Positions 1-64,000 of a stretch of 64,000 nucleotides of DNA are shown in pieces (position 1 is the first letter of the stretch; the number at the start of each line of letters is the position of its first letter). The DNA comes from Dimorphilus gyrociliatus (lineage: Eukaryota > Animalia > Annelida): assembly GCA_904063045.1 (NCBI GenBank), contig CAJFCJ010000005.1:2536165-2600164 (forward strand), written 5' to 3'. Under the pieces are notes generated by a model that ran no database searches, had not been told where the DNA came from, and saw only the letters and a list, made by a program, of their open reading frames with translations. A program made the translations under genes and the position numbers.

Positions 1-82
1 GGTGTTCAAATATTCAACATGTTCAAAACACAGAAAAAACTCTTTATTACTTTCAACATAAATTCCTTTAAAATTCAGATAT

Positions 83-589
83 TCAGTAGTCAGTTTTGTA
101 TCTTTGAGAATTGCTATGATAACTACGAAGAAGAATTGTCATAGCATCTTCAATTCTAGATTTATAATCTCTATTCAATATAACATCGAGATGAGATAAG
201 CACTCGCCTTGAAAAGCGTTATATTTCATAACTGTTTGAATTTTCTTGATAAATCTTTTAAGGAAATTAACTGGATCTTTTTGAACAGCTTTAAATAACG
301 ATGGTAAATCCATAAAGACTTCAGATTGAATATCCATAAATCTATGTATACCGTCATACGATTTGATTACATCTTGCCTTGTATACTCTTGCAGACAATG
401 GAGTTTAATACTTTTCCAGATTCGTATAGGTAATGAATGCAATAGATATTTTGCAAAATATTTAGCTTTATCGTTTGGAAACGAAGCGAATTGTTTCTTT
501 GAGAAATCCTTTATAAAATCACCTCTAAAACCTAGTGAATATAGATAGATAATTCCAAGTTTTTCATATTTTGTTCCTCTTTTAGGCAT
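83..589 (-). CDS. Unknown ORF (168 aa), possibly a terminal exon of a spliced gene or a foreign/degenerate element
   Basis: Open 168 codons in very AT-rich DNA with a protein-like composition; no recognisable motif; overlaps the 532..792 ORF by 58 nt in another frame. Confidence 0.35.
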   Translation of the reverse strand: MPKRGTKYEKLGIIYLYSLGFRGDFIKDFSKKQFASFPNDKAKYFAKYLLHSLPIRIWKSIKLHCLQEYTRQDVIKSYDGIHRFMDIQSEVFMDLPSLFKAVQKDPVNFLKRFIKKIQTVMKYNAFQGECLSHLDVILNRDYKSRIEDAMTILLRSYHSNSQRYKTDY

Positions 590-792
590 TGTTTTATCGA
601 ATTGAAATCAACAATGTTTAATACCATTTTTAGTAATTTTCTAATAATTTCATCTTTAAATTTCTCCTTTGATAAAATTTTTGGCATATTCATTAAGCTT
701 TTTCTATAAACTGTTATATTCTTATTACATCCTTCCAGAGGTATAATAAAGAATTCATTATCCTTTTTATCAACTTTACTTTTATACTTCAT
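532..792 (-). CDS. Unknown short ORF (86 aa), possibly an exon upstream of 83..589
   Basis: Open frame with a pyrimidine-rich acceptor-like tract just upstream on the minus strand; no motif recognised. Confidence 0.2.
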   Translation of the reverse strand: MKYKSKVDKKDNEFFIIPLEGCNKNITVYRKSLMNMPKILSKEKFKDEIIRKLLKMVLNIVDFNSIKQCLKEEQNMKNLELSIYIH

Positions 793-2063
793 TTCTCTTC
801 TATCTTTAATATGTAAAGGTCAAGGAAAAAGGTATTAAATTTTTGAGATTTAAAGATTAAAGATTGAAAGTATACAGTTACGATTATAAGTAATTGTTAC
901 AATGAAAAAACATCTAAAAATGTCACTATTTGGTGTTTTACACTTTTTATTTGTCTTATAATTAAGACAAAACTCTACTTAAGCTATTGATTGTGATGCT
1001 GTAATATTTTGTTAACTTACTTCCTGTTTGGAGTTGAATTTTTTCTCCTTCCTATTCTTCCCATTCAACCTGTATTTGCATAAAACTTTTTTTCTCTTAT
1101 GTAGTTTGGCAGACTACAACTCTTAATTGTAAGGTCATAGCAACCGTATTAAAATTACTTAATAGCTTATGAACTATTCTAGACCATAAACATAGTTTAT
1201 CAACCAAAAAATTCACAGTTTTACAAGTTTTTACCGGTGCAACAATTATTTATTAACGTCATCGTGTACATAAATCTTACCTTTATGTTTTATAAAGTTA
1301 AATATATCCTTTTGCCGATGATGAGGACTTTTTTCAATACAAAAGTATAATTGACATGCATATATCTCTGTAAAACTTTGACACTTCCGTTTTCTTTGGC
1401 CGACGTATTTTTTTTCCAATAAAATATGATCGTGTATATTCATATATGCAAATACTGTACTTGAAGGATTTTTTATCAGCTTTCCCAGAAAGTCGTCCCT
1501 TTCGTCAACATTCGAAATCTATTCGTGTAAGAATCTCAAATATCCATTTGCCTGTATCTACGTGTAGTCGATAAATGAGTAGCGAGCGTAGGTTATAGCT
1601 AAATTCACCAACTTTACTCGATATACGCGTTAAAGATTTAAGGTATGTACTTGTTAATATAGCAGTAATAATAACTAATAACATGTCGAAATAATAAAGG
1701 GTAATGAAATACGGTTAGGTTTAAAATATGTGTAACGTAAAGTAATTATAAAATAACGTAAAGGGAATTTGGCTCACTGCCAAATTTAGGCGATGTACCC
1801 ATCGACTACATCTACGTGTATCCCTTATATTCTTTTCGTAAAACTGAAAACACGGCTAAAGTAGTACTGCTTGGAAAGACTAAAGTTGAGAACTTTGTCA
1901 AGTTTCTTTGTAAAAGTATGAAAATTTGTAAATAACTGACATTTTTTTCATTTCTTTTCGATGATTTTAAGATGACGAAACCATAGTAAAATAAAATTGA
2001 GATTTTACTATATTCGGTGTATCGAACAACCTTTCTTACTGCTTATTCATAGTTAACTATTCC

Positions 2064-3437
2064 TTATTTTTGATAAACAGTTAATTTATGTTTTTTAGAG
2101 CCAAATGATTCAATAAGGTACTCTCCACAAAGGCCTATTGTTATCAAATCGAATGAAATTCCAAAATCCACATCTTGTAAATGTTTTAAACTGGTATCGT
2201 AATAGCTTATCTTAGTGGAATTACTTAGATGAAGAATAAAACCCACAAGTGGTACAGCTGTTACGCATGCATTTTTGTTAATTTTAATACTTCTTTCATT
2301 CTTCTTATCAACATTTTTCTTATCTATCGATATTAACCTTGATTTGGTAATAAAAATCACATTTCCATTGGTAAGTATACAAGCGTGCCTTATCTTGTAA
2401 TTCTGAAATTGAAGAATTTGATCATCTAATGCATCTTCTAGTTTAATATTCCATTGGAAATCCTTATTAACGAAATAGCTATAAGTTTTATTTATGTTTC
2501 TCAATAAAACATAAATATTTCCATTCTTATCTTCAAAGGCGGATAGTTTAAGTGCCTTCTCTGCATTGGATAGAGTGAAAAATTGGATTTCATCATTTTC
2601 CATACAGCTTGACATAACTAGAGATTTGTTTCTGTGAATAGCAAAAGTATAATGTTCCGTTTTATCGAAACTAACAATATCTTGATTTAAAGATATTTTC
2701 GATATTACTTCATCTTCTTTCATCAAGTTAAGAGTATTACCAGAAGATCTATCAAGCTCGAGTAAACCTTTCAATGTTAATACAAACGGACCTTTGATAT
2801 CGCAATATGTTTGTTGTTTAAAATTTTTCGTTACCAGCTTATCCTCTAGATAGCAATGCTTTAAATGAATTGCAAAATTTGCTGGAAAATTTTGATCACA
2901 ACTTAAAACAGAAATAAAGCTGTGAAATTTTTCAGATATTGAATCAAGGTCAGTAAAATCATTACTTAAATTCGATTCCATTTTATCTAAAGTATCCATT
3001 TTATCCTTATTTAAAATTATAGCTTCTTGTTGCTTTAGAATTTTTATCATTGACATAATCTTTTCCCGACGACAATTATAAATAGTTAAATCTTCGAAAG
3101 GACATTTCGCATGATCCCTTACACACAAGCTGCACAGGTCTTTCTTTTTACATTTTACGCATATAATAACTGGTAGAAGCTGTCGATTATGCTTGGAGCA
3201 TTTTGAAAAATTCGAGACCACATTATTGCTAAGTAAATTAGATCGTTGCGTATTCTTAGGGTTGAATGGCTCCCTACATACTGGACAGTTATGAGTAAGT
3301 TTAGATACAATTTTCCAACAAGCCAAACAAAAGGTGTGTTGACATGAAAGTTGAATATTCTCCTTATTTATCCAATTTTCCAGACAAATAGGACACTTTA
3401 AGAAACCTTTCTGCACACGTACAATTTCATAGCTCAT
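2064..3437 (-). CDS. TRIM-like E3 ligase: RING + B-box + short coiled coil + degenerate beta-propeller (divergent member)
   Basis: RING CPICLENW..LSCQHTFCLACW..CPVCR; B-box CSKH..CVKC..LCSLCVRDHAKC; propeller motif ACILTNGNVIF. Start set at aaaATG MSYEIV (3437) rather than the ORF-track start. Confidence 0.85.
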   Translation of the reverse strand: MSYEIVRVQKGFLKCPICLENWINKENIQLSCQHTFCLACWKIVSKLTHNCPVCREPFNPKNTQRSNLLSNNVVSNFSKCSKHNRQLLPVIICVKCKKKDLCSLCVRDHAKCPFEDLTIYNCRREKIMSMIKILKQQEAIILNKDKMDTLDKMESNLSNDFTDLDSISEKFHSFISVLSCDQNFPANFAIHLKHCYLEDKLVTKNFKQQTYCDIKGPFVLTLKGLLELDRSSGNTLNLMKEDEVISKISLNQDIVSFDKTEHYTFAIHRNKSLVMSSCMENDEIQFFTLSNAEKALKLSAFEDKNGNIYVLLRNINKTYSYFVNKDFQWNIKLEDALDDQILQFQNYKIRHACILTNGNVIFITKSRLISIDKKNVDKKNERSIKINKNACVTAVPLVGFILHLSNSTKISYYDTSLKHLQDVDFGISFDLITIGLCGEYLIESFGSKKHKLTVYQK

Positions 3438-4267
3438 TTTGCCCTCTCTATCGATACGTCCAGTTCGTGCAGTAAATATATACGTAATATGGTATAATAT
3501 CTGATGTACCAATAGAGCAATTATATTTCCAGTTTCTGTTTCTGTTTCCTATAATCTCTCTTAGAAATATCTGACTTTAGCTATAAAGCTATTCACAGTG
3601 AATTAATAATTAGCAGAGACAAAATATGATTGCGCAATAAACCAAAAAACCACATACCAAGATCGATATGAGCTAAAAGTTTACAAATAAGAAACATGCA
3701 TGAACTTGTCCAATGGATAATTTTATATATATACAGTATATATATATATGGTTATAATGCTGTTTACAATTTTAAATCACAAGTTCTAACTATGTCGATT
3801 TGCTTTTATATTCTCTTCAAAATCGTTAAGTGGTTTCAATCTATTTTGGTAAAGGTAAAATTTTTTATATGGCTATATAATGTAACTCATTCAGTCTGCT
3901 GTTTACAATCTCATGTTTCCTCAATTCAAGAAATATTATCTATATAAATTACGTAAACTTGACTTTTGAGGAAAGCTTATGTTGATTATTCATCGTCATT
4001 TCAAAATTCTAAAAGCGTTCTTTCATTTTATATATGAAAATAATAATAGATAAATAAATATGTAATATTATACTAATAATAATAATGCTTAAAAATTTCA
4101 AATTTGAAAATATTCGAAATTAAAAGTTTTTGAGCGATAATAAATAAGCCAGTAATATCGCTACTCGCCATTTTGAATTTAGACCCACGTGGATGGAGTC
4201 GAAACTCAGAAACTATCTGTTAAACTGCGTCAAGGTTGGTTATAGAAATTAGTAAACGTAGCTAATT

Positions 4268-4329
4268 TAGTATGATGACTTAGTTATCCCTGTCTGATAT
4301 TTTAGTGAGGAAAGTTTCTGTCTGATAAT
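4268..4329 (+). ncRNA. snR38: Box C/D snoRNA, snR38/SNORD1 family, copy 1
   Basis: Box C ATGATGA 4272-4278; guide GTTATCCCTGT complementary to LSU rRNA ACAGGGAUAAC; D' CTGA 4294-4297; C' TGAGGA 4306-4311; D CTGA 4322-4325; 69 nt upstream of the 3' splice site. Confidence 0.9.
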
Positions 4330-4541
4330 AACTGAAAACTTAAAATGATATTTGTCAAATAATTAGTCATTTATTAATTTTTTTTGTCTTACAGATATGC
4401 ATCATTACTACAATAAACAGAAAATATAGTCCTTAACCATATATAAGGAAGCTTTTACAGTGAAAGTGTTCAAAAATGATGAATTGAAATATTATTAAAC
4501 AACCTTAGGCAAGTAAAATGTTCATAAATTTAGCATGAAAA

Positions 4542-4603
4542 AAAAATGATGACCTAGTTATCCCTGTCCGATATTTGAATGAGGAAAATGACTTTCTGAT
4601 CAA
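4542..4603 (+). ncRNA. snR38: Box C/D snoRNA, snR38/SNORD1 family, copy 2
   Basis: ATGATGA 4546-4552; same guide; D' CCGA; C' TGAGGA; D CTGA 4596-4599; 75 nt upstream of the acceptor. Confidence 0.88.
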
Positions 4604-4779
4604 GTGTTAACGACATATAAATATTCCTTTAAGATTTAATAACGTCAATGGTATAATAATCCTTATTTCCACAGAACCAAAAATATTCAACGAGGAATTG
4701 AAAAGAATGGAAAATAAATGAAAACCAAAGAATAATGGTAAATATTTATAGAATTTATTTATTTATATGTTAGTTTAAT

Positions 4780-4842
4780 AAAACTGATGACAATAGTTAT
4801 CCCTGTCCGATTATCATCTGAGGAAAACCCTTATCTGATAAA
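4780..4842 (+). ncRNA. snR38: Box C/D snoRNA, snR38/SNORD1 family, copy 3
   Basis: CTGATGA 4784-4790; same guide; D' CCGA; C' TGAGGA; D CTGA 4835-4838; 71 nt upstream of the acceptor. Confidence 0.87.
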
Positions 4843-5049
4843 TTTTTTACAAAAAACTCATCTTATCTCCCTAAATAAAACTACAAATTAGATTTCTATT
4901 GTTTTTTAGACATTTCATCCTTCCAACTAGCAAACGTTGTGATAGATTGTCTACTGTTGTTTATTAGACAATGAACCAGCAATGAAAGAATTTCCGTGAT
5001 GATTTGTTAGTAAGATATTAATTTAGATAGTCTTATAAGTTTAATTATA

Positions 5050-5113
5050 TAATATGATGACTTTGTTATCCCTGTCTTAAGTTTTATATGTGGAGATCTT
5101 ATTGTCTGAATAC
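5050..5113 (+). ncRNA. snR38: Box C/D snoRNA, snR38/SNORD1 family, copy 4 (degenerate D'/C')
   Basis: ATGATGA 5054-5060; guide GTTATCCCTGT; D' variant CTTA; C' variant TGTGGA; D CTGA 5106-5109; 78 nt upstream of the acceptor. Confidence 0.8.
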
Positions 5114-5949
5114 TCTCTTGTTTCTTAATATTTATAAATAGAATATATTGCAAGATGTACTATAAATTATAAATATTATTTTAACAGAAGCAACCAAGCC
5201 ATTACATTCGAATGGACCAACTACAAGGTGGAAAAAACTCAGTTTTTGTTTGGAGAAAGGAAGAAGCGAATAAGTTTTTACATTGATTATACTTGTTAAC
5301 TATTTTTATATTACAAATAAAACCTTCTAATAATATAATGATATAATAAATAGTTAATTTAATAAACTTTACAAATGACTTCAAACTTTTGATCGGTAGA
5401 TAGGTGAAAACAATATACACCATTTACTAGAAGACTATTAGTTGATTATTACATATGTAAAGGGGTCGTGTGAAAAAATAGTTTCATATGAAAAGTTCAA
5501 CATTGTTTAATGTGATGCATTCTTTACTTGGACAGATATTCAATCGAAAAGTATCTAACAAGATGAATGAAGCTTAGTTAGCATTTTCATAAAGATAATC
5601 AAATTTCACCAGCAATACGAAAGTACTTAAAAATCACTTTTAACAACTACTTGTGAAGGATAATAGCAAAACTTTGTGGCAATTTCCAAATACGAAAAAG
5701 AACAACTTTAAACTCTGCCTGTCTTAATACAAGTATTATAAAAACATAAGAATAATATGAATAATGTACAAAAAAGTGGTGAAAAAAAAAACAATTGAGT
5801 GATGTGGACATATTACTTCTTCTGTTGTTAAGGAGACAAAAAGTTCTTCGTAGACCACTGCATAGTTAAGCCAGTTAACTTATCAAGGACAAGTGGAAGG
5901 TTTTTATCGATATATACAGTGTATACTTTAAAATCTAGAATCAGGATAA

Positions 5950-7029
5950 ATGGCTACTTGTAGTTATACAGCTAAAGAGGATGAGCAAGCATGCATAATA
6001 TGCTTTGAGCTAATGATAACTCCTAGGATATTATCTTGTAAGCATATCTTCTGTCTTGATTGTCTCCGACGTCTTCGAGGAATAGTTTCAGTAAAGTGTC
6101 CTCTATGTCGACAAGAAGCAATCATACCTGGAGGAAATGTCGCTAACTTTCCAATTAAATTCTATAAAATCAAAGTTAAGGTTCCTTTAGCAAACTTTTT
6201 AGAAGTGAAACAATCGTGCCTTATACCTTGGTCTTTTAAATCCTACTTTGTTACAAATGATGGATTATATTCTGCTATAGAGTTCGATTCTCAAACTATA
6301 CATTTGGCAGTCTCGTTCGACGATCCAAATTTATGGGTTAATCTTGATAGAAAAGTTGAAAATTTTGTTATTACTGAAAGTTATATCTATGCCATAGATC
6401 ATTTAACTAGTAAAATATTATTTACTAAAAAGCCATTTGGGATAAATGCTCATTTTCGAATTTTTAACTCTACAAAAACTAGATATTTAATGGCAACTGA
6501 AGATGAAATTTGTCAATGTTATATCCTAAGTATGTGCAAAGATAAAGACGATTGTTTATTCTTTTACAATGGAACATTACAATGGTCATTTCCAAATTGT
6601 AAGGAGCTTGGTTGTATTCTTCATAATCATAATCCAATTGTAAAAACAATGGAGGATATCTACGTAATGATTGATAAATCAAACGGTACAAAGTTAAGAT
6701 TTATATGTTGTACAGGATATTCTCAAATATACGATTTATTTCCATACGGAATTTTAATATCAAAATCAACTACAAGGAAAATAAAGAAACCTAGTTACAA
6801 AAAGTCAAAATACTTTTATACGGAATACGAAAAAAATGAAATTTCAACTAGAAATGATAAACATCTTAGTCAAGAAATTACTATGGAACTATTTTCTTAT
6901 AATTATAGTTTACTTGAAGAGAAGAAAATAGATGAATTTCATAATGCAATGATGATAGGAACAACAACAAATGGTTTAGTTTGTATTTATATTTTCGGTG
7001 AAGGATTGAAAATTTACAAATTGAAATGA
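5950..7029 (+). CDS. RING + beta-propeller protein lacking B-box and coiled coil (TRIM-derived)
   Basis: RING CIICFE..PRILSCKHIFCLDCL..CPLCR..PGGNVANFP joined almost directly to the propeller (FVTNDGLY, FVITESYIYA, CILHNHNPIV, IGTTTNGLVCI). Confidence 0.88.
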   Translation: MATCSYTAKEDEQACIICFELMITPRILSCKHIFCLDCLRRLRGIVSVKCPLCRQEAIIPGGNVANFPIKFYKIKVKVPLANFLEVKQSCLIPWSFKSYFVTNDGLYSAIEFDSQTIHLAVSFDDPNLWVNLDRKVENFVITESYIYAIDHLTSKILFTKKPFGINAHFRIFNSTKTRYLMATEDEICQCYILSMCKDKDDCLFFYNGTLQWSFPNCKELGCILHNHNPIVKTMEDIYVMIDKSNGTKLRFICCTGYSQIYDLFPYGILISKSTTRKIKKPSYKKSKYFYTEYEKNEISTRNDKHLSQEITMELFSYNYSLLEEKKIDEFHNAMMIGTTTNGLVCIYIFGEGLKIYKLK

Positions 7030-7335
7030 TAGTAGCGTTTTATTTTTATATTTCTTTTATATTTTATTTCTTCTATTTTTAATTATATTTACATTTCAAT
7101 CTTTTTAAAAAAATAAATGTATAAATAAACAGGGAAATCATTATTACGTCATTATATCGGGGTTTTTCTTTTATACTAAAATAATATGTAACGTTAAAAA
7201 AAGGGGTTATATAGACTGGTAATTGAGTACATGTCAGAGGTCGAGTATAATCAAGAGTGGAGTGAGTCCGTGAACCACCAGTCTTTTAACGGTAAAGTTA
7301 CACTGTTGATTCTGAATCGGTAGTAAGAAAAAAAA

Positions 7336-8403
7336 ATGGCTACTCTTGAAAGAAATTGTAGAATGTGTCAAGTTTGTTCCGAATCATGGCCCCATAAAAG
7401 TCTCAGAATACTACCTTGTAAGCATATTTCCTGTATTGAATGTCTATATCAACTCCAAGGAGCTTACTTAGTTGAATGCGCAGTTTGTCATAAAGATGCT
7501 GTTGTACCTGGTAGAGATGTTGATAATTTTCCAGTGTATAAAGCTACCTTTAAGCATCAAAAAAATCTAATTAAAGTAAAAAAAAGTTCTTGCCCATGCA
7601 AATTATCTTACAAATGTTACATAACAAACGAAGGACTTTATTCAATTTCGACTAAAGATCTGAGAACAATTCTGTTTAAACCTTCATTCGATGGCTTTAT
7701 ACTACCAATCTGTCTTAATAAAGAGATATCCGACTTTGCTATTACAGATAACTATATATACGCCGTTGAAAATTCAACTGGTAAAATATTGTCGTCGACA
7801 AAACCATTTGAAGGAGAGATTAATCTAAGATTATACAGTTCTAACAGAGTGAATTCATTAAAGGCAATAGAAGATGAAAATGGCGATAGTTGTATAATAG
7901 GCTTTTTAGAATGCAGGAATAAATGTCTGTTTATTCATAAAAGTATTTACAGATGGTCATCATTGAATTGTAAGAGTATTGAATGTATTCTTCCAAATGG
8001 TAATCCTATCATAAAAACATGTGATAATAAATTTGTCATACTCGATAAACTTAAAGGTAAACCTTTAAACGAGTTAAAATGTAAAGGATTATCACAAGTT
8101 TGCAATTTTTCACCACATGGAATCCTGCTAGCGCAAACGTCATTTGACAAATACAGAAAATATTACGAAGATAACGAATATCAATACAGATACACAGATG
8201 CGGATGACGACATGGATCAGAATGAGGAGTATGGTATTAGTAATAAAATAATTAAAATGGAACTTTTCCTATACGATTATAACTTTAAATTAATAAGAAA
8301 ACTTAATGATTTTAAACGTGCTAAATTAATTGGAACAGCAAAAAATGGTAATATTTGCTTACTATTCGTTAATGGTAAAATGAAAACATACGAATGGAAG
8401 TAA
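7336..8403 (+). CDS. RING + beta-propeller protein lacking B-box and coiled coil (paralog of 5950..7029)
   Basis: RING CQVCSESW..ILPCKHISCIECL..CAVC; propeller YITNEGLY, FAITDNYIYA, CILPNGNPII; same missing segment as its neighbour. Confidence 0.88.
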   Translation: MATLERNCRMCQVCSESWPHKSLRILPCKHISCIECLYQLQGAYLVECAVCHKDAVVPGRDVDNFPVYKATFKHQKNLIKVKKSSCPCKLSYKCYITNEGLYSISTKDLRTILFKPSFDGFILPICLNKEISDFAITDNYIYAVENSTGKILSSTKPFEGEINLRLYSSNRVNSLKAIEDENGDSCIIGFLECRNKCLFIHKSIYRWSSLNCKSIECILPNGNPIIKTCDNKFVILDKLKGKPLNELKCKGLSQVCNFSPHGILLAQTSFDKYRKYYEDNEYQYRYTDADDDMDQNEEYGISNKIIKMELFLYDYNFKLIRKLNDFKRAKLIGTAKNGNICLLFVNGKMKTYEWK

Positions 8404-8996
8404 AGTGTCTTTTTTGTCTCTTTTCATTGAGTTTTGTTGTTTTCTTGCATTGTTTTCAACCTATTCTATGCGAATTTTACAATAGAAATTTGAAATAAAA
8501 CTTGAGAAGATCAACTATATATATATTCTTCTTTAGTAGAATAATTAAAAAAAGATCTTTTATTCGTTCAGTACTACTTAGTGTTTCCATATTTTTAAAT
8601 GCTATTATTACTATGGAAACTTATAGGAACGTGCTTATACGAAGATAATCTGAGAAGAATTAACAGTAATTCCATTATTTAAAAGATTTTGTTTTAACTA
8701 TTTCATAATTATTTTCTTGTTAAAACCTTTGAAAATTCAAAAATAAACCAGTTTATCGCGTTAATTTTCAATATTCTTTTTGAAACTATAGCCGCCATGT
8801 TTTTTTAAAGTACTAGCCGAAATTTGAAGTTACCGACAAAAAATGTTACTTTTCGTAACTTTCTAACTGGCAAAGACTTTCTAATTATATAAAAAGTAGT
8901 AAAAATAATATTTCTTTTATATAATATCCATTTGAAACTTTAAGAATATGTAAAAAATTTCAATTTTTTTTTTATTTAGCTAATTAGTGAAGAATA

Positions 8997-10643
8997 ATGG
9001 CTGCTTCCGCTTCAACCGAATACGTACTTAAGCAAGAAGAACTTATATGCGCAATTTGCGTGGACTCATGGCTGGAGAGGGATCCCAGAGTACTGCCATG
9101 CAACCATACTTTCTGCTTCATTTGCCTCAAAAGTCTTTTAAGAGGAGGCTTTGCAGAATGTCCAATATGTCGTGCAAAAGTTAACTTAATGGGAAGAAAT
9201 ATTAACGATATCCCTAAAAATTCTTTGCCAAATGCAATTGAAAAGATTGAACCTATTGTTCAGGTGTGCACCACGCACAAGAGAAAGATACTCAAGCCTT
9301 TACTTTGTTGCAAAACATGTAGAAAGTTAAACTTATGCGCTCTTTGTATTGACATTGACCATTCTATGGAAAATTGCTTCATAGTTACGGTCAATTCTCT
9401 TGAGAATAGATTAAGAAAACTTCGAAGTAATTATAAAGTCTCTATAAATCAACACGAAATGAAAATTTCAAAAACTGAAGCGGAAGTTATAAGAGATATT
9501 GAAGAAACTAGAAACTATCATATAGCTGATGTAAGAAATCAGTCAGAGAAAATGATACAAAAGGTAAAGAGATATTATCAGGAGAAAAGAGCAGAATTAA
9601 AAGATAATTCTAACGAAATAAATAACATATTGATAACTGAAGCGGATGTTGAAAATCAATTAAGAAATTTATCAGTTGTGGAGAAACCAACTGTTAATAG
9701 TTGCCCAAGTAAATTATCTGTCTATTTTAATTACAAAAGTCATGGAATTTATAAAAATTTCAAAAGAATAAGGCAACAATTTTTTCCTATGACCGAAACT
9801 GAATCGCATTTTATTGCTAACGATGGATTCTATTGTATTTCAAAGTCTAATAGGGCAACTTTAATGCATCAAGAATCATTCGGAAGTTCAATATCAAAAG
9901 CTACTCTTGATCGAAATGTTGAAAAAATTGTCATTACTGATAGATATCTTTACGTTATTGAATGTTCTTACAGGAAAATTATGATAGCCTGTAGACCTTT
10001 CTATCAATTTATTGATTTGAGACCATTCAGTTCAATAGAAGCTAATGATATCAAAGCTATAGATATTGAAGAGGATTCGTTTGTTTTGACATTCAACTCG
10101 GATGCTTCTAAATGTTCTTATTTTATTAATAAAAACTATCAATGGCATTGTTATAGTTGTAGAGAACTTGGATGTATCCTCAAAACTGGAAATCCTATAA
10201 TTAAAACTTCGGATTGCAGATATGTAATGATGGATAAATACAAAGGTATTGAGATCATGTCAATGAAGTGTCCGGCCAATGCAGTCATCTATAACTTACA
10301 TCCTCTTGGTCTTCTAATAGCAAATACTGTTGTTTTCAATGAGAATTCAAATGATGGATGTGCATTTGAAAAGAGTTTAAAGAAAGCAAGTCCAATAGGG
10401 AGCAAGTGGCATATGAAGCCAGCGTTTAAAGGGGAAAGCGGGTATGCGAGCAAATATGACATGAAAATTGACCGTGCAAGGAAAGAACGCATAAACAAAA
10501 TGAATCTTTTGCTCTTCGATTACCAGATGAACCAAAATATTGTCGTAAACAGATTTGAGAATGTACAACTCTTAGGAACAACAGATGATTCCTTAATTTG
10601 TCTTTACTCTTCTGGCGACAATTACAGAGTTTATAAATATTAA
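8997..10643 (+). CDS. TRIM-like RING-B-box-coiled coil + NHL-like propeller
   Basis: RING CAICVDSW..PRVLPCNHTFCFICL..CPICR; B-box CTTH..CKTC..LCALCIDIDHSMENC; propeller with a long C-terminal loop insert. Confidence 0.92.
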   Translation: MAASASTEYVLKQEELICAICVDSWLERDPRVLPCNHTFCFICLKSLLRGGFAECPICRAKVNLMGRNINDIPKNSLPNAIEKIEPIVQVCTTHKRKILKPLLCCKTCRKLNLCALCIDIDHSMENCFIVTVNSLENRLRKLRSNYKVSINQHEMKISKTEAEVIRDIEETRNYHIADVRNQSEKMIQKVKRYYQEKRAELKDNSNEINNILITEADVENQLRNLSVVEKPTVNSCPSKLSVYFNYKSHGIYKNFKRIRQQFFPMTETESHFIANDGFYCISKSNRATLMHQESFGSSISKATLDRNVEKIVITDRYLYVIECSYRKIMIACRPFYQFIDLRPFSSIEANDIKAIDIEEDSFVLTFNSDASKCSYFINKNYQWHCYSCRELGCILKTGNPIIKTSDCRYVMMDKYKGIEIMSMKCPANAVIYNLHPLGLLIANTVVFNENSNDGCAFEKSLKKASPIGSKWHMKPAFKGESGYASKYDMKIDRARKERINKMNLLLFDYQMNQNIVVNRFENVQLLGTTDDSLICLYSSGDNYRVYKY

Positions 10644-10812
10644 TTAACATTCTGTTCCAACAAATTTTTGTCTAGTGTCTCTTTTTTGAAATCGTAGTCT
10701 ACGGTTAGGATACAGTTATTTATGTTTCGTTTGTGATGATTGCAGCTTTTATTCGTCTAAATCATGTAAAGTCGACGCCGATATTAATACATTATACTAT
10801 AAAAACTTTGAT

Positions 10813-12408
10813 TTATTTTATATCTCTTAATTTATATAAAGCAGTTTCAGAAGAATTTGAACAAATGAAAGTTGATTTTCCATATCCTAAGATCTTTGAA
10901 CACTGCTTTAACTTTTGCTTTTGTTTGAAAGCGTAATCGTAAAAGTATATAAAGCTGTCATCATAATCTTGTTGTAATACTATATATCCGTGTGGTAAGT
11001 ATTCAAAAATATCTTTAACGTTTGGTATATTGAATGATTCTTTGATCGATCCATCATCAGCCGAGAGGAAAATTAGAGTTTTATCAATCTTATTTTGAAC
11101 GATAATATCACCATTACACCTCATAAAAAGACCAGAGAATAAAGCGTTCTTAATCATCCAACGAAAACTTCCATTAACAAATAGGTAGTATTTATCTTTT
11201 CTTTTAGCACCTACATATTTTAATCCCGTTTGATCTTCTCTAGCTACAATCGATGTGAACGATTTATTATAAAAATGCTTAAACTCTACAGTTTGCAAAG
11301 GAGTAGATAATTCGAAGTGTAAAATATGACCATTATCTGATGATAGACCATAAATATCATGATCAGTCATTGCAAATTGCGATATAGTTGGTTCAAGTAG
11401 GCAACTTTCATCAGGTAAATTTAGAAATTTTCGGAAAACTATCCGATTAAACTTCTTTCGTAATACTGATTTTAAATAATTATCCGATTGGAGGAAGAGA
11501 AATCCACCGTTTCTTATATAAATTGATGGAGATTTGATTTTTTCTATTGAGAGAAATTTAACTAATTCCTTTTGAGGAGAACAATCTTGATTATTATTAT
11601 CTAATGACATTTCAGTTAGATTCAATGATTCTTTCGATAACAAATCATCAATTGGAGGTTTATAATTACGATTTTTCTCTGTTTTTTCTTGTAAAGCAAC
11701 AGCAAGCGATACTCTTGGCGGTTGTTCTAGTATTAATTTTGTTTTTGGTAACATTTTTAAATAGGAATCCAATTGTTTCTTGTTTGTAAGAGTAGAATTC
11801 ATATTGCTCATCATAGCATCCAATTCATGATTTTTCGTGTTATAAAATTCCCTAATCTTCTCTTTCAGTTTGGAAAACTCCTCTTGAAGCAGTTTATAGC
11901 CAGCAACTTCGTATTCTCCTATAGCTTTTATTAAAATATCACTATTTTCTGAATTGATGTTCTTTTGATCATTAAATGCCTGTTCATATGTTTTCATTAA
12001 GTTCGGTGAAGATTTACAAGGTATAATTCGACAATGCAATCCCGAATGATCTTGATTTAAACAATCTTCACAAATTGGTGGTGAATTGCAAGTTTTACAA
12101 AAAATTGGAGGAGAAATTAGTTCTTTTAGGTGTATTTTACAATTATGAATCATATCCTCTTCCAATGATTGCGTGAGAGAAGAAATTAAAAGATTCCTTG
12201 GAAAATTAATAACACCTCCGTTAGGAATTGTTACGTTTTGCCGACAAACTGGACATTTTATTGTATTATTCGTTTCCAAGTTCTCTAGACAATCAAGACA
12301 AAACGTATGCTGGCAAGGAAGTACCCTTGGTTTATTTCTCAGCCAAGATTCTAGACAAATAGCGCAGCTTAACGTTTCCTCATTAACAATTAAACGTCTA
12401 CCTGCCAT
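10813..12408 (-). CDS. TRIM-like RBCC + propeller
   Basis: RING CAICLESW..PRVLPCQHTFCLDCL..CPVCR..PNGGVINFPRN; B-box CKIH..CKTC..ICEDCLNQDHSGLHC; extended linker. Confidence 0.92.
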   Translation of the reverse strand: MAGRRLIVNEETLSCAICLESWLRNKPRVLPCQHTFCLDCLENLETNNTIKCPVCRQNVTIPNGGVINFPRNLLISSLTQSLEEDMIHNCKIHLKELISPPIFCKTCNSPPICEDCLNQDHSGLHCRIIPCKSSPNLMKTYEQAFNDQKNINSENSDILIKAIGEYEVAGYKLLQEEFSKLKEKIREFYNTKNHELDAMMSNMNSTLTNKKQLDSYLKMLPKTKLILEQPPRVSLAVALQEKTEKNRNYKPPIDDLLSKESLNLTEMSLDNNNQDCSPQKELVKFLSIEKIKSPSIYIRNGGFLFLQSDNYLKSVLRKKFNRIVFRKFLNLPDESCLLEPTISQFAMTDHDIYGLSSDNGHILHFELSTPLQTVEFKHFYNKSFTSIVAREDQTGLKYVGAKRKDKYYLFVNGSFRWMIKNALFSGLFMRCNGDIIVQNKIDKTLIFLSADDGSIKESFNIPNVKDIFEYLPHGYIVLQQDYDDSFIYFYDYAFKQKQKLKQCSKILGYGKSTFICSNSSETALYKLRDIK

Positions 12409-12605
12409 AATAGACTCTGACCAATCTTACGTGATACCAACTAACTTGAAGATCAAATCAAAATAACGAAAAAGACAAGAAATTCAAGAGAGTACTTGAA
12501 AAATTTCTATCTATTCCTTTCTCAGTATCAGCAGTTATTTTATATTGATTATTTGATAACTTACAATACATAGCAAAGTACAATGTCAATATTAGTCATA
12601 CCCGA

Positions 12606-13500
12606 CTATTTGAATAGATATGATATACATTTTTCATTAATATGGTATAAACATATAAAATCTTCTTTGGTTACTCCAAAAAAATGGATAATAATGACTC
12701 ATTTCGAATTTCTTTAATTGTTCAGATTTTCCTTCTTTGTATTTGAATTAATTTCGCTTTTTCAATAGAATTCCCTATATTCGTAGGGAAATCATATTGA
12801 ATTGAATATTGTAAACAACTTATTACAGAATGAATCTCTATAGCATTGTATTAATCTTCTATTTTTTCATTCAACAATATAATATCCCTTATGAAGAATG
12901 CTATCAATTTCTTCTCTTCCCATTACTATAAAATGACCATACTCTTCCACTAGTATAAATTTACGTTCATTTCTTTTTTCCTAAGGTCCAAATCAAGAAG
13001 AAAAGATTGACTAGATATGGAAGATTTTCTTGAGAATAATATTTTATCCTAGAATCATTTTGAATTGAAAGATAATTGGAAATTTAGCATTTTCATATCA
13101 AAATTACGTATAAAGTAAAATCTTTCGTCACCAACGAAAAATGAATTGGAATCACCTTCTGAGAATTTATTTTTCCTTAATCCTAATTAAATTATCACCA
13201 GAAAGATAATCAAGTTTCTTATCATGTAAAACATCCAATCCAATTGAAATAACTGGTAGTTGTTGTTCTTCAGATAGACGTTTCATTTTTGTATTTCAAA
13301 TTCGTTCATGAATGAATTGTCTTTATCTCTTGTGCTAAATTTCACTCTTCTCTTTTAAGTAGGTTATCACATTTAATTCATTTAGTCTTTTTGTCCTCTC
13401 GAGTTCTGCTGCTAGGATAAGATATTCGACTCTTTTATTCTTATCTCTTTTCCTATTGCCGATCGACAATTATCAAATATCTCTCACATAAATTCATATA
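12606..13500 (-). pseudogene. Decayed TRIM-propeller paralog
   Basis: Manual minus-strand translation gives stop/frameshift-broken fragments matching the family: NLCERYL, KRLSEEQQLPVISIGLD, NSFFVGDERFYF, ILHKGYYIV and the C-terminus FGVTKEDFICLYHINEKCISYLFK* (stop at 12606-12608). The 5' boundary is approximate. Confidence 0.65.
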
Positions 13501-14353
13501 TATAAGATAATATTCAGTTTTCCGTTTTTATGTTAGTTAATACGGAAAATAATCTGTCCATTTTCGAGGTCGAAACTTTTAATCAACCACTTTTAATTTC
13601 CTAAATGTTATCTCTTTTTATGACGAGATATTAAATGTTAATAATAACAATAATAATACTGCAAAACAGCAATGTACACGACTAATACAGTATATAAATT
13701 TGCAGAAAAGGTTATAAAATATATCCTTGATAGGATATTAACCCAATTAACAATTATATTTAAAGTATAGTTATTCTTAAGAATCTATACAGTATTATTA
13801 CTGTATTTAAATTGAATATTGATTATTACAGTAAACTTCAAAAGTATCAATTGAATACAGAAAATTCTAGAATATCTTCAATTTTAATTTCGCATTCAAC
13901 ATTGAAAAGTTTTTATGAAAGTTTTCATTTTATAATAAATTTTATTAAATATTTTGTGTTTTATTTCATTTTTTAAGTAGAAAAGTTTAATTATATTCTC
14001 TTTTAAACATTTTATTTCAACTGATGGACGATATTCTACGTGATTTTTGGCAAGTTTTTCCTTAATTTGACGAGTTTTAAGTAAATAAATCAATATTTTA
14101 CAGTCTTCTATATACAGTATATATGTTAAAAGAATAATATAGAGTTCTATATGGCTATAAAAAATTATAAATAGGCTAAATGAGACTGTAAAGATTACTG
14201 ACATAGGCAAAACATATGCTCATTCTGTAGTAGTATTATTTCATATACGAAAAGTTTTAAGCATGAAACGACCTCTTTATTAACCTTTAATAAGCTTTAT
14301 TTTATACAGGGCATCTGTACTAGTAATTATCTTTTAAAATTGAATATTTTAAT

Positions 14354-15892
14354 ATGGCTTCTACGAAATTTTACGTTAATGTCGATAAGCTTGAATGCGC
14401 TATTTGCGTCGAACCTTGGCTGGAGAAGAATCCAAGAACATTGCCTTGTCAACATACATTCTGTTTAAAATGTTTGCAGCAACTACGAGTAGTAGTTAAT
14501 TGCTTAAAGTGTCCTGTTTGCCGTCAAGAAGCAAATGTACCTGAAAAAGATGTTACAAAATTTCCTAAATGTCTTTTAGTAAACGCAATAGAGGAAGATA
14601 AGGGTAAGGATGAGACCTGTTCAACACATAATAAGAAAGCGTTTAAGCCTCTGCTTTGCTGTAAGAGCTGCAAAAAGATAAATATTTGTATCGATTGTAT
14701 TGAACTAGATCATTCTTTTGCAACCTGTTCGATTGTAACGCTTAATTCTCTTGAAATTGGTTTAAATAAGTTACGACAAACGTTTATGGCCGCAATACAA
14801 GATCAAAAGAAATTGGATTTAAAGAATAAAAATCTCCTATTGACAGACATTGAAAAGGCTAAGCAGACTTGCTATTTAGAGGTTGATAGCTATTTTGAAG
14901 ATGCTCAGAAGAAAATTAAGAAATATTTCGATAAGAAAGCACTTAAATTGAAATTTAGCCCAAAAGAAAGAGATAATCTATTTGTAAATGAAAAAGAGAT
15001 AGATAAAAAACTGGAATGTTTGTCAAACGATCAATTATCTATAATCAATGAACAAGGTCTTAAATTTCGTATTGAATTTGATTTTACAATTAATCAAGAT
15101 ACTGTTGATGCCTCATTTAAGCAACTATTTAGACTAGGTGGCGGTAGTATTACAGCAAGTGATCCTTATACATGTTGCTGCGTTACTAACGAAGGATTTT
15201 ATCATTTTAGCTTTAACGAAACAAAAAAATTATTCCTTTTACCAAATTTCGAACCTGTTGCCAAGGCTTGCGATCTACAACTTGAGATATTTACCCTTGA
15301 TAGGGATATTGATAAGTATATTATTACAGACAATTATATATTTGGTATAGATACGAGAACAAAATCACTTGTATTCTCAAGAAAACCATTCGATACACTT
15401 ATATATTTTGAAGAAGTCGACTCAGCGAAAACTTCCTCATTAAGAGCAATTGAAGATATCTATGGACAAACTTATATTCTATGCTTTTCAATTGAAAATA
15501 GAGAATGTAAGTTTTTTATCAATAGAATTCACGAATGGTCAATTCTCAATTGTAAAGACGTTGGATGTATTCTAAATACTGGATATCCTATTGTCAAAAC
15601 ATGTGATAATAAATTAATTATGCTAGAAAAACGAACTGGTTTAGTACTCAAATCAATAGAATGTCCTGAAAATTCATTTATGTATGATTTCTCACCATAC
15701 GGCATTTTGATGACGAGTGAAAGTGAAAAATATAAAAGTGATACCGTACTTTTCTTATACAACTACGATTTACATTTGATAAAGAAAATTGCCAAATTTA
15801 AAAGAGCACGTATACTTGGAACGTCAAAGATGAATATCTTTTGCATTTACTTTATAGATGATAAGAGATATAGATTTTATGAATTTAAATGA
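14354..15892 (+). CDS. TRIM-like RBCC + propeller
   Basis: RING CAICVEPW..PRTLPCQHTFCLKCL..CPVCR; B-box CSTH..CKSC..ICIDCIELDHSFATC; propeller CILNTGYPIV. Confidence 0.92.
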   Translation: MASTKFYVNVDKLECAICVEPWLEKNPRTLPCQHTFCLKCLQQLRVVVNCLKCPVCRQEANVPEKDVTKFPKCLLVNAIEEDKGKDETCSTHNKKAFKPLLCCKSCKKINICIDCIELDHSFATCSIVTLNSLEIGLNKLRQTFMAAIQDQKKLDLKNKNLLLTDIEKAKQTCYLEVDSYFEDAQKKIKKYFDKKALKLKFSPKERDNLFVNEKEIDKKLECLSNDQLSIINEQGLKFRIEFDFTINQDTVDASFKQLFRLGGGSITASDPYTCCCVTNEGFYHFSFNETKKLFLLPNFEPVAKACDLQLEIFTLDRDIDKYIITDNYIFGIDTRTKSLVFSRKPFDTLIYFEEVDSAKTSSLRAIEDIYGQTYILCFSIENRECKFFINRIHEWSILNCKDVGCILNTGYPIVKTCDNKLIMLEKRTGLVLKSIECPENSFMYDFSPYGILMTSESEKYKSDTVLFLYNYDLHLIKKIAKFKRARILGTSKMNIFCIYFIDDKRYRFYEFK

Positions 15893-16541
15893 AAAACAGT
15901 AATGAAAGTAGTTTTTATCTTTTTCTTTTCTTTTATAAAAAAAAGTTCAGCCATTTTTATAGAATTTTTTTGACATATTTTTTTAATTAGTAAATTTATT
16001 AATTAATAAAAACATAATAAATTTTTTATTATATGTTTTTAATACAAAAAAAATTAATAATTTTAATAACAAGTATGGTTTCAATTAGTGTGGTTCTATT
16101 CTTTATCTTTTCGTACTTTTTTCTTTAACTATAAAAAGTATCTTTTCTAGTAAAATATGTTTTCTTTATGAAAAGTTATTAATAGCTTTTTTTAAATGAT
16201 TAGACTACTTTAAGTAATATTATTAATAAATTTTTAAAGAAATTACTTTTTGGCGGATGGGCCTCTATTTGGCCTATCTTGGGGGTGACTGCGTGCACAC
16301 CATTATATCGTAGACTTACACTGCTTAACTTAAAATAACAGAAGATAAAATAAGCTACTTTTCTGTTATTCAACACATTTCTACAGAACAAAAAGTCTTT
16401 CTTTCTATTAAAATATTCGTTTGAATATTTTAATTTTATAGGAATCCGAGAAAAGTGAGTTCTTGGCTTTAAACTAATATATAAATTTCTATTAACTATA
16501 ACTGATTGACCTTAATGTATTTAGACTTTTTGGACGAAAGA

Positions 16542-18047
16542 ATGAGTGACCGTTATACTATTAATAAAAGCGAACTTGTATGTGCAATATGCGTTGAATC
16601 CTGGGTCGAGAGGGATCCAAGAACGCTACCGTGTCAGCATACATTCTGCCTTGGCTGTCTAAAGCAATTAAAAACGTCACACTCGATCGAATGTCCCATT
16701 TGTCGTCGGAAAGTGAATGTTCCCAATAGGGATGTCAGTTTTTTCCCTAAGAGTTTGCTTTTAAGCGCTATTGAAAAAACGAGAACTGAGGATGAATTAT
16801 GCTCTGATCACCAGAAACAAGCGTTCAAACCTCTTCTATCTTGTAAAACTTGTATGAAGACGAATTTGTGCAATGATTGTTTAGAACAAGATCATTCTGG
16901 AGATAGATGCTGTATTGTAACGCTAAGTTCGTTGCAAAACGGAATGGCATCTTTCCAGAACAAATTCAAAGCTTTGATCGACAAACAGAGGGAAAAGGAT
17001 AAAAGAGCCCAACATCTTTTAGTTACTGAAATTGATCGAGTCAATTCAGATTGCCGATCGAAAATAGATTCATATTTCGATACTATGAGACGAAAGCTAA
17101 AGAAATATTTCGATAAAAAAGATAAAAAGTTGAAGTTCAGTGCCAATGAAAACGAGTTCTTGTTTTTGAATGAAAAGGAGATTGAGAAAAGGATGACAAT
17201 TCTATTAAAAGAGCCACTACCAGTCATAGACTCTCCAACAATTTCGTATTCGAATATCATAAACTTTTCTTTATGTCAGAATATGGTTGATACTTCCCAG
17301 AAGAGTTTAGTGAAAGTAAAAGAACATGATTTCGTGATTGATCATGTTAACTCGTTTAGTGTTTCATGTGAAGGATTTTACTACACAATGAACAATCAGC
17401 TAGATATCTTGTACTACAAACCCTCACCAACTGCAGATGTTGCACCAATTTTTCTAGATAGAGAAGTTGGCAATTTTGTTGTAACGACCAACTTTATGTA
17501 CGCTATAGATCATGGAACTGGTTTGCTTTTGAATGCTAAGAAGCCATTCGGGCATCGTATTACTCTGGAACTCTTTGATTTAACTAAAGCATGTGCGTTG
17601 AGAGCATTGGAAGACACGCATGGTCAAAGATATCTGATGAGTCATTTACCAGACGTAAAAGAATGTAAATTTTTCGTTCATGACCATTTTGAATGGTCTT
17701 TTTCCGAATGTAAAGATCTCGGTTGTCTTCTACACAATGGTTATCCTCTCGTTAGAACAACATCAGACAAGTTAGTGATACTTGATAAATACAGCGGGGT
17801 GCCAATCAGAAGTGTAGATTGCCCGCAGTACTCTGTTCAACACGATATCTCACCGTATGGTCTTCTGATGACAAGTGAAACTATTGTGAATGAAAGTTGG
17901 ATGGGACTCTTTCTATTCGACTACAATCTAAACATGATAAGAAATATTGACAAATTCATTAATTGTAGTATTTTAGGAACAACGACGGATGGAACAGTTG
18001 CTATTTACTCTTTCGAACATAAACTACAATATTTCGAATTTCAGTAG
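16542..18047 (+). CDS. TRIM-like RBCC + propeller (close paralog of 14354..15892)
   Basis: RING CAICVESW..PRTLPCQHTFCLGCL..CPICR; B-box CSDH..CKTC..LCNDCLEQDH..CC. Start set at MSDRYTINK (16542); the ORF-track start is a TTG. Confidence 0.92.
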   Translation: MSDRYTINKSELVCAICVESWVERDPRTLPCQHTFCLGCLKQLKTSHSIECPICRRKVNVPNRDVSFFPKSLLLSAIEKTRTEDELCSDHQKQAFKPLLSCKTCMKTNLCNDCLEQDHSGDRCCIVTLSSLQNGMASFQNKFKALIDKQREKDKRAQHLLVTEIDRVNSDCRSKIDSYFDTMRRKLKKYFDKKDKKLKFSANENEFLFLNEKEIEKRMTILLKEPLPVIDSPTISYSNIINFSLCQNMVDTSQKSLVKVKEHDFVIDHVNSFSVSCEGFYYTMNNQLDILYYKPSPTADVAPIFLDREVGNFVVTTNFMYAIDHGTGLLLNAKKPFGHRITLELFDLTKACALRALEDTHGQRYLMSHLPDVKECKFFVHDHFEWSFSECKDLGCLLHNGYPLVRTTSDKLVILDKYSGVPIRSVDCPQYSVQHDISPYGLLMTSETIVNESWMGLFLFDYNLNMIRNIDKFINCSILGTTTDGTVAIYSFEHKLQYFEFQ

Positions 18048-18159
18048 TTTGCTTATTGTGGTGACATTGTTCTTGGTATGATATTTGTATAGAGTACCAA
18101 CAAATTGAATAAATACGAGCAACAGTTGAAAAAAAGATGAAACACTTTGCAGCCGATAA

Positions 18160-19872
18160 TTACTTAATTGTAAACAAGCATATTTCACTTGACGTGAGAC
18201 AAATAAACCTGTTAATACTTGTTCCTAAAATTTTCAAACAAGCCATCAACTTTTCTCTTCTTTCGAACTTTTCATCGTACAGGTATAAATATTTTTCATC
18301 ACAGCTATCTTGACATAATACCAAGTAGCCGTGAGGCTGAAATTCACGTATATCTTCTAAATTATCGATTTTATATGACTTTTTAGAATCTCCAGTAGAC
18401 TTATCTAAAATCGATACTGTGTTCTCTGTCTCATTTCGAACTATAAGGTCACCATTGCACTTCATAGAAATATCAAGTAAAAGGGCTTGATGAATTTTCC
18501 AACGGAGTTTATCATTGAGAAATAAGTATAGATTACCTTCTTCGTCCCTAGCGCTTACATACCTTTGAAAAACTCCCGGTTCGTATGCCCTAAGTGATAC
18601 GTACCTTTTCTCACTTACAACTGTAAATTTAACGGATCTTCCCAAAGGTTTCTGAGAAGTTAAAAGAAATCCTTCATCGGAAGATAAAGCATAAATAAAG
18701 TTGAAAGTCATGACAAATTTTGAAATATGTTTATTGAGTTCAATCTCTAATTCCGGAAGATTTCCAAACGTACGAAAGAAAATGTGATTAGAATTGTTGG
18801 GGTTGTTAAAGGTATCTAAGTAAAAAAATCCGCTTCCTCCCACTTCCAAAGACGATGGATTTATCGTTTCCATAGAGTTTAGCTTTATTAGTCTTTTATC
18901 GAATTGTGCAATATTCGATGAATTTGATTCATGATTGGTAATTTCATTTTCGGTTGATGAAATTCGAGGATTTCCATTTAATTGACCGTTTTTGTGTAAG
19001 ATAGGATAAGCACCAAACAGATTTGGTTCTAGATTATAGCCGACAGGTCCTGGCTCTAAAACTAAGCTAAATTCCGATACATTTTTCAAAGATGTATTTG
19101 CTTGTTGCGATTCTTCTGATCTCTGTTTGAAGCGAACACTGCAAGAATCTACTTCACCTGTCGATAATTTATATTCAATCGATACTTTAGGTGTTTCTTT
19201 CATTATCATCTCGTTCTTTGATAGTTTTTCAAAAATCTTTTCAAAATCATCTTCATTTATCGACGCAATATTTAAACTTTCAACGCATTCGCCTACCATC
19301 TCACATTTCTTTGAATAAAATTCATAGACCTTAGCTTCAATATCACAGAATTCTTCTTCGATTTGTGCTATAGACGATAATCTATATTCTTTAACTAATT
19401 GCAATAACTCCTTTAGGGATTGCGAATTTTTATCTATTTGCCTTTTATATATATCATAACATCTGTTCAGCATATTTTTGAACGGTTCAAATGGAAGAAT
19501 TTCGCATGTTGATTCTGAATGATCCTGCTGAAGGCAATCTTCGCATATTTCTAGAGTAGCACAAGTCTTACAAAACAGAGTGGGTTGGACTACTTTTTTG
19601 GAATGTTTGCAACAATCTTCTACTAGATTATCGGCTTCAGCCTTTAGTTGACATATGTTGCCTAAATTTTTCGGAAAATTTACCACATCACCCATCGGAA
19701 CTATTATCTCACGACTGCAAGTAGGACATATAATAACGTTATTGATTACTAGACCTTGAAGGCATTGAACGCAGAATGTATGATGACAAGGCATTAGCCT
19801 TGATCCTGTCCGTAACCAAGAATTCCTACATATAGTACATTTCGAAGTATTATGAAATCTTTGGAAATCCAT
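18160..19872 (-). CDS. TRIM-like RBCC + long linker + propeller (paralog of 10813..12408)
   Basis: RING CTICRNSW..LMPCHHTFCVQCL..CPTC; B-box CCKH..CKTC..ICEDCLQQDHSESTC; ~90 aa polar linker insert. Confidence 0.9.
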   Translation of the reverse strand: MDFQRFHNTSKCTICRNSWLRTGSRLMPCHHTFCVQCLQGLVINNVIICPTCSREIIVPMGDVVNFPKNLGNICQLKAEADNLVEDCCKHSKKVVQPTLFCKTCATLEICEDCLQQDHSESTCEILPFEPFKNMLNRCYDIYKRQIDKNSQSLKELLQLVKEYRLSSIAQIEEEFCDIEAKVYEFYSKKCEMVGECVESLNIASINEDDFEKIFEKLSKNEMIMKETPKVSIEYKLSTGEVDSCSVRFKQRSEESQQANTSLKNVSEFSLVLEPGPVGYNLEPNLFGAYPILHKNGQLNGNPRISSTENEITNHESNSSNIAQFDKRLIKLNSMETINPSSLEVGGSGFFYLDTFNNPNNSNHIFFRTFGNLPELEIELNKHISKFVMTFNFIYALSSDEGFLLTSQKPLGRSVKFTVVSEKRYVSLRAYEPGVFQRYVSARDEEGNLYLFLNDKLRWKIHQALLLDISMKCNGDLIVRNETENTVSILDKSTGDSKKSYKIDNLEDIREFQPHGYLVLCQDSCDEKYLYLYDEKFERREKLMACLKILGTSINRFICLTSSEICLFTIK

Positions 19873-20490
19873 GGTAAAAAACGTAAATGTTTACTAAATA
19901 AAAGCTGTAAACGCAAAGAATCTAGAGAGCACTAAAATTGTTGTGAACAGTACTTTTAATATTAAAGAATTCCTTGATATTTATGAATTTTATCAGATAT
20001 TCTCACTAGTTGTTTGATAAGATGTGTTCAAAACTAGTATTCACATTGATATTCTCAATTGTTAACTAATTGTTCTGATGACTCAGAAGATCACTAATTA
20101 TAGATAATACCATTCCCAAAGCTTTTGCTGTTGCTGTCTTACTTTTCCCAGTTCATTAAATTTATGGATTACTAGTTTCCAAATATCTTTACTCCATTGA
20201 TAAATACCTAACGTACGCCAATTAACCCTTTTTGGCCTATAAAAAAAGATTAAACAGATTAAAAAGAAAAAAGAAAAAATTTTAAACCAGATTACTTGTT
20301 ACAGCCTGTACGTAAAATTAGTTATTAAAAAGATACAATAGTACATTTACCAAATGACAATAGTGGTTATTGACAGCCTATCCACAAGCAAAAAATCCAC
20401 TTGCTTAAATTATTAGTAGCAGTTCATTTTTTTTGTTTGCTATTAGCTGTCAGTGGTTGTTGTGAATTCTTCGTTTTAACACCGTATAAT

Positions 20491-21957
20491 ATGGCAACTA
20501 GCAGCTTTGTGATAAATGAAAAAGATATTAAATGTAATATTTGTACGAAATCATGGATAGACAAAGACCCAAAGCAACTCGAATGTCAACATGTCTTCTG
20601 CTATAAATGTTTGGCTAAGACTCTTGAAGATAATGTTAGGTTGACTTGTAAAACTTGTAAACGTGTTACTGAGGCTACCCTAGGAATTAGCACACTCCCT
20701 AGCTGTAAGTTCTCACAGCTCTTCAAGACAAAAAAAGATGTACCAACTTGTGTAATACATCCTGCAATAGTACCACCCTTCTACTGTGAATATTGTAAAG
20801 CAACAAACCTCTGCGTAGAATGTATGAGGAAACATACATCAGATCCAAACTGTAGAGTTGCGCCCATGGCTGATTTACAAATGTTAGTTCGAATGATAGA
20901 GGAGGAAAGAGAAAATCAAGAGAAACAAGAAACAGCCATAAAAGGGATCATGCAACAAGAAAAAGAGAAATGTATTAAGATGTTGAATAATAAGTTCGAT
21001 GAAATTCTATCTAAAGTCACAGACATATTCGAAAATAGACAAAAAGATTTGAAGCTTCTGTTGAGAAAAGAAAACTATTTCATGTCTGGAGAGGATTTAC
21101 AACATCGCTTGAAGGAGCTTTGTGGACGTACGATAAAACCTAACATACAACCTAACATCACTCTTGATTATGAGTTATTTAATGACCATGATTGTATAGT
21201 TGAGAAAAATATTGATGATATGAAACTTGACTATATAAAGACCATACACACTGATCGAGATTGTCGATACTGGATGGATAATGCTTTCTATATTTGCCTA
21301 AGTACTGAAAAGTAACAACAGTTAATACTTAAAACTTTTGATAATACCATTATAAAGGAAATACCTTTACAGCAGTATTTTCTACAGTATGAATTAACAG
21401 AACACTACTTTTACGGTATAGCATTAGACAAACGTTTATACAAGTCATTGATAAGCAATATTAACGATTCTGTTGCCCTTGAACAAGAAAACTGCATTCT
21501 GACGTATAATTTTATATTGGCGGTGGAAGAAGATTCTTTGGGAAAAAGCTACGTTATAGCCAAGAACAAGGTTGGCGATCTCGATTTTTATATGGAAGGA
21601 AAATATATATGGTGTAAACCAGCCGTAGATATAAACGTTGTTTGCTTCCTTCCCTTTTGTAATGTACTTATACGACAGGGCAACTCCCTTTTAGTTATCA
21701 GCAAAGACAACGGTTCTGTTTTATACGATATACCATTCAACATTGAGATATTAGGAGCATTCTCAGTTCCAAAAATAGGTATCCTGCTAAGTTTAAAACG
21801 TGAACAATGCAATATGGTATATCTATACGATTTTAATCTGAAAAAACATAGAGAAATGAATTGTGAATGGAATATTCTAACAGTAACAAAATCTGGTCGG
21901 ATTTTCATTAGAGAAAGTTCAACTAGCGATTTAGCCAAAATTTACAAGTTTAGATAA
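20491..21957 (+). pseudogene. TRIM-like RBCC + propeller interrupted by one in-frame TAA (21313-21315)
   Basis: ORFs 20401..21315 and 21448..21957 share a frame, and the intervening sequence reads open (QQLILKTFDNTIIKEIPLQQYFLQYELTEHYFYGIALDKRLYKS). Start MATSSF at 20491. Confidence 0.8.
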
Positions 21958-22351
21958 AATGACGTTTATTTTATTCTTTATATGTTAAATGCATAATTTT
22001 AGTTTGGCGTTACACATTTTCACAATTGTTTTTATCTATTTGTAACACCTTTTTGCACTGAGTTATTTTAACAATACAAATATGCAAATGAAAGAATTTC
22101 TCAACTGTTATATCTGTCTTTATAAAGTCTTAACAGAGATTTATAGTATTATTGATATAAGACAGTGAATAAAAGTTGGATAGTTTCCTAACAAAAAAAT
22201 CAATTAAATGGCCAAAATGTTAAAGATTAATATTAGACGAAATCCTCTTTTTTTTTTATATGAGAATGATCTTTTAACATTAGAAACTAAGTTTGTAAAT
22301 AATAATAAGTCAATACTACATTCACCTGTACTTAGCGTTTGAACGTTCATA

Positions 22352-23815
22352 ATGATTTCTTCGCAACATACGCTTAATGAGGAGGATGTCGAATGCGCTA
22401 TCTGCTTGGATAAATGGCTTGAAAAAGATTCTAGAGTGTTAGCCTGCCAACATATATTCTGTTTAAAGTGCCTTAGACAATTTGAAGATAACGGAGCGAA
22501 TATTTCGTGCTCAATTTGTCGTACGGAAACGCCCATTCCAAGCGGAGGAGTAGAGAAACTCCCTGAGAAATTGATAAAAAACTCTTCAAAAAAAGTTGAA
22601 AATAATACTAGACTTTGCTTAAAACATGAAAGAGACGCTATTCAACCATACATCTATTGTAAATGTTGCGAAACTAGCAATCTATGCGAAATTTGTATTG
22701 AAAACGATCATCTAAATGATAATTGTGAAATTTTACTGGAAAAATCACTAAATGAAATTAAACAATCAATTGAAGAATACAAAGATAATGAAAAATTAAA
22801 TATGCAAAAATTAATGGATGAAATTAGGGAATTAGAAGAAGATTGTTATAAAAAGATAACAGAAAGATGCGGAGAGATAAGAGGAAAGATTAAAGAATTT
22901 TATCAAAGGAAATATACAGATTATGATTATTTAAAATCAAGAGAAGATATTCTAACAAAACAAAACGATTTAACTAATCGATTAAAAGAATTGGAAAAGG
23001 AAAAATTGAATATTCATAAAACGGTTAATATATCAATTGAATATGAATTCAACGTAAATATGTTAGAAGATTCAGAATTGAAGAAAAAGAAACTTGTTTG
23101 TCTTCGACAGTTTAAAATACAAAATTCATTTCTGTATTTTAATGAAAGGGGATACTATTCCACAAAGAACGTTCACAAAAACATGAGTATTATATATAAA
23201 ACCTTTGAAGATGGAAAGGATAATAATGAAATTCTTGTACAAGGTTTTAAACAAAGATTTATGACGGATAGATACTTTTTTGGAATAGCTCAAAATGATG
23301 GACGATTATACGTTTCCCCAACAAATAGCCTCGATAAATTACAATGTTTAAGAGTAAATGAATGCTATCTAACGTATAGATCAATATGGGCTGTTGGAGA
23401 AGATCTTTTCTCACAAAGTTATATAATTGCCGAGAATATGGTTGGAGATTTGGATTTCTTTATTGGAGAAAAATATAAAAGAAGCTTTTCCGGAAACGAT
23501 ATTTCTAAAATATGTCTTTTATCAAATGGTAATATAATAATCCAAAAGATCAATGAACTATTAATGGTAGATAGAGAAACTAATGAAATATTAAAACGAA
23601 GTGAAATCTATGGTTTTAAAAATATGTGTAATTTCCCTCAAACTGGATTATTAATTCTTTTACAAAATAAAGAAATGTACTTATACGATTATAACTTTCA
23701 AAGAGTACAAAAAATGGAATGCTATCCATACGTTTTGGGTATTACTAACACTGGGTGTCTATGCATTCCCAAAGGAATACCAGTGAAAGAGGCTATGATT
23801 TATAAATTTGAATAA
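22352..23815 (+). CDS. TRIM-like RBCC + propeller (closest propeller relative of the 20491 locus)
   Basis: RING CAICLDKW..VLACQHIFCLKCL..CSICR..PSGGVEKLP; B-box CLKH..CKCC..LCEICIENDHLNDNC; shares AxNxVGDLDF(F/Y) with 20491. Confidence 0.92.
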   Translation: MISSQHTLNEEDVECAICLDKWLEKDSRVLACQHIFCLKCLRQFEDNGANISCSICRTETPIPSGGVEKLPEKLIKNSSKKVENNTRLCLKHERDAIQPYIYCKCCETSNLCEICIENDHLNDNCEILLEKSLNEIKQSIEEYKDNEKLNMQKLMDEIRELEEDCYKKITERCGEIRGKIKEFYQRKYTDYDYLKSREDILTKQNDLTNRLKELEKEKLNIHKTVNISIEYEFNVNMLEDSELKKKKLVCLRQFKIQNSFLYFNERGYYSTKNVHKNMSIIYKTFEDGKDNNEILVQGFKQRFMTDRYFFGIAQNDGRLYVSPTNSLDKLQCLRVNECYLTYRSIWAVGEDLFSQSYIIAENMVGDLDFFIGEKYKRSFSGNDISKICLLSNGNIIIQKINELLMVDRETNEILKRSEIYGFKNMCNFPQTGLLILLQNKEMYLYDYNFQRVQKMECYPYVLGITNTGCLCIPKGIPVKEAMIYKFE

Positions 23816-23931
23816 TTGTTATTTTACTATTTTACTGGATAATTATTCATTCGTAAGAAGAACTTTGGCATTTTGTTTGTATTTGAAATTTAAAGGATTA
23901 AAGTTAATTATCTAATTACATCATCAAAAAA

Positions 23932-24771
23932 ATGTCAAAATTATCATTAAAAAATCATTTATTATTGATTAATAAGGAAAATAGTAAAAAATTGATTCAT
24001 TTAAGAACTATAAATGATTTTATCGGCTATGGAATATGTATGTCTGTACAAGGTTTCTACTATTTCGCTTATTTTTCAATGAAAACTAAAACCATAATCT
24101 ATCAACCTTACTGTCAAAATGAGGAAATTAGAGAAATTTCCTTCAACACTGATATATCTGATTTTACTGTAACAAGAAATTATATTTATGTTAAAAGTTA
24201 TCCATTAAATTTACTATTGTATGGTAAACTTTCGTACGGAACTTTAATTCCATTAATATCAATGGAATATGTAATAAATAAACTAATTACGGCAATAGAC
24301 ATAAACGACATAAATGAAAGATATTTGTTAATAATGAAGGAATATGATAATTTATATTTCTTTAAAAATAATCTACTTGTATGGAGAAACAACGATTTTA
24401 ATCATATTTGTAATGCTTCTATATGTAGTAACGGAAATGTAATTGTAATGCAAAGAGACTATAAATTAGTTATAATCGATAGAAATAATGGTATTAAATT
24501 AAATAATATTTGTTATTATTCTTTTAATCAAAGCTATGTTCGTATAAATTGTCTTCCTTCTAATAATTTTCTCTTATTAACTAAAAATAAAGCGAAGAAT
24601 TCAAGTAAAAACAATGAATTGTATTTTATAAATAAAGGAAATTTTAGACAAGAGAAATTATTGTTTAAAGGTGAAATTAAAGATGTTTATTGTTCAATTA
24701 GTAATAATTATATAATATTAAGATATAAGTCATATAGTCGACTGGAAATTTGTAGAATTGAATATGAATAA
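23932..24771 (+). CDS. Propeller-only TRIM-derived ORF (279 aa)
   Basis: Aligns by eye with the C-terminal half of 28517..30013 (REIxFNxxISDFTVTRNYIY; CISxNGNxI); no RING or B-box; only 116 bp after the previous stop codon. Confidence 0.6.
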   Translation: MSKLSLKNHLLLINKENSKKLIHLRTINDFIGYGICMSVQGFYYFAYFSMKTKTIIYQPYCQNEEIREISFNTDISDFTVTRNYIYVKSYPLNLLLYGKLSYGTLIPLISMEYVINKLITAIDINDINERYLLIMKEYDNLYFFKNNLLVWRNNDFNHICNASICSNGNVIVMQRDYKLVIIDRNNGIKLNNICYYSFNQSYVRINCLPSNNFLLLTKNKAKNSSKNNELYFINKGNFRQEKLLFKGEIKDVYCSISNNYIILRYKSYSRLEICRIEYE

Positions 24772-24789
24772 ACGGCTCTTCTTGTATGG

Positions 24790-25585
24790 GAAGATGGAAG
24801 TTGTTGTATGTTTTGGTGGGACATTTCATAACGTCTATGAGAAATGCAAGATAATCATCGGAATTTAGAGTTAGTACCCCTGTTTCCTTCCTCTGAATAA
24901 GAGGTGAAGACAAAGTACCTGACAAAGTTTATTAAAATACAAATATGTATCTGTTCAACATTCTATTCAAACATACCAATTATAATATACTAATACAGTT
25001 TCAAATTGCTTCCTTTTAACATCATTTCAACTTCTCTACCATCAATTTCTCCCTTTTTTTCTCTAATGAAGCTTAACGCCAAATCTTGAATTCTTGAAAA
25101 CAATGTTAAAATAGACAAAGATAAATATTCATCACGAAAACAACTATTGTGACATTAGCATGAATAATATCCCTCTCGCGTAGGTAGTTTAAGGTAGATG
25201 AAATATTCATCAGAAACTCTTCTTTGTCACTACATCCTCCCTATTTTAACATTTGTCTTAGATCAAATTCTGTAATCTCATAAACAGCGAGTTGCTTCTT
25301 AGCATGACCAGAAGAAAAAGGATAAGGATAGTTCAAAAATTATGGACATGATACAAACATTTAATTGGAATCAAAAAATACTCTATCCTTCCAAATTTTG
25401 CTTTCAATATCATTTAAAGTTGCCATCTTTTTCATTCTGTTCTTCCTTCTTGGATTCTCTTACAACAAATACATTTGAATATTTTCCGAAGGAAAGTTCT
25501 TTGACAATCTTATAATTCCATATTTCCATTCCAATATTGCTTGAACACTCTGATTTATCTTCATTATAAGTAATATCATCAGTAT
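24790..25585 (-). pseudogene. Protein kinase pseudogene fragment
   Basis: Manual translation: YKIVKELSFGKYSNVFVVRE (subdomain I, ~25470-25520), LAVYEITEFDLRQMLK*, FLMNISSTLNYLRERDIIHANV (VIa/VIb, HRD->HAN, ~25150-25225), TLNSDDYLAF (IX-like). Contains in-frame stops and frameshifts. Confidence 0.6.
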
Positions 25586-26450
25586 CCTACTATGAAATTT
25601 TGAGTTCTAGTTAATTTTTATACTCAACTGCTAAATAAGTCAATATGCTTCTAATGAATGCAATGTATATTCTAATGAATAATAAATGCTTAACGAACTC
25701 TACTTTATCTTTAATCTTATACCGATTAAAAACGGATTAAGCACAACTAACCTCTCTTTTTTCAGTCACCCAAAAAAAGACGCTGTATCTTTTGTTGCTT
25801 AAAGATAAAAGTAGAATGAAGTAGTTGTACTATGTTCACGAAATTTTTCACATTCAGAGATTGTTTATGGATAGTGTTGATCAAGTATGTCTTCGAATAA
25901 AAGTAACAATATAATTATAAAATATCAATTCAATCATGAAAATCATCTATTTATATTGGAAAATATCAAAGTAAATTTCAACTAAATCATATAATAGAGA
26001 AAAATAGTGAAAATATGGTTATTTTCTAATTGTCCAATCACAGTCAACTATTTCATTTTTTTCCATGTGGTTAGCAGAATTTGGACATTGCATCATACCA
26101 CTCTAAAAATTTGCTAAATGTCAACTTCAAGGTATTTCTTTAACTTTTTAATGTAATCTACCATATTTTTTGATTAAATAAAATATACAATTTGATCGAA
26201 ATTGTTTTATTAAAATCAAAATTTTTATTAGTTATTATCCATTTTTTTTGTCTAAATATTATCGTGAAATATTAAAATTTTAGTTGGGGAATATAGGACC
26301 AGATTATTCCAATCATTGGGCGTTCAACGTGCCTTACAGAGAACTGTTTAGGTAAATAGCTTAATAGAATGAATGTATATATTAATTTTAGGATATTTTC
26401 TAGGAAAAATTAACATAAATGACGAATATCAGTTTCTTTTTCCAAAAGAT

Positions 26451-27956
26451 ATGACTACTACTCAGTATACGATTGATTCAAGCGACTTGCAATGTGCGAT
26501 ATGTTTAGAACCGTGGGTTAATAAGGACCCTAGAATGCTTCCCTGTCAGCATACTTTTTGCCTTTCGTGTCTTATTATTCAGGAGAAGGATAACAAAATT
26601 GTTTGCGCTATCTGCCGTACACCCCTTCTTTTGCCTGAAGGAGGAGCGCCCCATCTGGCTAAGAATATCTTTTTCAATCGTATAAAAGAGATAAGAAACG
26701 AATTAGATATTTGTAAAAAACATGATAAAGAGCTGTTAAATCCTACTTTCTTTTGTAGAACATGCTGTACTAGAGTATACTGTTTCGATTGTCTCCAATT
26801 AGATCATTCTCTTTCAGAATGTAGAGTATTTTCTCACGAAGCCGTTAAGAAATTGAACATAAAATGCTTTGAAACGATTAATCAGCAAAGAGAAAATAAT
26901 ACTAGAAGTTTAGAAATGATTCTGGAAAAATTCACAGAACACAAGAAATCGGCTCATGAATTGTTAGATAAAAAATATAGGGAAACCGAAATGAAAATAA
27001 AGGAATACTTTGGAAATAGGGAACATGAGTTATGCTCTTTTATCGATCGAACAGATGATATATTTGTTAAGGAGAAATTGTTCAACAACTATTTAAAAAA
27101 GATTTCAACGGAAAATATTGTTATTGACGAAACACAAGAGTTGGCCATAGACCATTATATTCGCGTAATAGATAAGGCTAACAATACTTCTATTGGACCA
27201 TTTAAGAGACATCTTCTACGTTTAAGGGATGATGAAAATATTTCCGGTTCTAGAGTAAGTCTATCATGCAACGGAACTTATTACTTTTCTGATACAGGCT
27301 TATTCCAAAAAGTGCTCAATTTTCAAACATTCACCAGCGAAGAAAACTATTCTATTCAAATGAATTTGGAAGCGTCTGATGTTTATGTTACTAGAAGTTA
27401 TATATTTGCACTTAACGCAAATAGTAAACTCTTATACTGTGCTCAGAAAAATAATAATTTTATTACCCTAGAGGAATACGCCAACGATTCATGTAAGATA
27501 CTGTCAATTAAGCAAAACGTTCACGATGTTAACGTATTGGTTATGAAATGTTCTAATGAGCTTTGTCAGTATGAAAATAGTGATTTTCTATGGTCAAAGC
27601 AAAATTATAATGATCTGGTAGATGCTACCCATTTTGAAAATGGAAACGCTTTAGTTGTATTAAAAAGTCATATGCTAATAGAACACGAGTTTAGAACTGG
27701 TAATCAAATCAGAGCTTTTCCTTCTCGCGGTCTGTGTCAAATTACTTCAATAAGTAATCAAGGTATTTTACTTTTATTTGAGAATAAAGAAGATGGTAGA
27801 GATGACAAAAAGATCTTATATTACGCTGACGAAAATTTTAGTCAACATAAATTACTGGATGGAGATATAGAGAGAATTCATTCGACAAGAGAATCTAATC
27901 ATGTTTATGTAAAATTCGCCTCGACTGATGCATTATGTATATTCAAATTGATATAA
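26451..27956 (+). CDS. TRIM-like RBCC + propeller
   Basis: RING CAICLEPW..PRMLPCQHTFCLSCL..CAICR; B-box CKKH..CRTC..YCFDCLQLDHSLSEC. Start set at MTTTQY (26451). Confidence 0.92.
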   Translation: MTTTQYTIDSSDLQCAICLEPWVNKDPRMLPCQHTFCLSCLIIQEKDNKIVCAICRTPLLLPEGGAPHLAKNIFFNRIKEIRNELDICKKHDKELLNPTFFCRTCCTRVYCFDCLQLDHSLSECRVFSHEAVKKLNIKCFETINQQRENNTRSLEMILEKFTEHKKSAHELLDKKYRETEMKIKEYFGNREHELCSFIDRTDDIFVKEKLFNNYLKKISTENIVIDETQELAIDHYIRVIDKANNTSIGPFKRHLLRLRDDENISGSRVSLSCNGTYYFSDTGLFQKVLNFQTFTSEENYSIQMNLEASDVYVTRSYIFALNANSKLLYCAQKNNNFITLEEYANDSCKILSIKQNVHDVNVLVMKCSNELCQYENSDFLWSKQNYNDLVDATHFENGNALVVLKSHMLIEHEFRTGNQIRAFPSRGLCQITSISNQGILLLFENKEDGRDDKKILYYADENFSQHKLLDGDIERIHSTRESNHVYVKFASTDALCIFKLI

Positions 27957-28516
27957 AATTATAATTGGAAATATTCAGTTGAATTATGCGCAAGTTGTAT
28001 ATCTATTTATATTGTTTGTATTAACTGTAAGGAGGTTGTTAATTAAATAAATATTACAAGTTAGTTTAATTAAAGAGAATGGCCGATAAAAGAGATTGTA
28101 TTAATTATTCCTTCTTTCGTTTAGTTTGAAAAATATCGTATACTTGTACCATTCGAAAATCGTATGAAATTCTTAATGAGTACATTAGATTTATGTTAAT
28201 GAAGGATATATGATTGTATAGTAACTTAATTGGCATATATCACAATTGTAGAAGGAATATATATATGTATTAGTAAATACACTGTATATTTCTGTAAATA
28301 CAAATGAAAGATTGCGAAACGAAAATAATACAGTGTCCATAGTTAGGACTCCGTAATGTATTTGTAAATTGATAGGCTCAACAAAAATATTCTCCGGGCA
28401 GAGATATCAACAAAAACCCACTGGAGCTGAAATTTGAATGAATATTTTCATTAAATGATGGTTAACAAACAATACTCTTCGATTATCAATTAGATTTCTA
28501 CTTATCGATTTTTGAT

Positions 28517-30013
28517 ATGACTAATCATCAATATACTATTAAGCAAGAGGATTTAGAGTGCTCAATTTGTCTCGGCTCATGGGTAAATAGAGATCCAAGA
28601 ACTCTCCCCTGTCAGCATACCTATTGTTTCGATTGCATTCAGTTTATCGAGCAATTCGATAGGATCACTTGCGCTCTTTGCTGCAAAAGGATACGTGTTC
28701 CGGATGGAGGTATTGAAAACCTACCAAAAAATCTCTTTGTGAATAAATTGGCAGAGGTAAAAAGTGATCACGAAGTATGTAGAAAGCATAACAAAGAGGT
28801 GATAGAGCCGATATTCTTTTGTAAAAAATGTAATATAAAAGTGTTATGCTCCCGTTGTATTGAAGAGGATCACCTGGATATTGATTGTAATCTTATAGCT
28901 CATAAAATTATCAAAGACTTGAATCAGAAATGCAAAAATTCAATAGATAAACAAAGGAGTATTGATAAAAAGAATATGAACAACTTATTAAAAAAAGTTG
29001 ATAATCACAAAAGAAATTGTTATGAAATTTTGGAAAGAAAATTCAATGAAATTGAACGAAAAATACGAAAATATTTCGACAAGAGAGAAGTTAATTTTAA
29101 TAATTTCTATTTGGAACAAGAAACAATATTTACTAAGGAGAAACAATTGAATGATTACTTAGCAAAGTTATCGAAAGAGGAGTTAAGTGTAGACGAATTA
29201 CCTGAGATAAGTATCAATTACGATTTAAAAATTACCGATCTTCCTAATCTATTACAAAACTCGAAACAAAAGACTCTAGTGAATTTTGGAGACAGAGAAA
29301 TATTCTTTGGATCTAAAATTCATATGACTATCGATGGTATATACTTTTTAGCGTATTTCTCATTAGAAGATAAAACTATTCTCTTTAAACCATTTTCTGG
29401 AGGAAAAAATCGAGAAATTCACTTTAATAGAGAAATTTCTGATTTTACAGTTACAAGAAATTATATTTATATATTTTGTAATAACGTTCATACTTTATAT
29501 CTTTCTCGGATAGTTTTTGGAAAAATATCCATTTTGGAGGTAATATCTGAAAATATTTTGAAATTATTCTCTGCTGTTGAAAATGAAAACAATGATACAT
29601 TTCTATTAGCTTTGAACGAAGATAATGATCTTTGCTATTTTGTTAATAATGAGATAAAATGGAAGAAAGATATTATTGAAAATCTTTCGGATGGTTGTAT
29701 CTCTTGTAATGGTAATCCTATATTAATTGAGGATAAGAAAACTTTAGTAGTACTCGATAAGCGCAATGGTGAAACAATAAGAATAATTCAATGTCCAGGA
29801 TTTATTCAAATGAGCCCCGTACCTTCCAATGGTCTTTTAATATTATATCATAAACGTAATAAGCAGAAAATCTTGTATCATTTTGCAGAAGACCATTATC
29901 AGCAAGAGTTGTTTAGAGGAGATGTTATAAATTTCTATGCATCTAACGAAACGAATAATATTATTTTCAGAACTGGATCATTCAATGAAATTCAGTTATG
30001 TAAACTGGAATAA
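28517..30013 (+). CDS. TRIM-like RBCC + propeller
   Basis: RING CSICLGSW..PRTLPCQHTYCFDCI..CALC..PDGGIENLPKN; B-box CRKH..CKKC..LCSRCIEEDHLDIDC. Confidence 0.92.
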   Translation: MTNHQYTIKQEDLECSICLGSWVNRDPRTLPCQHTYCFDCIQFIEQFDRITCALCCKRIRVPDGGIENLPKNLFVNKLAEVKSDHEVCRKHNKEVIEPIFFCKKCNIKVLCSRCIEEDHLDIDCNLIAHKIIKDLNQKCKNSIDKQRSIDKKNMNNLLKKVDNHKRNCYEILERKFNEIERKIRKYFDKREVNFNNFYLEQETIFTKEKQLNDYLAKLSKEELSVDELPEISINYDLKITDLPNLLQNSKQKTLVNFGDREIFFGSKIHMTIDGIYFLAYFSLEDKTILFKPFSGGKNREIHFNREISDFTVTRNYIYIFCNNVHTLYLSRIVFGKISILEVISENILKLFSAVENENNDTFLLALNEDNDLCYFVNNEIKWKKDIIENLSDGCISCNGNPILIEDKKTLVVLDKRNGETIRIIQCPGFIQMSPVPSNGLLILYHKRNKQKILYHFAEDHYQQELFRGDVINFYASNETNNIIFRTGSFNEIQLCKLE

Positions 30014-30785
30014 AATTGACTTTCAATTGGTACTTTCTATATCCGTCTTCGTCTTCATCTCTTCGCTGAAACGTTCCCAAGTTTTTTAAAAGATGAACCT
30101 TTTATTATATTGTTTTTGTTTGTTTTCACTGTTTATCATTTTAATATTTTCTTAGCAAGCAACTTTTTTAGATATTTTACTACGAAAATGATTAAACTTA
30201 CGTAGTGAATTGTTTGTTTATTTGTTTTTTTAATATTGTTATGTTAAAGTAAAAAATCATTCATTACAATAAAAAGAAAGTAGTCAATTACAATTAGAAA
30301 CAAAACAAATCAAGTTACTAGTACGAATAGAGTTAATCGATATGCAACCTTTATAGACTATATTAATGGGACAGGTTATTTAAAAATAGCTAAATGCTAC
30401 TGATACTAAAATGGCATTTCTTATAAATTTTTGATAATGACAATTAAAATTGGATTTTTTCTCAAGATAGAGATTATCTAATCTTACTTATTTTTTCTTC
30501 CTTGTTTAGTGATAACGATCGAATAAAAATTTATTATCTAAGATATATTTTTAATTAAGTTCTCGTTTTAAACGAATTTGAAAAGGATTAGAACACATTT
30601 ATCAATTTTTTATTGATGAATATTGCAAGGTTAAGATACAATTAAGACAAAATGATTACGTATCAATAAAGATTAAAGAGTTCACGCTACAAAAGACTAA
30701 GTATGCATTCATAGACTAAAACAGATTTCTCTGTTGACTAATATTAGATTATAATAAATAAAACTTCTCTGTTCTATTTCTACTT

Positions 30786-32285
30786 TCATAATCTGAATAA
30801 TTTCATTCTCTTATCCGATCGAGCTTTAATAATTAATTCATTTGAATTTGCCGATGTAATGAGGTTCTGAATATCGGCATTAGCAAGCAACTTCATCTCA
30901 AAGGTTTCATCCATAAAGTGCAATGATATTTTATCACTCCGCTTAGTAGTATCAAATAAGCGTAGCAAAAATCCATTTGAAGGAAGAGACCAAATATTTG
31001 CGAAAGTCTGAAACTCAAAGGCTTTAAGTACGTTTCCAGTATATCTATCAAACACTATTAATGAACTTTTATTATCATTATCCGTAATGATTACAGGAAA
31101 GCCAGCATGACTTATACACGAATCATAAACATCGAAATTGCTTTCTAAAGTCCATTTTAGATTGTTATTCTCAAAGAAGCATAGTTTACCTTCTCTATTA
31201 GAACAGAGAATAAAGTATTCCCCTAAGCATTTTTCAGTTGCAGAATATAGGCTGTCGATAGATTGACCAATTTTTGCAAATTCCAAACGAGGCTTAGGAT
31301 GTGGAAATGGATTTTTAGACATACTTAAAGTGTACGATGATTTTTGTCGGATAAATACGTAATTACTTGTTATAACAAATTCGCCTGCGTCTGCTGTCAT
31401 TCTTGTCTCTTGAATATCTAGATTTGAAAACGAATAGTAATTGAGAAAAGTATCTCTCTTTTGCTTTTTGATAGTGTACATTGCATTGTTGCATAAACCA
31501 ACTGGAAAATCATGAACTCTGCTAAGTTCTCTCACAAGTGTCAATTTCTTTGGGGTTCTCGCCTTAGCGCCAAAACCGGCATGTATCTTAATAGCATATT
31601 TAACATCTAACATTGGTTCTAGAGAGAAGGACATTCTCTCTGTTGATAGCAGGCAAAGGTTACTATTCAATGATTTTCTGTTACTGTATAATTCATCAAT
31701 ATCTTGAATAAGGTTAGAGAATGTATTCTCTCTTTTCTTAAAAAAGCTTTTAATTTTTTTCTCCATTATTGAAAATTTATTCTCTAATTCGGTAAAGCAT
31801 CTCTCTTTATGATTTTTAAGGTCTTCCAAGAGCTCTGCTTTAAGATCACAGTCAGTGCTTCTTAGTTTTGCTATTGTTTTTTCACAGTCCTGCCTCGCTT
31901 CTTCGACAGGTTCGTACGATATTACATTGCAAGTTGATCTAGTATGACTATTCAGACATTCAACGCATTGCAATTTCGTACTGCAAGTTTTACAGAAAAG
32001 GATAGGATTACTTTCTTCTTTAAAGTGTTTGAAGCATTGTTTCACCGAAATCTCATCAATGTCCTTTGGAAAATCTGTAAGACTATGCCTTGAAAGATCA
32101 TCAGAGGATTTATCATCATCAATACAGATGGGACAATCCGAATCTTCATTTTCTCCAAGACATGAAGAACATAGCACATGTTTACAATCTAGACTTTTAA
32201 CGTTTTTGCCACTCAAAGACTTCTTGCACGAGTCGCAATTTTCATTGGCATTCATTATTTCACTATCAGACATAATTCTTCTCAA
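30786..32285 (-). CDS. TRIM-like protein with a divergent compact RING + B-box + coil + propeller
   Basis: RING CDSCKKSL..LDCKHVLCSSCL..CPIC lacks the conserved Trp and the post-CxxC Arg; B-box CFKH..CKTC..QCVECLNSH..C. Confidence 0.85.
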   Translation of the reverse strand: MRRIMSDSEIMNANENCDSCKKSLSGKNVKSLDCKHVLCSSCLGENEDSDCPICIDDDKSSDDLSRHSLTDFPKDIDEISVKQCFKHFKEESNPILFCKTCSTKLQCVECLNSHTRSTCNVISYEPVEEARQDCEKTIAKLRSTDCDLKAELLEDLKNHKERCFTELENKFSIMEKKIKSFFKKRENTFSNLIQDIDELYSNRKSLNSNLCLLSTERMSFSLEPMLDVKYAIKIHAGFGAKARTPKKLTLVRELSRVHDFPVGLCNNAMYTIKKQKRDTFLNYYSFSNLDIQETRMTADAGEFVITSNYVFIRQKSSYTLSMSKNPFPHPKPRLEFAKIGQSIDSLYSATEKCLGEYFILCSNREGKLCFFENNNLKWTLESNFDVYDSCISHAGFPVIITDNDNKSSLIVFDRYTGNVLKAFEFQTFANIWSLPSNGFLLRLFDTTKRSDKISLHFMDETFEMKLLANADIQNLITSANSNELIIKARSDKRMKLFRL

Positions 32286-32725
32286 GTCAATCTATTGCTA
32301 TTGAATAAAAAAATCAACTTTACCAACTTTACAGACTTATTTCTCTTTCAGGACGGGATATTAAGTGATTGAAAACTTTAAAATGGTCAACTAATATAGG
32401 GAAAATATTTACATCATCTTACGCTGATAAGTAAACACTTTATCATATGATAAAAGCCATAGATAATATCAATAGATGTTTTCTAGATTGATCTTCTTTT
32501 TTAGAATAGCTTATCTTGGAAGAGATAAGTTAACTGTTAGCCAATTCTTTCTCTATATCAACAAGATAATTAGTTGGCAAGGAAGTATAAAATTTTTTTA
32601 TATCTTCTATAACAATTTTGAAATTACCTAAAAGAAATTCAATTAAATCGTAAACATCTTACGAAATCATGAATAGGTTTATTAATAAGAAAAATGAATT
32701 AATGAATCTTAACACAAGATAGAAT

Positions 32726-34054
32726 CTATTCTAATTTAAAAATTTGAATTTGATTCGTTCTTTCATCTTTTACCAATAGCTTATTAGTAGTAGCTAATCC
32801 AATAGCTTTATGTATATTATCTTTATAAATAACTTTTTGATTATATAGTTTGTCAATAAAGAACAGGGATTTTTCATTTCTGTCGTTATCTTCCTTCACA
32901 GTTAAAATCATAGCATTCGAGGGAACAGCGCATATACCTGAAATGTTTTCGTACGCAATGATTCGCAATTCATCTCCATCCGTTTTGCTGAGTATCTTGA
33001 CAATATATGATTCGTCAAGAACAATACAATTCTCATTACTCAGTATACAACCCTCGCGAATATCACTATACACACGTTCTATATTCCATTTCTTTATGTT
33101 ATCGTGATAAAAGCACAGACTACCGGAAGTATCAACTAAAAGTAGATAGCTTTCTTTCTTTTCATTCTCAATAGCCGCAAACAACTTGAAAACATCGGAG
33201 ACAACCTCTGTAAACTTGATTAAACTTCCAAAAGGTTTTTTCGAATACATTAAAGTTATAGGTTTAGTAGCAAGAGCGTAGATACCACTTGCGGTTATCT
33301 TAAAATCAATTATTTTTGTACTAAGCTCGTATTTTTGAGTACTTCCGCCAAAAGATGGTTTAAAATATAGAAAGGAATTACTTAAGGTAAATCGATCGAA
33401 ATAGTAGATTCCATCGTCGCAAAAATATTCGCTACAGCCAGTAAAATGTTCGAATTTTGATAAGAACTTCAGGTTACCACGAAGACCATCAGGCGGATTT
33501 CTATAATCATCCTCTCCTATTTCTTGCAGATCAAATTCAATAAAGAATTCTGGAGCTCTCTTCATAGTTATATACTTGGATATATCTTTTTGTAGGTAGT
33601 TGTCTATTTTTTCCTTTATACTACCAGGTTTACTACGATATTTAGTAACTTGTAGTAAATATTCATTCTTCTTCGCGTAAAAATCTTTTATTTTCTTTTC
33701 AACATTGTCAAAATAGCTGTCCATCTTAATTAGACATTGGTTCTTGTATTCTTGTAACTTTGAAATTTCCTTGACGATTGCTTCGTTATTTTCCAACTTA
33801 ATGGTTCTAATTTCATGAGCAAATTTCTTATACCTTGATTTTACGATTTCGTATCGTAGAATTTCGCAATCACTTGTATTGTGCTCTTGAACGAGGCAAT
33901 CTTCGCAAAGTATTTTCGTGTAGCAGGTATCGCAGAAGAAAATAGGTTTAATTAAGTTCTTTTTATGCTTTGGACAACTAACTTCAATTTCCTTTGATTC
34001 TAAATCAGATGCTTCACAGATCACTGGGCTTAGAATATCTTCAGAACAATCCAT
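32726..34054 (-). CDS. RING-less B-box + coiled coil + propeller protein
   Basis: The ORF starts ~25 aa before the B-box CPKH..CDTC..LCEDCLVQEHNTSDC; no RING-like Cys pattern in the upstream sequence; propeller GCILSNENCIV. Confidence 0.82.
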   Translation of the reverse strand: MDCSEDILSPVICEASDLESKEIEVSCPKHKKNLIKPIFFCDTCYTKILCEDCLVQEHNTSDCEILRYEIVKSRYKKFAHEIRTIKLENNEAIVKEISKLQEYKNQCLIKMDSYFDNVEKKIKDFYAKKNEYLLQVTKYRSKPGSIKEKIDNYLQKDISKYITMKRAPEFFIEFDLQEIGEDDYRNPPDGLRGNLKFLSKFEHFTGCSEYFCDDGIYYFDRFTLSNSFLYFKPSFGGSTQKYELSTKIIDFKITASGIYALATKPITLMYSKKPFGSLIKFTEVVSDVFKLFAAIENEKKESYLLLVDTSGSLCFYHDNIKKWNIERVYSDIREGCILSNENCIVLDESYIVKILSKTDGDELRIIAYENISGICAVPSNAMILTVKEDNDRNEKSLFFIDKLYNQKVIYKDNIHKAIGLATTNKLLVKDERTNQIQIFKLE

Positions 34055-34143
34055 ATTTTGGTATTATTTTATATGCTAATTCAAGTACCTTCTCTTTGTA
34101 ATTTTTTTTTAATAAAAAAAAATATCTTTGAAAATTTTCAAAA

Positions 34144-34170
34144 TGCGCATGCGCAAAAAGTCGCCATATT
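34144..34170 (-). promoter_or_regulatory. NRF1-type palindrome plus YY1-like motif upstream of the RING-less gene
   Basis: TGCGCATGCGCA at 34144-34155 and AATATGGCGAC (reverse strand, 34160-34170), about 90-115 bp upstream of the ATG in otherwise very AT-rich DNA. Confidence 0.5.
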
Positions 34171-34450
34171 ATCAAAATTCACTTATATAAAATTTCGAAA
34201 TTATTGAGATAAAGATACATTACATGAAATATTTTTGAATTTATATATTAAATAAATATTGAATTATTAGATGTTTAAGTTATTTTTTAATTGTTTAGAA
34301 TACAATATTTAAACTTTTTATTTGTAAATTTAATCAAAGTTTTAAGTTTTATCGTTATGACTGTTTTGAGGTATAATTTTTGGCATAGTGATTAGTTTCG
34401 TATCTCAAAATCACGCTTTCACCTACGTAACTTTTTTAAATGAGAGTATG

Positions 34451-34464
34451 GTTTCCATGGTAAC
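34451..34464. promoter_or_regulatory. RFX X-box-like motif
   Basis: GTTTCCATGGTAAC fits the GTHNYYATRRNAAC consensus; target gene unclear. Confidence 0.3.
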
Positions 34465-35556
34465 AAATTATTTATTTTTAGAACTTTTCGTTTTTGGAAT
34501 ATTATTCCACTTTTTATAAAGTAAATCGATTTTGTACGTTATTATTCATGGCACAAATGAAAAGAGGACTGATAGATTTCATTAAAATTGGATTAACGTC
34601 GATACTAATTGATTTGTAGTGTGATTTCTACTCTACAGTGATCTTGACTCTAAGTGGCTTCCTTTTGTATTTGTATTTGTTATTTTGGAAAACCAATATG
34701 GATTCTAATGAAATTGTTAAAAGAGTGAAGGGGGAAAGGGATTAAGAAATACAGATATTAAATGAGTTGCAGTTCTTGCAATAGATTCTTGACAACTTCT
34801 CCCTCTGTAAACTTTCTATCTCAAGTGTGAGGAGAATGGATTACACGATTTAATAGTAACCCTCATATTTGCTTAGAAATACATTTCATTATCAAAGGCT
34901 TTTATACAAGAAAGAATTATAAAGAATTCTTTATTACTTTATTAGCACTCAAGAGCAAAACTGCAAAATAATTCTATTACAGTGAAAACTATTACTTTTA
35001 AGAAAATGTTTTATTTATTAATAAACATCTATCACTGAAAAACACTAAAATGAATAGAATAAAGTCTTATATATAGGTTTCTTATGAATATAAAAGAAAA
35101 TTTTAAATATTAAATAAGTTAAATGTAGTATAATTAACATTTCTAGAGAATATAAAAGACAAAACAAATGATGATTCATCTTTTAAAGACGTGGAATGCT
35201 TGCTAGATTAAACTTTAAATAGAATTGATTTATTTACAGAGACTATAATAAGAAGATTTTCTTATTTATCAATTCACGCTTTGATAAATAACAAAAATAA
35301 AAAGTGACAGTTTCGAAAAATCTTAAGAAATAACTCTTTAATCATTCTTAAGGAAAAATCAATCAAAACGGCCAATCTTTTGACTGCAATTGTTCTTATA
35401 TTCATTTCTTGTCAGACTAGTCTGGTGAATAACAGGAGATAGTGAGGAAGGGGGACAACAAGTTTTGGATTTTATCTCATTTTTCTTCTCTTCCAATGCA
35501 TTCTGACCTTATTGTTTAATTTCTCTAAGGAATAAATATATCTATGAGAATACAAG

Positions 35557-37092
35557 ATGGCCTCTTTTCATTTTTCCGATAGTGATGAAGATAATGAATG
35601 CGAAATATGCGGCGACACGTGGAACGAAGAAAATTTAAAGAGACTTCCATGTCAGCATTCTTTCTGTCTGGAATGCTTGCCAGATATCCAAACGGATAGT
35701 ATGATAACATGTTCTGTCTGTAATCTGAAGGTGGAAGCTACTAAGGAAGACAATATCGACTTGCCAAAAAATTTGAAAACCTTATCTACGGAGAATGACA
35801 ATAAGGATAAAAAATGCTTGAAACACAATAAGGATTTAGTCCTACCTTTGCTTTTTTGCTCAACATGTAGAACAAAACTAATATGTGAAGGTTGCTTAGA
35901 TATTGATCACTTTACGCCTGAATGTAAAGTAATAACGTATAATTCAATAAAGAAAAGAATTGAAGAATGCAAAGATGCTATAAATAGTAACAAAGATGCC
36001 GCAACTAATAACGAAAATACTCTTTTACAAAAGATTAAAGAATATAAGATGGCATGCTATTCGAAAATTGATGCAGAATTTCAAAATATGGAAGAAAAGG
36101 TGAAATACTTTTATAAAAACAGGCAAATGATTTTGAATTATTATCTTGACGACGTCGATAATAATACTATTGATAAGATGGAATTAGAGAAGAGTCTAAT
36201 GAAATTATCCCAACAGACTTTAGTTATGAAAAAGCCTCCAGAAGTATCTTTAGCATTTGAACTAGAAGCTAATTTTTCCGAAGATTCTATTGTTAGTAAT
36301 AATAGCTTTAGTAGAGACCTTATTAAATTGCAAAAAATTGACAAGTGGTTATCTCTCACATCGTTTATCACTAATGAAGGAATCTATTATCTTCGTGATA
36401 CGTGTTTTATAGCGGAAAGTAACGATTTCCTATATTTCAAATCATTTTCTGATCTCTCCAATTTAAAGATACCATTGAATAGGGACGTCAATGCATTTTG
36501 TATGACAAAAAATTATATATATGCAATAGGTGGATTGAAATCTTCTGGTGGACCATTACTCTACAGTGAAAGGACATCTCTTCAAAAACAATTTAACTTT
36601 AAAATATTAAGTGAGAAACAGTATTTTTCATTGAAAGCTATTGAATGTGAGAACAATCAAAGATATATTATTGCCAAGGATATCGATCAAACTATTTCCT
36701 TTTTTATAAATGAAAAATTCAAATGGAAATTTTGTTCTCCGTTAGCAAAATTTTTTATACAAGGAAACGGTAATCCTATAATATGTACTCAACAGAGAAA
36801 AATCTTAACATTCAATAAAAACACAGGCTCATATTCAGAAGATAATTTTGATTTTTCACAAGAAATACAAGATATATATGATTTTTCACCAAATGGAATT
36901 CTAATCTTATGTAATGAAAATACAAGTGACAAATCTACAAGACAATTATACTTATTCGATTATAATTTTAATATAAAACAAAGACTTATTACTTGTAGAG
37001 AATTTTTAGGTGCAACAGATTCAGGCCTAATTTGTGTTTCATGTTTCGGGAATAATACTGAAATAACCTTGTTTAGATTTAGTAAACAATAG
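35557..37092 (+). CDS. TRIM-like RBCC + propeller
   Basis: RING CEICGDTW..RLPCQHSFCLECL..CSVC; B-box CLKH..CSTC..ICEGCLDIDHFTPEC; propeller FITNEGIYY. Confidence 0.92.
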   Translation: MASFHFSDSDEDNECEICGDTWNEENLKRLPCQHSFCLECLPDIQTDSMITCSVCNLKVEATKEDNIDLPKNLKTLSTENDNKDKKCLKHNKDLVLPLLFCSTCRTKLICEGCLDIDHFTPECKVITYNSIKKRIEECKDAINSNKDAATNNENTLLQKIKEYKMACYSKIDAEFQNMEEKVKYFYKNRQMILNYYLDDVDNNTIDKMELEKSLMKLSQQTLVMKKPPEVSLAFELEANFSEDSIVSNNSFSRDLIKLQKIDKWLSLTSFITNEGIYYLRDTCFIAESNDFLYFKSFSDLSNLKIPLNRDVNAFCMTKNYIYAIGGLKSSGGPLLYSERTSLQKQFNFKILSEKQYFSLKAIECENNQRYIIAKDIDQTISFFINEKFKWKFCSPLAKFFIQGNGNPIICTQQRKILTFNKNTGSYSEDNFDFSQEIQDIYDFSPNGILILCNENTSDKSTRQLYLFDYNFNIKQRLITCREFLGATDSGLICVSCFGNNTEITLFRFSKQ

Positions 37093-37423
37093 TTTATTAA
37101 ATTCAATTGTTTTTTTTTCTTTTCAGGCTATTAATACAAATTAAACAGTAAAACGATACTCAATATTAGTCACTTGTTAGTTAGATATCGATTATATTAG
37201 ATAAATTAATAAAGAGAGTAATATACTTGAAAGAATTTTCTATTATAGAAAGAATATTGACATATAATATGATAAAGTAGGTGGATATAGTTGAATATTC
37301 AAGATCGCGCATGTTATAAATATTGAATAAATAACAAAGCAGAAACAGAAACCGAAAGTAAATTTTCCATTTTCTACCAATTATATAAATGACATGGTCT
37401 TAATATAAATATTTAGTTTAACA

Positions 37424-39797
37424 ATGTCGAATAAGGCTGTTATAAAGGTGAGTATAAAATATATGTTAAAATAGATTTAAATATATCTTAATGATGTCCA
37501 TCTTTCGTTGATATTGTGAAGTTTGTCAATACATCGCAAGAAAATATTGATGATTTAAAGATATATCTATCAATATGCCTAAAAAATAAATTGGAAATCG
37601 TTGACATGGAGATAATAGGACTTGTTAAAGTTTTAGTTACATTTTCGGGAACAATTAGTGAATATTATTATTATTTCAATATTGTTACCTCTAACTAATA
37701 AGACATATCTCTTTATTTTTTCATATAGAAATTGGTATGTTGATAAGGGGAATGAATTTGAATTCGTGTCCTTCACACCTTATTAGTCCTGATAAGTCCC
37801 GATTAATTGTTGAAGAATTTAAACCTATGTTCGAAGAAAATGAAATCGCAACCATTCCGATTGATGAGACGGTTTTCTGTCTCTTATTGAATACTAAATT
37901 ACCTATTACTGGGACTGATTTCAAATACAAATTGAAAAAGGATCATATAGTACTATTTGGAGATGAAGATCTAGTTGAAGAAATGAAAGATGAGCTTGAA
38001 GAATGTTTAAAATCCATTGTGATATTACAATTAGGATTACCTTTTATAGATGAGAAATTAAATAACATAATACTCTCGCTTATAAAGTCCAGTCAGTTTA
38101 ATAATGAAATTGCGATTAATCTCAAAGAAGGACATTTAATTGGTTGGAAAAAGACAGATGTTAGTTCTTGCTATGAATTTATTAAAGATAATCTAGAATT
38201 TAAAGAGTTTGATATGGATGAAGTAGAACATTTTGATGAAGAAGCATTAGTTTCTTATAATAATTTAACAGCCCTGAAATATAGACTAGTATTTAAAACT
38301 GACTCTAATATTATTAAGATAGGTGGTGTGAAAGAATCTTCTCTTTGGAAGAATATCTATAAAGCGATAAAATTTCTAATTAGATACTCAATCGAAGATG
38401 ATTTGATTCTAAAAGTCTTCAAAGAATTCTTTTTAGAAGAGATTAATGAAGAACTGAATTGTGAAACAAGCATTAAAGGGAATGATTTAATTATTCAAAA
38501 GTGTAATTTCCACAAATCTGAAGTCATTTTTTCTTTAAGAAAAAGAGAAATGAATATTCAGCAGGATCAAATTCTCAGAAAACATTATGGTTTGTATTGT
38601 GCAATATACGAATAATTTGCCGAAATATTGATATTTTAATACTTATAGGCTTAAGTGAAGTATTATTAACAAATCCTGCAAAGAATAAGTTAAAATCAAT
38701 TGAAGAAAGCTGCAAATGTATAATTTCCATTGACAACGTTAATAAAGAATCGGGTATTACCCAATATTCAAACTCTAATTCCGCTTATAATACTAAAATA
38801 AAATTTCTACTTAACAAAGACGTGAATTATAACAAAATTAAGGTTAAACACAAATAAAAACTATTATCTACCAGTTTATTTATTTTGTTTTATTCAGATT
38901 TTAGCAAAACGCGTAGATTTTAATCAAGAGAAATACATTGAAGCTTATAAACGGCTTTGTGATGATATGCGTTGTTTATGTCTGGAAAACAATTATTATT
39001 TGTTCTATAAGTTTGAAAAGGAAACTTCTGAAACTAAACTAATAAATGTATAAGTATCTTTTTATTATAAATCTACATATATATTGTAAATTAATTATTG
39101 GTTCTTTTATTAGAATTTCCGTAAAACATTAAGAGACATTTTTAAATGGGTAAAAAATTTTCGAGAAGACTCTGTAGCCATAGAATTACCTAAGTTGAAA
39201 ATAATTGGAAACGAGAATCTTATTAAAATGACGGGTGTACTAAATGAAGAAACTAATTGTTTTGTCTCTTCCTACGATAAAATAAAGGTTCATTTTATTA
39301 TTTCTTTCGTTTAATTAGTATTAAATATGTTTTAATTTATAGAATATTGTAATTGTTTGTGAAAATCAATGGATTCTCGATGAAGCAAGTAAAAATTTTA
39401 CTAAATGCTTATTCACTATAAAGTATCCCATCATAAAAGAATGGATAAGGTTTAGAATTGCAGCTATTGAAAAACGATATCTTGAGAAAGCTAAGGAAGA
39501 AGTCAGCCTATTTTTAGATATGACCTGTTCCAAGAAAGTAATAGCAAATGTTGAACATATTCCAGATGAAAATTTGAATTGCTTATTGAATGAATTCGTT
39601 ACTTACACCTATTGTAAGTTCTTGAATTAATTTATAATTATACAATATCAATATATAATTTCTTCTCTTATCATTTAGATAAGAATCTTGGTCAAATAAA
39701 GCTCGTTGGTATAACTCCCTTTGTCAAATTAGCAATTGAGAAGAATCTTAAACTTGCTAGCAAGGACGATGAGCATTGTTCACAAAATCACGACTGA
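37424..39797 (+). CDS. 8-exon RRM + KH-like repeat protein resembling the DTX3L/PARP14 N-terminal region, with no catalytic domain (~640 aa)
   Basis: Hand-spliced with GT-AG introns: 37424-37447, 37522-37657, 37729-38589, 38649-38842, 38898-39047, then three further exons to TGA 39795-39797. RRM-like DLKIYL..VLVTF; KH-like HIVLFGDEDLVEEMKDEL, KLKSIEESCKC, QIKLVGITPFVKLA. Confidence 0.6.
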
Positions 39798-39954
39798 ATT
39801 GATTCAATTCAATGTTTTTTTTTATCATTTTGTCTATTTTTTTTTTAAAAATCAATACATTTATCAATTTATTACTAAAGTGATAACACGTGATAAAGTT
39901 TTCTTAATGTATTGGTTCTAATTTAATATTAAATCACACTGTGTTTTAAATACA

Positions 39955-39955
39955 T

Positions 39956-39986
<31 letters not shown>

Positions 39987-40012
39987 CTTTATATATACTA
40001 TATATATATATA
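39955..40012. repeat. (CA)n/(TA)n microsatellite immediately upstream of a TRIM start codon
   Basis: Read directly from the sequence. Confidence 0.9.
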
Positions 40013-40023
40013 TGAGACAAGAC

Positions 40024-41538
40024 ATGGCGACCGGTAAATATTTTATTAATGAAAATGAATTAGAATGCTGTATATGTCTGGAGATATGGGTTAGAAAAGA
40101 TCCAAGAGTTCTTCCTTGTCAACATACATTCTGTTATGGATGTTTGGTTAAAACAGTAAAAAGAAATAGGTTAACATGTCCTCTTTGTCGTGTTAGGACA
40201 GTTTTACCGGATAAGGGAGTAAAAGGTTTACCAAATAACCTCTTGAAACATTCTCTAAAGTCTACCAATCACAACGAAATAGCTGAGAGATGTTTAAAAC
40301 ATGGAAAGGATATAATCTATCCAAAATTAGTTTGTTCAACCTGCAAAATTAAAAATCTATGCGAAATATGTATTGAGGACGATCATTCAAATGCGGATTG
40401 CGTTGTTAAGTCATTTAAACGTTTGTCAACAAATCTTAAGGACTTTTGGCTTAGCAGTAAACGGAGAGTAGATCAATTATGTTTGGATGTAAAAAATGAA
40501 ATTGAAAATCTAATGGAAACTGTCAAAGAGATTGAAGAATCCTGGCACATGATGGTAGATAAGAAGATTAAAGAGTTGAAACAAAAGGTGAAAGATTATG
40601 AGGAAAAGAAATTACATAATTTAAAATTAACTCTTTCAAAAATAGGAAATATCTTTATCAATGAAGATGAAATAAGAGAAGAAATTGATAATTTATCAAA
40701 AACTAAGCTAATGGCGAAAAATTCACCAAAACTCTTTACGAATTTGGATTTAGTTGAAAAAAAGATTGAGGAATTTAAAATATTCACCAAATACTTACAA
40801 ATTGGCTCATTTGAAAATATTTCAAAATCATTTTCCTATACAAATGAAGGATTATACGAATTATCCGAAAAGGATAATAGTACTTTAATCACTCTTAGAA
40901 AAGATGATACTATAAATTCTCAAGAGTTTTCATTAGATAAGCATATTTCGAGTTTTAATATTACTAAGAGCAATATTTATGGTTTAGACAAGGAGACTGG
41001 CGATTTGTTTTTATCAAGGAAACCCTTCAAGAAAGATATTATCTTGAATAAATTCAATGATAACTTTAAAGTATCTCTATTCACAGCCTATGATGATGAT
41101 AAAGATAATGAATATATATTTTGTCTTGATAATTTATCCAATTATCCATCAACTCTCTATTTCTACAGGAATAATTCTCTTAAATGGAAGAGAAATATCA
41201 GAAAGCGTTTCTATAATTTATGTATACTTTCTAATGGATGTTCGTTAGGAGTCACCGGATGTGAAATTTATAAATTTGATAAGAACAACGGAAATATTAT
41301 TGAACGTCAATGGTTAAACGTTTCCCCTTGTATTTCACTATCCTCCCTTCCTTTTCAAGGATTCTTACTAGCTGACCTACAGGATAGAAATATCAAACAA
41401 TACGATAATAATTTAAATATAATTAGCATATTTAACGTTGGAATTCATCCTATTTATTTGAAAATTACGAGCCATGGATTATTGTTTGTTCAAGATTTAG
41501 ATAATCCAAAGTTGTCCTATACATATAAAATTTATTAA
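40024..41538 (+). CDS. TRIM-like RBCC + propeller
   Basis: RING CCICLEIW..PRVLPCQHTFCYGCL..CPLCR; B-box CLKH..CSTC..LCEICIEDDHSNADC. Start set at MATGKY (40024). Confidence 0.92.
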   Translation: MATGKYFINENELECCICLEIWVRKDPRVLPCQHTFCYGCLVKTVKRNRLTCPLCRVRTVLPDKGVKGLPNNLLKHSLKSTNHNEIAERCLKHGKDIIYPKLVCSTCKIKNLCEICIEDDHSNADCVVKSFKRLSTNLKDFWLSSKRRVDQLCLDVKNEIENLMETVKEIEESWHMMVDKKIKELKQKVKDYEEKKLHNLKLTLSKIGNIFINEDEIREEIDNLSKTKLMAKNSPKLFTNLDLVEKKIEEFKIFTKYLQIGSFENISKSFSYTNEGLYELSEKDNSTLITLRKDDTINSQEFSLDKHISSFNITKSNIYGLDKETGDLFLSRKPFKKDIILNKFNDNFKVSLFTAYDDDKDNEYIFCLDNLSNYPSTLYFYRNNSLKWKRNIRKRFYNLCILSNGCSLGVTGCEIYKFDKNNGNIIERQWLNVSPCISLSSLPFQGFLLADLQDRNIKQYDNNLNIISIFNVGIHPIYLKITSHGLLFVQDLDNPKLSYTYKIY

Positions 41539-41948
41539 ATATACTTTTCTTTTTAAATTAACAGATGGCGCCTTTGTATATTGTTAGGTTTCTTTTAATG
41601 TCTAATATTCTCATAACTTTCATTGTTATATAATTAAATTAGAGCAAATTACACTCAAATAAAGGATAGTGTATTTTAAAAAACGAAAACAATAATTGGC
41701 TAGTTTGTATCGTTATCCTTTTCTTTTTCTCTTTTGATAGGCCTATACCAACAGCTTATTATATTTACAAGTTTTTCTTAATATCAAAAAGAAGGAATTT
41801 GCACAAAAGTGTAAAAATAAAAAACTAGTCCGGTTTAACAAGAATATTGAAATGAGTTTATTTTATTTTCGCTCATTTATCTGACATTTCGACTTTTTTC
41901 CAAGGACAAAGAGGTTGGGAATACCAGAATACTTCTATTAACCTAAAT

Positions 41949-44900
41949 ATGCAAATGTATCTATTGTTATTCCTTTATTTTAACATTCTAAAAGGTTAGA
42001 TAAGTTGTTATTAATTCATTTGCGATATCTATACATCTGTTTGTACAGATTCTTCAAGTTTAGATTGTCCAAATTTGCCTTCGCCTTGGCGAAGTTTTAA
42101 GACTCGATCGAAATGCTACGCTACTAGAAGTTTGTCGGTTGGAGAAAGAACATATGAAAGAGCTAAAAGTATCTGTTCAAGTGAATTGAACGATGGATTC
42201 ATTGCCGATGCTGAATACGAGTCGTTAAGTGAATTTGCGGCTAAAGGAATAGATTTTGTTTTAGACAATTTTAACATTCCTAAGGATATTACTTGGAATG
42301 GTAATCCAGCGGCTGGTTTCTTTATTGGACATTCCTCGAGCAATAACAATGGAAATATCGAACACCGATGGCTGTCTGGAAGGGTTATGACAGTAGAACT
42401 TCAGGGACCTTCGACGGACGGTCCTGTTATAGTAGTTGTTAGTTCTAACCCGTAATATAATTAAATAATTAGTAACAGTGAATCATAGATATAACTTTTC
42501 TTTACAGAGAAGTAGCCGCTTTTTATACAGGAGAACCGGAATCGAACGTTGGGTCGGTTATTTGTCAAGTTCCTTCAACATTACAATGTCCAACAAATAT
42601 ACCGTCTGGATGGCTTGGATTTAAGACAAATAAGAAGTGTTATATAGCACGTAAGCTCGATGTTAATGAAAGAACATTTTATAAAGCTAAAGATATCTGC
42701 GAAAGTATCGACGGTATGAAATTGGCAAACCTAGAATTTGAAACGGAAATACTATTTAGATTTGTTCCATTCGTTAACGATAATATTGGCAGTTTTGATC
42801 CAACCATTGAAATAGAAGGACAAACTCTACCAGCTTTCCATTTTGATTATGAAACTCCCATAAAAAATATTTTTCAATGGCCAAGCGGTAAAGCTTTAAT
42901 TGATTCGAGAATTAAGACTGATCCTTCAAATTTTCATCTTGGTCTAGTAGTCGCACAGTAAGGAATTTGTATATTTAATAACCGTTGAGCATTTAACCAA
43001 TAGTAATTGCCATTTCTCCGAAAAACAGAAACACTTTTGGCTATCTGTCTCTCTTGGAAGAAACTAATATAAGAGGAGTTATTTGCGATATGGAACAATC
43101 TTCAGATCCTCCTGATAGTAAATATATGATATAAGCAATTAAAAATCTTTGTTACATAGATATTTACTAATAGCCGCCTCAGAGCTAAAATGTCCGTCAG
43201 TTGGAGACGAATGGAAGACATTTCAAACAACATCTAAATGCTATGCCATAAAATATTTAACAACTGGGGAGAGGACATATAATCAAGCGAAATCTATTTG
43301 CGAATCAGGTTCTCTTAGTGGAAACATTGCCGATTTAGAGTATGAAGATTTGGAGGAAATTATAGGGAGATTGGTAATTCACACTAATAATGATCCTTCC
43401 ATTACAAAAGGTATAGATGTAGATGGAGTCGACAGTGCAGGATTCTTTATAGGACATGAAATAGTTAATAATGGCCAGAATGAGTACTATTGGCAAAGTA
43501 ATCGTGAAATTCCTCAATTTGTTATAGAGGGACCAAAGACAAACAGACTAATTGCAGTTGCAAATTCCAATCAGTAATCATATAATAAAATTGTATAAAT
43601 AATTGAAATATATTAAATTGGGATAACTATTTTACAGGGGTCATACTAAATTCTACACAGGTGCTCAAGAATCGAGTGTAGGAGCGGTTCTATGTGAAAT
43701 TCCAGCAGAAATTGAATGTCCGCAATTTCAAGGATTTCTACATTTTCAAACAAACAGAAAATGCTATTTTACACGTAAATTAGAAGATATTGAAAGAAGT
43801 TTTGCGTATGCTAAGCAAATATGCGAAAGTAGAGAAAATTCAGCATTGGCAAATTTATACGCTGAAACGAATTTACTATATAATCTTGTTCCACTTGTCA
43901 ATGATAATCCATCGGATTTTGACAATACGATTCTACTTAAAGGAAAATCGAAACCTGGTTTCTATTTCGATTATACTGTTGCTGCTCCAAAAGTTTACCA
44001 CTGGCCAGGCAATATAGATATAGATATGGAGACGATTAATGACTCTCAGACAAGTACACATCTCGCCCTGGTGGTAGATTCGTAAGGATTTCCTACTTAG
44101 AATTTTTATATATTCTCTATAATATCTTATATTTTGAAGTTCGTCATTCGGATATTACAGCGCTTTTGAGGAAAGTGAAATAAGGGGAGTGCTCTGCGAA
44201 ATAGACCCTTCCATACGTAAGCCTGAGTTATAGGTTTCTTTCTTTTTTATTTATTCAAAAATCTTTTAGCTGGAAATGAACTCTCCTGTCCCGATTTACC
44301 TTCGGGTTGGTATAGTTTCCAGAGTAAGAATAAATGCTACGCTACCAGATTTTTAAACTCGGCTGAGAGGAGTTACGAACAAGCAGAAACGATATGTAGC
44401 AATGAATTGGAAGACGGCCATATTTTGGACCCAGAATATGAAGATTTAAATGAACTTTCTCAACTTGGAATACGTTTTGTTAAGACAGTTACGCATTCCA
44501 TATCCAGAGACGTCAACTTGAATGGAATTAAAGTTGCGAGTTTCTTTATAGGACATAAGTCTATCACGGTTGACAGTCAAGTAGAATATCAATGGCTTAG
44601 TGGAAGACCCGTTCCGTCGTCTATTAATATTCAAGGAACCGTTAGAACATCTCGTCTTTTTGTATCAGCCAATGATAATCCGTAAGTAATTATTGACTTG
44701 TCAATAAATGAAAGGTCTTTAAACTTCGTTGTGCACAGAAATGGAGCCGAATTTTTTACTGGAGTGCAGGAATCAAATATTGGAGCAGTTCTTTGTCAAA
44801 TTCCAGCTCTGTTGCAATGTCCTGACGAAACAATAAATGGTTGGTTAAGTTTTAAAACGAATAAAAAATGCTACTTGGTAAGAAATCTAGAAAGCAACGA

Positions 44901-45978
44901 AAGAACAATGGAAAAGGCAAGAGATGCCTGCCAAAGCGTTCCCGGTATGAAACTAGCCGACTTAAGAGAGGAAACGGAACTCCTTTACCAACTTGTACCT
45001 TTGATTTTGTTGAATTCTAGTAGTTTTACAAATTCAATTCAAATTAACGGACAAATGAGACCTGGATTCTATTTTGATTATATAATATCAAATGCTAATC
45101 AATTTTCATGGCCGAATGGAGAAACTATTGCTTCAGATTACATTGATACAACACAAGGAAATACCCACGCAGCCTTAGTTGTTGATGGGTAATGATAACA
45201 CTACTTATTTAAATATGATTTATATTAATGTTTGCTATAATTTGCAGTAATGTTTTCGGATATTATCATTCATTTGCAGAGAGCTCAATAACTGGTGTAA
45301 TCTGCGATTTAGAATCCTCCTCCGGTCAAGGAGATCCACACATGCGCCATTACATTAAGAAATACGGACGTCACATCTGCTACGACCTAACAGGTAAACG
45401 CGGAGACGAATTTATCATGTATACAGATCCTTCTACAAACACTATGGTACTGGGAAAACTCCGAGACGACTTTTATTTCGGTAGTGTAATAATACAAAGT
45501 TCTTTTTACAATAAAACAATTTCGGCTGACAATTTATGGAAAGTTGGCGAATGGTTGAATACACTGTATATACGAGTTGAAGCTATTCATAAAGATGAAA
45601 TATCGCTCACTATAAAAAAGTATAACCCAACTGTGCTAATTATTACAAAAAGAAGAAATACCGCCGGTTCTAATTACGTTAATATTCGTATTGGTGAAAT
45701 GGACGAATTAAATTCCCATGGAATATTCGGTAATTAATTAATTAATTAATACTCTATATTTATATTATTTTAAAGCATAAAATATAATTTAAGGTGATAT
45801 TTCGAAGAAAAACTACATCTTTTACGAAAGTATACAAACTCATTCAAAAAGTTCAATAAGTATTGAAGGAAAACTATTCGACGCTCAACTTATTAAAAGA
45901 GATGGACAGTCTTGTTGGTTTTTATCGCCTGATGCCGCTTTTTATCCTAAAAACGTTTTAGACTATTTAAGAAACTAA
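41949..45978 (+). CDS. Secreted protein: signal peptide + six divergent C-type-lectin-like domains (A-B cassette x3) + GDPH + ITI heavy chain C-terminal-like domain; 11 exons
   Basis: Exon 1 MQMYLLLFLYFNILK (41949-41994), intron 41995-42048. Repeated CP..W..F.T..KCY..ERTY..A..IC..G.LA..FFIG..W.SG..GxV(L/I)C(Q/E/D) units with introns at equivalent positions. GDPH at 45330-45341, followed by ICYDLTG..TDP..YFG..HGIFG; last exon 45794-45978 ends ..SCWFL..DYLRN*. Confidence 0.8.
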
Positions 45979-46684
45979 TAAACACCTCTTTTTAATTAAT
46001 TTAATAGCGTTTTTAGTCGTAAACTAGTTCATTTAGAATTTTTTTGGTAATTGTAGACCCATATTCAATTCTCTTTTCATTTCGTTATTGATCTTATTTC
46101 CAATAGCGGTATGGAAAGTTAAGGTTATTAGTTCAGTGTTACAATCGATTATTTAGAGAAAATCTCGTAGTCATAAAATAACTATGAAACACTTTATTAA
46201 AAGCCACTCTATAAATCTCTATTTATATTGAGAAAAGATATCGTAACCCTTTAATAAAAGAAGAAAAGATAATTCCGAAAGTACTCGATAGATGTCGTTA
46301 CAAACAAACCTATATGGTCAAATTAAAAAAAACATACTATTATACAGTATGCATCGTTGACTAATTATTTCAATAATTCTCCATATTATGATATGAAATT
46401 AGTAGAAAACCTTAAAAATGTTGAATTGCTTCTTTGATCGAAAGCGAAACTAGAACTATTACGCAATCGACATTTTTCAAAATAAATCCTATTGAATTAT
46501 TAATAATATTTGCCTCTAAGTTAATTATTTACATTGAAAAAAATGCATGAAATATATAGATATTAAAGAATATTTTCATCCATTTTTTTCCCATACATCC
46601 TCATTACTCAAGAACATCCGGGACTCGAGTTCACTTGGTTGGTTGATAGTTTCTTTCTTTTTTGTCTATTAACTAAGACAGAAA

Positions 46685-48250
46685 ATGATGGCTTCGAAAA
46701 AATTCTTTATTGATGAAGAAGAACTTTGTTGCGCAATTTGTTTGGATTTATGGATAGAGAAGGACAATAGGGTATTACCTTGTCAGCATACTTTTTGTTT
46801 AGAATGCTTAGAGAATATCTCTAACAATTCTATTATAAAATGCCCTACTTGTACGAAATCTTTCATCTCTCCGATTGGCGGTGCAGTAAATCTTCCAAAA
46901 AATCCTTTGAAGCACGCTCTACAGAAAGATGTAAATAAGGAGAAACTTTGTACCAAGCACGAAAAAACAGCTATTACGCCCATATTCGTTTGTTCAACGT
47001 GTAGGGAAGAGAACATTTGCGAAGATTGCTTTCAGCTTGATCATAGTCCGTCTAAATGCAAATTAATATCGTTAAATCATTTAGAACAGAATAATACTAT
47101 ATTTAGAAACGAATGTCAGAATATCCTGGATGAACAGATGACTAAGGAGGAAGAGAATAAGATGAGATTACACAACTATGTCATTGAGTTGAAAAACGAA
47201 TGTTTAGCAAAAATTGATAAAGTTGTCAATAAGTTAGAGGATGAAATTATCAGATTCTACGAATATAAAATGGCGTCTTTAATGAGGATATCAGAAAAGT
47301 TGAATGATAAATTTGTTGATGAATCAAAAATCAAGGAAGATATTAAAGAATTATCGTATTTAAAGTTAATAGAAGATAATTCACCTATAATATCTATTGA
47401 TTGCCGATTAATTAGGAGTAATTCAAAGAAAGATATTACAAAAATACATAAGGTTAATACTTTTGAAATATTAATGGAAAAGTTCTTTTTAACCGATGAA
47501 GGACTTTACGAATTGTTAGCGGAAGTCTATCTGAAAGATGAAAATCAACTTTCTATGATCTACTTTCGCGAGCGAAATGACAGCGAACCTAAAGTGTTCT
47601 TTCTGGATAAATTAATAATGAAGTTCGTTGTGACTGATAGAAATATATACGCTTTATCAGCCATCGATGGTTCTTTATTAAAATGTTCTAAAGCTGATCA
47701 TCATCAACTGGAGTTTGATACTCTATTCGATTCCGAAGCTAAAATGAAGGTTATCGACGAAAAAACCTTTTCGTATTTTGATAAAACTTCAACTAAACTC
47801 TTTGCAACTGAAGATAAAGATAACCACGAATACGTTCTCACTTACGAAACATTCGATATAAACGTAATTTTCTTCTTTGAAGATAATTCTCTTAAATGGA
47901 CAAAAAAGATATTTAATCATGTAGAAAATTTTTGCCTTATGGGTAATGGTTCAATAGTAACATCATTTGGAAATCAATTAACCATTCTTGATAAGAATAG
48001 CGGAAAAGATTTACATATCTTAAAGTTAAATAACTTTGCTATATCCACAATCTGCTACTTGAAAACAGGTAATCTCATTATTCAAACGGATGAACTATCG
48101 GAATTGAAACTTTTCACCAACGATTTAAAATTTCGTCAAAATCTTCATCTTCATAGCGAACGAAAGTGTAAAGGAGTTACTAAATCCGGTTTACTCTGTC
48201 TAAATTCCAGTGTATATAAAAACGTTATTCACCTATACAAATTAATTTAG
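46685..48250 (+). CDS. TRIM-like RBCC + propeller
   Basis: RING CAICLDLW..VLPCQHTFCLECL..CPTC..PIGGAVNLPKN; B-box CTKH..CSTC..ICEDCFQLDHSPSKC. Confidence 0.92.
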   Translation: MMASKKFFIDEEELCCAICLDLWIEKDNRVLPCQHTFCLECLENISNNSIIKCPTCTKSFISPIGGAVNLPKNPLKHALQKDVNKEKLCTKHEKTAITPIFVCSTCREENICEDCFQLDHSPSKCKLISLNHLEQNNTIFRNECQNILDEQMTKEEENKMRLHNYVIELKNECLAKIDKVVNKLEDEIIRFYEYKMASLMRISEKLNDKFVDESKIKEDIKELSYLKLIEDNSPIISIDCRLIRSNSKKDITKIHKVNTFEILMEKFFLTDEGLYELLAEVYLKDENQLSMIYFRERNDSEPKVFFLDKLIMKFVVTDRNIYALSAIDGSLLKCSKADHHQLEFDTLFDSEAKMKVIDEKTFSYFDKTSTKLFATEDKDNHEYVLTYETFDINVIFFFEDNSLKWTKKIFNHVENFCLMGNGSIVTSFGNQLTILDKNSGKDLHILKLNNFAISTICYLKTGNLIIQTDELSELKLFTNDLKFRQNLHLHSERKCKGVTKSGLLCLNSSVYKNVIHLYKLI

Positions 48251-48373
48251 AAATTTAGATTTTAATGACTAAAATGAAAGAAACAATTTGATTAAGATTA
48301 TTCATTACTTTGTTTGAAAAAGTGACTTTTTATTGTATTTTTTTTTTTATATACATCTATAATGCGTGAGAAA

Positions 48374-49924
48374 TCATTCAGTATTTGGTTTATAGGTCAC
48401 TTCGATTAATGCTAGACTATCTTCGTTGTATAAAGACATACCAAATTTACCAGTTCTAGTTAATCCAACGATACTGTACTTACAATCGATTTCAATCTCT
48501 TTCTTAAAATTTAGATTAAAATCATAAATATAATTGAATTTCTTATTATTTTCTCTATCGAACCATACAAGTAAAAATCCATTTTTCGGGAATGTAAGTA
48601 ATTGTTCTACATCGTTGCAGTTCATTCGTCTAATGCCTATTCCAGATAATTTATCAAGTAAAACTAATTGGTCTTCATGTTTAATAAGGCAATTTCCATT
48701 TTCAAGAATACAAGCCTTTGAACAATAATATTCGTCATTTTGCCAAACGCATTCATCGTTTGAGAAAAAATACAGGATATCATTTTCATCTTTAGTTAGA
48801 ATGTATCTATTAAATTTGCCGTCTTCAATTGCATTTAGTTGGAAATATTCATTATTAGAAAGGACTTTTAATGATATTCTCTTTTTAAATGGTTTCTCAG
48901 CCATAAGTAAATGTCCAGTTTCGTAATCGATACAATAAAGATAATTATCTGTAACAACCAAAGCAGAAACCTCTTTCTCCAAATAAAATTTTACAGTATC
49001 TTTCCGAGAGGAGAAAGGTAAAAATACCAAACAAGACATTTCAAGTCCTGGTTTGCTTTCAAAGCTTCTATCAATATAATAAAATCCTTCGTCAGTTAAG
49101 CACAATGAATATTTCGGTAATTTGTCAAACTTTTTCAGCAATAAGCATTTATCAATCTCATTGTTCGGAAATGATTGATATTCTATCCCAAAATCATAGT
49201 TTATATCTAAGACTCTACTACCTATTTCAACATATTTTTCTTCAGAAATAGCTTTTAAAAGATCATTTGCTTCAGTTTCTTTCAGAAATATATTTTGAAT
49301 ATCAATATCTGAGAATCTTAATACGTCCTCCCTTTTGTCAAATAGCTTATGAACCTTATGTCTTAGGGAATCCATTTTTGAAGACAAAATTTGTAACCAA
49401 TTCATTTCAATTTCTTCCAAAGTTTCCAAAATTTTAGTCTTCTCTTTTTCATTTTTTTCTCTTAAGATTTTAATTTGCGGCAACAATCTTTCTTTCATTC
49501 CCTCTAATTTCTTTTTAAGACATTTGACTAAGGCAATATTACACGTTTCTTTGCTGTGATTTTTCTCAAAACAAATTGGACATAAGTTCATCTTTTTACA
49601 GCTGGTACATGCCAATTCTGGCTGATAGATATCTTCTTGGTGTTCCTCGCAGAGTGTTTTATCTTCTTTCTCAATTATACAACTCAATTCGGTGGTGTGA
49701 AGAAATTCATTAACTGTTGAAGGTATCATGGTAATTTTGCGACAAAATGGACAAACAATAGTTCCATCCTTCATCCAATCTTCCAAACATTTACAGCAAA
49801 AAATGTGGTGACAATTGAGAGCCTTAGGGTTAGATTCAAGCCAAACATCCAAACAAATTGCACACTCAATTTTATCTTTTTTAACGTAATACTTAGAAGA
49901 CGTTGTTTTATCGCTCATTTTCAT
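48374..49924 (-). CDS. TRIM-like RBCC + propeller
   Basis: RING CAICLDVW..PKALNCHHIFCCKCL..CPFCR; B-box CEEH..CTSC..LCPICFEKNHSKETC. Start at MKMSDK (49924) or MSDK (49918). Confidence 0.9.
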   Translation of the reverse strand: MKMSDKTTSSKYYVKKDKIECAICLDVWLESNPKALNCHHIFCCKCLEDWMKDGTIVCPFCRKITMIPSTVNEFLHTTELSCIIEKEDKTLCEEHQEDIYQPELACTSCKKMNLCPICFEKNHSKETCNIALVKCLKKKLEGMKERLLPQIKILREKNEKEKTKILETLEEIEMNWLQILSSKMDSLRHKVHKLFDKREDVLRFSDIDIQNIFLKETEANDLLKAISEEKYVEIGSRVLDINYDFGIEYQSFPNNEIDKCLLLKKFDKLPKYSLCLTDEGFYYIDRSFESKPGLEMSCLVFLPFSSRKDTVKFYLEKEVSALVVTDNYLYCIDYETGHLLMAEKPFKKRISLKVLSNNEYFQLNAIEDGKFNRYILTKDENDILYFFSNDECVWQNDEYYCSKACILENGNCLIKHEDQLVLLDKLSGIGIRRMNCNDVEQLLTFPKNGFLLVWFDRENNKKFNYIYDFNLNFKKEIEIDCKYSIVGLTRTGKFGMSLYNEDSLALIEVTYKPNTE

Positions 49925-50632
49925 GAAATAACTCGGAAAACAAAAATCTACTAAATGGGTATTGAATAACCACAATGGTTATAATAGATATGTCATATGT
50001 TTAAACGCTTAAATTTATTTATAGCATGTAATTCTTACCGTCCTCTGATAGATAGTAGCTTTCCAAGTAGAATTTTTCTATTTTCGGTATGCAGACGGCA
50101 TTCCTTGATAAGCCATGTTATCATTCAATTATTAGTAGTAAACCGTTCAAGTAGTGTTCACTGAGAATTCTTCAGTGTGACTATTATTATTTCTAAATAA
50201 TTGTATCATAGAATATGCTTGGGCTAATGGATCAAAAGAAAATCAAGGGTTCTTTTCTATTGATGTTCAATTCATAAAAATGTAGATAATTAGGAGGAAT
50301 TTTATAAATGTTTGATACAAAATTTTTCGGACAATCGAAAATAAAAACTGGTAAATTGTCGGAAACGCCTCTAAGTAGGTAACTAAAAAAAAAGTTGATA
50401 AGACTCATCTAATTGGAACAGTTTAGTTAGATAAATAATTTGAAATAGTTCTCAGCCTAAAAAACATTCAATGTGTTACTTTGATGTCTACTGATTTTCT
50501 CTTGTCCATTTGTTGGCCAACTGTCCGATTAGTTTGTTCAAGTTTTCATATTTAAAGGGGAAAATTTTCTCTACCAGTTTTTTTATATAAGGTTTGAATT
50601 GTATCATTAAAATTATTTGAGAAAAGATTACA

Positions 50633-52153
50633 ATGGCTAATAGTAGATATTACATCGATGAGAAAGATTTACAATGTGGTATATGTTTAGAGGCGTGGCT
50701 TGATAAGGATCCCAGGGTTCTTCCTTGTCAGCATACGTTCTGTTTTGGATGTTTAAACGGAACTAGTCGGTTTAATTTTATAAATTGTCCAATGTGTCGT
50801 TTAAGAGTTCAAATTCCTAGTGGAGACGTTAATAATTTTCCAAAGAATCTATTTAAGAATGCTATTCAAACGCATATTATTGAGAAATGCTTAAAACACG
50901 ACAAACAAGTAATAAAACCGAAGATTGTTTGTCTAACTTGTAGAAGTGAAAATCTATGTGGATTGTGTCTAGATGACGATCATTCGGATTATTGTAGTAT
51001 AAAATCGTTTTTAAATGTTCAAGAAGCCGTTAAAGACTTTAAAGACGCTTGTCTTGAATTAGTTAACCAACATAATTCAGAAATTGATGATGAAGTAAAA
51101 AAATTAATGGATAAAATAAGTGAAAAAAAGAAATTATGGCAATCTTTAATTGATAAGAATGAAAGAGATCTAAAGACTAAAGTATTGAAATCTAAACAGA
51201 AAAAACAGGAAGTATCGTCAAGAATTTTGAAGAAATTAGAAAATATATTCATTGATCAAAATGATATAAAAGAAGATATAGCAAATTTCTTATCAACTAA
51301 ATTAACGGATAAAAATTCATTAAAGTTTGTTATTTATCCGGAGATTAATGATATTAATACAAGAAATTATAAAATCATTTCAAAGTGTATCTATACAACA
51401 GACTTTAATTTTGTCTTTGGTTATTTTTGCTATACAGACGAAGGGCTTTATGAATTATCTCACGATTCAACTGATAATGATTACGAAAAGAATGATGAAC
51501 TACCTGTTCTTTGTCTTCGAGAGAAGAACGATTCAAATCCTATAAAGTATACACTAAGCCATAGAATATCTAATTTTGTTGTTATTGATAGTTGTATATA
51601 TGGAATACAAACTAATGTAGGATCTTTATTAATCTGTAAAAAACCTTTCAAAAAGCATATTGAATTTTCAACCGTTTACCAAGAGAAGCAAGTATGGTTT
51701 ATCAACGCCTACGAAGATAACGAAGGCAATCGTTACGTTCTTACTTATGGTAATTCTTACAAAACTCATCTATGCTACTTTATTAATGACGAAATAAAGT
51801 GGGAAAAGAATTTAGTGGATTTTCCAATGGACGCCTGTATACTTTCCAACGGATATGTTGTTATAGGAACAAATTCTCAATTTCTCGTGTTCAATAAAGA
51901 CGACGGAAGGGTTAAAGCTGTAGAAATAAGGGGAAAAATAGCAAAAGTTTCTCTTTGTCCCCTGCATACTGGTGGATTTTTAATGACAGATGACAATTTA
52001 CCAAAACTTAAACAATATGATAATTTAATTAACTATGTTAAAGATATTTACATTGACGTTCATCCAGACATTTGTAGAACTACAAAATCTGGTATGCTCT
52101 TTTTGAGACCATCAACCGAAGTTATAAATGCAAGATTGTATAAGCTAAAATAA
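50633..52153 (+). CDS. TRIM-like RBCC + propeller
   Basis: RING CGICLEAW..PRVLPCQHTFCFGCL..CPMCR; B-box CLKH..CLTC..LCGLCLDDDHSDYC. Confidence 0.92.
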   Translation: MANSRYYIDEKDLQCGICLEAWLDKDPRVLPCQHTFCFGCLNGTSRFNFINCPMCRLRVQIPSGDVNNFPKNLFKNAIQTHIIEKCLKHDKQVIKPKIVCLTCRSENLCGLCLDDDHSDYCSIKSFLNVQEAVKDFKDACLELVNQHNSEIDDEVKKLMDKISEKKKLWQSLIDKNERDLKTKVLKSKQKKQEVSSRILKKLENIFIDQNDIKEDIANFLSTKLTDKNSLKFVIYPEINDINTRNYKIISKCIYTTDFNFVFGYFCYTDEGLYELSHDSTDNDYEKNDELPVLCLREKNDSNPIKYTLSHRISNFVVIDSCIYGIQTNVGSLLICKKPFKKHIEFSTVYQEKQVWFINAYEDNEGNRYVLTYGNSYKTHLCYFINDEIKWEKNLVDFPMDACILSNGYVVIGTNSQFLVFNKDDGRVKAVEIRGKIAKVSLCPLHTGGFLMTDDNLPKLKQYDNLINYVKDIYIDVHPDICRTTKSGMLFLRPSTEVINARLYKLK

Positions 52154-52973
52154 TAAGATGTTATATATGTTTCGTTAAATAAAATAGTAATATATATTAA
52201 CTAAATTCAGAGTTAAATCATTCAGATCTCTTACAATAACACTGTCTGCTTACAAATATTAAAAGTAGCTTCTATCTTTATACATTGGAATAATTTAAAA
52301 TGGTGATAATACAATGACTTTTTCTAATCCTTAATGACGTCAGAAAGAAAACTTTTACATTATATATTTTCAAAAAAAGTTAAATAAACAAATAAATTAT
52401 TAATAATTATATTGTTTATTCACAAGATAAATTAATAAATTAAGTAATTTATTAAAAGAAAGTTTATTCCTGTAAGTATCTTATTACTTTTGTTCTTTGT
52501 AATTCAAGTTTCGAGTGTAAGATAATCGATTGTAACAAATTAATTATAAATTAATAATACTTTACCAGTTAATTTTTAATTAAATTTACTGCGAACCTTA
52601 TTTCGCTCTTATTTTTTAAATTAGGTAAACTAAACTGTTATTAATAATAAATAAATCTAATAATTAAAGTCAGAAATTAAAGTTTAATAAAAGTCTAATG
52701 TTTTTTAATTAATACTATTCGAGAAATAATATTGATAAGGATGAGTAACTGATTAACTCTATTGATTTATCAGTTATTTTAAAGCGTAACAACAGCTGTA
52801 AAACTTTACTATTATTAGTTGTGTAAAACCACATGTAGTATAGTATTTGAGTTTAATTAAATAGCTAAAATCTGTACAAGTATAACTGATAACGTGACCT
52901 TTACCTGCTAAAAAGATTGAAGTTTTTTTTACTCTTTTTGTTTTAAATGCTCTTTGTAAAATAACCTCTAAGG

Positions 52974-52996
52974 ATATATATATATATATATATATA
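52974..52996. repeat. (TA)n microsatellite
   Basis: Read directly from the sequence. Confidence 0.85.
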
Positions 52997-53105
52997 AAAT
53001 CATCGTATCGATTACTAATAAATGAAAATAAACATTTTCAGTGAGAAACAAAATAAAGTTATCTTTTGGTCAATATATTTCGCAATATTTTGAATATATT
53101 ACAAA

Positions 53106-54611
53106 ATGGCGACTGACAGCCTTCAATTTGAAGAAAGTGCTCTCGTTTGTAGTCTGTGTTTGGATTTTTGGGTTGAAAATGATCCGAGGGTTTTACCATG
53201 TCAACATACGTTTTGTTTTCAATGTTTAAAAATGTCTCCAAGCAATATTTTAACCACTTGTCCAGTTTGCCGTACGAAAGTAAACATTAGGAAGGAAAAT
53301 ATTAGTAATCTACCTAAAAATATATTAGCCAATTCGCTAAAAGAATCATCAAGGATGAGATTAAAGAATACAACAGTTTGTAAAGAGCACAATCAAGTCT
53401 TATGCAAACCGAAGCTTGTTTGTAAAACTTGTAAGGAATATAATATTTGCGAAGAATGTCTCAATGATTCTCATAAAAATTGTCAAATTCGCCTATTCGA
53501 ACATTTAAATAGAGAGACGAGACTATTAAAGAAAAGATGGGAGCCTGTATTAAATAGAATAGAATGTAATTTAAGAAAAAATGCAAAGAATTTCAAAATG
53601 GAATTGAATGAAATTGAAATGAAATTTCGAAAAAATTTCATAAAAATCAGAAATGAATTAGAACGAAAAGAAGAAACAGAATTAAATAAAATAAAATTAA
53701 TGAGAAATAGGCTTAAAGGTGAATTTTATAGAATGAAAGATTTAGAGAGAGAGATAGAGAATTTTAAAAATGACTCTAAATTTTCATATACAATTCCAAA
53801 TGTTGAAATTGAATTAAATCTATCAGAAAATTGCGCTAATACTAGACAAAATAAAGTATTAGTCAAGATCCAAGAATTCCATAATTTGGATTGCGATATA
53901 TCTTTTACAGATATTGGTATTATTAAATTATATTCAAATCAAAACAATCAACAATACTTTCGTATTGAATTTGAAAATTCTGAAGTAAAGGAAATACCTG
54001 TTAATCATACTATCAACACGTTTGCAGCTAATAAAAATTTTATCTATACTTCTAGAGTTCATCCTTATATAAGTTTGACAAAATGTTCTATAAATTCAAT
54101 GGCAGATGGATATCATTTTGAAATTATTGATAATTTCTACGAATTGGTTGGTAGGAACATCGGATTTATTGCGTCAGATAACGATTACGATTCATTTTTA
54201 TATATCTTTGCAAAATTTGGAGATCTTTACTTTAAACTTTATAAAAATGGTGAAAAGATTTGGTATCAAAGGTTTAAAATGAATCTTGTTGATTGTTGTT
54301 TCCTTAATAATGGTAATATACTATTGGCCGGCGAAGATTATTTACAAGTATTACATAAAGACAATGGTGAAAAGATCTTTGAAAAGAATACGCAACCAAA
54401 AATTCAATCTATAACATCAGTGCCAAACAACGGATTCATGTTAACAAGATACCAAGAACAACTTATCTATATCTATAATGATTGTTTTCATTTAAGTAAG
54501 ACAATTGAAATTGATTTTTTCCCATCCAAAATTCAAATGACAAACTCATTCAAACTTTTAATTCAAAATTTAGATTGTCCATTAACAGCTGTATTATACA
54601 AATATATATAG
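53106..54611 (+). CDS. TRIM-like RBCC + propeller
   Basis: RING CSLCLDFW..PRVLPCQHTFCFQCL..CPVCR; B-box CKEH..CKTC..ICEECLNDSHKNC. Confidence 0.92.
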   Translation: MATDSLQFEESALVCSLCLDFWVENDPRVLPCQHTFCFQCLKMSPSNILTTCPVCRTKVNIRKENISNLPKNILANSLKESSRMRLKNTTVCKEHNQVLCKPKLVCKTCKEYNICEECLNDSHKNCQIRLFEHLNRETRLLKKRWEPVLNRIECNLRKNAKNFKMELNEIEMKFRKNFIKIRNELERKEETELNKIKLMRNRLKGEFYRMKDLEREIENFKNDSKFSYTIPNVEIELNLSENCANTRQNKVLVKIQEFHNLDCDISFTDIGIIKLYSNQNNQQYFRIEFENSEVKEIPVNHTINTFAANKNFIYTSRVHPYISLTKCSINSMADGYHFEIIDNFYELVGRNIGFIASDNDYDSFLYIFAKFGDLYFKLYKNGEKIWYQRFKMNLVDCCFLNNGNILLAGEDYLQVLHKDNGEKIFEKNTQPKIQSITSVPNNGFMLTRYQEQLIYIYNDCFHLSKTIEIDFFPSKIQMTNSFKLLIQNLDCPLTAVLYKYI

Positions 54612-54704
54612 TTATATTATCTTTATTTCTATTAGTTAACCATAATATATGTGTGTATTTCTTACTAATCAATCAAGGGAAAGCAATGCTACTACTCTTC
54701 ATCT

Positions 54705-54737
54705 CTTCTTCTTCTTCTTCTTCTTTGTCTTCTTCTT
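54705..54737. repeat. (CTT)n microsatellite
   Basis: Read directly from the sequence. Confidence 0.8.
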
Positions 54738-55087
54738 GAATGTAATTCGTTTATTAGATAGAAAAAAAAAACAGTTATTTCTATAAAAAGAATTAATTGA
54801 CCTAGAAATAAAATTTAAATTTAGAAACATAAAAATAGACAGAAAAAATCTATAAAACAAAAATATGTTGAAATTGGACTTATAGGCCTATAGTATTCAT
54901 AGCAAAACAAGCCTTGAACAGGCCTTTTATATTGAAATAAACACTAGTATATTACAAATATAAAGTTAACATTTCTGTGATTTTCGCTTTTATATATCAA
55001 GGCTATTTCGTTTTTAGAATTAAATACAAGTAAGAATAAATATCTTTATAATATTCTTTTCATAGATCTTCTTTTAGAAAATTTGAA

Positions 55088-56596
55088 ATGGAGATGAATG
55101 AATATTTAGTAAAGGAGGATCCTTTAATATGTACAATATGCTTAGATTTATGGATTGGAAAGAATCCTAGAGCTCTACCTTGTCAGCATACATTTTGCGA
55201 AGATTGTTTAAAAACAACTATCGCTAATAAATGTATAGTTTGTCCTCAGTGCCGTTTACGAACTCAACTACCAAATGGCAAGATATCTGATTTACCTAAG
55301 AGTGTTTTCGATAGTAACATAACGATAAATTCAGTTCAATTTTGCTCTAGACATTATCAAAAGCTTATAGAACCAAGATTTGTTTGTCAAAGTTGTCATA
55401 TGGAGAATTTATGCGAAGAATGCCTCAATAATTGCCATACTCAAAGTACTTGCGTCATAAAATCGCACGAATCTATAAAACAAGATTCAAAAGAATTTAA
55501 AGATAACTGCCAAAAGCATATAAACCAATGGACAATTTCAATTAAAAATGAAATTGATTACCTTCAAAAGAAACTATTTGAATTAGAGAAAACTTGGTAT
55601 AGTACAATTAGAGAGAAATTAATAAAATTAAGAAATAGGATAGAGAAATACGAAGAAGATAAATTTGGAATACTTAAGACAATATCCGAAAATATTGAAA
55701 ATACATTTTTCGACGAAGATCTATGGATAGAAAGTATTAAAACTATTACAAATACTGTATTAATTGATAATAATAAATTGGAAATTCAAATTGATTACGA
55801 TATAATGGAAAGTGAATTGAATGATTTAAAAATAATTAAAACTTCTAGCGAATTAACTACAAACTCTCCATTTCATACTTGCTTCTCATTTGGTACAGAT
55901 GGATACTACGGTCTCAATCCTATAATAGATGCAAAGAAACTTCTTTATATATCAGGTTTAAATGTAAATAATAACAAACAATTCCAATTAGATAAATCTA
56001 TATCCAATTTTGTTATTTCGGACAATTATATTTATGCGTTAGAAGAGGAAACTGGTAGATTATTAAGTGCTAAGAAACCTTTTGATCAAATGATTAATTT
56101 AAATATTATCAATGAAGATGAAAAATTTGATAGTCTAGTTATCACAGAAAATATAGATATTGATGAAAGATATGCTCTTCTAAATACAACTGATTCAACT
56201 TTAATATTTTTAAATAATGATAAATTTATTTGGAAAAATACGTCGTTATCTTCTGCTATAGCTGATTTTTGTATTCTAAACAATGGAACTTCAATTGTAG
56301 CTTCAAAAAATCTTTTATTCTTTTTTGATAAAGAGGATGGTAACATTTTACGTAAAATCAAAACGGAAATATCCATTCCTATATCAGTTTGTTCTCATCC
56401 TAAATCTGGATTTTTTCAAGTTAATCTTAATGAATCTATTATAAAATACTATGACGATAATGTAAACTTGAACAGAGTGTATTTTGTCGGCTATAGTCCA
56501 TGGTGTATAAGATTTTCAAATTGTGATCAATTCTACCTTATTAACGATATTGTTATGTCTAATCATATCTTTTTCAGATTTAAATTAACTATTTAA
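55088..56596 (+). CDS. TRIM-like RBCC + propeller
   Basis: RING CTICLDLW..PRALPCQHTFCEDCL..CPQCR; B-box CSRH..CQSC..LCEECLNNCHTQSTC. Confidence 0.92.
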   Translation: MEMNEYLVKEDPLICTICLDLWIGKNPRALPCQHTFCEDCLKTTIANKCIVCPQCRLRTQLPNGKISDLPKSVFDSNITINSVQFCSRHYQKLIEPRFVCQSCHMENLCEECLNNCHTQSTCVIKSHESIKQDSKEFKDNCQKHINQWTISIKNEIDYLQKKLFELEKTWYSTIREKLIKLRNRIEKYEEDKFGILKTISENIENTFFDEDLWIESIKTITNTVLIDNNKLEIQIDYDIMESELNDLKIIKTSSELTTNSPFHTCFSFGTDGYYGLNPIIDAKKLLYISGLNVNNNKQFQLDKSISNFVISDNYIYALEEETGRLLSAKKPFDQMINLNIINEDEKFDSLVITENIDIDERYALLNTTDSTLIFLNNDKFIWKNTSLSSAIADFCILNNGTSIVASKNLLFFFDKEDGNILRKIKTEISIPISVCSHPKSGFFQVNLNESIIKYYDDNVNLNRVYFVGYSPWCIRFSNCDQFYLINDIVMSNHIFFRFKLTI

Positions 56597-56998
56597 ATAA
56601 TTTATTCATATATTCATATAATTTAATTTTAATTTGTTCAAAACTATCCAATACTTGTTCACTTTTGTAATTGTTTTTTAATATCAAATTAAGTAGTTAT
56701 CATTGAAAAAAGTATCAAATAAAAATGTATTGTTAATGAGCTGTATTCAAATAAATGCGAAACAGGAAGTTAGTATTTTATTCTACTCACAACAGTTGAA
56801 CTGTAATCGTCGTCCGCATCGTCGTCATCACCGCCCCCGCCCCCTCTCCCATTTTCTCTCTTTCAAGTCGTAATTATTTGATAATATAGCTTTAAATGGT
56901 AATAATTCTTTATTTCTTTTGTTTCTTTATTAATAAAGAAAGTGATCAATTTAAATATTTTTGTTAATTATTAATGTTTTTTAAAGGAAAGGAAAGAT

Positions 56999-57736
56999 AT
57001 GTTCGCCAAAGTATCCAAAATTTCAGGTCATACGTGTTGTTCAATTTGTTCTCTTCCATGGATTACAAAGAATTCGAGAACTTTTTCGTCTTCTCATAAA
57101 ATTTGTAGTAATTGTTCGATAAAACCTGTAAAGGAGAAGTATTCAACTACATGTCAATATTGTCCTGAGGAGTGTAAGTTCATTATGAAAAATGACGATC
57201 GTTCTGAATTACGAAATAGAATCGGGCCTGAAAACGATATTATTAATTATATAAAATATGATAGCGATGATGATGATGATGATATAAATACCCAGGAAGT
57301 TATTTGTCAGTACTGCAAAGGTACTTATTCATGTCAATTATGCAATGTCAAGGATCATTGTGAAGAATCGGTAATAAATCAAAATGAACTAATCACCATT
57401 ACACAAGAGAAAATGACTGAGATGAAAGATCGAATAATTGAGAATCTTGATGATGTTAAAAATCAAGTACAAAGCATTTACTCAAAAGCTAGACGAGTAC
57501 TTCAGATGAAAGTTGATAATGAAAAGGAAAAATTGAATAGATTTAAGACGGATTATTTACAACAATACGATGATCTAAGAGATAAGATTGGAAATATTTT
57601 TATAGATGAAGAGCAAACTGCAAAAGATTTATTAAATCTTAAAAACGTAAAAGCAACTTTGGAAAGGGATGTAGATATTCAATTTAATGTAGATCTTAAG
57701 AAGAGAAACGGAGCAGATTTCGAAATAGAAAAATGA
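56999..57736 (+). CDS. Truncated TRIM-like protein: degenerate RING + partial B-box + coiled coil, no propeller
   Basis: RING CSICSLPW..SSSHKICSNC..CQYC (third Cys ligand replaced by Ser); poly-Asp tract; CQYC..CQLCNVKDHC; stop right after the linker. Confidence 0.65.
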   Translation: MFAKVSKISGHTCCSICSLPWITKNSRTFSSSHKICSNCSIKPVKEKYSTTCQYCPEECKFIMKNDDRSELRNRIGPENDIINYIKYDSDDDDDDINTQEVICQYCKGTYSCQLCNVKDHCEESVINQNELITITQEKMTEMKDRIIENLDDVKNQVQSIYSKARRVLQMKVDNEKEKLNRFKTDYLQQYDDLRDKIGNIFIDEEQTAKDLLNLKNVKATLERDVDIQFNVDLKKRNGADFEIEK

Positions 57737-58156
57737 TAACTTTATAGCTACTTATCTATTTGATTCAATAATCTGTAATCTTTAATTATTTATTATCATT
57801 CTTAATAAAACAGTAAATAATTTCTAATTGTTGTTATTATATAATATAATATCTAAATTCTTTCTGTCTAATAAGAGAATTTAGGTTAAAGTTATAACGA
57901 ACATCAGTATAACGGTTGAAAAGACTTTGCTAATTAACTTACTCATAAATTACTACTCGTAGGACGCTATGTCACTTTAAAAAAAGAACGAAAGTCTAAA
58001 AACATACAACTAAAAGAATACTCAAAAATTTCTTATTGTAATAACAAAACTACTCTAATTTAAAAGAACAACAATATAAGTTTAATGAAAATTGACTTTC
58101 GTTTCATTTTCGGTTTATATTTCAATCGAGAAGAAACTAAAAGGTATTGAAAGAAG

Positions 58157-58978
58157 ATGTCAAAAAAGAATTTATTATTCTCAGTTGACGAAAGAAAGAT
58201 GAAATGTGAATTATGTTTAACTTCGTGGTATGGGAATACTCCTAAAGTTCTTAATTGTGAACATACATTTTGCAGTTCTTGTCTGGAAAGTATCGTTCTA
58301 TTATTCTTCGTCAGATGTCCTACATGTAATAAAGTAACTGATTTGGAAATGGGAGGAGTTGAACATTTACCCAATCATTTTATTGATAATGATTTCCCAT
58401 TGTACGAAGAAGAAGTATGTAATATTCACAATAGAACTCTATTATATCCAAAGCTGGTTTGCGTTTCTTGTAAGAAGATTCTGGCATGTATAGCTTGTAT
58501 TGATCTTGATCATACGAAAGAATCATGTTCTATAAGATCTTACGATAGCGCTTATCAATCTCAAAGGCAATTCCGCAGAGAATATATTTCAAAATTGAAC
58601 GAAGCTGAAGAATCATTTTTGGCTAATATCCTTCAAACTACAGTAGATATTGAGAGTATGGAAAGAAGTTGGCATTCCAAATTATCTATAAAATTAAGCA
58701 ATATAATTGATACAATCGACAATTACGAGCAGAATATCTTAAAAGTGTTCAAGAGATCGTTGAAGAAAGCTGAATATCCTTTGACCACCGAAGATGTAGA
58801 GAAAGAATTGAAAATGTTGGAAGATTTAATGATAGATATATTTAATCAGCCGAAACTAATCATTAAACTCGGTTTAGAATTTAACGAGTCAATTAACTCT
58901 GTTAAGGAAATGAATAATTCACAACAGATGTGTGAAAATGATGGAAAAAATGTTCAAGTTCACGATCTATGTCAATAA
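58157..58978 (+). CDS. RBCC-only TRIM-like protein
   Basis: RING CELCLTSW..PKVLNCEHTFCSSCL..CPTC; B-box CNIH..CVSC..ACIACIDLDHTKESC; ends after the linker; the next gene's stop codon is 176 bp away. Confidence 0.85.
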   Translation: MSKKNLLFSVDERKMKCELCLTSWYGNTPKVLNCEHTFCSSCLESIVLLFFVRCPTCNKVTDLEMGGVEHLPNHFIDNDFPLYEEEVCNIHNRTLLYPKLVCVSCKKILACIACIDLDHTKESCSIRSYDSAYQSQRQFRREYISKLNEAEESFLANILQTTVDIESMERSWHSKLSIKLSNIIDTIDNYEQNILKVFKRSLKKAEYPLTTEDVEKELKMLEDLMIDIFNQPKLIIKLGLEFNESINSVKEMNNSQQMCENDGKNVQVHDLCQ

Positions 58979-59154
58979 TTGATTCAAAATATAATTAAAA
59001 ATGATTAATCTTTATAAAATGTATTCATTTAATATAATTTAATAAATAAATCAAAATACCTTATTACACTGTAGTATGTTAATTAATATGATAAATTTAT
59101 AAAATAATAAGTTTCAGAGTTTCAGTAGTTTAGATGAAAAAGCTTTTGAATTAA

Positions 59155-60729
59155 TTAACTTAATTCATAGATACGAGCTTTAGAAATATTTTCAGAGTGT
59201 ATCACTGCGAAACGATTTTCACTTAGCATATCTATACGATAAATAGGTAATTTCATTGGTGTAATTTTAACAATCCGAAGATCCTCATTGTATATTTCGA
59301 TTTTACTTTGATTTCTTCTACAGAGCAATAGTAGATTTGCACTTGACCATACAAGCGATATCTCTCCTTCAATTGGTGGAACTATTTTGCTAAATTCAAT
59401 TTGACGTTTAACCATTCCAGAAGATTTGTCTATTATAGCAAAAAGATTTGTAGATGTTACAAATATATCTCCATTTGGTTTAGAACATGCGCTAACACAT
59501 TGTAAGTGAATTCTATTTCTGCGCCATACAGTTTGCTCATTTTGAATAAGTTCGTGGCTATATAGACAATCAGATTCAATTAATAAGACTCTTTGTCTCT
59601 CTTCTTTATATTCGACTGAGAAAATGTTGATAATTCTCCTTTTAGATACTTTTAAAACTTCAAATTTAATTCGCTCTGTTTCCGTCAGTCTTCCTTTGAC
59701 TAATTTTTCTCTATCTTCGTAAACCACGTAAATGTATGGAAAAATTACAATAAACTTATGAAAATCTGAAGGAATATCGAAGACTTTTAGTACTTTATTG
59801 TTATTTCTTTTAATAATTTCGGATTGACCCGATCCGTAGCTGGGTTTATAATTGAATAGAAAATTTTCAGAGAGATAATATAGAGATAATATATTATTGA
59901 TAACGCCTTTCTCATCTAAACCAGGCTTTTGAATTTCTGCTTTCACTTCGGTCAAAAAGCCCATTAGATCATTATTCACCACTGTTTTTTCCTCTAAATA
60001 TGAATTTACAGTTATTTTCGGAGGTCCAGAGAAAACTAATCTTACACTTAAGCATTTCTCTAGTTTTTCTTCTAGTTTTTTCCTATTTATGAATACGCCT
60101 GTTAAAGAATTATCGAGTAAATTAAGCATGCTTTTCTTCCCATCATTATAGGCTTTAATTTGATCTTCAATCTTTCCTAGCTCCTCTTTGAGAATGAGCT
60201 GAGCTTTATTTGAGAATACTTGAAAAGTTTGCTCTAGCTTTTTACCATCTTCCGTCACTATACCTTTATATTGCTGTATAACGTCCTTATAGATTTGTCT
60301 AATTGGTTCAAGTTCGCTATAAATATTCTTGTATGAACATATATTGCATTTAGTCATATTATGCTCAAAATCTATACAATGTGAGCACAATCTATCAACT
60401 TCGCAAGTTTTGCAAATCATTCTTGGATGAATGAAAGGAATTTTATGCTTTTCGCAAATTTCCTTGGTCCCTTCGGTAAGATTTCTTACCCATTTTATAG
60501 AATCTGAGAGTAAGTTCCTAGGTAGACCAATAACACCCTTCTTCGTTAAAGAAGTATTCTTTCTACAAATAGGACAGCAAATAACATTCTTTGTAGACGC
60601 TTTGATAAGGCATTCAAAGCAAAATATGTGTTGACAAGGTAGAGCCCTCGAATCTCTAGACAACCAATTTTCTAAGCAGATAGAGCATTCAAGACTCTTT
60701 TCATTGATAATAAATTTCCCCTCCTCCAT
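59155..60729 (-). CDS. TRIM-like RBCC + divergent propeller
   Basis: RING CSICLENW..ALPCQHIFCFECL..CPICR; B-box CEKH..CKTC..LCSHCIDFEHNMTKC; propeller ACSKPNGDIFV. Confidence 0.9.
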   Translation of the reverse strand: MEEGKFIINEKSLECSICLENWLSRDSRALPCQHIFCFECLIKASTKNVICCPICRKNTSLTKKGVIGLPRNLLSDSIKWVRNLTEGTKEICEKHKIPFIHPRMICKTCEVDRLCSHCIDFEHNMTKCNICSYKNIYSELEPIRQIYKDVIQQYKGIVTEDGKKLEQTFQVFSNKAQLILKEELGKIEDQIKAYNDGKKSMLNLLDNSLTGVFINRKKLEEKLEKCLSVRLVFSGPPKITVNSYLEEKTVVNNDLMGFLTEVKAEIQKPGLDEKGVINNILSLYYLSENFLFNYKPSYGSGQSEIIKRNNNKVLKVFDIPSDFHKFIVIFPYIYVVYEDREKLVKGRLTETERIKFEVLKVSKRRIINIFSVEYKEERQRVLLIESDCLYSHELIQNEQTVWRRNRIHLQCVSACSKPNGDIFVTSTNLFAIIDKSSGMVKRQIEFSKIVPPIEGEISLVWSSANLLLLCRRNQSKIEIYNEDLRIVKITPMKLPIYRIDMLSENRFAVIHSENISKARIYELS

Positions 60730-61329
60730 TTTTATCTGGTCAAAATTTGTAAATACTTTCTCTTAGAGTTACTTTCTACGTAAGTGAAACTGAAGTTTTG
60801 TTGACGTTATATTTAATACATTTTTATCATTTTCATAAATGAAATATAGTTGAATACTTACATAAACCATTAATTTTTCAAGTTGAAATGGGTCACAATG
60901 AAAATTTGACAGTCGCTCAACCTTTTTTTAACCAGACACCTTATCATGTGAAGTTTTAATGTAAAATGGACGATATTCTTTAATCACGTGACCTCCAAAA
61001 AAATATATTTTTTCATATATTTTTCTTAATTTTTGAAATAGTTATTCATTTTTTTTATTAATGTTTTAATAAAAAATTATGAAAAAAGATACACTTTAAT
61101 TGATGTTTTTCAACTTTTTGAACTGAAAAAAAAGTATATTCTTTATAAAAAATAAAATGGCAGATACCCCATTTTTTATGTAGGTTAAAGTCTCTTCTAA
61201 TATGAATTTTAATAAGAGAAATTAATAAAATCCAAAAGAAGAGTGTTTACTTTGTTTTCTAGCAAAACTTTTAAGCTTTTTAAAGTTTGTGACGATTTGA
61301 GATAAGTTGGGCAAGAAGACGGGAGAATG

Positions 61330-61332
<3 letters not shown>

Positions 61333-61360
<28 letters not shown>
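61333..61360. repeat. (GA)14 microsatellite
   Basis: Read directly from the sequence; about 280 bp upstream of the 61640 start codon. Confidence 0.9.
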
Positions 61361-61370
<10 letters not shown>

Positions 61371-61639
61371 GTACGAGTGAATGAGATAGATGGACTATCA
61401 TAATTAATATATTAAAATTTAAATCTATAATTTACTCAATTAGGTTTTTAAAGGAATATTCAAAAAAATTAATCTAATACTTTTTATTATGTTGCTTTTT
61501 ATTATAATTCTAATTGAGAAAGTTTCAGCATATATGAATGAGTAGTTTTTGAGACTTGGTCAATTTATATTGAAAATATATGGCATAAAAATCACTTCTG
61601 CTTCGGTCTTCAACCAGATAGGAAAGCTATAAATAACGT

Positions 61640-62555
61640 ATGATGAGTACTAAGTAAGTTTTTTAAAGTTTTCTTTTATACGATTTGCATTTATTCTATT
61701 ATTTTTCGTTCTAGAAAAGAAGACTTAAATTCGAAAAGTCTTGATCATTTAGTATCAACTGAAGCGCTCCTGTGTAAAATATGTTGTATACCATGGGTAG
61801 AGAGAGATCCGAGAGTTCTTTCGTGTCAACATATCTTCTGCTTTAGCTGCCTTTTAGAAATGTATGGAGGAAGAGTTTCACCAACAATAACATGTCCTTC
61901 GTGTGGAATGGATCATTTTGCTGAAAATGGAGTGGCGAAATTGCCTAAGAGCATAATACAAGACTCAATTTCTACCATTTCTGTCGAGAAAAGCTCCTGT
62001 AAGAAACATAATAAGGAAAGAATTTTGCCACCAATAGTATGTCTAACCTGTAAAGCTCTGAATTTATGTCATGATTGTATCGACAAAGATCATACTAATA
62101 GTCTTTGTAAAATTGTTTCGGAAGGAAAATTACTTGACCAATCGAAAGCTATAAGGCAAAAATTTAAGAATGAATTAGAAAACTATAGGAACACTGTAAA
62201 GGTTGATGTGGCCAAAATTCAGAGCTCTCTCAGAGAAGTTGAATGTAAATGCCGAATAATAGTTGATAAGTCAATTGCTGATTGTAATATTTCAATTGAC
62301 GATTATGAAGAGGCTATGACTAGAAATTTTAAATCTATTCAAGATATATTAAATGATGTTTTCATAGATGATGATCAACTTTTTGGACGGCTAGTTTCTG
62401 ATTCTGTTAGAAAAGTTAACTTTGAACAGAATCCTAGTTTTGCAATTGATACTAAAGTATACGAAGAACTAATTAAATATACCGATAAGAATAATGGATT
62501 GAATATACTAAAGAAAATATTGAATATCTTTAGAAAGAGTAATTATAACAATTGA
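61640..62555 (+). CDS. Two-exon RBCC-only TRIM-like protein (~284 aa)
   Basis: Exon 1 61640-61653 (MMST K), intron gtaagt..ttctag 61654-61714, exon 2 from 61715 restores the RING CKICCIPW..PRVLSCQHIFCFSCL..CPSC in frame with the 61860 ORF; B-box CKKH..CLTC..LCHDCIDKDH..C. Confidence 0.82.
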
Positions 62556-62978
62556 AAATGATGACGAAATTTAACGAAATATTCAAAAGCTTTCTACTTG
62601 AATATTTTACAAATGACAAATAACGAACGATTTACTATTCTATCCTCTTTTCTAATATCTTCAATGATCTATAATAATGTTAATAAAACACCGTCATTTC
62701 TTTTATAAAATTCTCTAACATTTGTTTACTTTAAAGCGTTTAGTTAAAAATATTTTTATAGGCTTATTTCGTTTTAAAATGTAACTTCTCCGAAGTAAAT
62801 TGGTGTCTTTAGAACATTCCTTCATATTTTAGAATGTATAGACAGCTACTCAATAAGTTGTTTATACAATTTTTTATGGCTCTTGAATGAATAATACTCA
62901 AAGTTTAATGAGAAAATGATACTACTCTTCAACTGATTTTTTATTGTGATTGAATGTTTTTAATCATTTGAACTCAAA

Positions 62979-63845
62979 ATGTCGAATAGAAAAGAAGAAC
63001 GGATGAAAAACACCGCGCAAATGCCGCCTAAACGCCTTTTGTTTACAGTTGATGAAAGGAAATTGGAGTGTAGAATTTGTCTTGACTCCTGGCTGAAAAG
63101 AGAACCGAAAGTATTGTCTTGCCAGCATACTTTTTGCCGTGAATGTTTGGAGAGCTTGGGTGGTCAGTTTTACCTGACTTGCCCTCTTTGTCGAGCTTCT
63201 TCTTATCTGCCGACGGCAAGTGTTGATAATTTACCTGATCATTTCCTCTCTAAATCATTAATTAAATTTCCGAGAGAGGAGAAAGCTCAGATTAAATGCG
63301 AAAAACATAAGGAAGCGGTAATTTTTCCCAATTTGGTATGTGTAACGTGTAAGGTAAAAGTTTATTGCTGCTCGTGTATTGACAATGATCACTCGAGTAC
63401 AAAATGTAAGATAAGATCGTTCGAAAACCTTAATATGGAAATGAAAGAGAAAAGAAAAAATTATCATTATAATTTCAAAGTCAATACTATGCTCCTTCGA
63501 GGAAATTTGAGAGAGACGAGAGAAGATGTTGCTAGAATTCATAGTTCTTGGTCTAAGCAGATTGATAAAATGTTTAAGAGTATCAGCGATAAAGTAGACG
63601 AATTTGAACAAGTTAAATTAACTTCAATTGATAATTTACTAAAGAAAATTGATAACGTTTTCTTTGATGAAGAAGAAATACAAAACGAGATTCAAGAGAC
63701 TACGAAAACTACTCTAAGAATAAAGAAACCTCAGGTTATGCTAAATTTAAATCTTGTCTCGCAAATCTTTTCCGGAAGTCCAAGTTTAAATGGAATGAGA
63801 ATCAACATTAGCCCACGAAAAGGAACTCAATCTTATCAATTATAA
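62979..63845 (+). CDS. RBCC-only TRIM-like protein (paralog of 58157..58978)
   Basis: RING CRICLDSW..PKVLSCQHTFCRECL..CPLCR; B-box CEKH..CVTC..CCSCIDNDHSSTKC; shares LLF(S/T)VDERK with 58157. A downstream exon beyond the window cannot be excluded. Confidence 0.82.
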   Translation: MSNRKEERMKNTAQMPPKRLLFTVDERKLECRICLDSWLKREPKVLSCQHTFCRECLESLGGQFYLTCPLCRASSYLPTASVDNLPDHFLSKSLIKFPREEKAQIKCEKHKEAVIFPNLVCVTCKVKVYCCSCIDNDHSSTKCKIRSFENLNMEMKEKRKNYHYNFKVNTMLLRGNLRETREDVARIHSSWSKQIDKMFKSISDKVDEFEQVKLTSIDNLLKKIDNVFFDEEEIQNEIQETTKTTLRIKKPQVMLNLNLVSQIFSGSPSLNGMRINISPRKGTQSYQL

Positions 63846-64000
63846 ACCTATATGTCTATGTGAACGTAACTAAAACTACTCAATATCTATAATATATGAA
63901 TATTCATTGAATTCTTTTATTGAATATGCATAATTAATTAATTAGTTCAGTTTTTTTAAAACTGTGTCCTCTGCATTGTATTCAACTCTTACCCTTTTCC

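Follow-up and report, generated by a model that had tools for sequence, protein, structure and literature searches.

Positions 2064 to 63845 of the window (the whole 64,000-nucleotide stretch of Dimorphilus gyrociliatus DNA analysed here) probably contain a tandem array of TRIM-type E3 ligase genes that is old, lineage-restricted and related to TRIM2, TRIM3 and TRIM56, and whose derived six-bladed propellers would embody about 20 stable specificities. The ORF listing gave 28 open reading frames of at least 200 aa in this interval, and domain HMMs built from the copies assigned 27 loci to a single family, confirming the estimate of about 28 paralogous loci in 62 kb made in the earlier note. The same HMMs detected no family membership for two features within the array span, the ORF at 37737-38615 and a lectin/ITIH gene at about 41949-45978; lectin/ITIH genes also adjoin the array. 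Eighteen of the 27 loci are full-length and intact, with RING, B-box, coiled coil and C-terminal domain encoded by one uninterrupted ORF each, in agreement with the claim that the genes are mostly single-exon. Because the stop probability per random codon is 0.083 in the local DNA (29% GC), a frame of 500 codons would be open by chance with a probability of about 2e-19, and one of 270 codons with a probability of about 7e-11.

The full-length genes lie on both strands; where an orthologue is given, it is on a Logan contig of a second species (see below). The leftmost, 2064-3437 (minus strand, 457 aa), has a short coiled coil and is 28% identical to its orthologue L020:1505-2959. It is followed by 8997-10643 (plus, 548 aa), in which the blade-5 BC loop carries an insertion of about 50 residues, 10813-12408 (minus, 531 aa), 14354-15892 (plus, 512 aa; orthologue L011:4530-6131, 64% identical), 16515-18047 (plus, about 500-510 aa; orthologue L011:6643-8145) and 18160-19872 (minus, 570 aa; orthologue L011:8330-9715), the linker of which carries a long insertion. 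The central part of the array includes 22352-23815 (plus, 487 aa; orthologue L015:264-1733), 26451-27956 (plus, 501 aa; orthologue L015:5712-7220), 28517-30013 (plus, 498 aa), 30786-32273 (minus, 495 aa), 35557-37092 (plus, 511 aa; orthologue L016:692-2242) and 40012-41538 (plus, 504-508 aa; orthologue L012:132-1667, 56% identical). Further to the right are 46685-48250 (plus, 521 aa; orthologue L012:7144-8748), 48374-49924 (minus, 516 aa), 50633-52153 (plus, 506 aa), 53106-54611 (plus, 501 aa), 55088-56596 (plus, 502 aa) and 59155-60729 (minus, 524 aa), which has the longest branch of the tree.

The remaining nine loci are domain-loss variants or, in one instance, a stop-bearing copy. The latter (20491-21954, plus) is full-length and carries the only in-frame stop found among the 27 loci, a TAA at 21313-21315, precisely at the junction of coiled coil and propeller. 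Two plus-strand loci combine RING and propeller and lack B-box and coiled coil: 5950-7029 (359 aa), which forms a clade with L020:8016-9104 and L020:9384-10427, and 7336-8403 (355 aa), for which the first of these two genes is the likely orthologue (43% identical). Locus 32726-34054 (minus, 442 aa) has B-box, coiled coil and propeller and no RING, and the ORF at 23932-24771 (plus, 279 aa; nearest relative 32% identical) encodes the propeller alone. Four plus-strand loci are limited to the RING-B-box-coiled-coil (RBCC) half. The frames of 58157-58978 (273 aa) and 62979-63845 (288 aa) are open. The 245-aa member at 56999-57736 is degenerate, with a RING zinc ligand lost (PCQH changed to SSSH), no B-box match and a weak coiled coil. 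At 61743-62555 an intact, in-frame RING is present, but the open frame contains no ATG ahead of it; the start codon may lie in an exon farther upstream, or the locus may not function. The missing domains, the premature stop and the damaged RING would fit a decaying array of duplicates under neutral drift, in which open frames would be a matter of chance. This explanation is hardly credible: 26 of the 27 loci are open at 25-42% identity to their nearest relative, zinc ligands are invariant and contigs indicate transcription, while the open frames and the orthologues kept in the second species effectively refute it. The view of the short loci as birth-and-death remnants is not supported either: all but one are open ORFs that share only 25-37% identity with the closest relative, and the same kinds of domain loss are found again in the second species. 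The array is old and stable instead of a product of recent birth and death.

Contigs from one public run, X1, cover 46685-48250 in part, 48374-49924 as one spliced contig and 50633-52153 end to end as a single contig (50375-52136). The contig over 48374-49924 skips two GT-AG introns on the minus strand, one of 76 nt in the 3' UTR (48231-48306) and one of 91 nt in the 5' UTR (49948-50038). The kind of run is unrecorded and contigs cannot measure expression; X1 was taken as RNA because of the spliced joints, and the contigs indicate that the three genes are transcribed.

The RING signature previously noticed is present in the consensus of the copies (LxCxICLxxWxxKDPRxLPCQHTFCxxCL...CPxCR...LPKN), and the ten copies tested all exceed the Pfam cut-offs for RING. 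Across 30 sequences, none of the eight RING zinc ligands varies; the eight Cys/His ligands of the B-box are invariant in the 18 window copies and invariant or nearly so overall. Four RING positions presumed to touch the E2 retain their residue in most sequences (Ile17 in 26, Trp22 in 25, Pro54 in 22 and Arg/Lys57 in 23 of the 30). Against solved structures, the family profile matched the RING-B-box-coiled-coil of TRIM3 (1e-20), TRIM2 (6e-19) and the TRIM56 RING (3e-16). As had been proposed, the array genes encode TRIM-type E3 ligases, with an RBCC half closest to TRIM3, TRIM2 and TRIM56 and a presumptive ligase activity. In the full-length model of copy 14354-15892 (pLDDT 83), a helix of 70 residues leads into shorter helices and then the propeller. 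Residues 85-240 of this copy, modelled as a homodimer, scored 0.47 against 0.00 for the best control, with at least 36% of contacts shared between runs and a partner pLDDT of at least 67; of proteins solved as same-chain pairs, 21 of 30 attain this mark, as against none of 23 solved as single chains. On eukaryotes a pass may stem from solved TRIM coiled-coil dimers that the model has memorised. The predicted contacts are antiparallel (192 with 159, 177 with 177, 155 with 195), suggesting that the proteins may dimerise in vivo through the coiled coil. Mean identity among paralogues is 38% in the RING (31% without zinc ligands), 35% in the B-box (22%), 18% in the coiled coil and 20% in the propeller. 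The idea of a conserved E3 module with a diverged C-terminus overstates the contrast: divergence is extreme along the whole protein, and the best paralogue pair is just 42% identical.

Structure prediction and Foldseek, the check suggested for the C-terminal domain, yielded a propeller. The model of 48374-49165 (pLDDT 91.3, pTM 0.88) has 24 strands in six blades, and the six repeated motifs noticed before (T..G.Y; T.NYIY; A.ED...Y; CIL.NGN.I; P..G.LL; G.T..G) coincide with the A-B hairpins of the predicted blades. The earlier note had called this domain an NHL propeller; the six-bladed fold was supported and the NHL identity was not, since none of 22 propellers matches Pfam NHL even at E<=1, and hhalign against canonical NHL domains gave a probability of only 25%. 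Six-bladed structural matches at Z 15-17 included the NHL domains of Brat (16.9), Mei-P26 (16.1), NHL-2 (15.6), Lin41 (15.4) and TRIM2 (15.3), with which TolB and sialidase propellers tie. One could suppose that a WD40- or PQQ-type propeller was shuffled onto a TRIM2/3-type RBCC, the likeness to class VII TRIMs being one of layout only. In profile matches to PDB sequences a PQQ-type propeller (8.7e-5) and the Prp19 WD40 (1.7e-3) outrank the TRIM2 NHL domain (0.03), all remote matches checked among 1.84 billion cluster representatives are WD40/PQQ-like, and the language-model neighbours are, weakly, DUF5711/PQQ clusters. However, six blades of about 40 residues are NHL-like where seven or eight would be expected, the highest TM-score among the Foldseek rows (0.64) belongs to the Brat NHL domain, and the RBCC partner comes from the NHL-bearing TRIM group. 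We regard such recruitment as possible and somewhat doubtful; NHL, WD40 and PQQ-type repeats form one propeller superfamily (Pfam clan grouping), so weak profile matches cannot settle the ancestry.

Variation is concentrated on one face of the propeller, a pattern that suits a diversified recognition repertoire. Among paralogues the BC and DA loops are 10.5% identical (chance, 6.5-7.1%), compared with 26% for AB and CD loops and 22.5% for strands (Mann-Whitney p ~1e-8). Between orthologues the values are 37%, 49% and 48%, and the BC/DA face is again less identical than elsewhere (37% vs 48%, Wilcoxon p=0.004). The difference between about 10.5% and 37% suggests that each paralogue has its own distinct face, kept in part between species. 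These loops are more variable in many propellers, so that relaxed constraint contributes to the variation. By analogy with NHL and WD40 propellers, the BC/DA face would be the ligand-binding one. Each protein would dimerise through its antiparallel coiled coil, like TRIMs, recruit an E2 enzyme by its RING and choose its target with the B-C and D-A loops; faces that nearly all differ among paralogues and are partly kept between orthologues point to about 20 distinct, stably maintained specificities. The targets could belong to the animal itself (proteins or RNAs) or to pathogens. RNA binding would be expected if the genes acted, as Brat, Mei-P26, Lin-41 and NHL-2 do, in post-transcriptional control, with diverged NHL domains that bind mRNA motifs and were multiplied for developmental or germline transcripts. 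The structural matches to NHL domains, the TRIM2/3-like RBCC half and an old, conserved pattern of purifying selection, suited to housekeeping or developmental regulators, agree with this. It is nevertheless distinctly improbable: the NHL sequence signature was not found by Pfam or hhalign, non-NHL propellers score as well, the face presumed to bind ranges in net charge from -11 to +8 instead of being basic throughout (11 of 22 copies acidic), and canonical NHL genes elsewhere in the genome could fill such roles.

A genome search found this propeller type in the window and almost nowhere else. A search of 1.84 billion cluster representatives yielded relatives with a RING only from this genome and from Logan runs SRR23372216/228/229/231. 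Logan contigs L011, L012, L015, L016 and L020 hold a syntenic array of a second AT-rich species, with shared gene order and orientation in the roughly 50 kb sampled. The tree mixes copies of both species and contains ten 1:1 pairs, eight with SH-aLRT 96-100. The AU test rejected window-only monophyly (p ~1e-4), and with it a species-specific expansion. The duplicates predate the deep split of the two species, between which synonymous sites are saturated; domain-wide dN/dS, where computable, is ~0.08-0.5, with an upper bound of about 0.15-0.5 for the whole domain.

The age bears on the proposal of an innate-immune sensor or restriction-factor repertoire, a propeller-based invertebrate analogue of finTRIM/TRIM5 driven by host-pathogen conflict. 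A tandem array with one hypervariable face, the wide range of face charge, which suggests many different ligands, the reuse of the RBCC module in other parts of the genome with different C-termini (one or more of them LRR-like), the lectin/ITIH genes in and next to the array, and the report that the few expanded families of this genome, unnamed in the text, are mostly locally duplicated immune genes (PMC7854359) would all suit it. Young duplicates are absent, however; 1:1 syntenic orthologues persist across saturated dS, domain-wide dN/dS does not exceed about 0.5, and 37% conservation of the face between orthologues, against 13% among paralogues, argues for maintained specificities more than continual escape. 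We consider this reading rather unlikely. Its age and its conservation in a second species give the array the appearance of a stable set of recognisers for different targets, and an immune-arsenal role is so far unsupported.

In fish finTRIM and primate TRIM5 arrays, clustered TRIM genes also vary in the loops of a C-terminal recognition domain; those use PRY-SPRY and contain recent duplicates specific to their lineages, with positive selection on record, whereas the present array has a propeller and duplicates older than a deep species split. COP1, a RING, coiled-coil and WD40 E3, gave the top full-length Foldseek rows by layout. It has a seven-bladed WD40 domain, no B-box and a TM of only 0.3, and the likeness is analogous and not one of kinship. 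By language-model score (0.89-0.92), the full-length protein lies nearest to echinoderm and mollusc RING/B-box clusters of the ESM Atlas ('TRIM45-like', 'TRIM56'), and the propeller of one echinoderm B-box cluster reaches TM 0.72 to the array model. Their C-terminal domains showed no significant sequence match to the array propeller profile, and these uncharacterised clusters are leads only. With Brat, Mei-P26, Lin-41 and NHL-2 the array shares a six-bladed propeller of about 250-280 residues in which, judging from strand order, the last blade seems to be completed by an N-terminal strand; it differs in lacking a uniformly basic face and a detectable NHL motif. TRIM2 and TRIM3, class VII TRIM-NHL proteins of Marin's subfamily C (PMC3503706), have the same RING/B-box2/coiled-coil order, the best N-terminal sequence match, a six-bladed C-terminal propeller and the antiparallel coiled-coil dimer predicted for the array copy. 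Unlike them, the array proteins have no filamin/Ig domain between coiled coil and propeller and no Pfam NHL signature, and are encoded by single coding exons in 27 clustered copies as opposed to one or two genes. Finally, NHLRC1/malin consists of a RING and six NHL repeats with no B-box (PMC3503706), the same RING and propeller layout as in 5950-7029 and 7336-8403. The propeller of these two loci belongs to another sequence family, with no known link to glycogen metabolism; their layout is derived from a full RBCC ancestor, and two RING-propeller genes occupy the corresponding array positions in the second species.

The listing of open reading frames between positions 2064 and 63845 contained 28 ORFs of at least 200 aa. 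Domain HMMs for the RING, the B-box, the coiled coil and the C-terminal domain, derived from 18 aligned copies (A1) and run on the six-frame translation, assigned 27 loci of the window to the TRIM-type RBCC family. This confirmed the array of about 28 TRIM/NHL-like loci described in the earlier note, whose consensus motifs were all recovered in the window copies. Eighteen genes are full-length (457-570 aa). Two loci (5950-7029 and 7336-8403) combine a RING with the C-terminal domain and have no B-box or coiled coil, one gene (32726-34054) lacks the RING alone, one ORF (23932-24771) has the C-terminal domain only, and four loci at the right end of the window are RBCC-only. The remaining locus, at 20491-21954 (+), is a full-length copy interrupted by one TAA, which occupies 21313-21315 and coincides exactly with the junction between coiled coil and propeller; the position of this stop suggests a possible origin for two of the RBCC-only members (58157-58978, 62979-63845). 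Since the probability of a random frame staying open in DNA of this window is 7e-11 over 270 codons and 2e-19 over 500 codons, the open frames are maintained. The notion that birth-and-death remnants are interleaved with the genes was largely wrong: the variants that have lost domains are open frames, old, and of types that occur again in a second species. Two more RBCC-only relatives lie on the same contig (C5) to the left of the window, 13 kb away at C5:2523009-2523773 (-) and 2.7 kb away at C5:2533445-2533966 (+), and the array therefore reaches beyond the span originally reported.

Pfam RING families scored above their cut-off in all 10 copies tested, and the eight zinc ligands of the C3HC4 RING were invariant across 30 sequences from the two species. 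The B-box follows directly after the RING. Its eight Cys/His positions showed no variation in the 18 window copies and little or none in the 30 sequences. Pfam zf-B_box did not reach its cut-off (E 0.037 and 5e-4), and the Pfam signals for B-box and TRIM_CC were weak in the ten copies tested. Comparison of the family profile with PDB sequences matched the RING-B-box-coiled coil of TRIM3 at 1e-20 (8amr residues 13-218, the B-box being included in the alignment), followed by TRIM2 (5.6e-19), RNF4 and the TRIM56 RING (3e-16), and then by TRIM21, TRIM32 and TRIM5. Judging from the order of these matches, the RBCC half appears to group with TRIM2/3/32/56 and not with other TRIM classes. The RING positions that contact the E2 enzyme in other RING E3s (Ile in CxIC, Trp, the Pro following Cys7, and the Arg/Lys that follows the last Cys) were largely kept in the family. 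A similarity search with one full-length copy returned paralogues from the same genome and, from amphioxus, TRIM-NHL proteins that matched weakly along the RBCC half, and nothing else.

In the full-length AF2 model (pLDDT 83), the RING and the B-box are followed by a 70-residue helix (residues 130-199), then by shorter return helices and, after a short linker of low confidence, by the propeller, with no filamin domain in the model. In a homodimer test, residues 85-240 scored 0.47 and the best control 0.00; agreement between runs covered at least 36% of contacts, the pLDDT of the partner was at least 67, and the contacts ran antiparallel around residue 177. The mark used in this test is attained by 21 of 30 proteins solved as same-chain pairs and by none of 23 solved as single chains. 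The coiled coil is thus predicted to form an antiparallel homodimer, a result that may reflect memory of solved TRIMs.

An AF2 model of the C-terminal domain built from an alignment of 22 window copies (A2) had 24 strands, with a pLDDT of 91.3 and a pTM of 0.88. An exhaustive structural search with this model matched TolB (Z 17.4), the NHL domain of Brat (16.9), sialidases (about 16) and the NHL domains of Mei-P26 (16.1), NHL-2 (15.6), Lin41 (15.4), TRIM2 (15.3) and TRIM71 (14.8), the top six-bladed propellers differing by about two Z units. In Foldseek, seven-bladed WD40 proteins came top by E-value and the NHL domain of Brat by TM-score (0.64). The C-terminal domain is accordingly modelled as a six-bladed beta-propeller. 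As for its class, the Pfam NHL family (PF01436) was found in 0 of 22 propellers even at E ≤ 1, and a search of the whole genome with PF01436 readily found canonical NHL genes elsewhere and none in the window. Aligned by hhalign with five canonical NHL domains (three from the genome of the window and two from the amphioxus matches), the propeller alignment gave a probability of 25%, too low to decide. The propeller profile matched, among PDB sequences, a PQQ-type propeller (8.7e-5), the WD40 domain of Prp19 (1.7e-3) and the NHL domain of TRIM2 (0.03), and the remote matches checked among 1.84 billion representatives were WD40/PQQ-like. A propeller of WD40 or PQQ type would have seven or eight blades and repeat signatures above cut-off; the model has six blades, and the Pfam matches stayed below threshold and occurred in one or two of the 22 copies. 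Overall, Pfam returned no consistent family for the propellers.

Having tested for the NHL signature and found it absent, we filed the family as "TRIM2/3-like RBCC with an unclassified six-bladed propeller". Its layout is that of a class VII TRIM, and descent from a class VII TRIM would be the simplest story. Of the earlier interpretation, the TRIM-ligase part is supported by the RING ligands and the TRIM3, TRIM2 and TRIM56 profile matches (ligase activity being predicted), and the proposed six-bladed NHL propeller stands as a propeller, on the AF2 confidence and Z-scores of 15-17, with the NHL label putative. Brat/Lin-41-type NHL domains bind RNA through a basic top face; in the present family, the net charge of the loops on the variable face ranges across copies from -11, as in the propeller at 48374-49165, to +8, as in that at 10813-11583.

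The genome harbouring the window is 77.9 Mb in size, with about 29% GC. In it, the propeller profile found 23 window copies, one distant full-length gene at C5:3984094 and four weak partial matches elsewhere, and the RBCC profile found at least 60 further loci in long ORFs whose C-termini are of other kinds, one or more being LRR-like. Two dispersed genes, at G000:C112:26000-30800 (1233 aa) and G000:C91:107500-111800 (1011 aa) on other contigs of this genome, have identical first 50 residues (MINKKMATLQYVINQQTLECAICLESW...), and in both the family RBCC precedes a long region that is repetitive and LRR-like. Unlike all members of the array in the window, the two appear to be recent duplicates. 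Outside this genome, among 1.84 billion cluster representatives, RING-bearing proteins with the family propeller were found only in Logan assemblies SRR23372216/228/229/231, which represent the second species; their contigs have 24-30% GC and carry the family genes in tandem. Language-model neighbours of the whole protein were uncharacterised RING/B-box clusters from echinoderms and molluscs, to be regarded as leads only.

Overall identity among paralogues is 17-42%. In a maximum-likelihood tree calculated from 21 copies of the window and 17 of the second species, the two species were intermixed, with ten 1:1 pairs, eight of which had SH-aLRT values of 96-100; the species label needs 16 changes on this tree. 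The best tree in which the window copies were constrained together was worse by 1635 log-likelihood units (AU p about 1e-4). Gene order and orientation are also common to the two species. Second-species contig L011 (-,+,+,-) is the counterpart of window 10.8-19.9 kb, contig L020 corresponds to the left end of the window, both RING-plus-propeller genes included, and contig L012 carries the orthologue of 40012-41538 and then a lectin/ITIH gene. The two arrays also differ in places, for example on contig L018 and towards the right of L012. Identity between orthologues is 28-64%. For the ten orthologue pairs, the NG86 method gave dS values of 1.0 to over 4 or undefined and dN values of 0.23-0.78, and YN00 was mostly without result; the dN/dS of about 0.08-0.5 obtained where computable is unreliable because dS is saturated. 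Paralogues are even more diverged than the orthologue pairs. Neighbouring non-family genes are 35-60% identical between the species, so the family does not obviously evolve faster than its surroundings. Together, these data indicate that the array is old, that most duplications preceded the species split and that it is not recently churning.

Strands A-D of the six blades were taken from the DSSP string of the model, with the N-terminal strand completing blade 6, and identity was then calculated by region. On one face (BC and DA loops) it amounted to 10.5% among paralogues and 37% between orthologues, on the other (AB and CD loops) to 26% and 49%, and in the strands to 22.5% and 48%. Chance identity is 6.5-7.1%, and the difference between faces among paralogues had a Mann-Whitney p of about 1e-8. 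For the ten window copies with an orthologue, the paralogue background was 13% (BC and DA), 28% (AB and CD) and 23% (strands). All large length changes fell in BC, DA and one CD loop. Although the BC/DA face is the fastest part of the propeller, its conservation between orthologues is about three times that among paralogues. We read the BC/DA faces as putative paralogue-specific binding faces under purifying selection, to which relaxed loop constraint contributes inseparably.

One public run matched the window. Its kind is unrecorded and it is kept as contigs, which give no expression levels; the region examined was 46400-52300. Its contigs respect gene boundaries: one spans 50375-52136 over the gene at 50633-52153, a single contig of 1962 nt covers the gene at 48374-49924, and fragments cover the gene at 46685-48250. 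At 48374-49924, the contig skips 76 and 91 nt with GT-AG borders on the minus strand, once in the 3′ UTR and once in the 5′ UTR. The gene-bounded contigs and GT-AG skips were taken as RNA evidence for the three genes, and the position of the skips in the UTRs as confirming a single coding exon flanked by UTR introns. The stop codon and the 3′ UTR intron downstream of it (48231-48306, -) are 68 nt apart, and an intron so placed could make the mRNA a target of nonsense-mediated decay. The spliced 3′ UTR of this gene overlaps the 3′ end of its convergent neighbour at 46685-48250.

Several elements in the window fall outside the family. Four copies of a C/D-box snoRNA occur at 4266-5116 (+), each about 70 nt long and spaced 239-274 nt apart. 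All have the boxes ATGATGA ... CTGA and the common guide AGTTATCCCTGT, and score 33.8-43.5 bits against Rfam snoR38 (RF00213; gathering score 45). Short stretches of them are matched in the second species (L020:5336-5369) at 90-94% identity despite saturated synonymous sites. They are probably intronic snoRNAs whose host gene sits between two TRIM-like genes. Scanning the window for tRNAs, and for Rfam families at gathering threshold, gave no matches. Within the array, a multi-exon lectin/ITIH-like gene (about 41949-45978, +) has a syntenic orthologue at L012:2386-5009, whose individual exons are 35-61% identical to its own. A second paralogue is present at L020:5870-7500, on another contig of the second-species array. 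An ORF of 292 aa at 37737-38615 (+), with no Pfam family, has a counterpart of about 36% identity at the equivalent position of the second-species array (L018:595-1873); being conserved, it is a real gene.

According to PMC7854359, expanded families are few in this miniature genome and have mostly arisen by local duplication, a statement on which the array bears; TRIM, tripartite, NHL and E3 are mentioned neither in its main text nor in the supplements consulted. A literature search on invertebrate TRIM expansions yielded nothing specific to annelid TRIM arrays bearing propellers. TRIMs of class VII type are normally few, multi-exon and conserved; here, in contrast, about 20 intact relatives with intronless coding sequences occupy one 62-kb array in a compact genome. 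Their propeller is missed by Pfam and detectable only in the lineage of the window, and adds a propeller family suitable for modelling in domain libraries. With one propeller face on which paralogues, unlike orthologues, have almost nothing in common, the array provides a natural panel for how a propeller face encodes the substrate specificity of an E3.

The earlier note had seen in these genes a candidate innate-immune sensor repertoire, a reading that the evolutionary pattern does not favour. It is an unlikely proposition that the array and the dispersed TRIM-LRR and other RBCC fusions make up an annelid intracellular sensor-ligase system, in which each face would be matched to its own conserved pathogen or danger molecule and would trigger ubiquitin signalling on recognising it. 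If true, the recognition panel would be encoded in the germline and stably inherited, and its propeller would be one recognised by no current domain library. Antiviral TRIM arrays, such as the finTRIMs and the TRIM5 cluster, carry PRY-SPRY (B30.2) domains and show recent lineage-specific duplication, positive selection in recognition loops and induction by infection or interferon-like signals. Unlike these, the window copies have no SPRY match in Pfam, and the C-terminal domain is the propeller. The turnover differs as well: here the closest paralogues are 42% identical, orthologues are 1:1 and the AU test rejects a species-specific clade. The locus also suggests that a tandem TRIM array can be large without belonging to a fast-turnover immune family.

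What the first reader, a model, noticed from the sequence alone, without database searches (positions are those of the whole stretch)
41949..45978. Unusual secreted protein: six C-type-lectin-like domains fused via GDPH to an ITI-heavy-chain C-terminal-like domain
Seen: hand splicing gives signal peptide, (A-B)x3 lectin-like domains, then SSGQ-GDPH (45330-45341) followed by ICYDLTG..TDP..V.GKL..YFG..HGIFG..CWFL..DY. Known: this pattern resembles the C-terminal propeptide of inter-alpha-trypsin inhibitor heavy chains (GDPHF..CF....G...DP..YFG..HGLLGQF..CW..DY). There, and in mucin VWD domains, the Asp-Pro bond is autocatalytically cleaved, and in ITIH the freed Asp is esterified to glycosaminoglycan. 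Normal ITIHs carry VIT+vWA N-terminally, not lectin domains. Inference: a self-cleaving lectin array that could be released or covalently attached to extracellular glycans (matrix, mucus, cuticle or microbial surfaces). I do not recognise this architecture from any described protein.
Basis: partly seen in the sequence, partly recalled or inferred. Interest (0 to 1): 0.8.

Follow-up and report, generated by a model that had tools for sequence, protein, structure and literature searches.

The report
Six-lectin-fold protein with ITIH-type self-cleaving tail

Summary
Window 41949-45978 (+) holds an 11-exon gene with GT-AG introns of 53-71 nt. Exon by exon it equals the public uncharacterised protein DgyrCDS3694 (CAD5114629.1, 1145 aa).

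- **Architecture:** signal-like N-terminus, six domains (A-B)x3, a 6-residue linker, GDPH (45330-45341), then a 192-residue tail.
- **Pfam:** no hit to either part.
- **Family:** the tail occurs at 154 or more places in this genome. A/B-type domains occur only in this gene and four neighbouring ones.
- **Untested:** self-cleavage at D953-P954 is inferred. Glycan ligation is speculative. No RNA run was listed, so splicing is not read-supported.

This scan had already found the same lectin-tail fusion on other DNA of this genome (s1-081200, s1-081002, s1-081379). It is a new variant of known kinds, of moderate interest.

The parts
41949..41994 (+). Exon 1: start codon and a short hydrophobic N-terminus (probable signal peptide, residues 1-15)
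   Evidence: The signal function is inferred from the hydrophobic stretch and from the classical signal peptides of paralogues.
42049..42451 (+). Exon 2: main part of lectin-fold domain A1
   Evidence: Homologous to the folded paralogue A domain (37% identity).
42508..42957 (+). Exon 3: last strand of A1 plus main part of domain B1
43029..43117 (+). Exon 4: last strand of B1 plus linker
43174..43573 (+). Exon 5: main part of domain A2
43638..44081 (+). Exon 6: last strand of A2 plus main part of B2
44140..44216 (+). Exon 7: last strand of B2 plus linker (acceptor corrected from my first model)
44270..44681 (+). Exon 8: main part of domain A3
44739..45188 (+). Exon 9: last strand of A3 plus main part of B3
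45248..45729 (+). Exon 10: last strand of B3, 6-residue linker, GDPH, and the first ~130 residues of the ITIH-C-like tail domain
45330..45341 (+). GDPH motif (G952-D953-P954-H955); predicted scissile bond D953-P954
   Evidence: D 85%, P 90%, H 82% conserved in 94 family members; aligned to the DPHF of true ITI_HC_C; Pro aligned to the post-cleavage N-termini of FCGBP D10 and RGMB.
45794..45978 (+). Exon 11: last 60 residues of the tail domain (conserved CW and DY) and the stop codon

Best explanation
This is an intact gene of Dimorphilus gyrociliatus (DgyrCDS3694) for a secreted protein of 1145 residues. Six C-type-lectin-fold domains arose by tripling a three-exon A-B unit. Each domain carries two disulfides, and none has the canonical Ca2+/sugar site. 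A 6-residue linker joins them to a divergent ITI_HC_C domain, a VWD-like beta-sandwich that starts with GDPH.

Most likely mechanism, by analogy with ITIH heavy chains and GDPH-bearing VWD domains: in the secretory pathway the folded tail positions D953 so that its side chain attacks its own peptide carbonyl. This breaks the D953-P954 bond. All 26 cysteines are accounted for within domains, so no disulfide should bridge the two sides. The ~103 kDa lectin-fold array would therefore separate from the ~22 kDa tail, ending in a transiently activated (anhydride) C-terminal Asp. That Asp is either hydrolysed (plain pro-domain removal) or captured by a hydroxyl or amine of a matrix or mucus polymer (covalent anchoring).

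Shown here: gene structure, domain identities, motif position and conservation, and family context. Inferred: secretion, cleavage and release. Speculative: covalent ligation, and what the lectin-fold domains bind.
For: Gene model and database identity.

Tail is homologous to ITI_HC_C:
- A profile built only from this genome's paralogues finds true ITIH-like proteins in 1.84 billion representatives. P0139 (VWA + ITI_HC_C) scores E 1.5e-14 and P0148 (ITI_HC_C) 1.5e-12.
- ITI_HC_C is the only Pfam family hit by more than one of 94 family members (7 members, best E 2.3e-18).
- hhalign against three true ITI_HC_C domains gives 99.1% probability, E 4.3e-19, over 206 columns, with GDPH on DPHF and both conserved Cys aligned.
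- The AF2 model of residues 938-1145 has pLDDT 89.4.
- Its best ESM Atlas matches are ITIH2 (TM 0.80, 196 residues, 2.7 A), an ITI_HC_C cluster (0.69) and the VWD protein SUSD2 (0.56).
- Language-model features give ITI_HC_C clusters at 0.93-0.94.

Motif under selection: among 94 members with 24% mean column identity, D is kept in 85%, P in 90% and H in 82%. C968 is kept in 100% and C1125 in 99%.

Lectin fold:
- The AF2 model of a paralogue A domain has pLDDT 92.3.
- The listed Foldseek hits (ranks 1-49) are all C-type-lectin-fold (CTLD) proteins, with probability 0.98-1.00.
- The A/B profile hits PLA2R and LY75 at E 1.5e-5 and CD69 at 2e-3 among PDB sequences.
- Atlas features give Lectin_C for 28 of 30 hits.

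Chemistry precedent: GDPH cleavage yields an Asp anhydride, and ITIH3 is esterified through that Asp to chondroitin sulfate (PMC8267560). The ITIH GDPH lies in a VWD-like sandwich (PMC10880436).
Against: - Pfam finds neither Lectin_C, ITI_HC_C nor VWD in this protein, so the assignments rest on profiles, models and transitive links.
- No experimental or read-level evidence exists here for expression, splicing, secretion or cleavage. No RNA run was listed, and no transcript-derived fragment was found.
- The lectin fold was modelled on a paralogue A domain (24-37% identical to this gene's six domains), not on this gene's own domains.
- GDPH motifs are not always cleaved. Recombinant MUC2 GDPH stayed uncleaved (PMC10880436).
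- Where cleavage occurs the anhydride may simply hydrolyse. No cross-link was found for FCGBP (PMC8267560).
- This gene and its close paralogues have His where 85% of the family has Gln three residues after the motif. The consequence is unknown.
- The known ITIH acceptor (bikunin chondroitin sulfate) is, to my knowledge, a vertebrate system, and no acceptor was looked for here.
Confidence: 0.6

Rival explanations
1. The tail is a structural or binding beta-sandwich that is not cleaved. Alternatively, its cleavage only stabilises the domain as in FCGBP, without releasing the lectin-fold array or activating it for ligation.
For: In FCGBP, cleavage stabilises the VWD domain, the fragments stay together, and no covalent adduct was found (PMC10880436, PMC8267560). 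Recombinant MUC2 GDPH was not cleaved (PMC10880436). About 15-20% of family members lack an intact DPH yet persist.
Against: D, P and H are among the most conserved positions of a family with only 24% mean column identity. The motif sits at the very N-terminal edge of the fold, preceded by a low-confidence 6-residue linker. No cysteine is available for an inter-fragment disulfide: there are 26 Cys, four in each of six lectin-fold domains plus the conserved tail pair. If the bond breaks, the two parts should therefore separate, as they do in ITIH1-3.
Confidence: 0.22
2. Cleavage occurs but is ordinary pro-domain removal. The tail acts as an intramolecular chaperone or secretion aid, and the new C-terminal Asp is simply hydrolysed. 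There is no covalent glycan tagging.
For: Hydrolysis is the observed fate in FCGBP (PMC8267560). No bikunin-like acceptor was identified. The tail is attached to many unrelated, often short, front ends at 154 or more places, which fits a generic processing module.
Against: Nothing here argues against it. It is a sub-case of the best explanation and differs only in the fate of the activated Asp. ITIH1-3, the closest homologues, do use the Asp for an ester to chondroitin sulfate (PMC8267560).
Confidence: 0.4
3. The gene model is an artefact: two adjacent genes fused by annotation, or a decaying pseudogene that is not expressed.
For: No RNA run was listed. The public model comes from an automated pipeline (EVM/PASA, PMC7854359), and I could not see its transcript support.
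Against: Exon 10 encodes in a single open frame the last strand and final Cys of the sixth lectin-fold domain, the linker and 130 residues of the tail. The same arrangement is kept in four paralogues. All 11 exons are open in 29% GC DNA with consistent phases. All six domains keep the four Cys. A single-domain version of the fusion is conserved in another species at 69% nucleotide identity.
Confidence: 0.04

Closest known systems
[quoted passage not shown]
   Same: Homologous C-terminal beta-sandwich (hhalign 99.1%; TM 0.80 to ITIH2). The DPH motif sits at the N-terminal edge of the domain. Both share a conserved Cys pair (C-[FY]-D ... C-W) and a GxxG segment before the last third. In ITIH the domain is removed at Asp-Pro and the Asp is esterified to chondroitin sulfate (PMC8267560).
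   Different: There is no VIT or VWA domain in front; six lectin-fold domains stand there instead. The sequence is too divergent for the Pfam model. It belongs to a family with 154 or more matches in this genome and varied front ends, whereas the genome has one canonical ITI_HC_C match (C9:527658). The acceptor is unknown, and cleavage is untested.
GDPH-bearing VWD domains (FCGBP, MUC2, MUC5AC, SUSD2, RGM family, BMPER)
   Different: The Pfam VWD model does not hit this locus. There are no C8/TIL modules. No strand or disulfide on the N-terminal side would hold the fragments together, whereas VWD fragments stay joined (PMC8267560). Sequence identity is 8-16%.
Multi-CTLD proteins (mannose-receptor family: PLA2R, DEC-205/LY75) and NK-receptor-type C-type lectin-like domains
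   Different: The C2-C3 disulfide and the EPN/QPD and WND motifs are absent. The WIGL motif is replaced by GF[FY][IF]. There is no transmembrane segment, fibronectin or ricin domain. The array ends in a self-cleaving-type tail. A/B-type domains were found nowhere outside a five-gene cluster of this genome.
Paralogues in the same genome: four (A-B)x1 + (G/Q)DPH-tail genes just upstream (C5:2524882-2535887) and a one-CTLD + tail gene on C24
   Same: Same fusion, same exon that joins the last lectin strand to the tail, 33-45% tail identity and 30-60% A/B identity.
   Different: This gene has the A-B unit three times (1145 aa against about 500 aa). Two of the neighbours have QDPH instead of GDPH.

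Membership tests
ITI_HC_C domain (PF06668) | Score above Pfam's gathering cut-off (27 bits) | tested here: not met
   No hit at E<=1 on exon 10 or exon 11, and none at E<=0.1 on residues 938-1145 or the whole protein. Also no hit at this locus in a six-frame genome search at E<=10.
ITI_HC_C domain (PF06668) | Homology detectable by profile methods to bona fide members | tested here: met
   The family profile finds P0139 (VWA+ITI_HC_C) at E 1.5e-14 and P0148 at 1.5e-12. hhalign gives 99.1%, E 4.3e-19, over 206 columns. Seven of 94 family members pass as ITI_HC_C, best E 2.3e-18.
ITI_HC_C domain (PF06668) | Same three-dimensional fold as the ITIH C-terminal domain | tested here: met
   Model with pLDDT 89.4. 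TM 0.80, 196 residues at 2.7 A to an ITIH2 model; TM 0.69 to an ITI_HC_C cluster. Both sides are predictions.
ITI_HC_C domain (PF06668) | Asp-Pro-His motif at the start of the domain and a conserved Cys pair | tested here: met
   GDPH at 952-955 aligns with the DPHF/DPHI of true members. C968 and C1125 align with their invariant Cys.
ITI_HC_C domain (PF06668) | Cleavage at Asp-Pro and ester link of the Asp to a glycosaminoglycan | not testable with these tools
   Needs protein expression and mass spectrometry.
ITIH protein family (heavy chains as whole proteins) | VIT and VWA domains N-terminal to the tail | tested here: not met
   No VIT or VWA hit. The N-terminal 937 residues are six lectin-fold domains. 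The protein therefore shares a domain with ITIHs but is not an ITIH.
VWD domain (PF00094) | Pfam VWD model match | tested here: not met
   Seventy VWD matches in the genome, none at this locus or at the listed paralogues. No hit on the protein.
VWD domain (PF00094) | VWD beta-sandwich fold with GDPH at the equivalent position | tested here: met
VWD domain (PF00094) | N-terminal strand and inter-fragment disulfide that keep the cleaved halves together | tested here: inconclusive
   The 14 residues before GDPH are modelled at pLDDT <50, and no spare Cys exists. However, only 14 upstream residues were included in the model.
C-type lectin-like domain (Lectin_C, PF00059) | Pfam Lectin_C match above cut-off (22.6 bits) | tested here: not met
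   No hit on any exon or on the whole protein. Paralogues give only sub-threshold hits: 16 bits at E 0.021, and 14 bits at E 0.085.
C-type lectin-like domain (Lectin_C, PF00059) | CTLD fold | tested here: met
C-type lectin-like domain (Lectin_C, PF00059) | Canonical disulfides (C1-C4 and C2-C3; C0-C0' in long form) | tested here: inconclusive
   Four Cys per domain stand at the positions of C0, C0', C1 and C4. The C2-C3 pair is absent in all six domains. Pairing is inferred from position and was not measured.
Ca2+-dependent carbohydrate-recognition domain (functional C-type lectin) | EPN/QPD plus WND Ca2+/sugar-binding motifs in the long-loop region | tested here: not met
   No EPN, QPD or WND anywhere in the 1145 residues, and the long-loop region is shortened. 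Ca2+-independent or non-sugar binding is not excluded.

The most novel reading that the evidence does not exclude
In this worm the ITIH-type tail may have become a portable, self-contained 'cut-and-ligate' tag. More than a hundred different secreted proteins, among them this hexa-lectin-fold array, would use it to cleave themselves and to couple their new C-terminal Asp covalently to polysaccharide or protein of mucus, cuticle, cocoon or microbial surfaces. This would work without bikunin, and it would make protein-glycan esterification a general matrix-building or immune-tagging mechanism in an invertebrate.
Probability: 0.2. Interest if true: 0.8.

Novelty: new variant of a known kind. Interest (0 to 1): 0.55.

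Why it matters
The Asp-Pro self-cleavage of ITIH heavy chains, followed by an ester link to chondroitin sulfate, is one of very few known covalent protein-glycosaminoglycan cross-links. It has been studied almost only in vertebrate ITIH/bikunin. Here the same domain is detached from VIT/VWA and fused to other cargo, in this gene a six-fold lectin-fold array. It has multiplied to 154 or more matches in a 78 Mb genome.

If the tail cleaves on its own, it is a natural, compact (about 190-residue) autoprocessing module. That would interest protein engineers and would help dissect the cleavage and ligation chemistry away from the ITIH context. If it also ligates, it would show a general way of anchoring recognition proteins covalently to extracellular polymers.

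For genome annotation, the result shows that two large parts of an 'uncharacterised' protein invisible to Pfam can be assigned by family profiles and predicted structure.

Tried and rejected
- **Pfam on exons and protein:** Pfam on every exon and on the whole protein found nothing usable. A sub-threshold LCCL hit (20.4 bits, below the 22.6 cut-off, with no individually significant stretch) over the N-terminal part of A1 was rejected as noise, because fold and profile evidence point to a CTLD.
- **PDB sequence searches for the tail:** a phmmer search gave only chance hits at E about 2. The profile search found nothing, and no chain in these PDB searches matched an ITIH C-terminal domain.
- **RNA evidence:** no run was listed.
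- **Transcript-derived fragments:** a search for fragments crossing exon junctions found nothing.
- **Relatives of the lectin array:** only the protein itself was found. Exon-length relatives of the B domain were not found.
- **Published expression tables:** the tables of the genome paper use DgyrG numbers that I could not map to DgyrCDS3694, so this route was dropped.
- **Order of tripling and gene duplication:** a tree separates A from B types (support 92/89) but leaves the order open.
- **Self-joined spliced model:** I did not search or fold a self-joined spliced model. Exons were searched by reference. For whole-domain work I used the public protein P0005 returned, or single-frame paralogues.
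- **Rejected readings:** a fused-gene artefact, rejected because one exon spans the junction, and a canonical sugar-binding C-type lectin, rejected because the motifs are absent.
Full report
**Observation**

The window is AT-rich eukaryotic DNA (29% GC) from a 77.9 Mb genome. Between 41949 and 45978 on the + strand I derived an 11-exon gene with canonical GT-AG borders, introns of 53-71 nt and consistent phases.

A profile search of 1.84 billion protein representatives returned a 1145-residue public protein, P0005. It is CAD5114629.1 / A0A7I8VJ85, 'DgyrCDS3694', from the annelid Dimorphilus gyrociliatus.

Checked exon by exon, each in-frame exon translation lies in P0005 in order, with exactly one split-codon residue between neighbours. 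The total is 3438 nt, which is 1145 codons plus stop. The one difference from my first hand model is the exon 7 acceptor; the correct exon is 44140-44216.

The public model comes from an EVM/PASA pipeline (PMC7854359), and I could not see whether transcripts support this locus. When I asked for RNA runs, none was listed. A search for transcript-derived fragments crossing exon junctions found nothing. Splicing therefore rests on sequence logic and an independent annotation, not on reads.

**The repeat**

The front 937 residues are three copies of a three-exon unit: A main part, then A last strand plus B main part, then B last strand plus linker.

- At DNA level the unit spacing is about 1100-1125 nt and the A-to-B spacing about 524-534 nt, at 63-80% identity.
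- A1 matches A3 and A2 at 49% and 44% identity. B1 matches B3 and B2 at 51% and 45%. An A query also finds B domains (E 7e-12), so A and B are homologous.
- Each of the six domains has the same four cysteines, giving 24 of the protein's 26.
- A tree separates A from B types (support 92/89) but does not resolve whether the tripling came before or after the gene duplications.

**Are they lectin-like?**

Pfam does not say so. There is no Lectin_C hit on any exon or on the whole protein, and paralogues give only sub-threshold hits. Other evidence does support a lectin fold.

- One upstream paralogue encodes a complete A domain in a single open frame (L005:633-1097, 24-37% identical to this gene's six domains).
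- Folded with an alignment of all A/B pieces, it gave pLDDT 92.3 and pTM 0.84.
- The listed Foldseek hits (ranks 1-49) in the PDB are all C-type lectin(-like) domains, with probability 0.98-1.00 and TM 0.46-0.57 by the query.
- A sequence profile of the A/B domains hits PLA2R and LY75 (E 1.5e-5), CD69 (E 2e-3) and further CTLDs among PDB sequences.
- Language-model features give Lectin_C for 28 of 30 nearest clusters.

The fold is therefore a CTLD, but not a canonical sugar-binding one. There is no EPN, QPD or WND anywhere, the long-loop region is short, and the C2-C3 disulfide is missing. 'Lectin' here names a fold; the ligand is unknown.

**The tail**

Pfam finds nothing in exon 10, exon 11 or residues 938-1145. 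Homology to ITI_HC_C is nevertheless solid.

1. A profile built only from paralogues in this genome (alignment A1) finds true ITIH-like proteins. Among 279 hits at E<=0.001 are P0139 (VWA + ITI_HC_C by Pfam) at E 1.5e-14 and P0148 (ITI_HC_C, Pfam E 1.3e-17) at 1.5e-12.
2. Of 94 family domains scanned singly, ITI_HC_C is the only Pfam family hit more than once (7 members, best E 2.3e-18).
3. hhalign of A1 against three domains that pass Pfam's cut-off gives 99.1% probability and E 4.3e-19 over 206 columns. The three are the genome's one canonical ITI_HC_C match on C9, P0139 and P0148. The alignment runs from GDPH on DPHF through C-Y-D on C-F-D and the Gly-rich segment to C-W and D-Y.
4. The AF2 model of P0005:938-1145 has pLDDT 89.4 and pTM 0.85 and is all-beta. 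Its best ESM Atlas matches are an ITIH2 model (TM 0.80, 196 residues, 2.7 A), an ITI_HC_C cluster (0.69) and the VWD protein SUSD2 (0.56).

The first aligned model residue is 17, the Pro of GDPH. It pairs with FCGBP residue 4081 and RGMB residue 169, the first residues of the post-cleavage chains. This agrees with the published remark that ITIH GDPH motifs lie in a VWD-like sandwich not annotated as VWD (PMC10880436).

**Family and neighbourhood**

The tail is a large lineage-specific family.

- The single exon finds 104 places in this genome at E<=10, 88 of them at E<=0.001. The profile finds 154 matches at E<=0.001, with only 150 of 276 candidates scored. That figure is a lower bound on places, although intron-split genes count twice.
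- Many copies lie in tandem clusters, and most have front ends that Pfam does not recognise.
- Across 94 members with 24% mean column identity, D, P and H of the motif are kept in 85%, 90% and 82%. The two Cys are kept in 99-100%.
- A/B-type lectin-fold domains occur only in this gene and in four (A-B)x1 + tail genes just upstream of the window, at C5:2524882-2535887. They were not found in 5.8 billion database proteins.
- A sixth gene, on C24, joins one more canonical CTLD to the tail. It has a counterpart at 69% nucleotide identity in assemblies of other sequencing runs. That level points to another species, so the fusion is probably older than this species.
- In all of these the last strand of the lectin fold and the start of the tail share one exon. 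This rules out a separate transcript for the tail.

This scan had already reported the same fusion on other DNA of this genome (s1-081200, s1-081002, s1-081379). My checks agree with those notes.

**Mechanism**

Shown here: the architecture, the homologies, the position and conservation of GDPH, and the cysteine accounting.

Inferred:
- The short hydrophobic N-terminus is a signal peptide. Paralogues have classical signal peptides.
- The folded tail promotes attack of the D953 side chain on its own carbonyl. This is the chemistry described for GDPH motifs (PMC10880436).
- The array and the tail then separate. The 14 residues before GDPH are unstructured in the model, and no cysteine is left to bridge the fragments.

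Speculative: the resulting Asp anhydride is captured by a glycan hydroxyl, as in ITIH3-chondroitin sulfate, rather than hydrolysed as in FCGBP (PMC8267560).

I put about 0.9 on the domain assignments, about 0.6 on cleavage with release and about 0.2-0.25 on covalent ligation.

**Comparison and novelty**

The protein shares a domain with ITIHs but is not an ITIH, because it has no VIT or VWA domain. It has the VWD fold but is not a Pfam VWD. It has CTLD folds but not a canonical carbohydrate-recognition site.

I found no paper describing a CTLD array joined to an ITI_HC_C domain. The genome paper does not mention ITIH or lectins.

It is best filed as a new variant of known kinds: a new domain combination within a lineage-specific expansion of a known self-processing domain.

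**Limits**

- No read-level evidence of expression was obtained.
- Both structures are predictions.
- The lectin fold was modelled on a paralogue.

Noticed in passing
window 35557-37092, 40012-41538, 46685-48250, 48374-49975 (-), 50633-52153, 53106-54611, 55088-56596: The lectin-tail gene is embedded in an array of single-exon ORFs of about 500 aa. The one read in full (40012-41538) starts with a Cys-rich RING/B-box-like region, so it may be TRIM-like. This is a second local gene expansion, on both sides of the gene.
   Followed up: no
L003 and L004 (G000:C5:2526765-2534015), just upstream of the window: Two of the four neighbouring (A-B)x1 + tail genes have nearly identical A and B domains, which indicates a recent duplication. 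Both carry QDPH instead of GDPH at the motif.
   Followed up: partly
L028:893-2090 (Logan contig of run SRR23372229) and L007:891-2124 (G000:C24): A one-CTLD + GDPH-tail gene on C24 has a counterpart in another sequencing project at only 69% nucleotide identity. It presumably comes from a related species, which I could not name.
   Followed up: partly
G000:C14:355213-393378: A tandem cluster of about ten tail copies matches the family profile only from about position 34-43 onward. The GDPH-bearing start is therefore either on another exon or missing in this subfamily.
   Followed up: no
P0090 (833 aa, family hit): A database protein combines FLYWCH and MULE transposase domains with a piece of the tail domain. 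This is probably a merged gene model or a transposon insertion next to a family member.
   Followed up: no
L022:1333-2025 (G000:C9:527658-528128): This is the genome's only match to the Pfam ITI_HC_C model above its cut-off (49 bits). It has SDPHF at its start and is presumably the canonical ITIH orthologue, beside the 154-plus divergent tail matches.
   Followed up: partly
residue 958 of P0005 (window about 45348-45350): Three residues after the motif, 85% of family members have Gln. This gene and its closest paralogues have His instead (GDPH-x-x-H). Whether this alters the cleavage chemistry is unknown.
   Followed up: no
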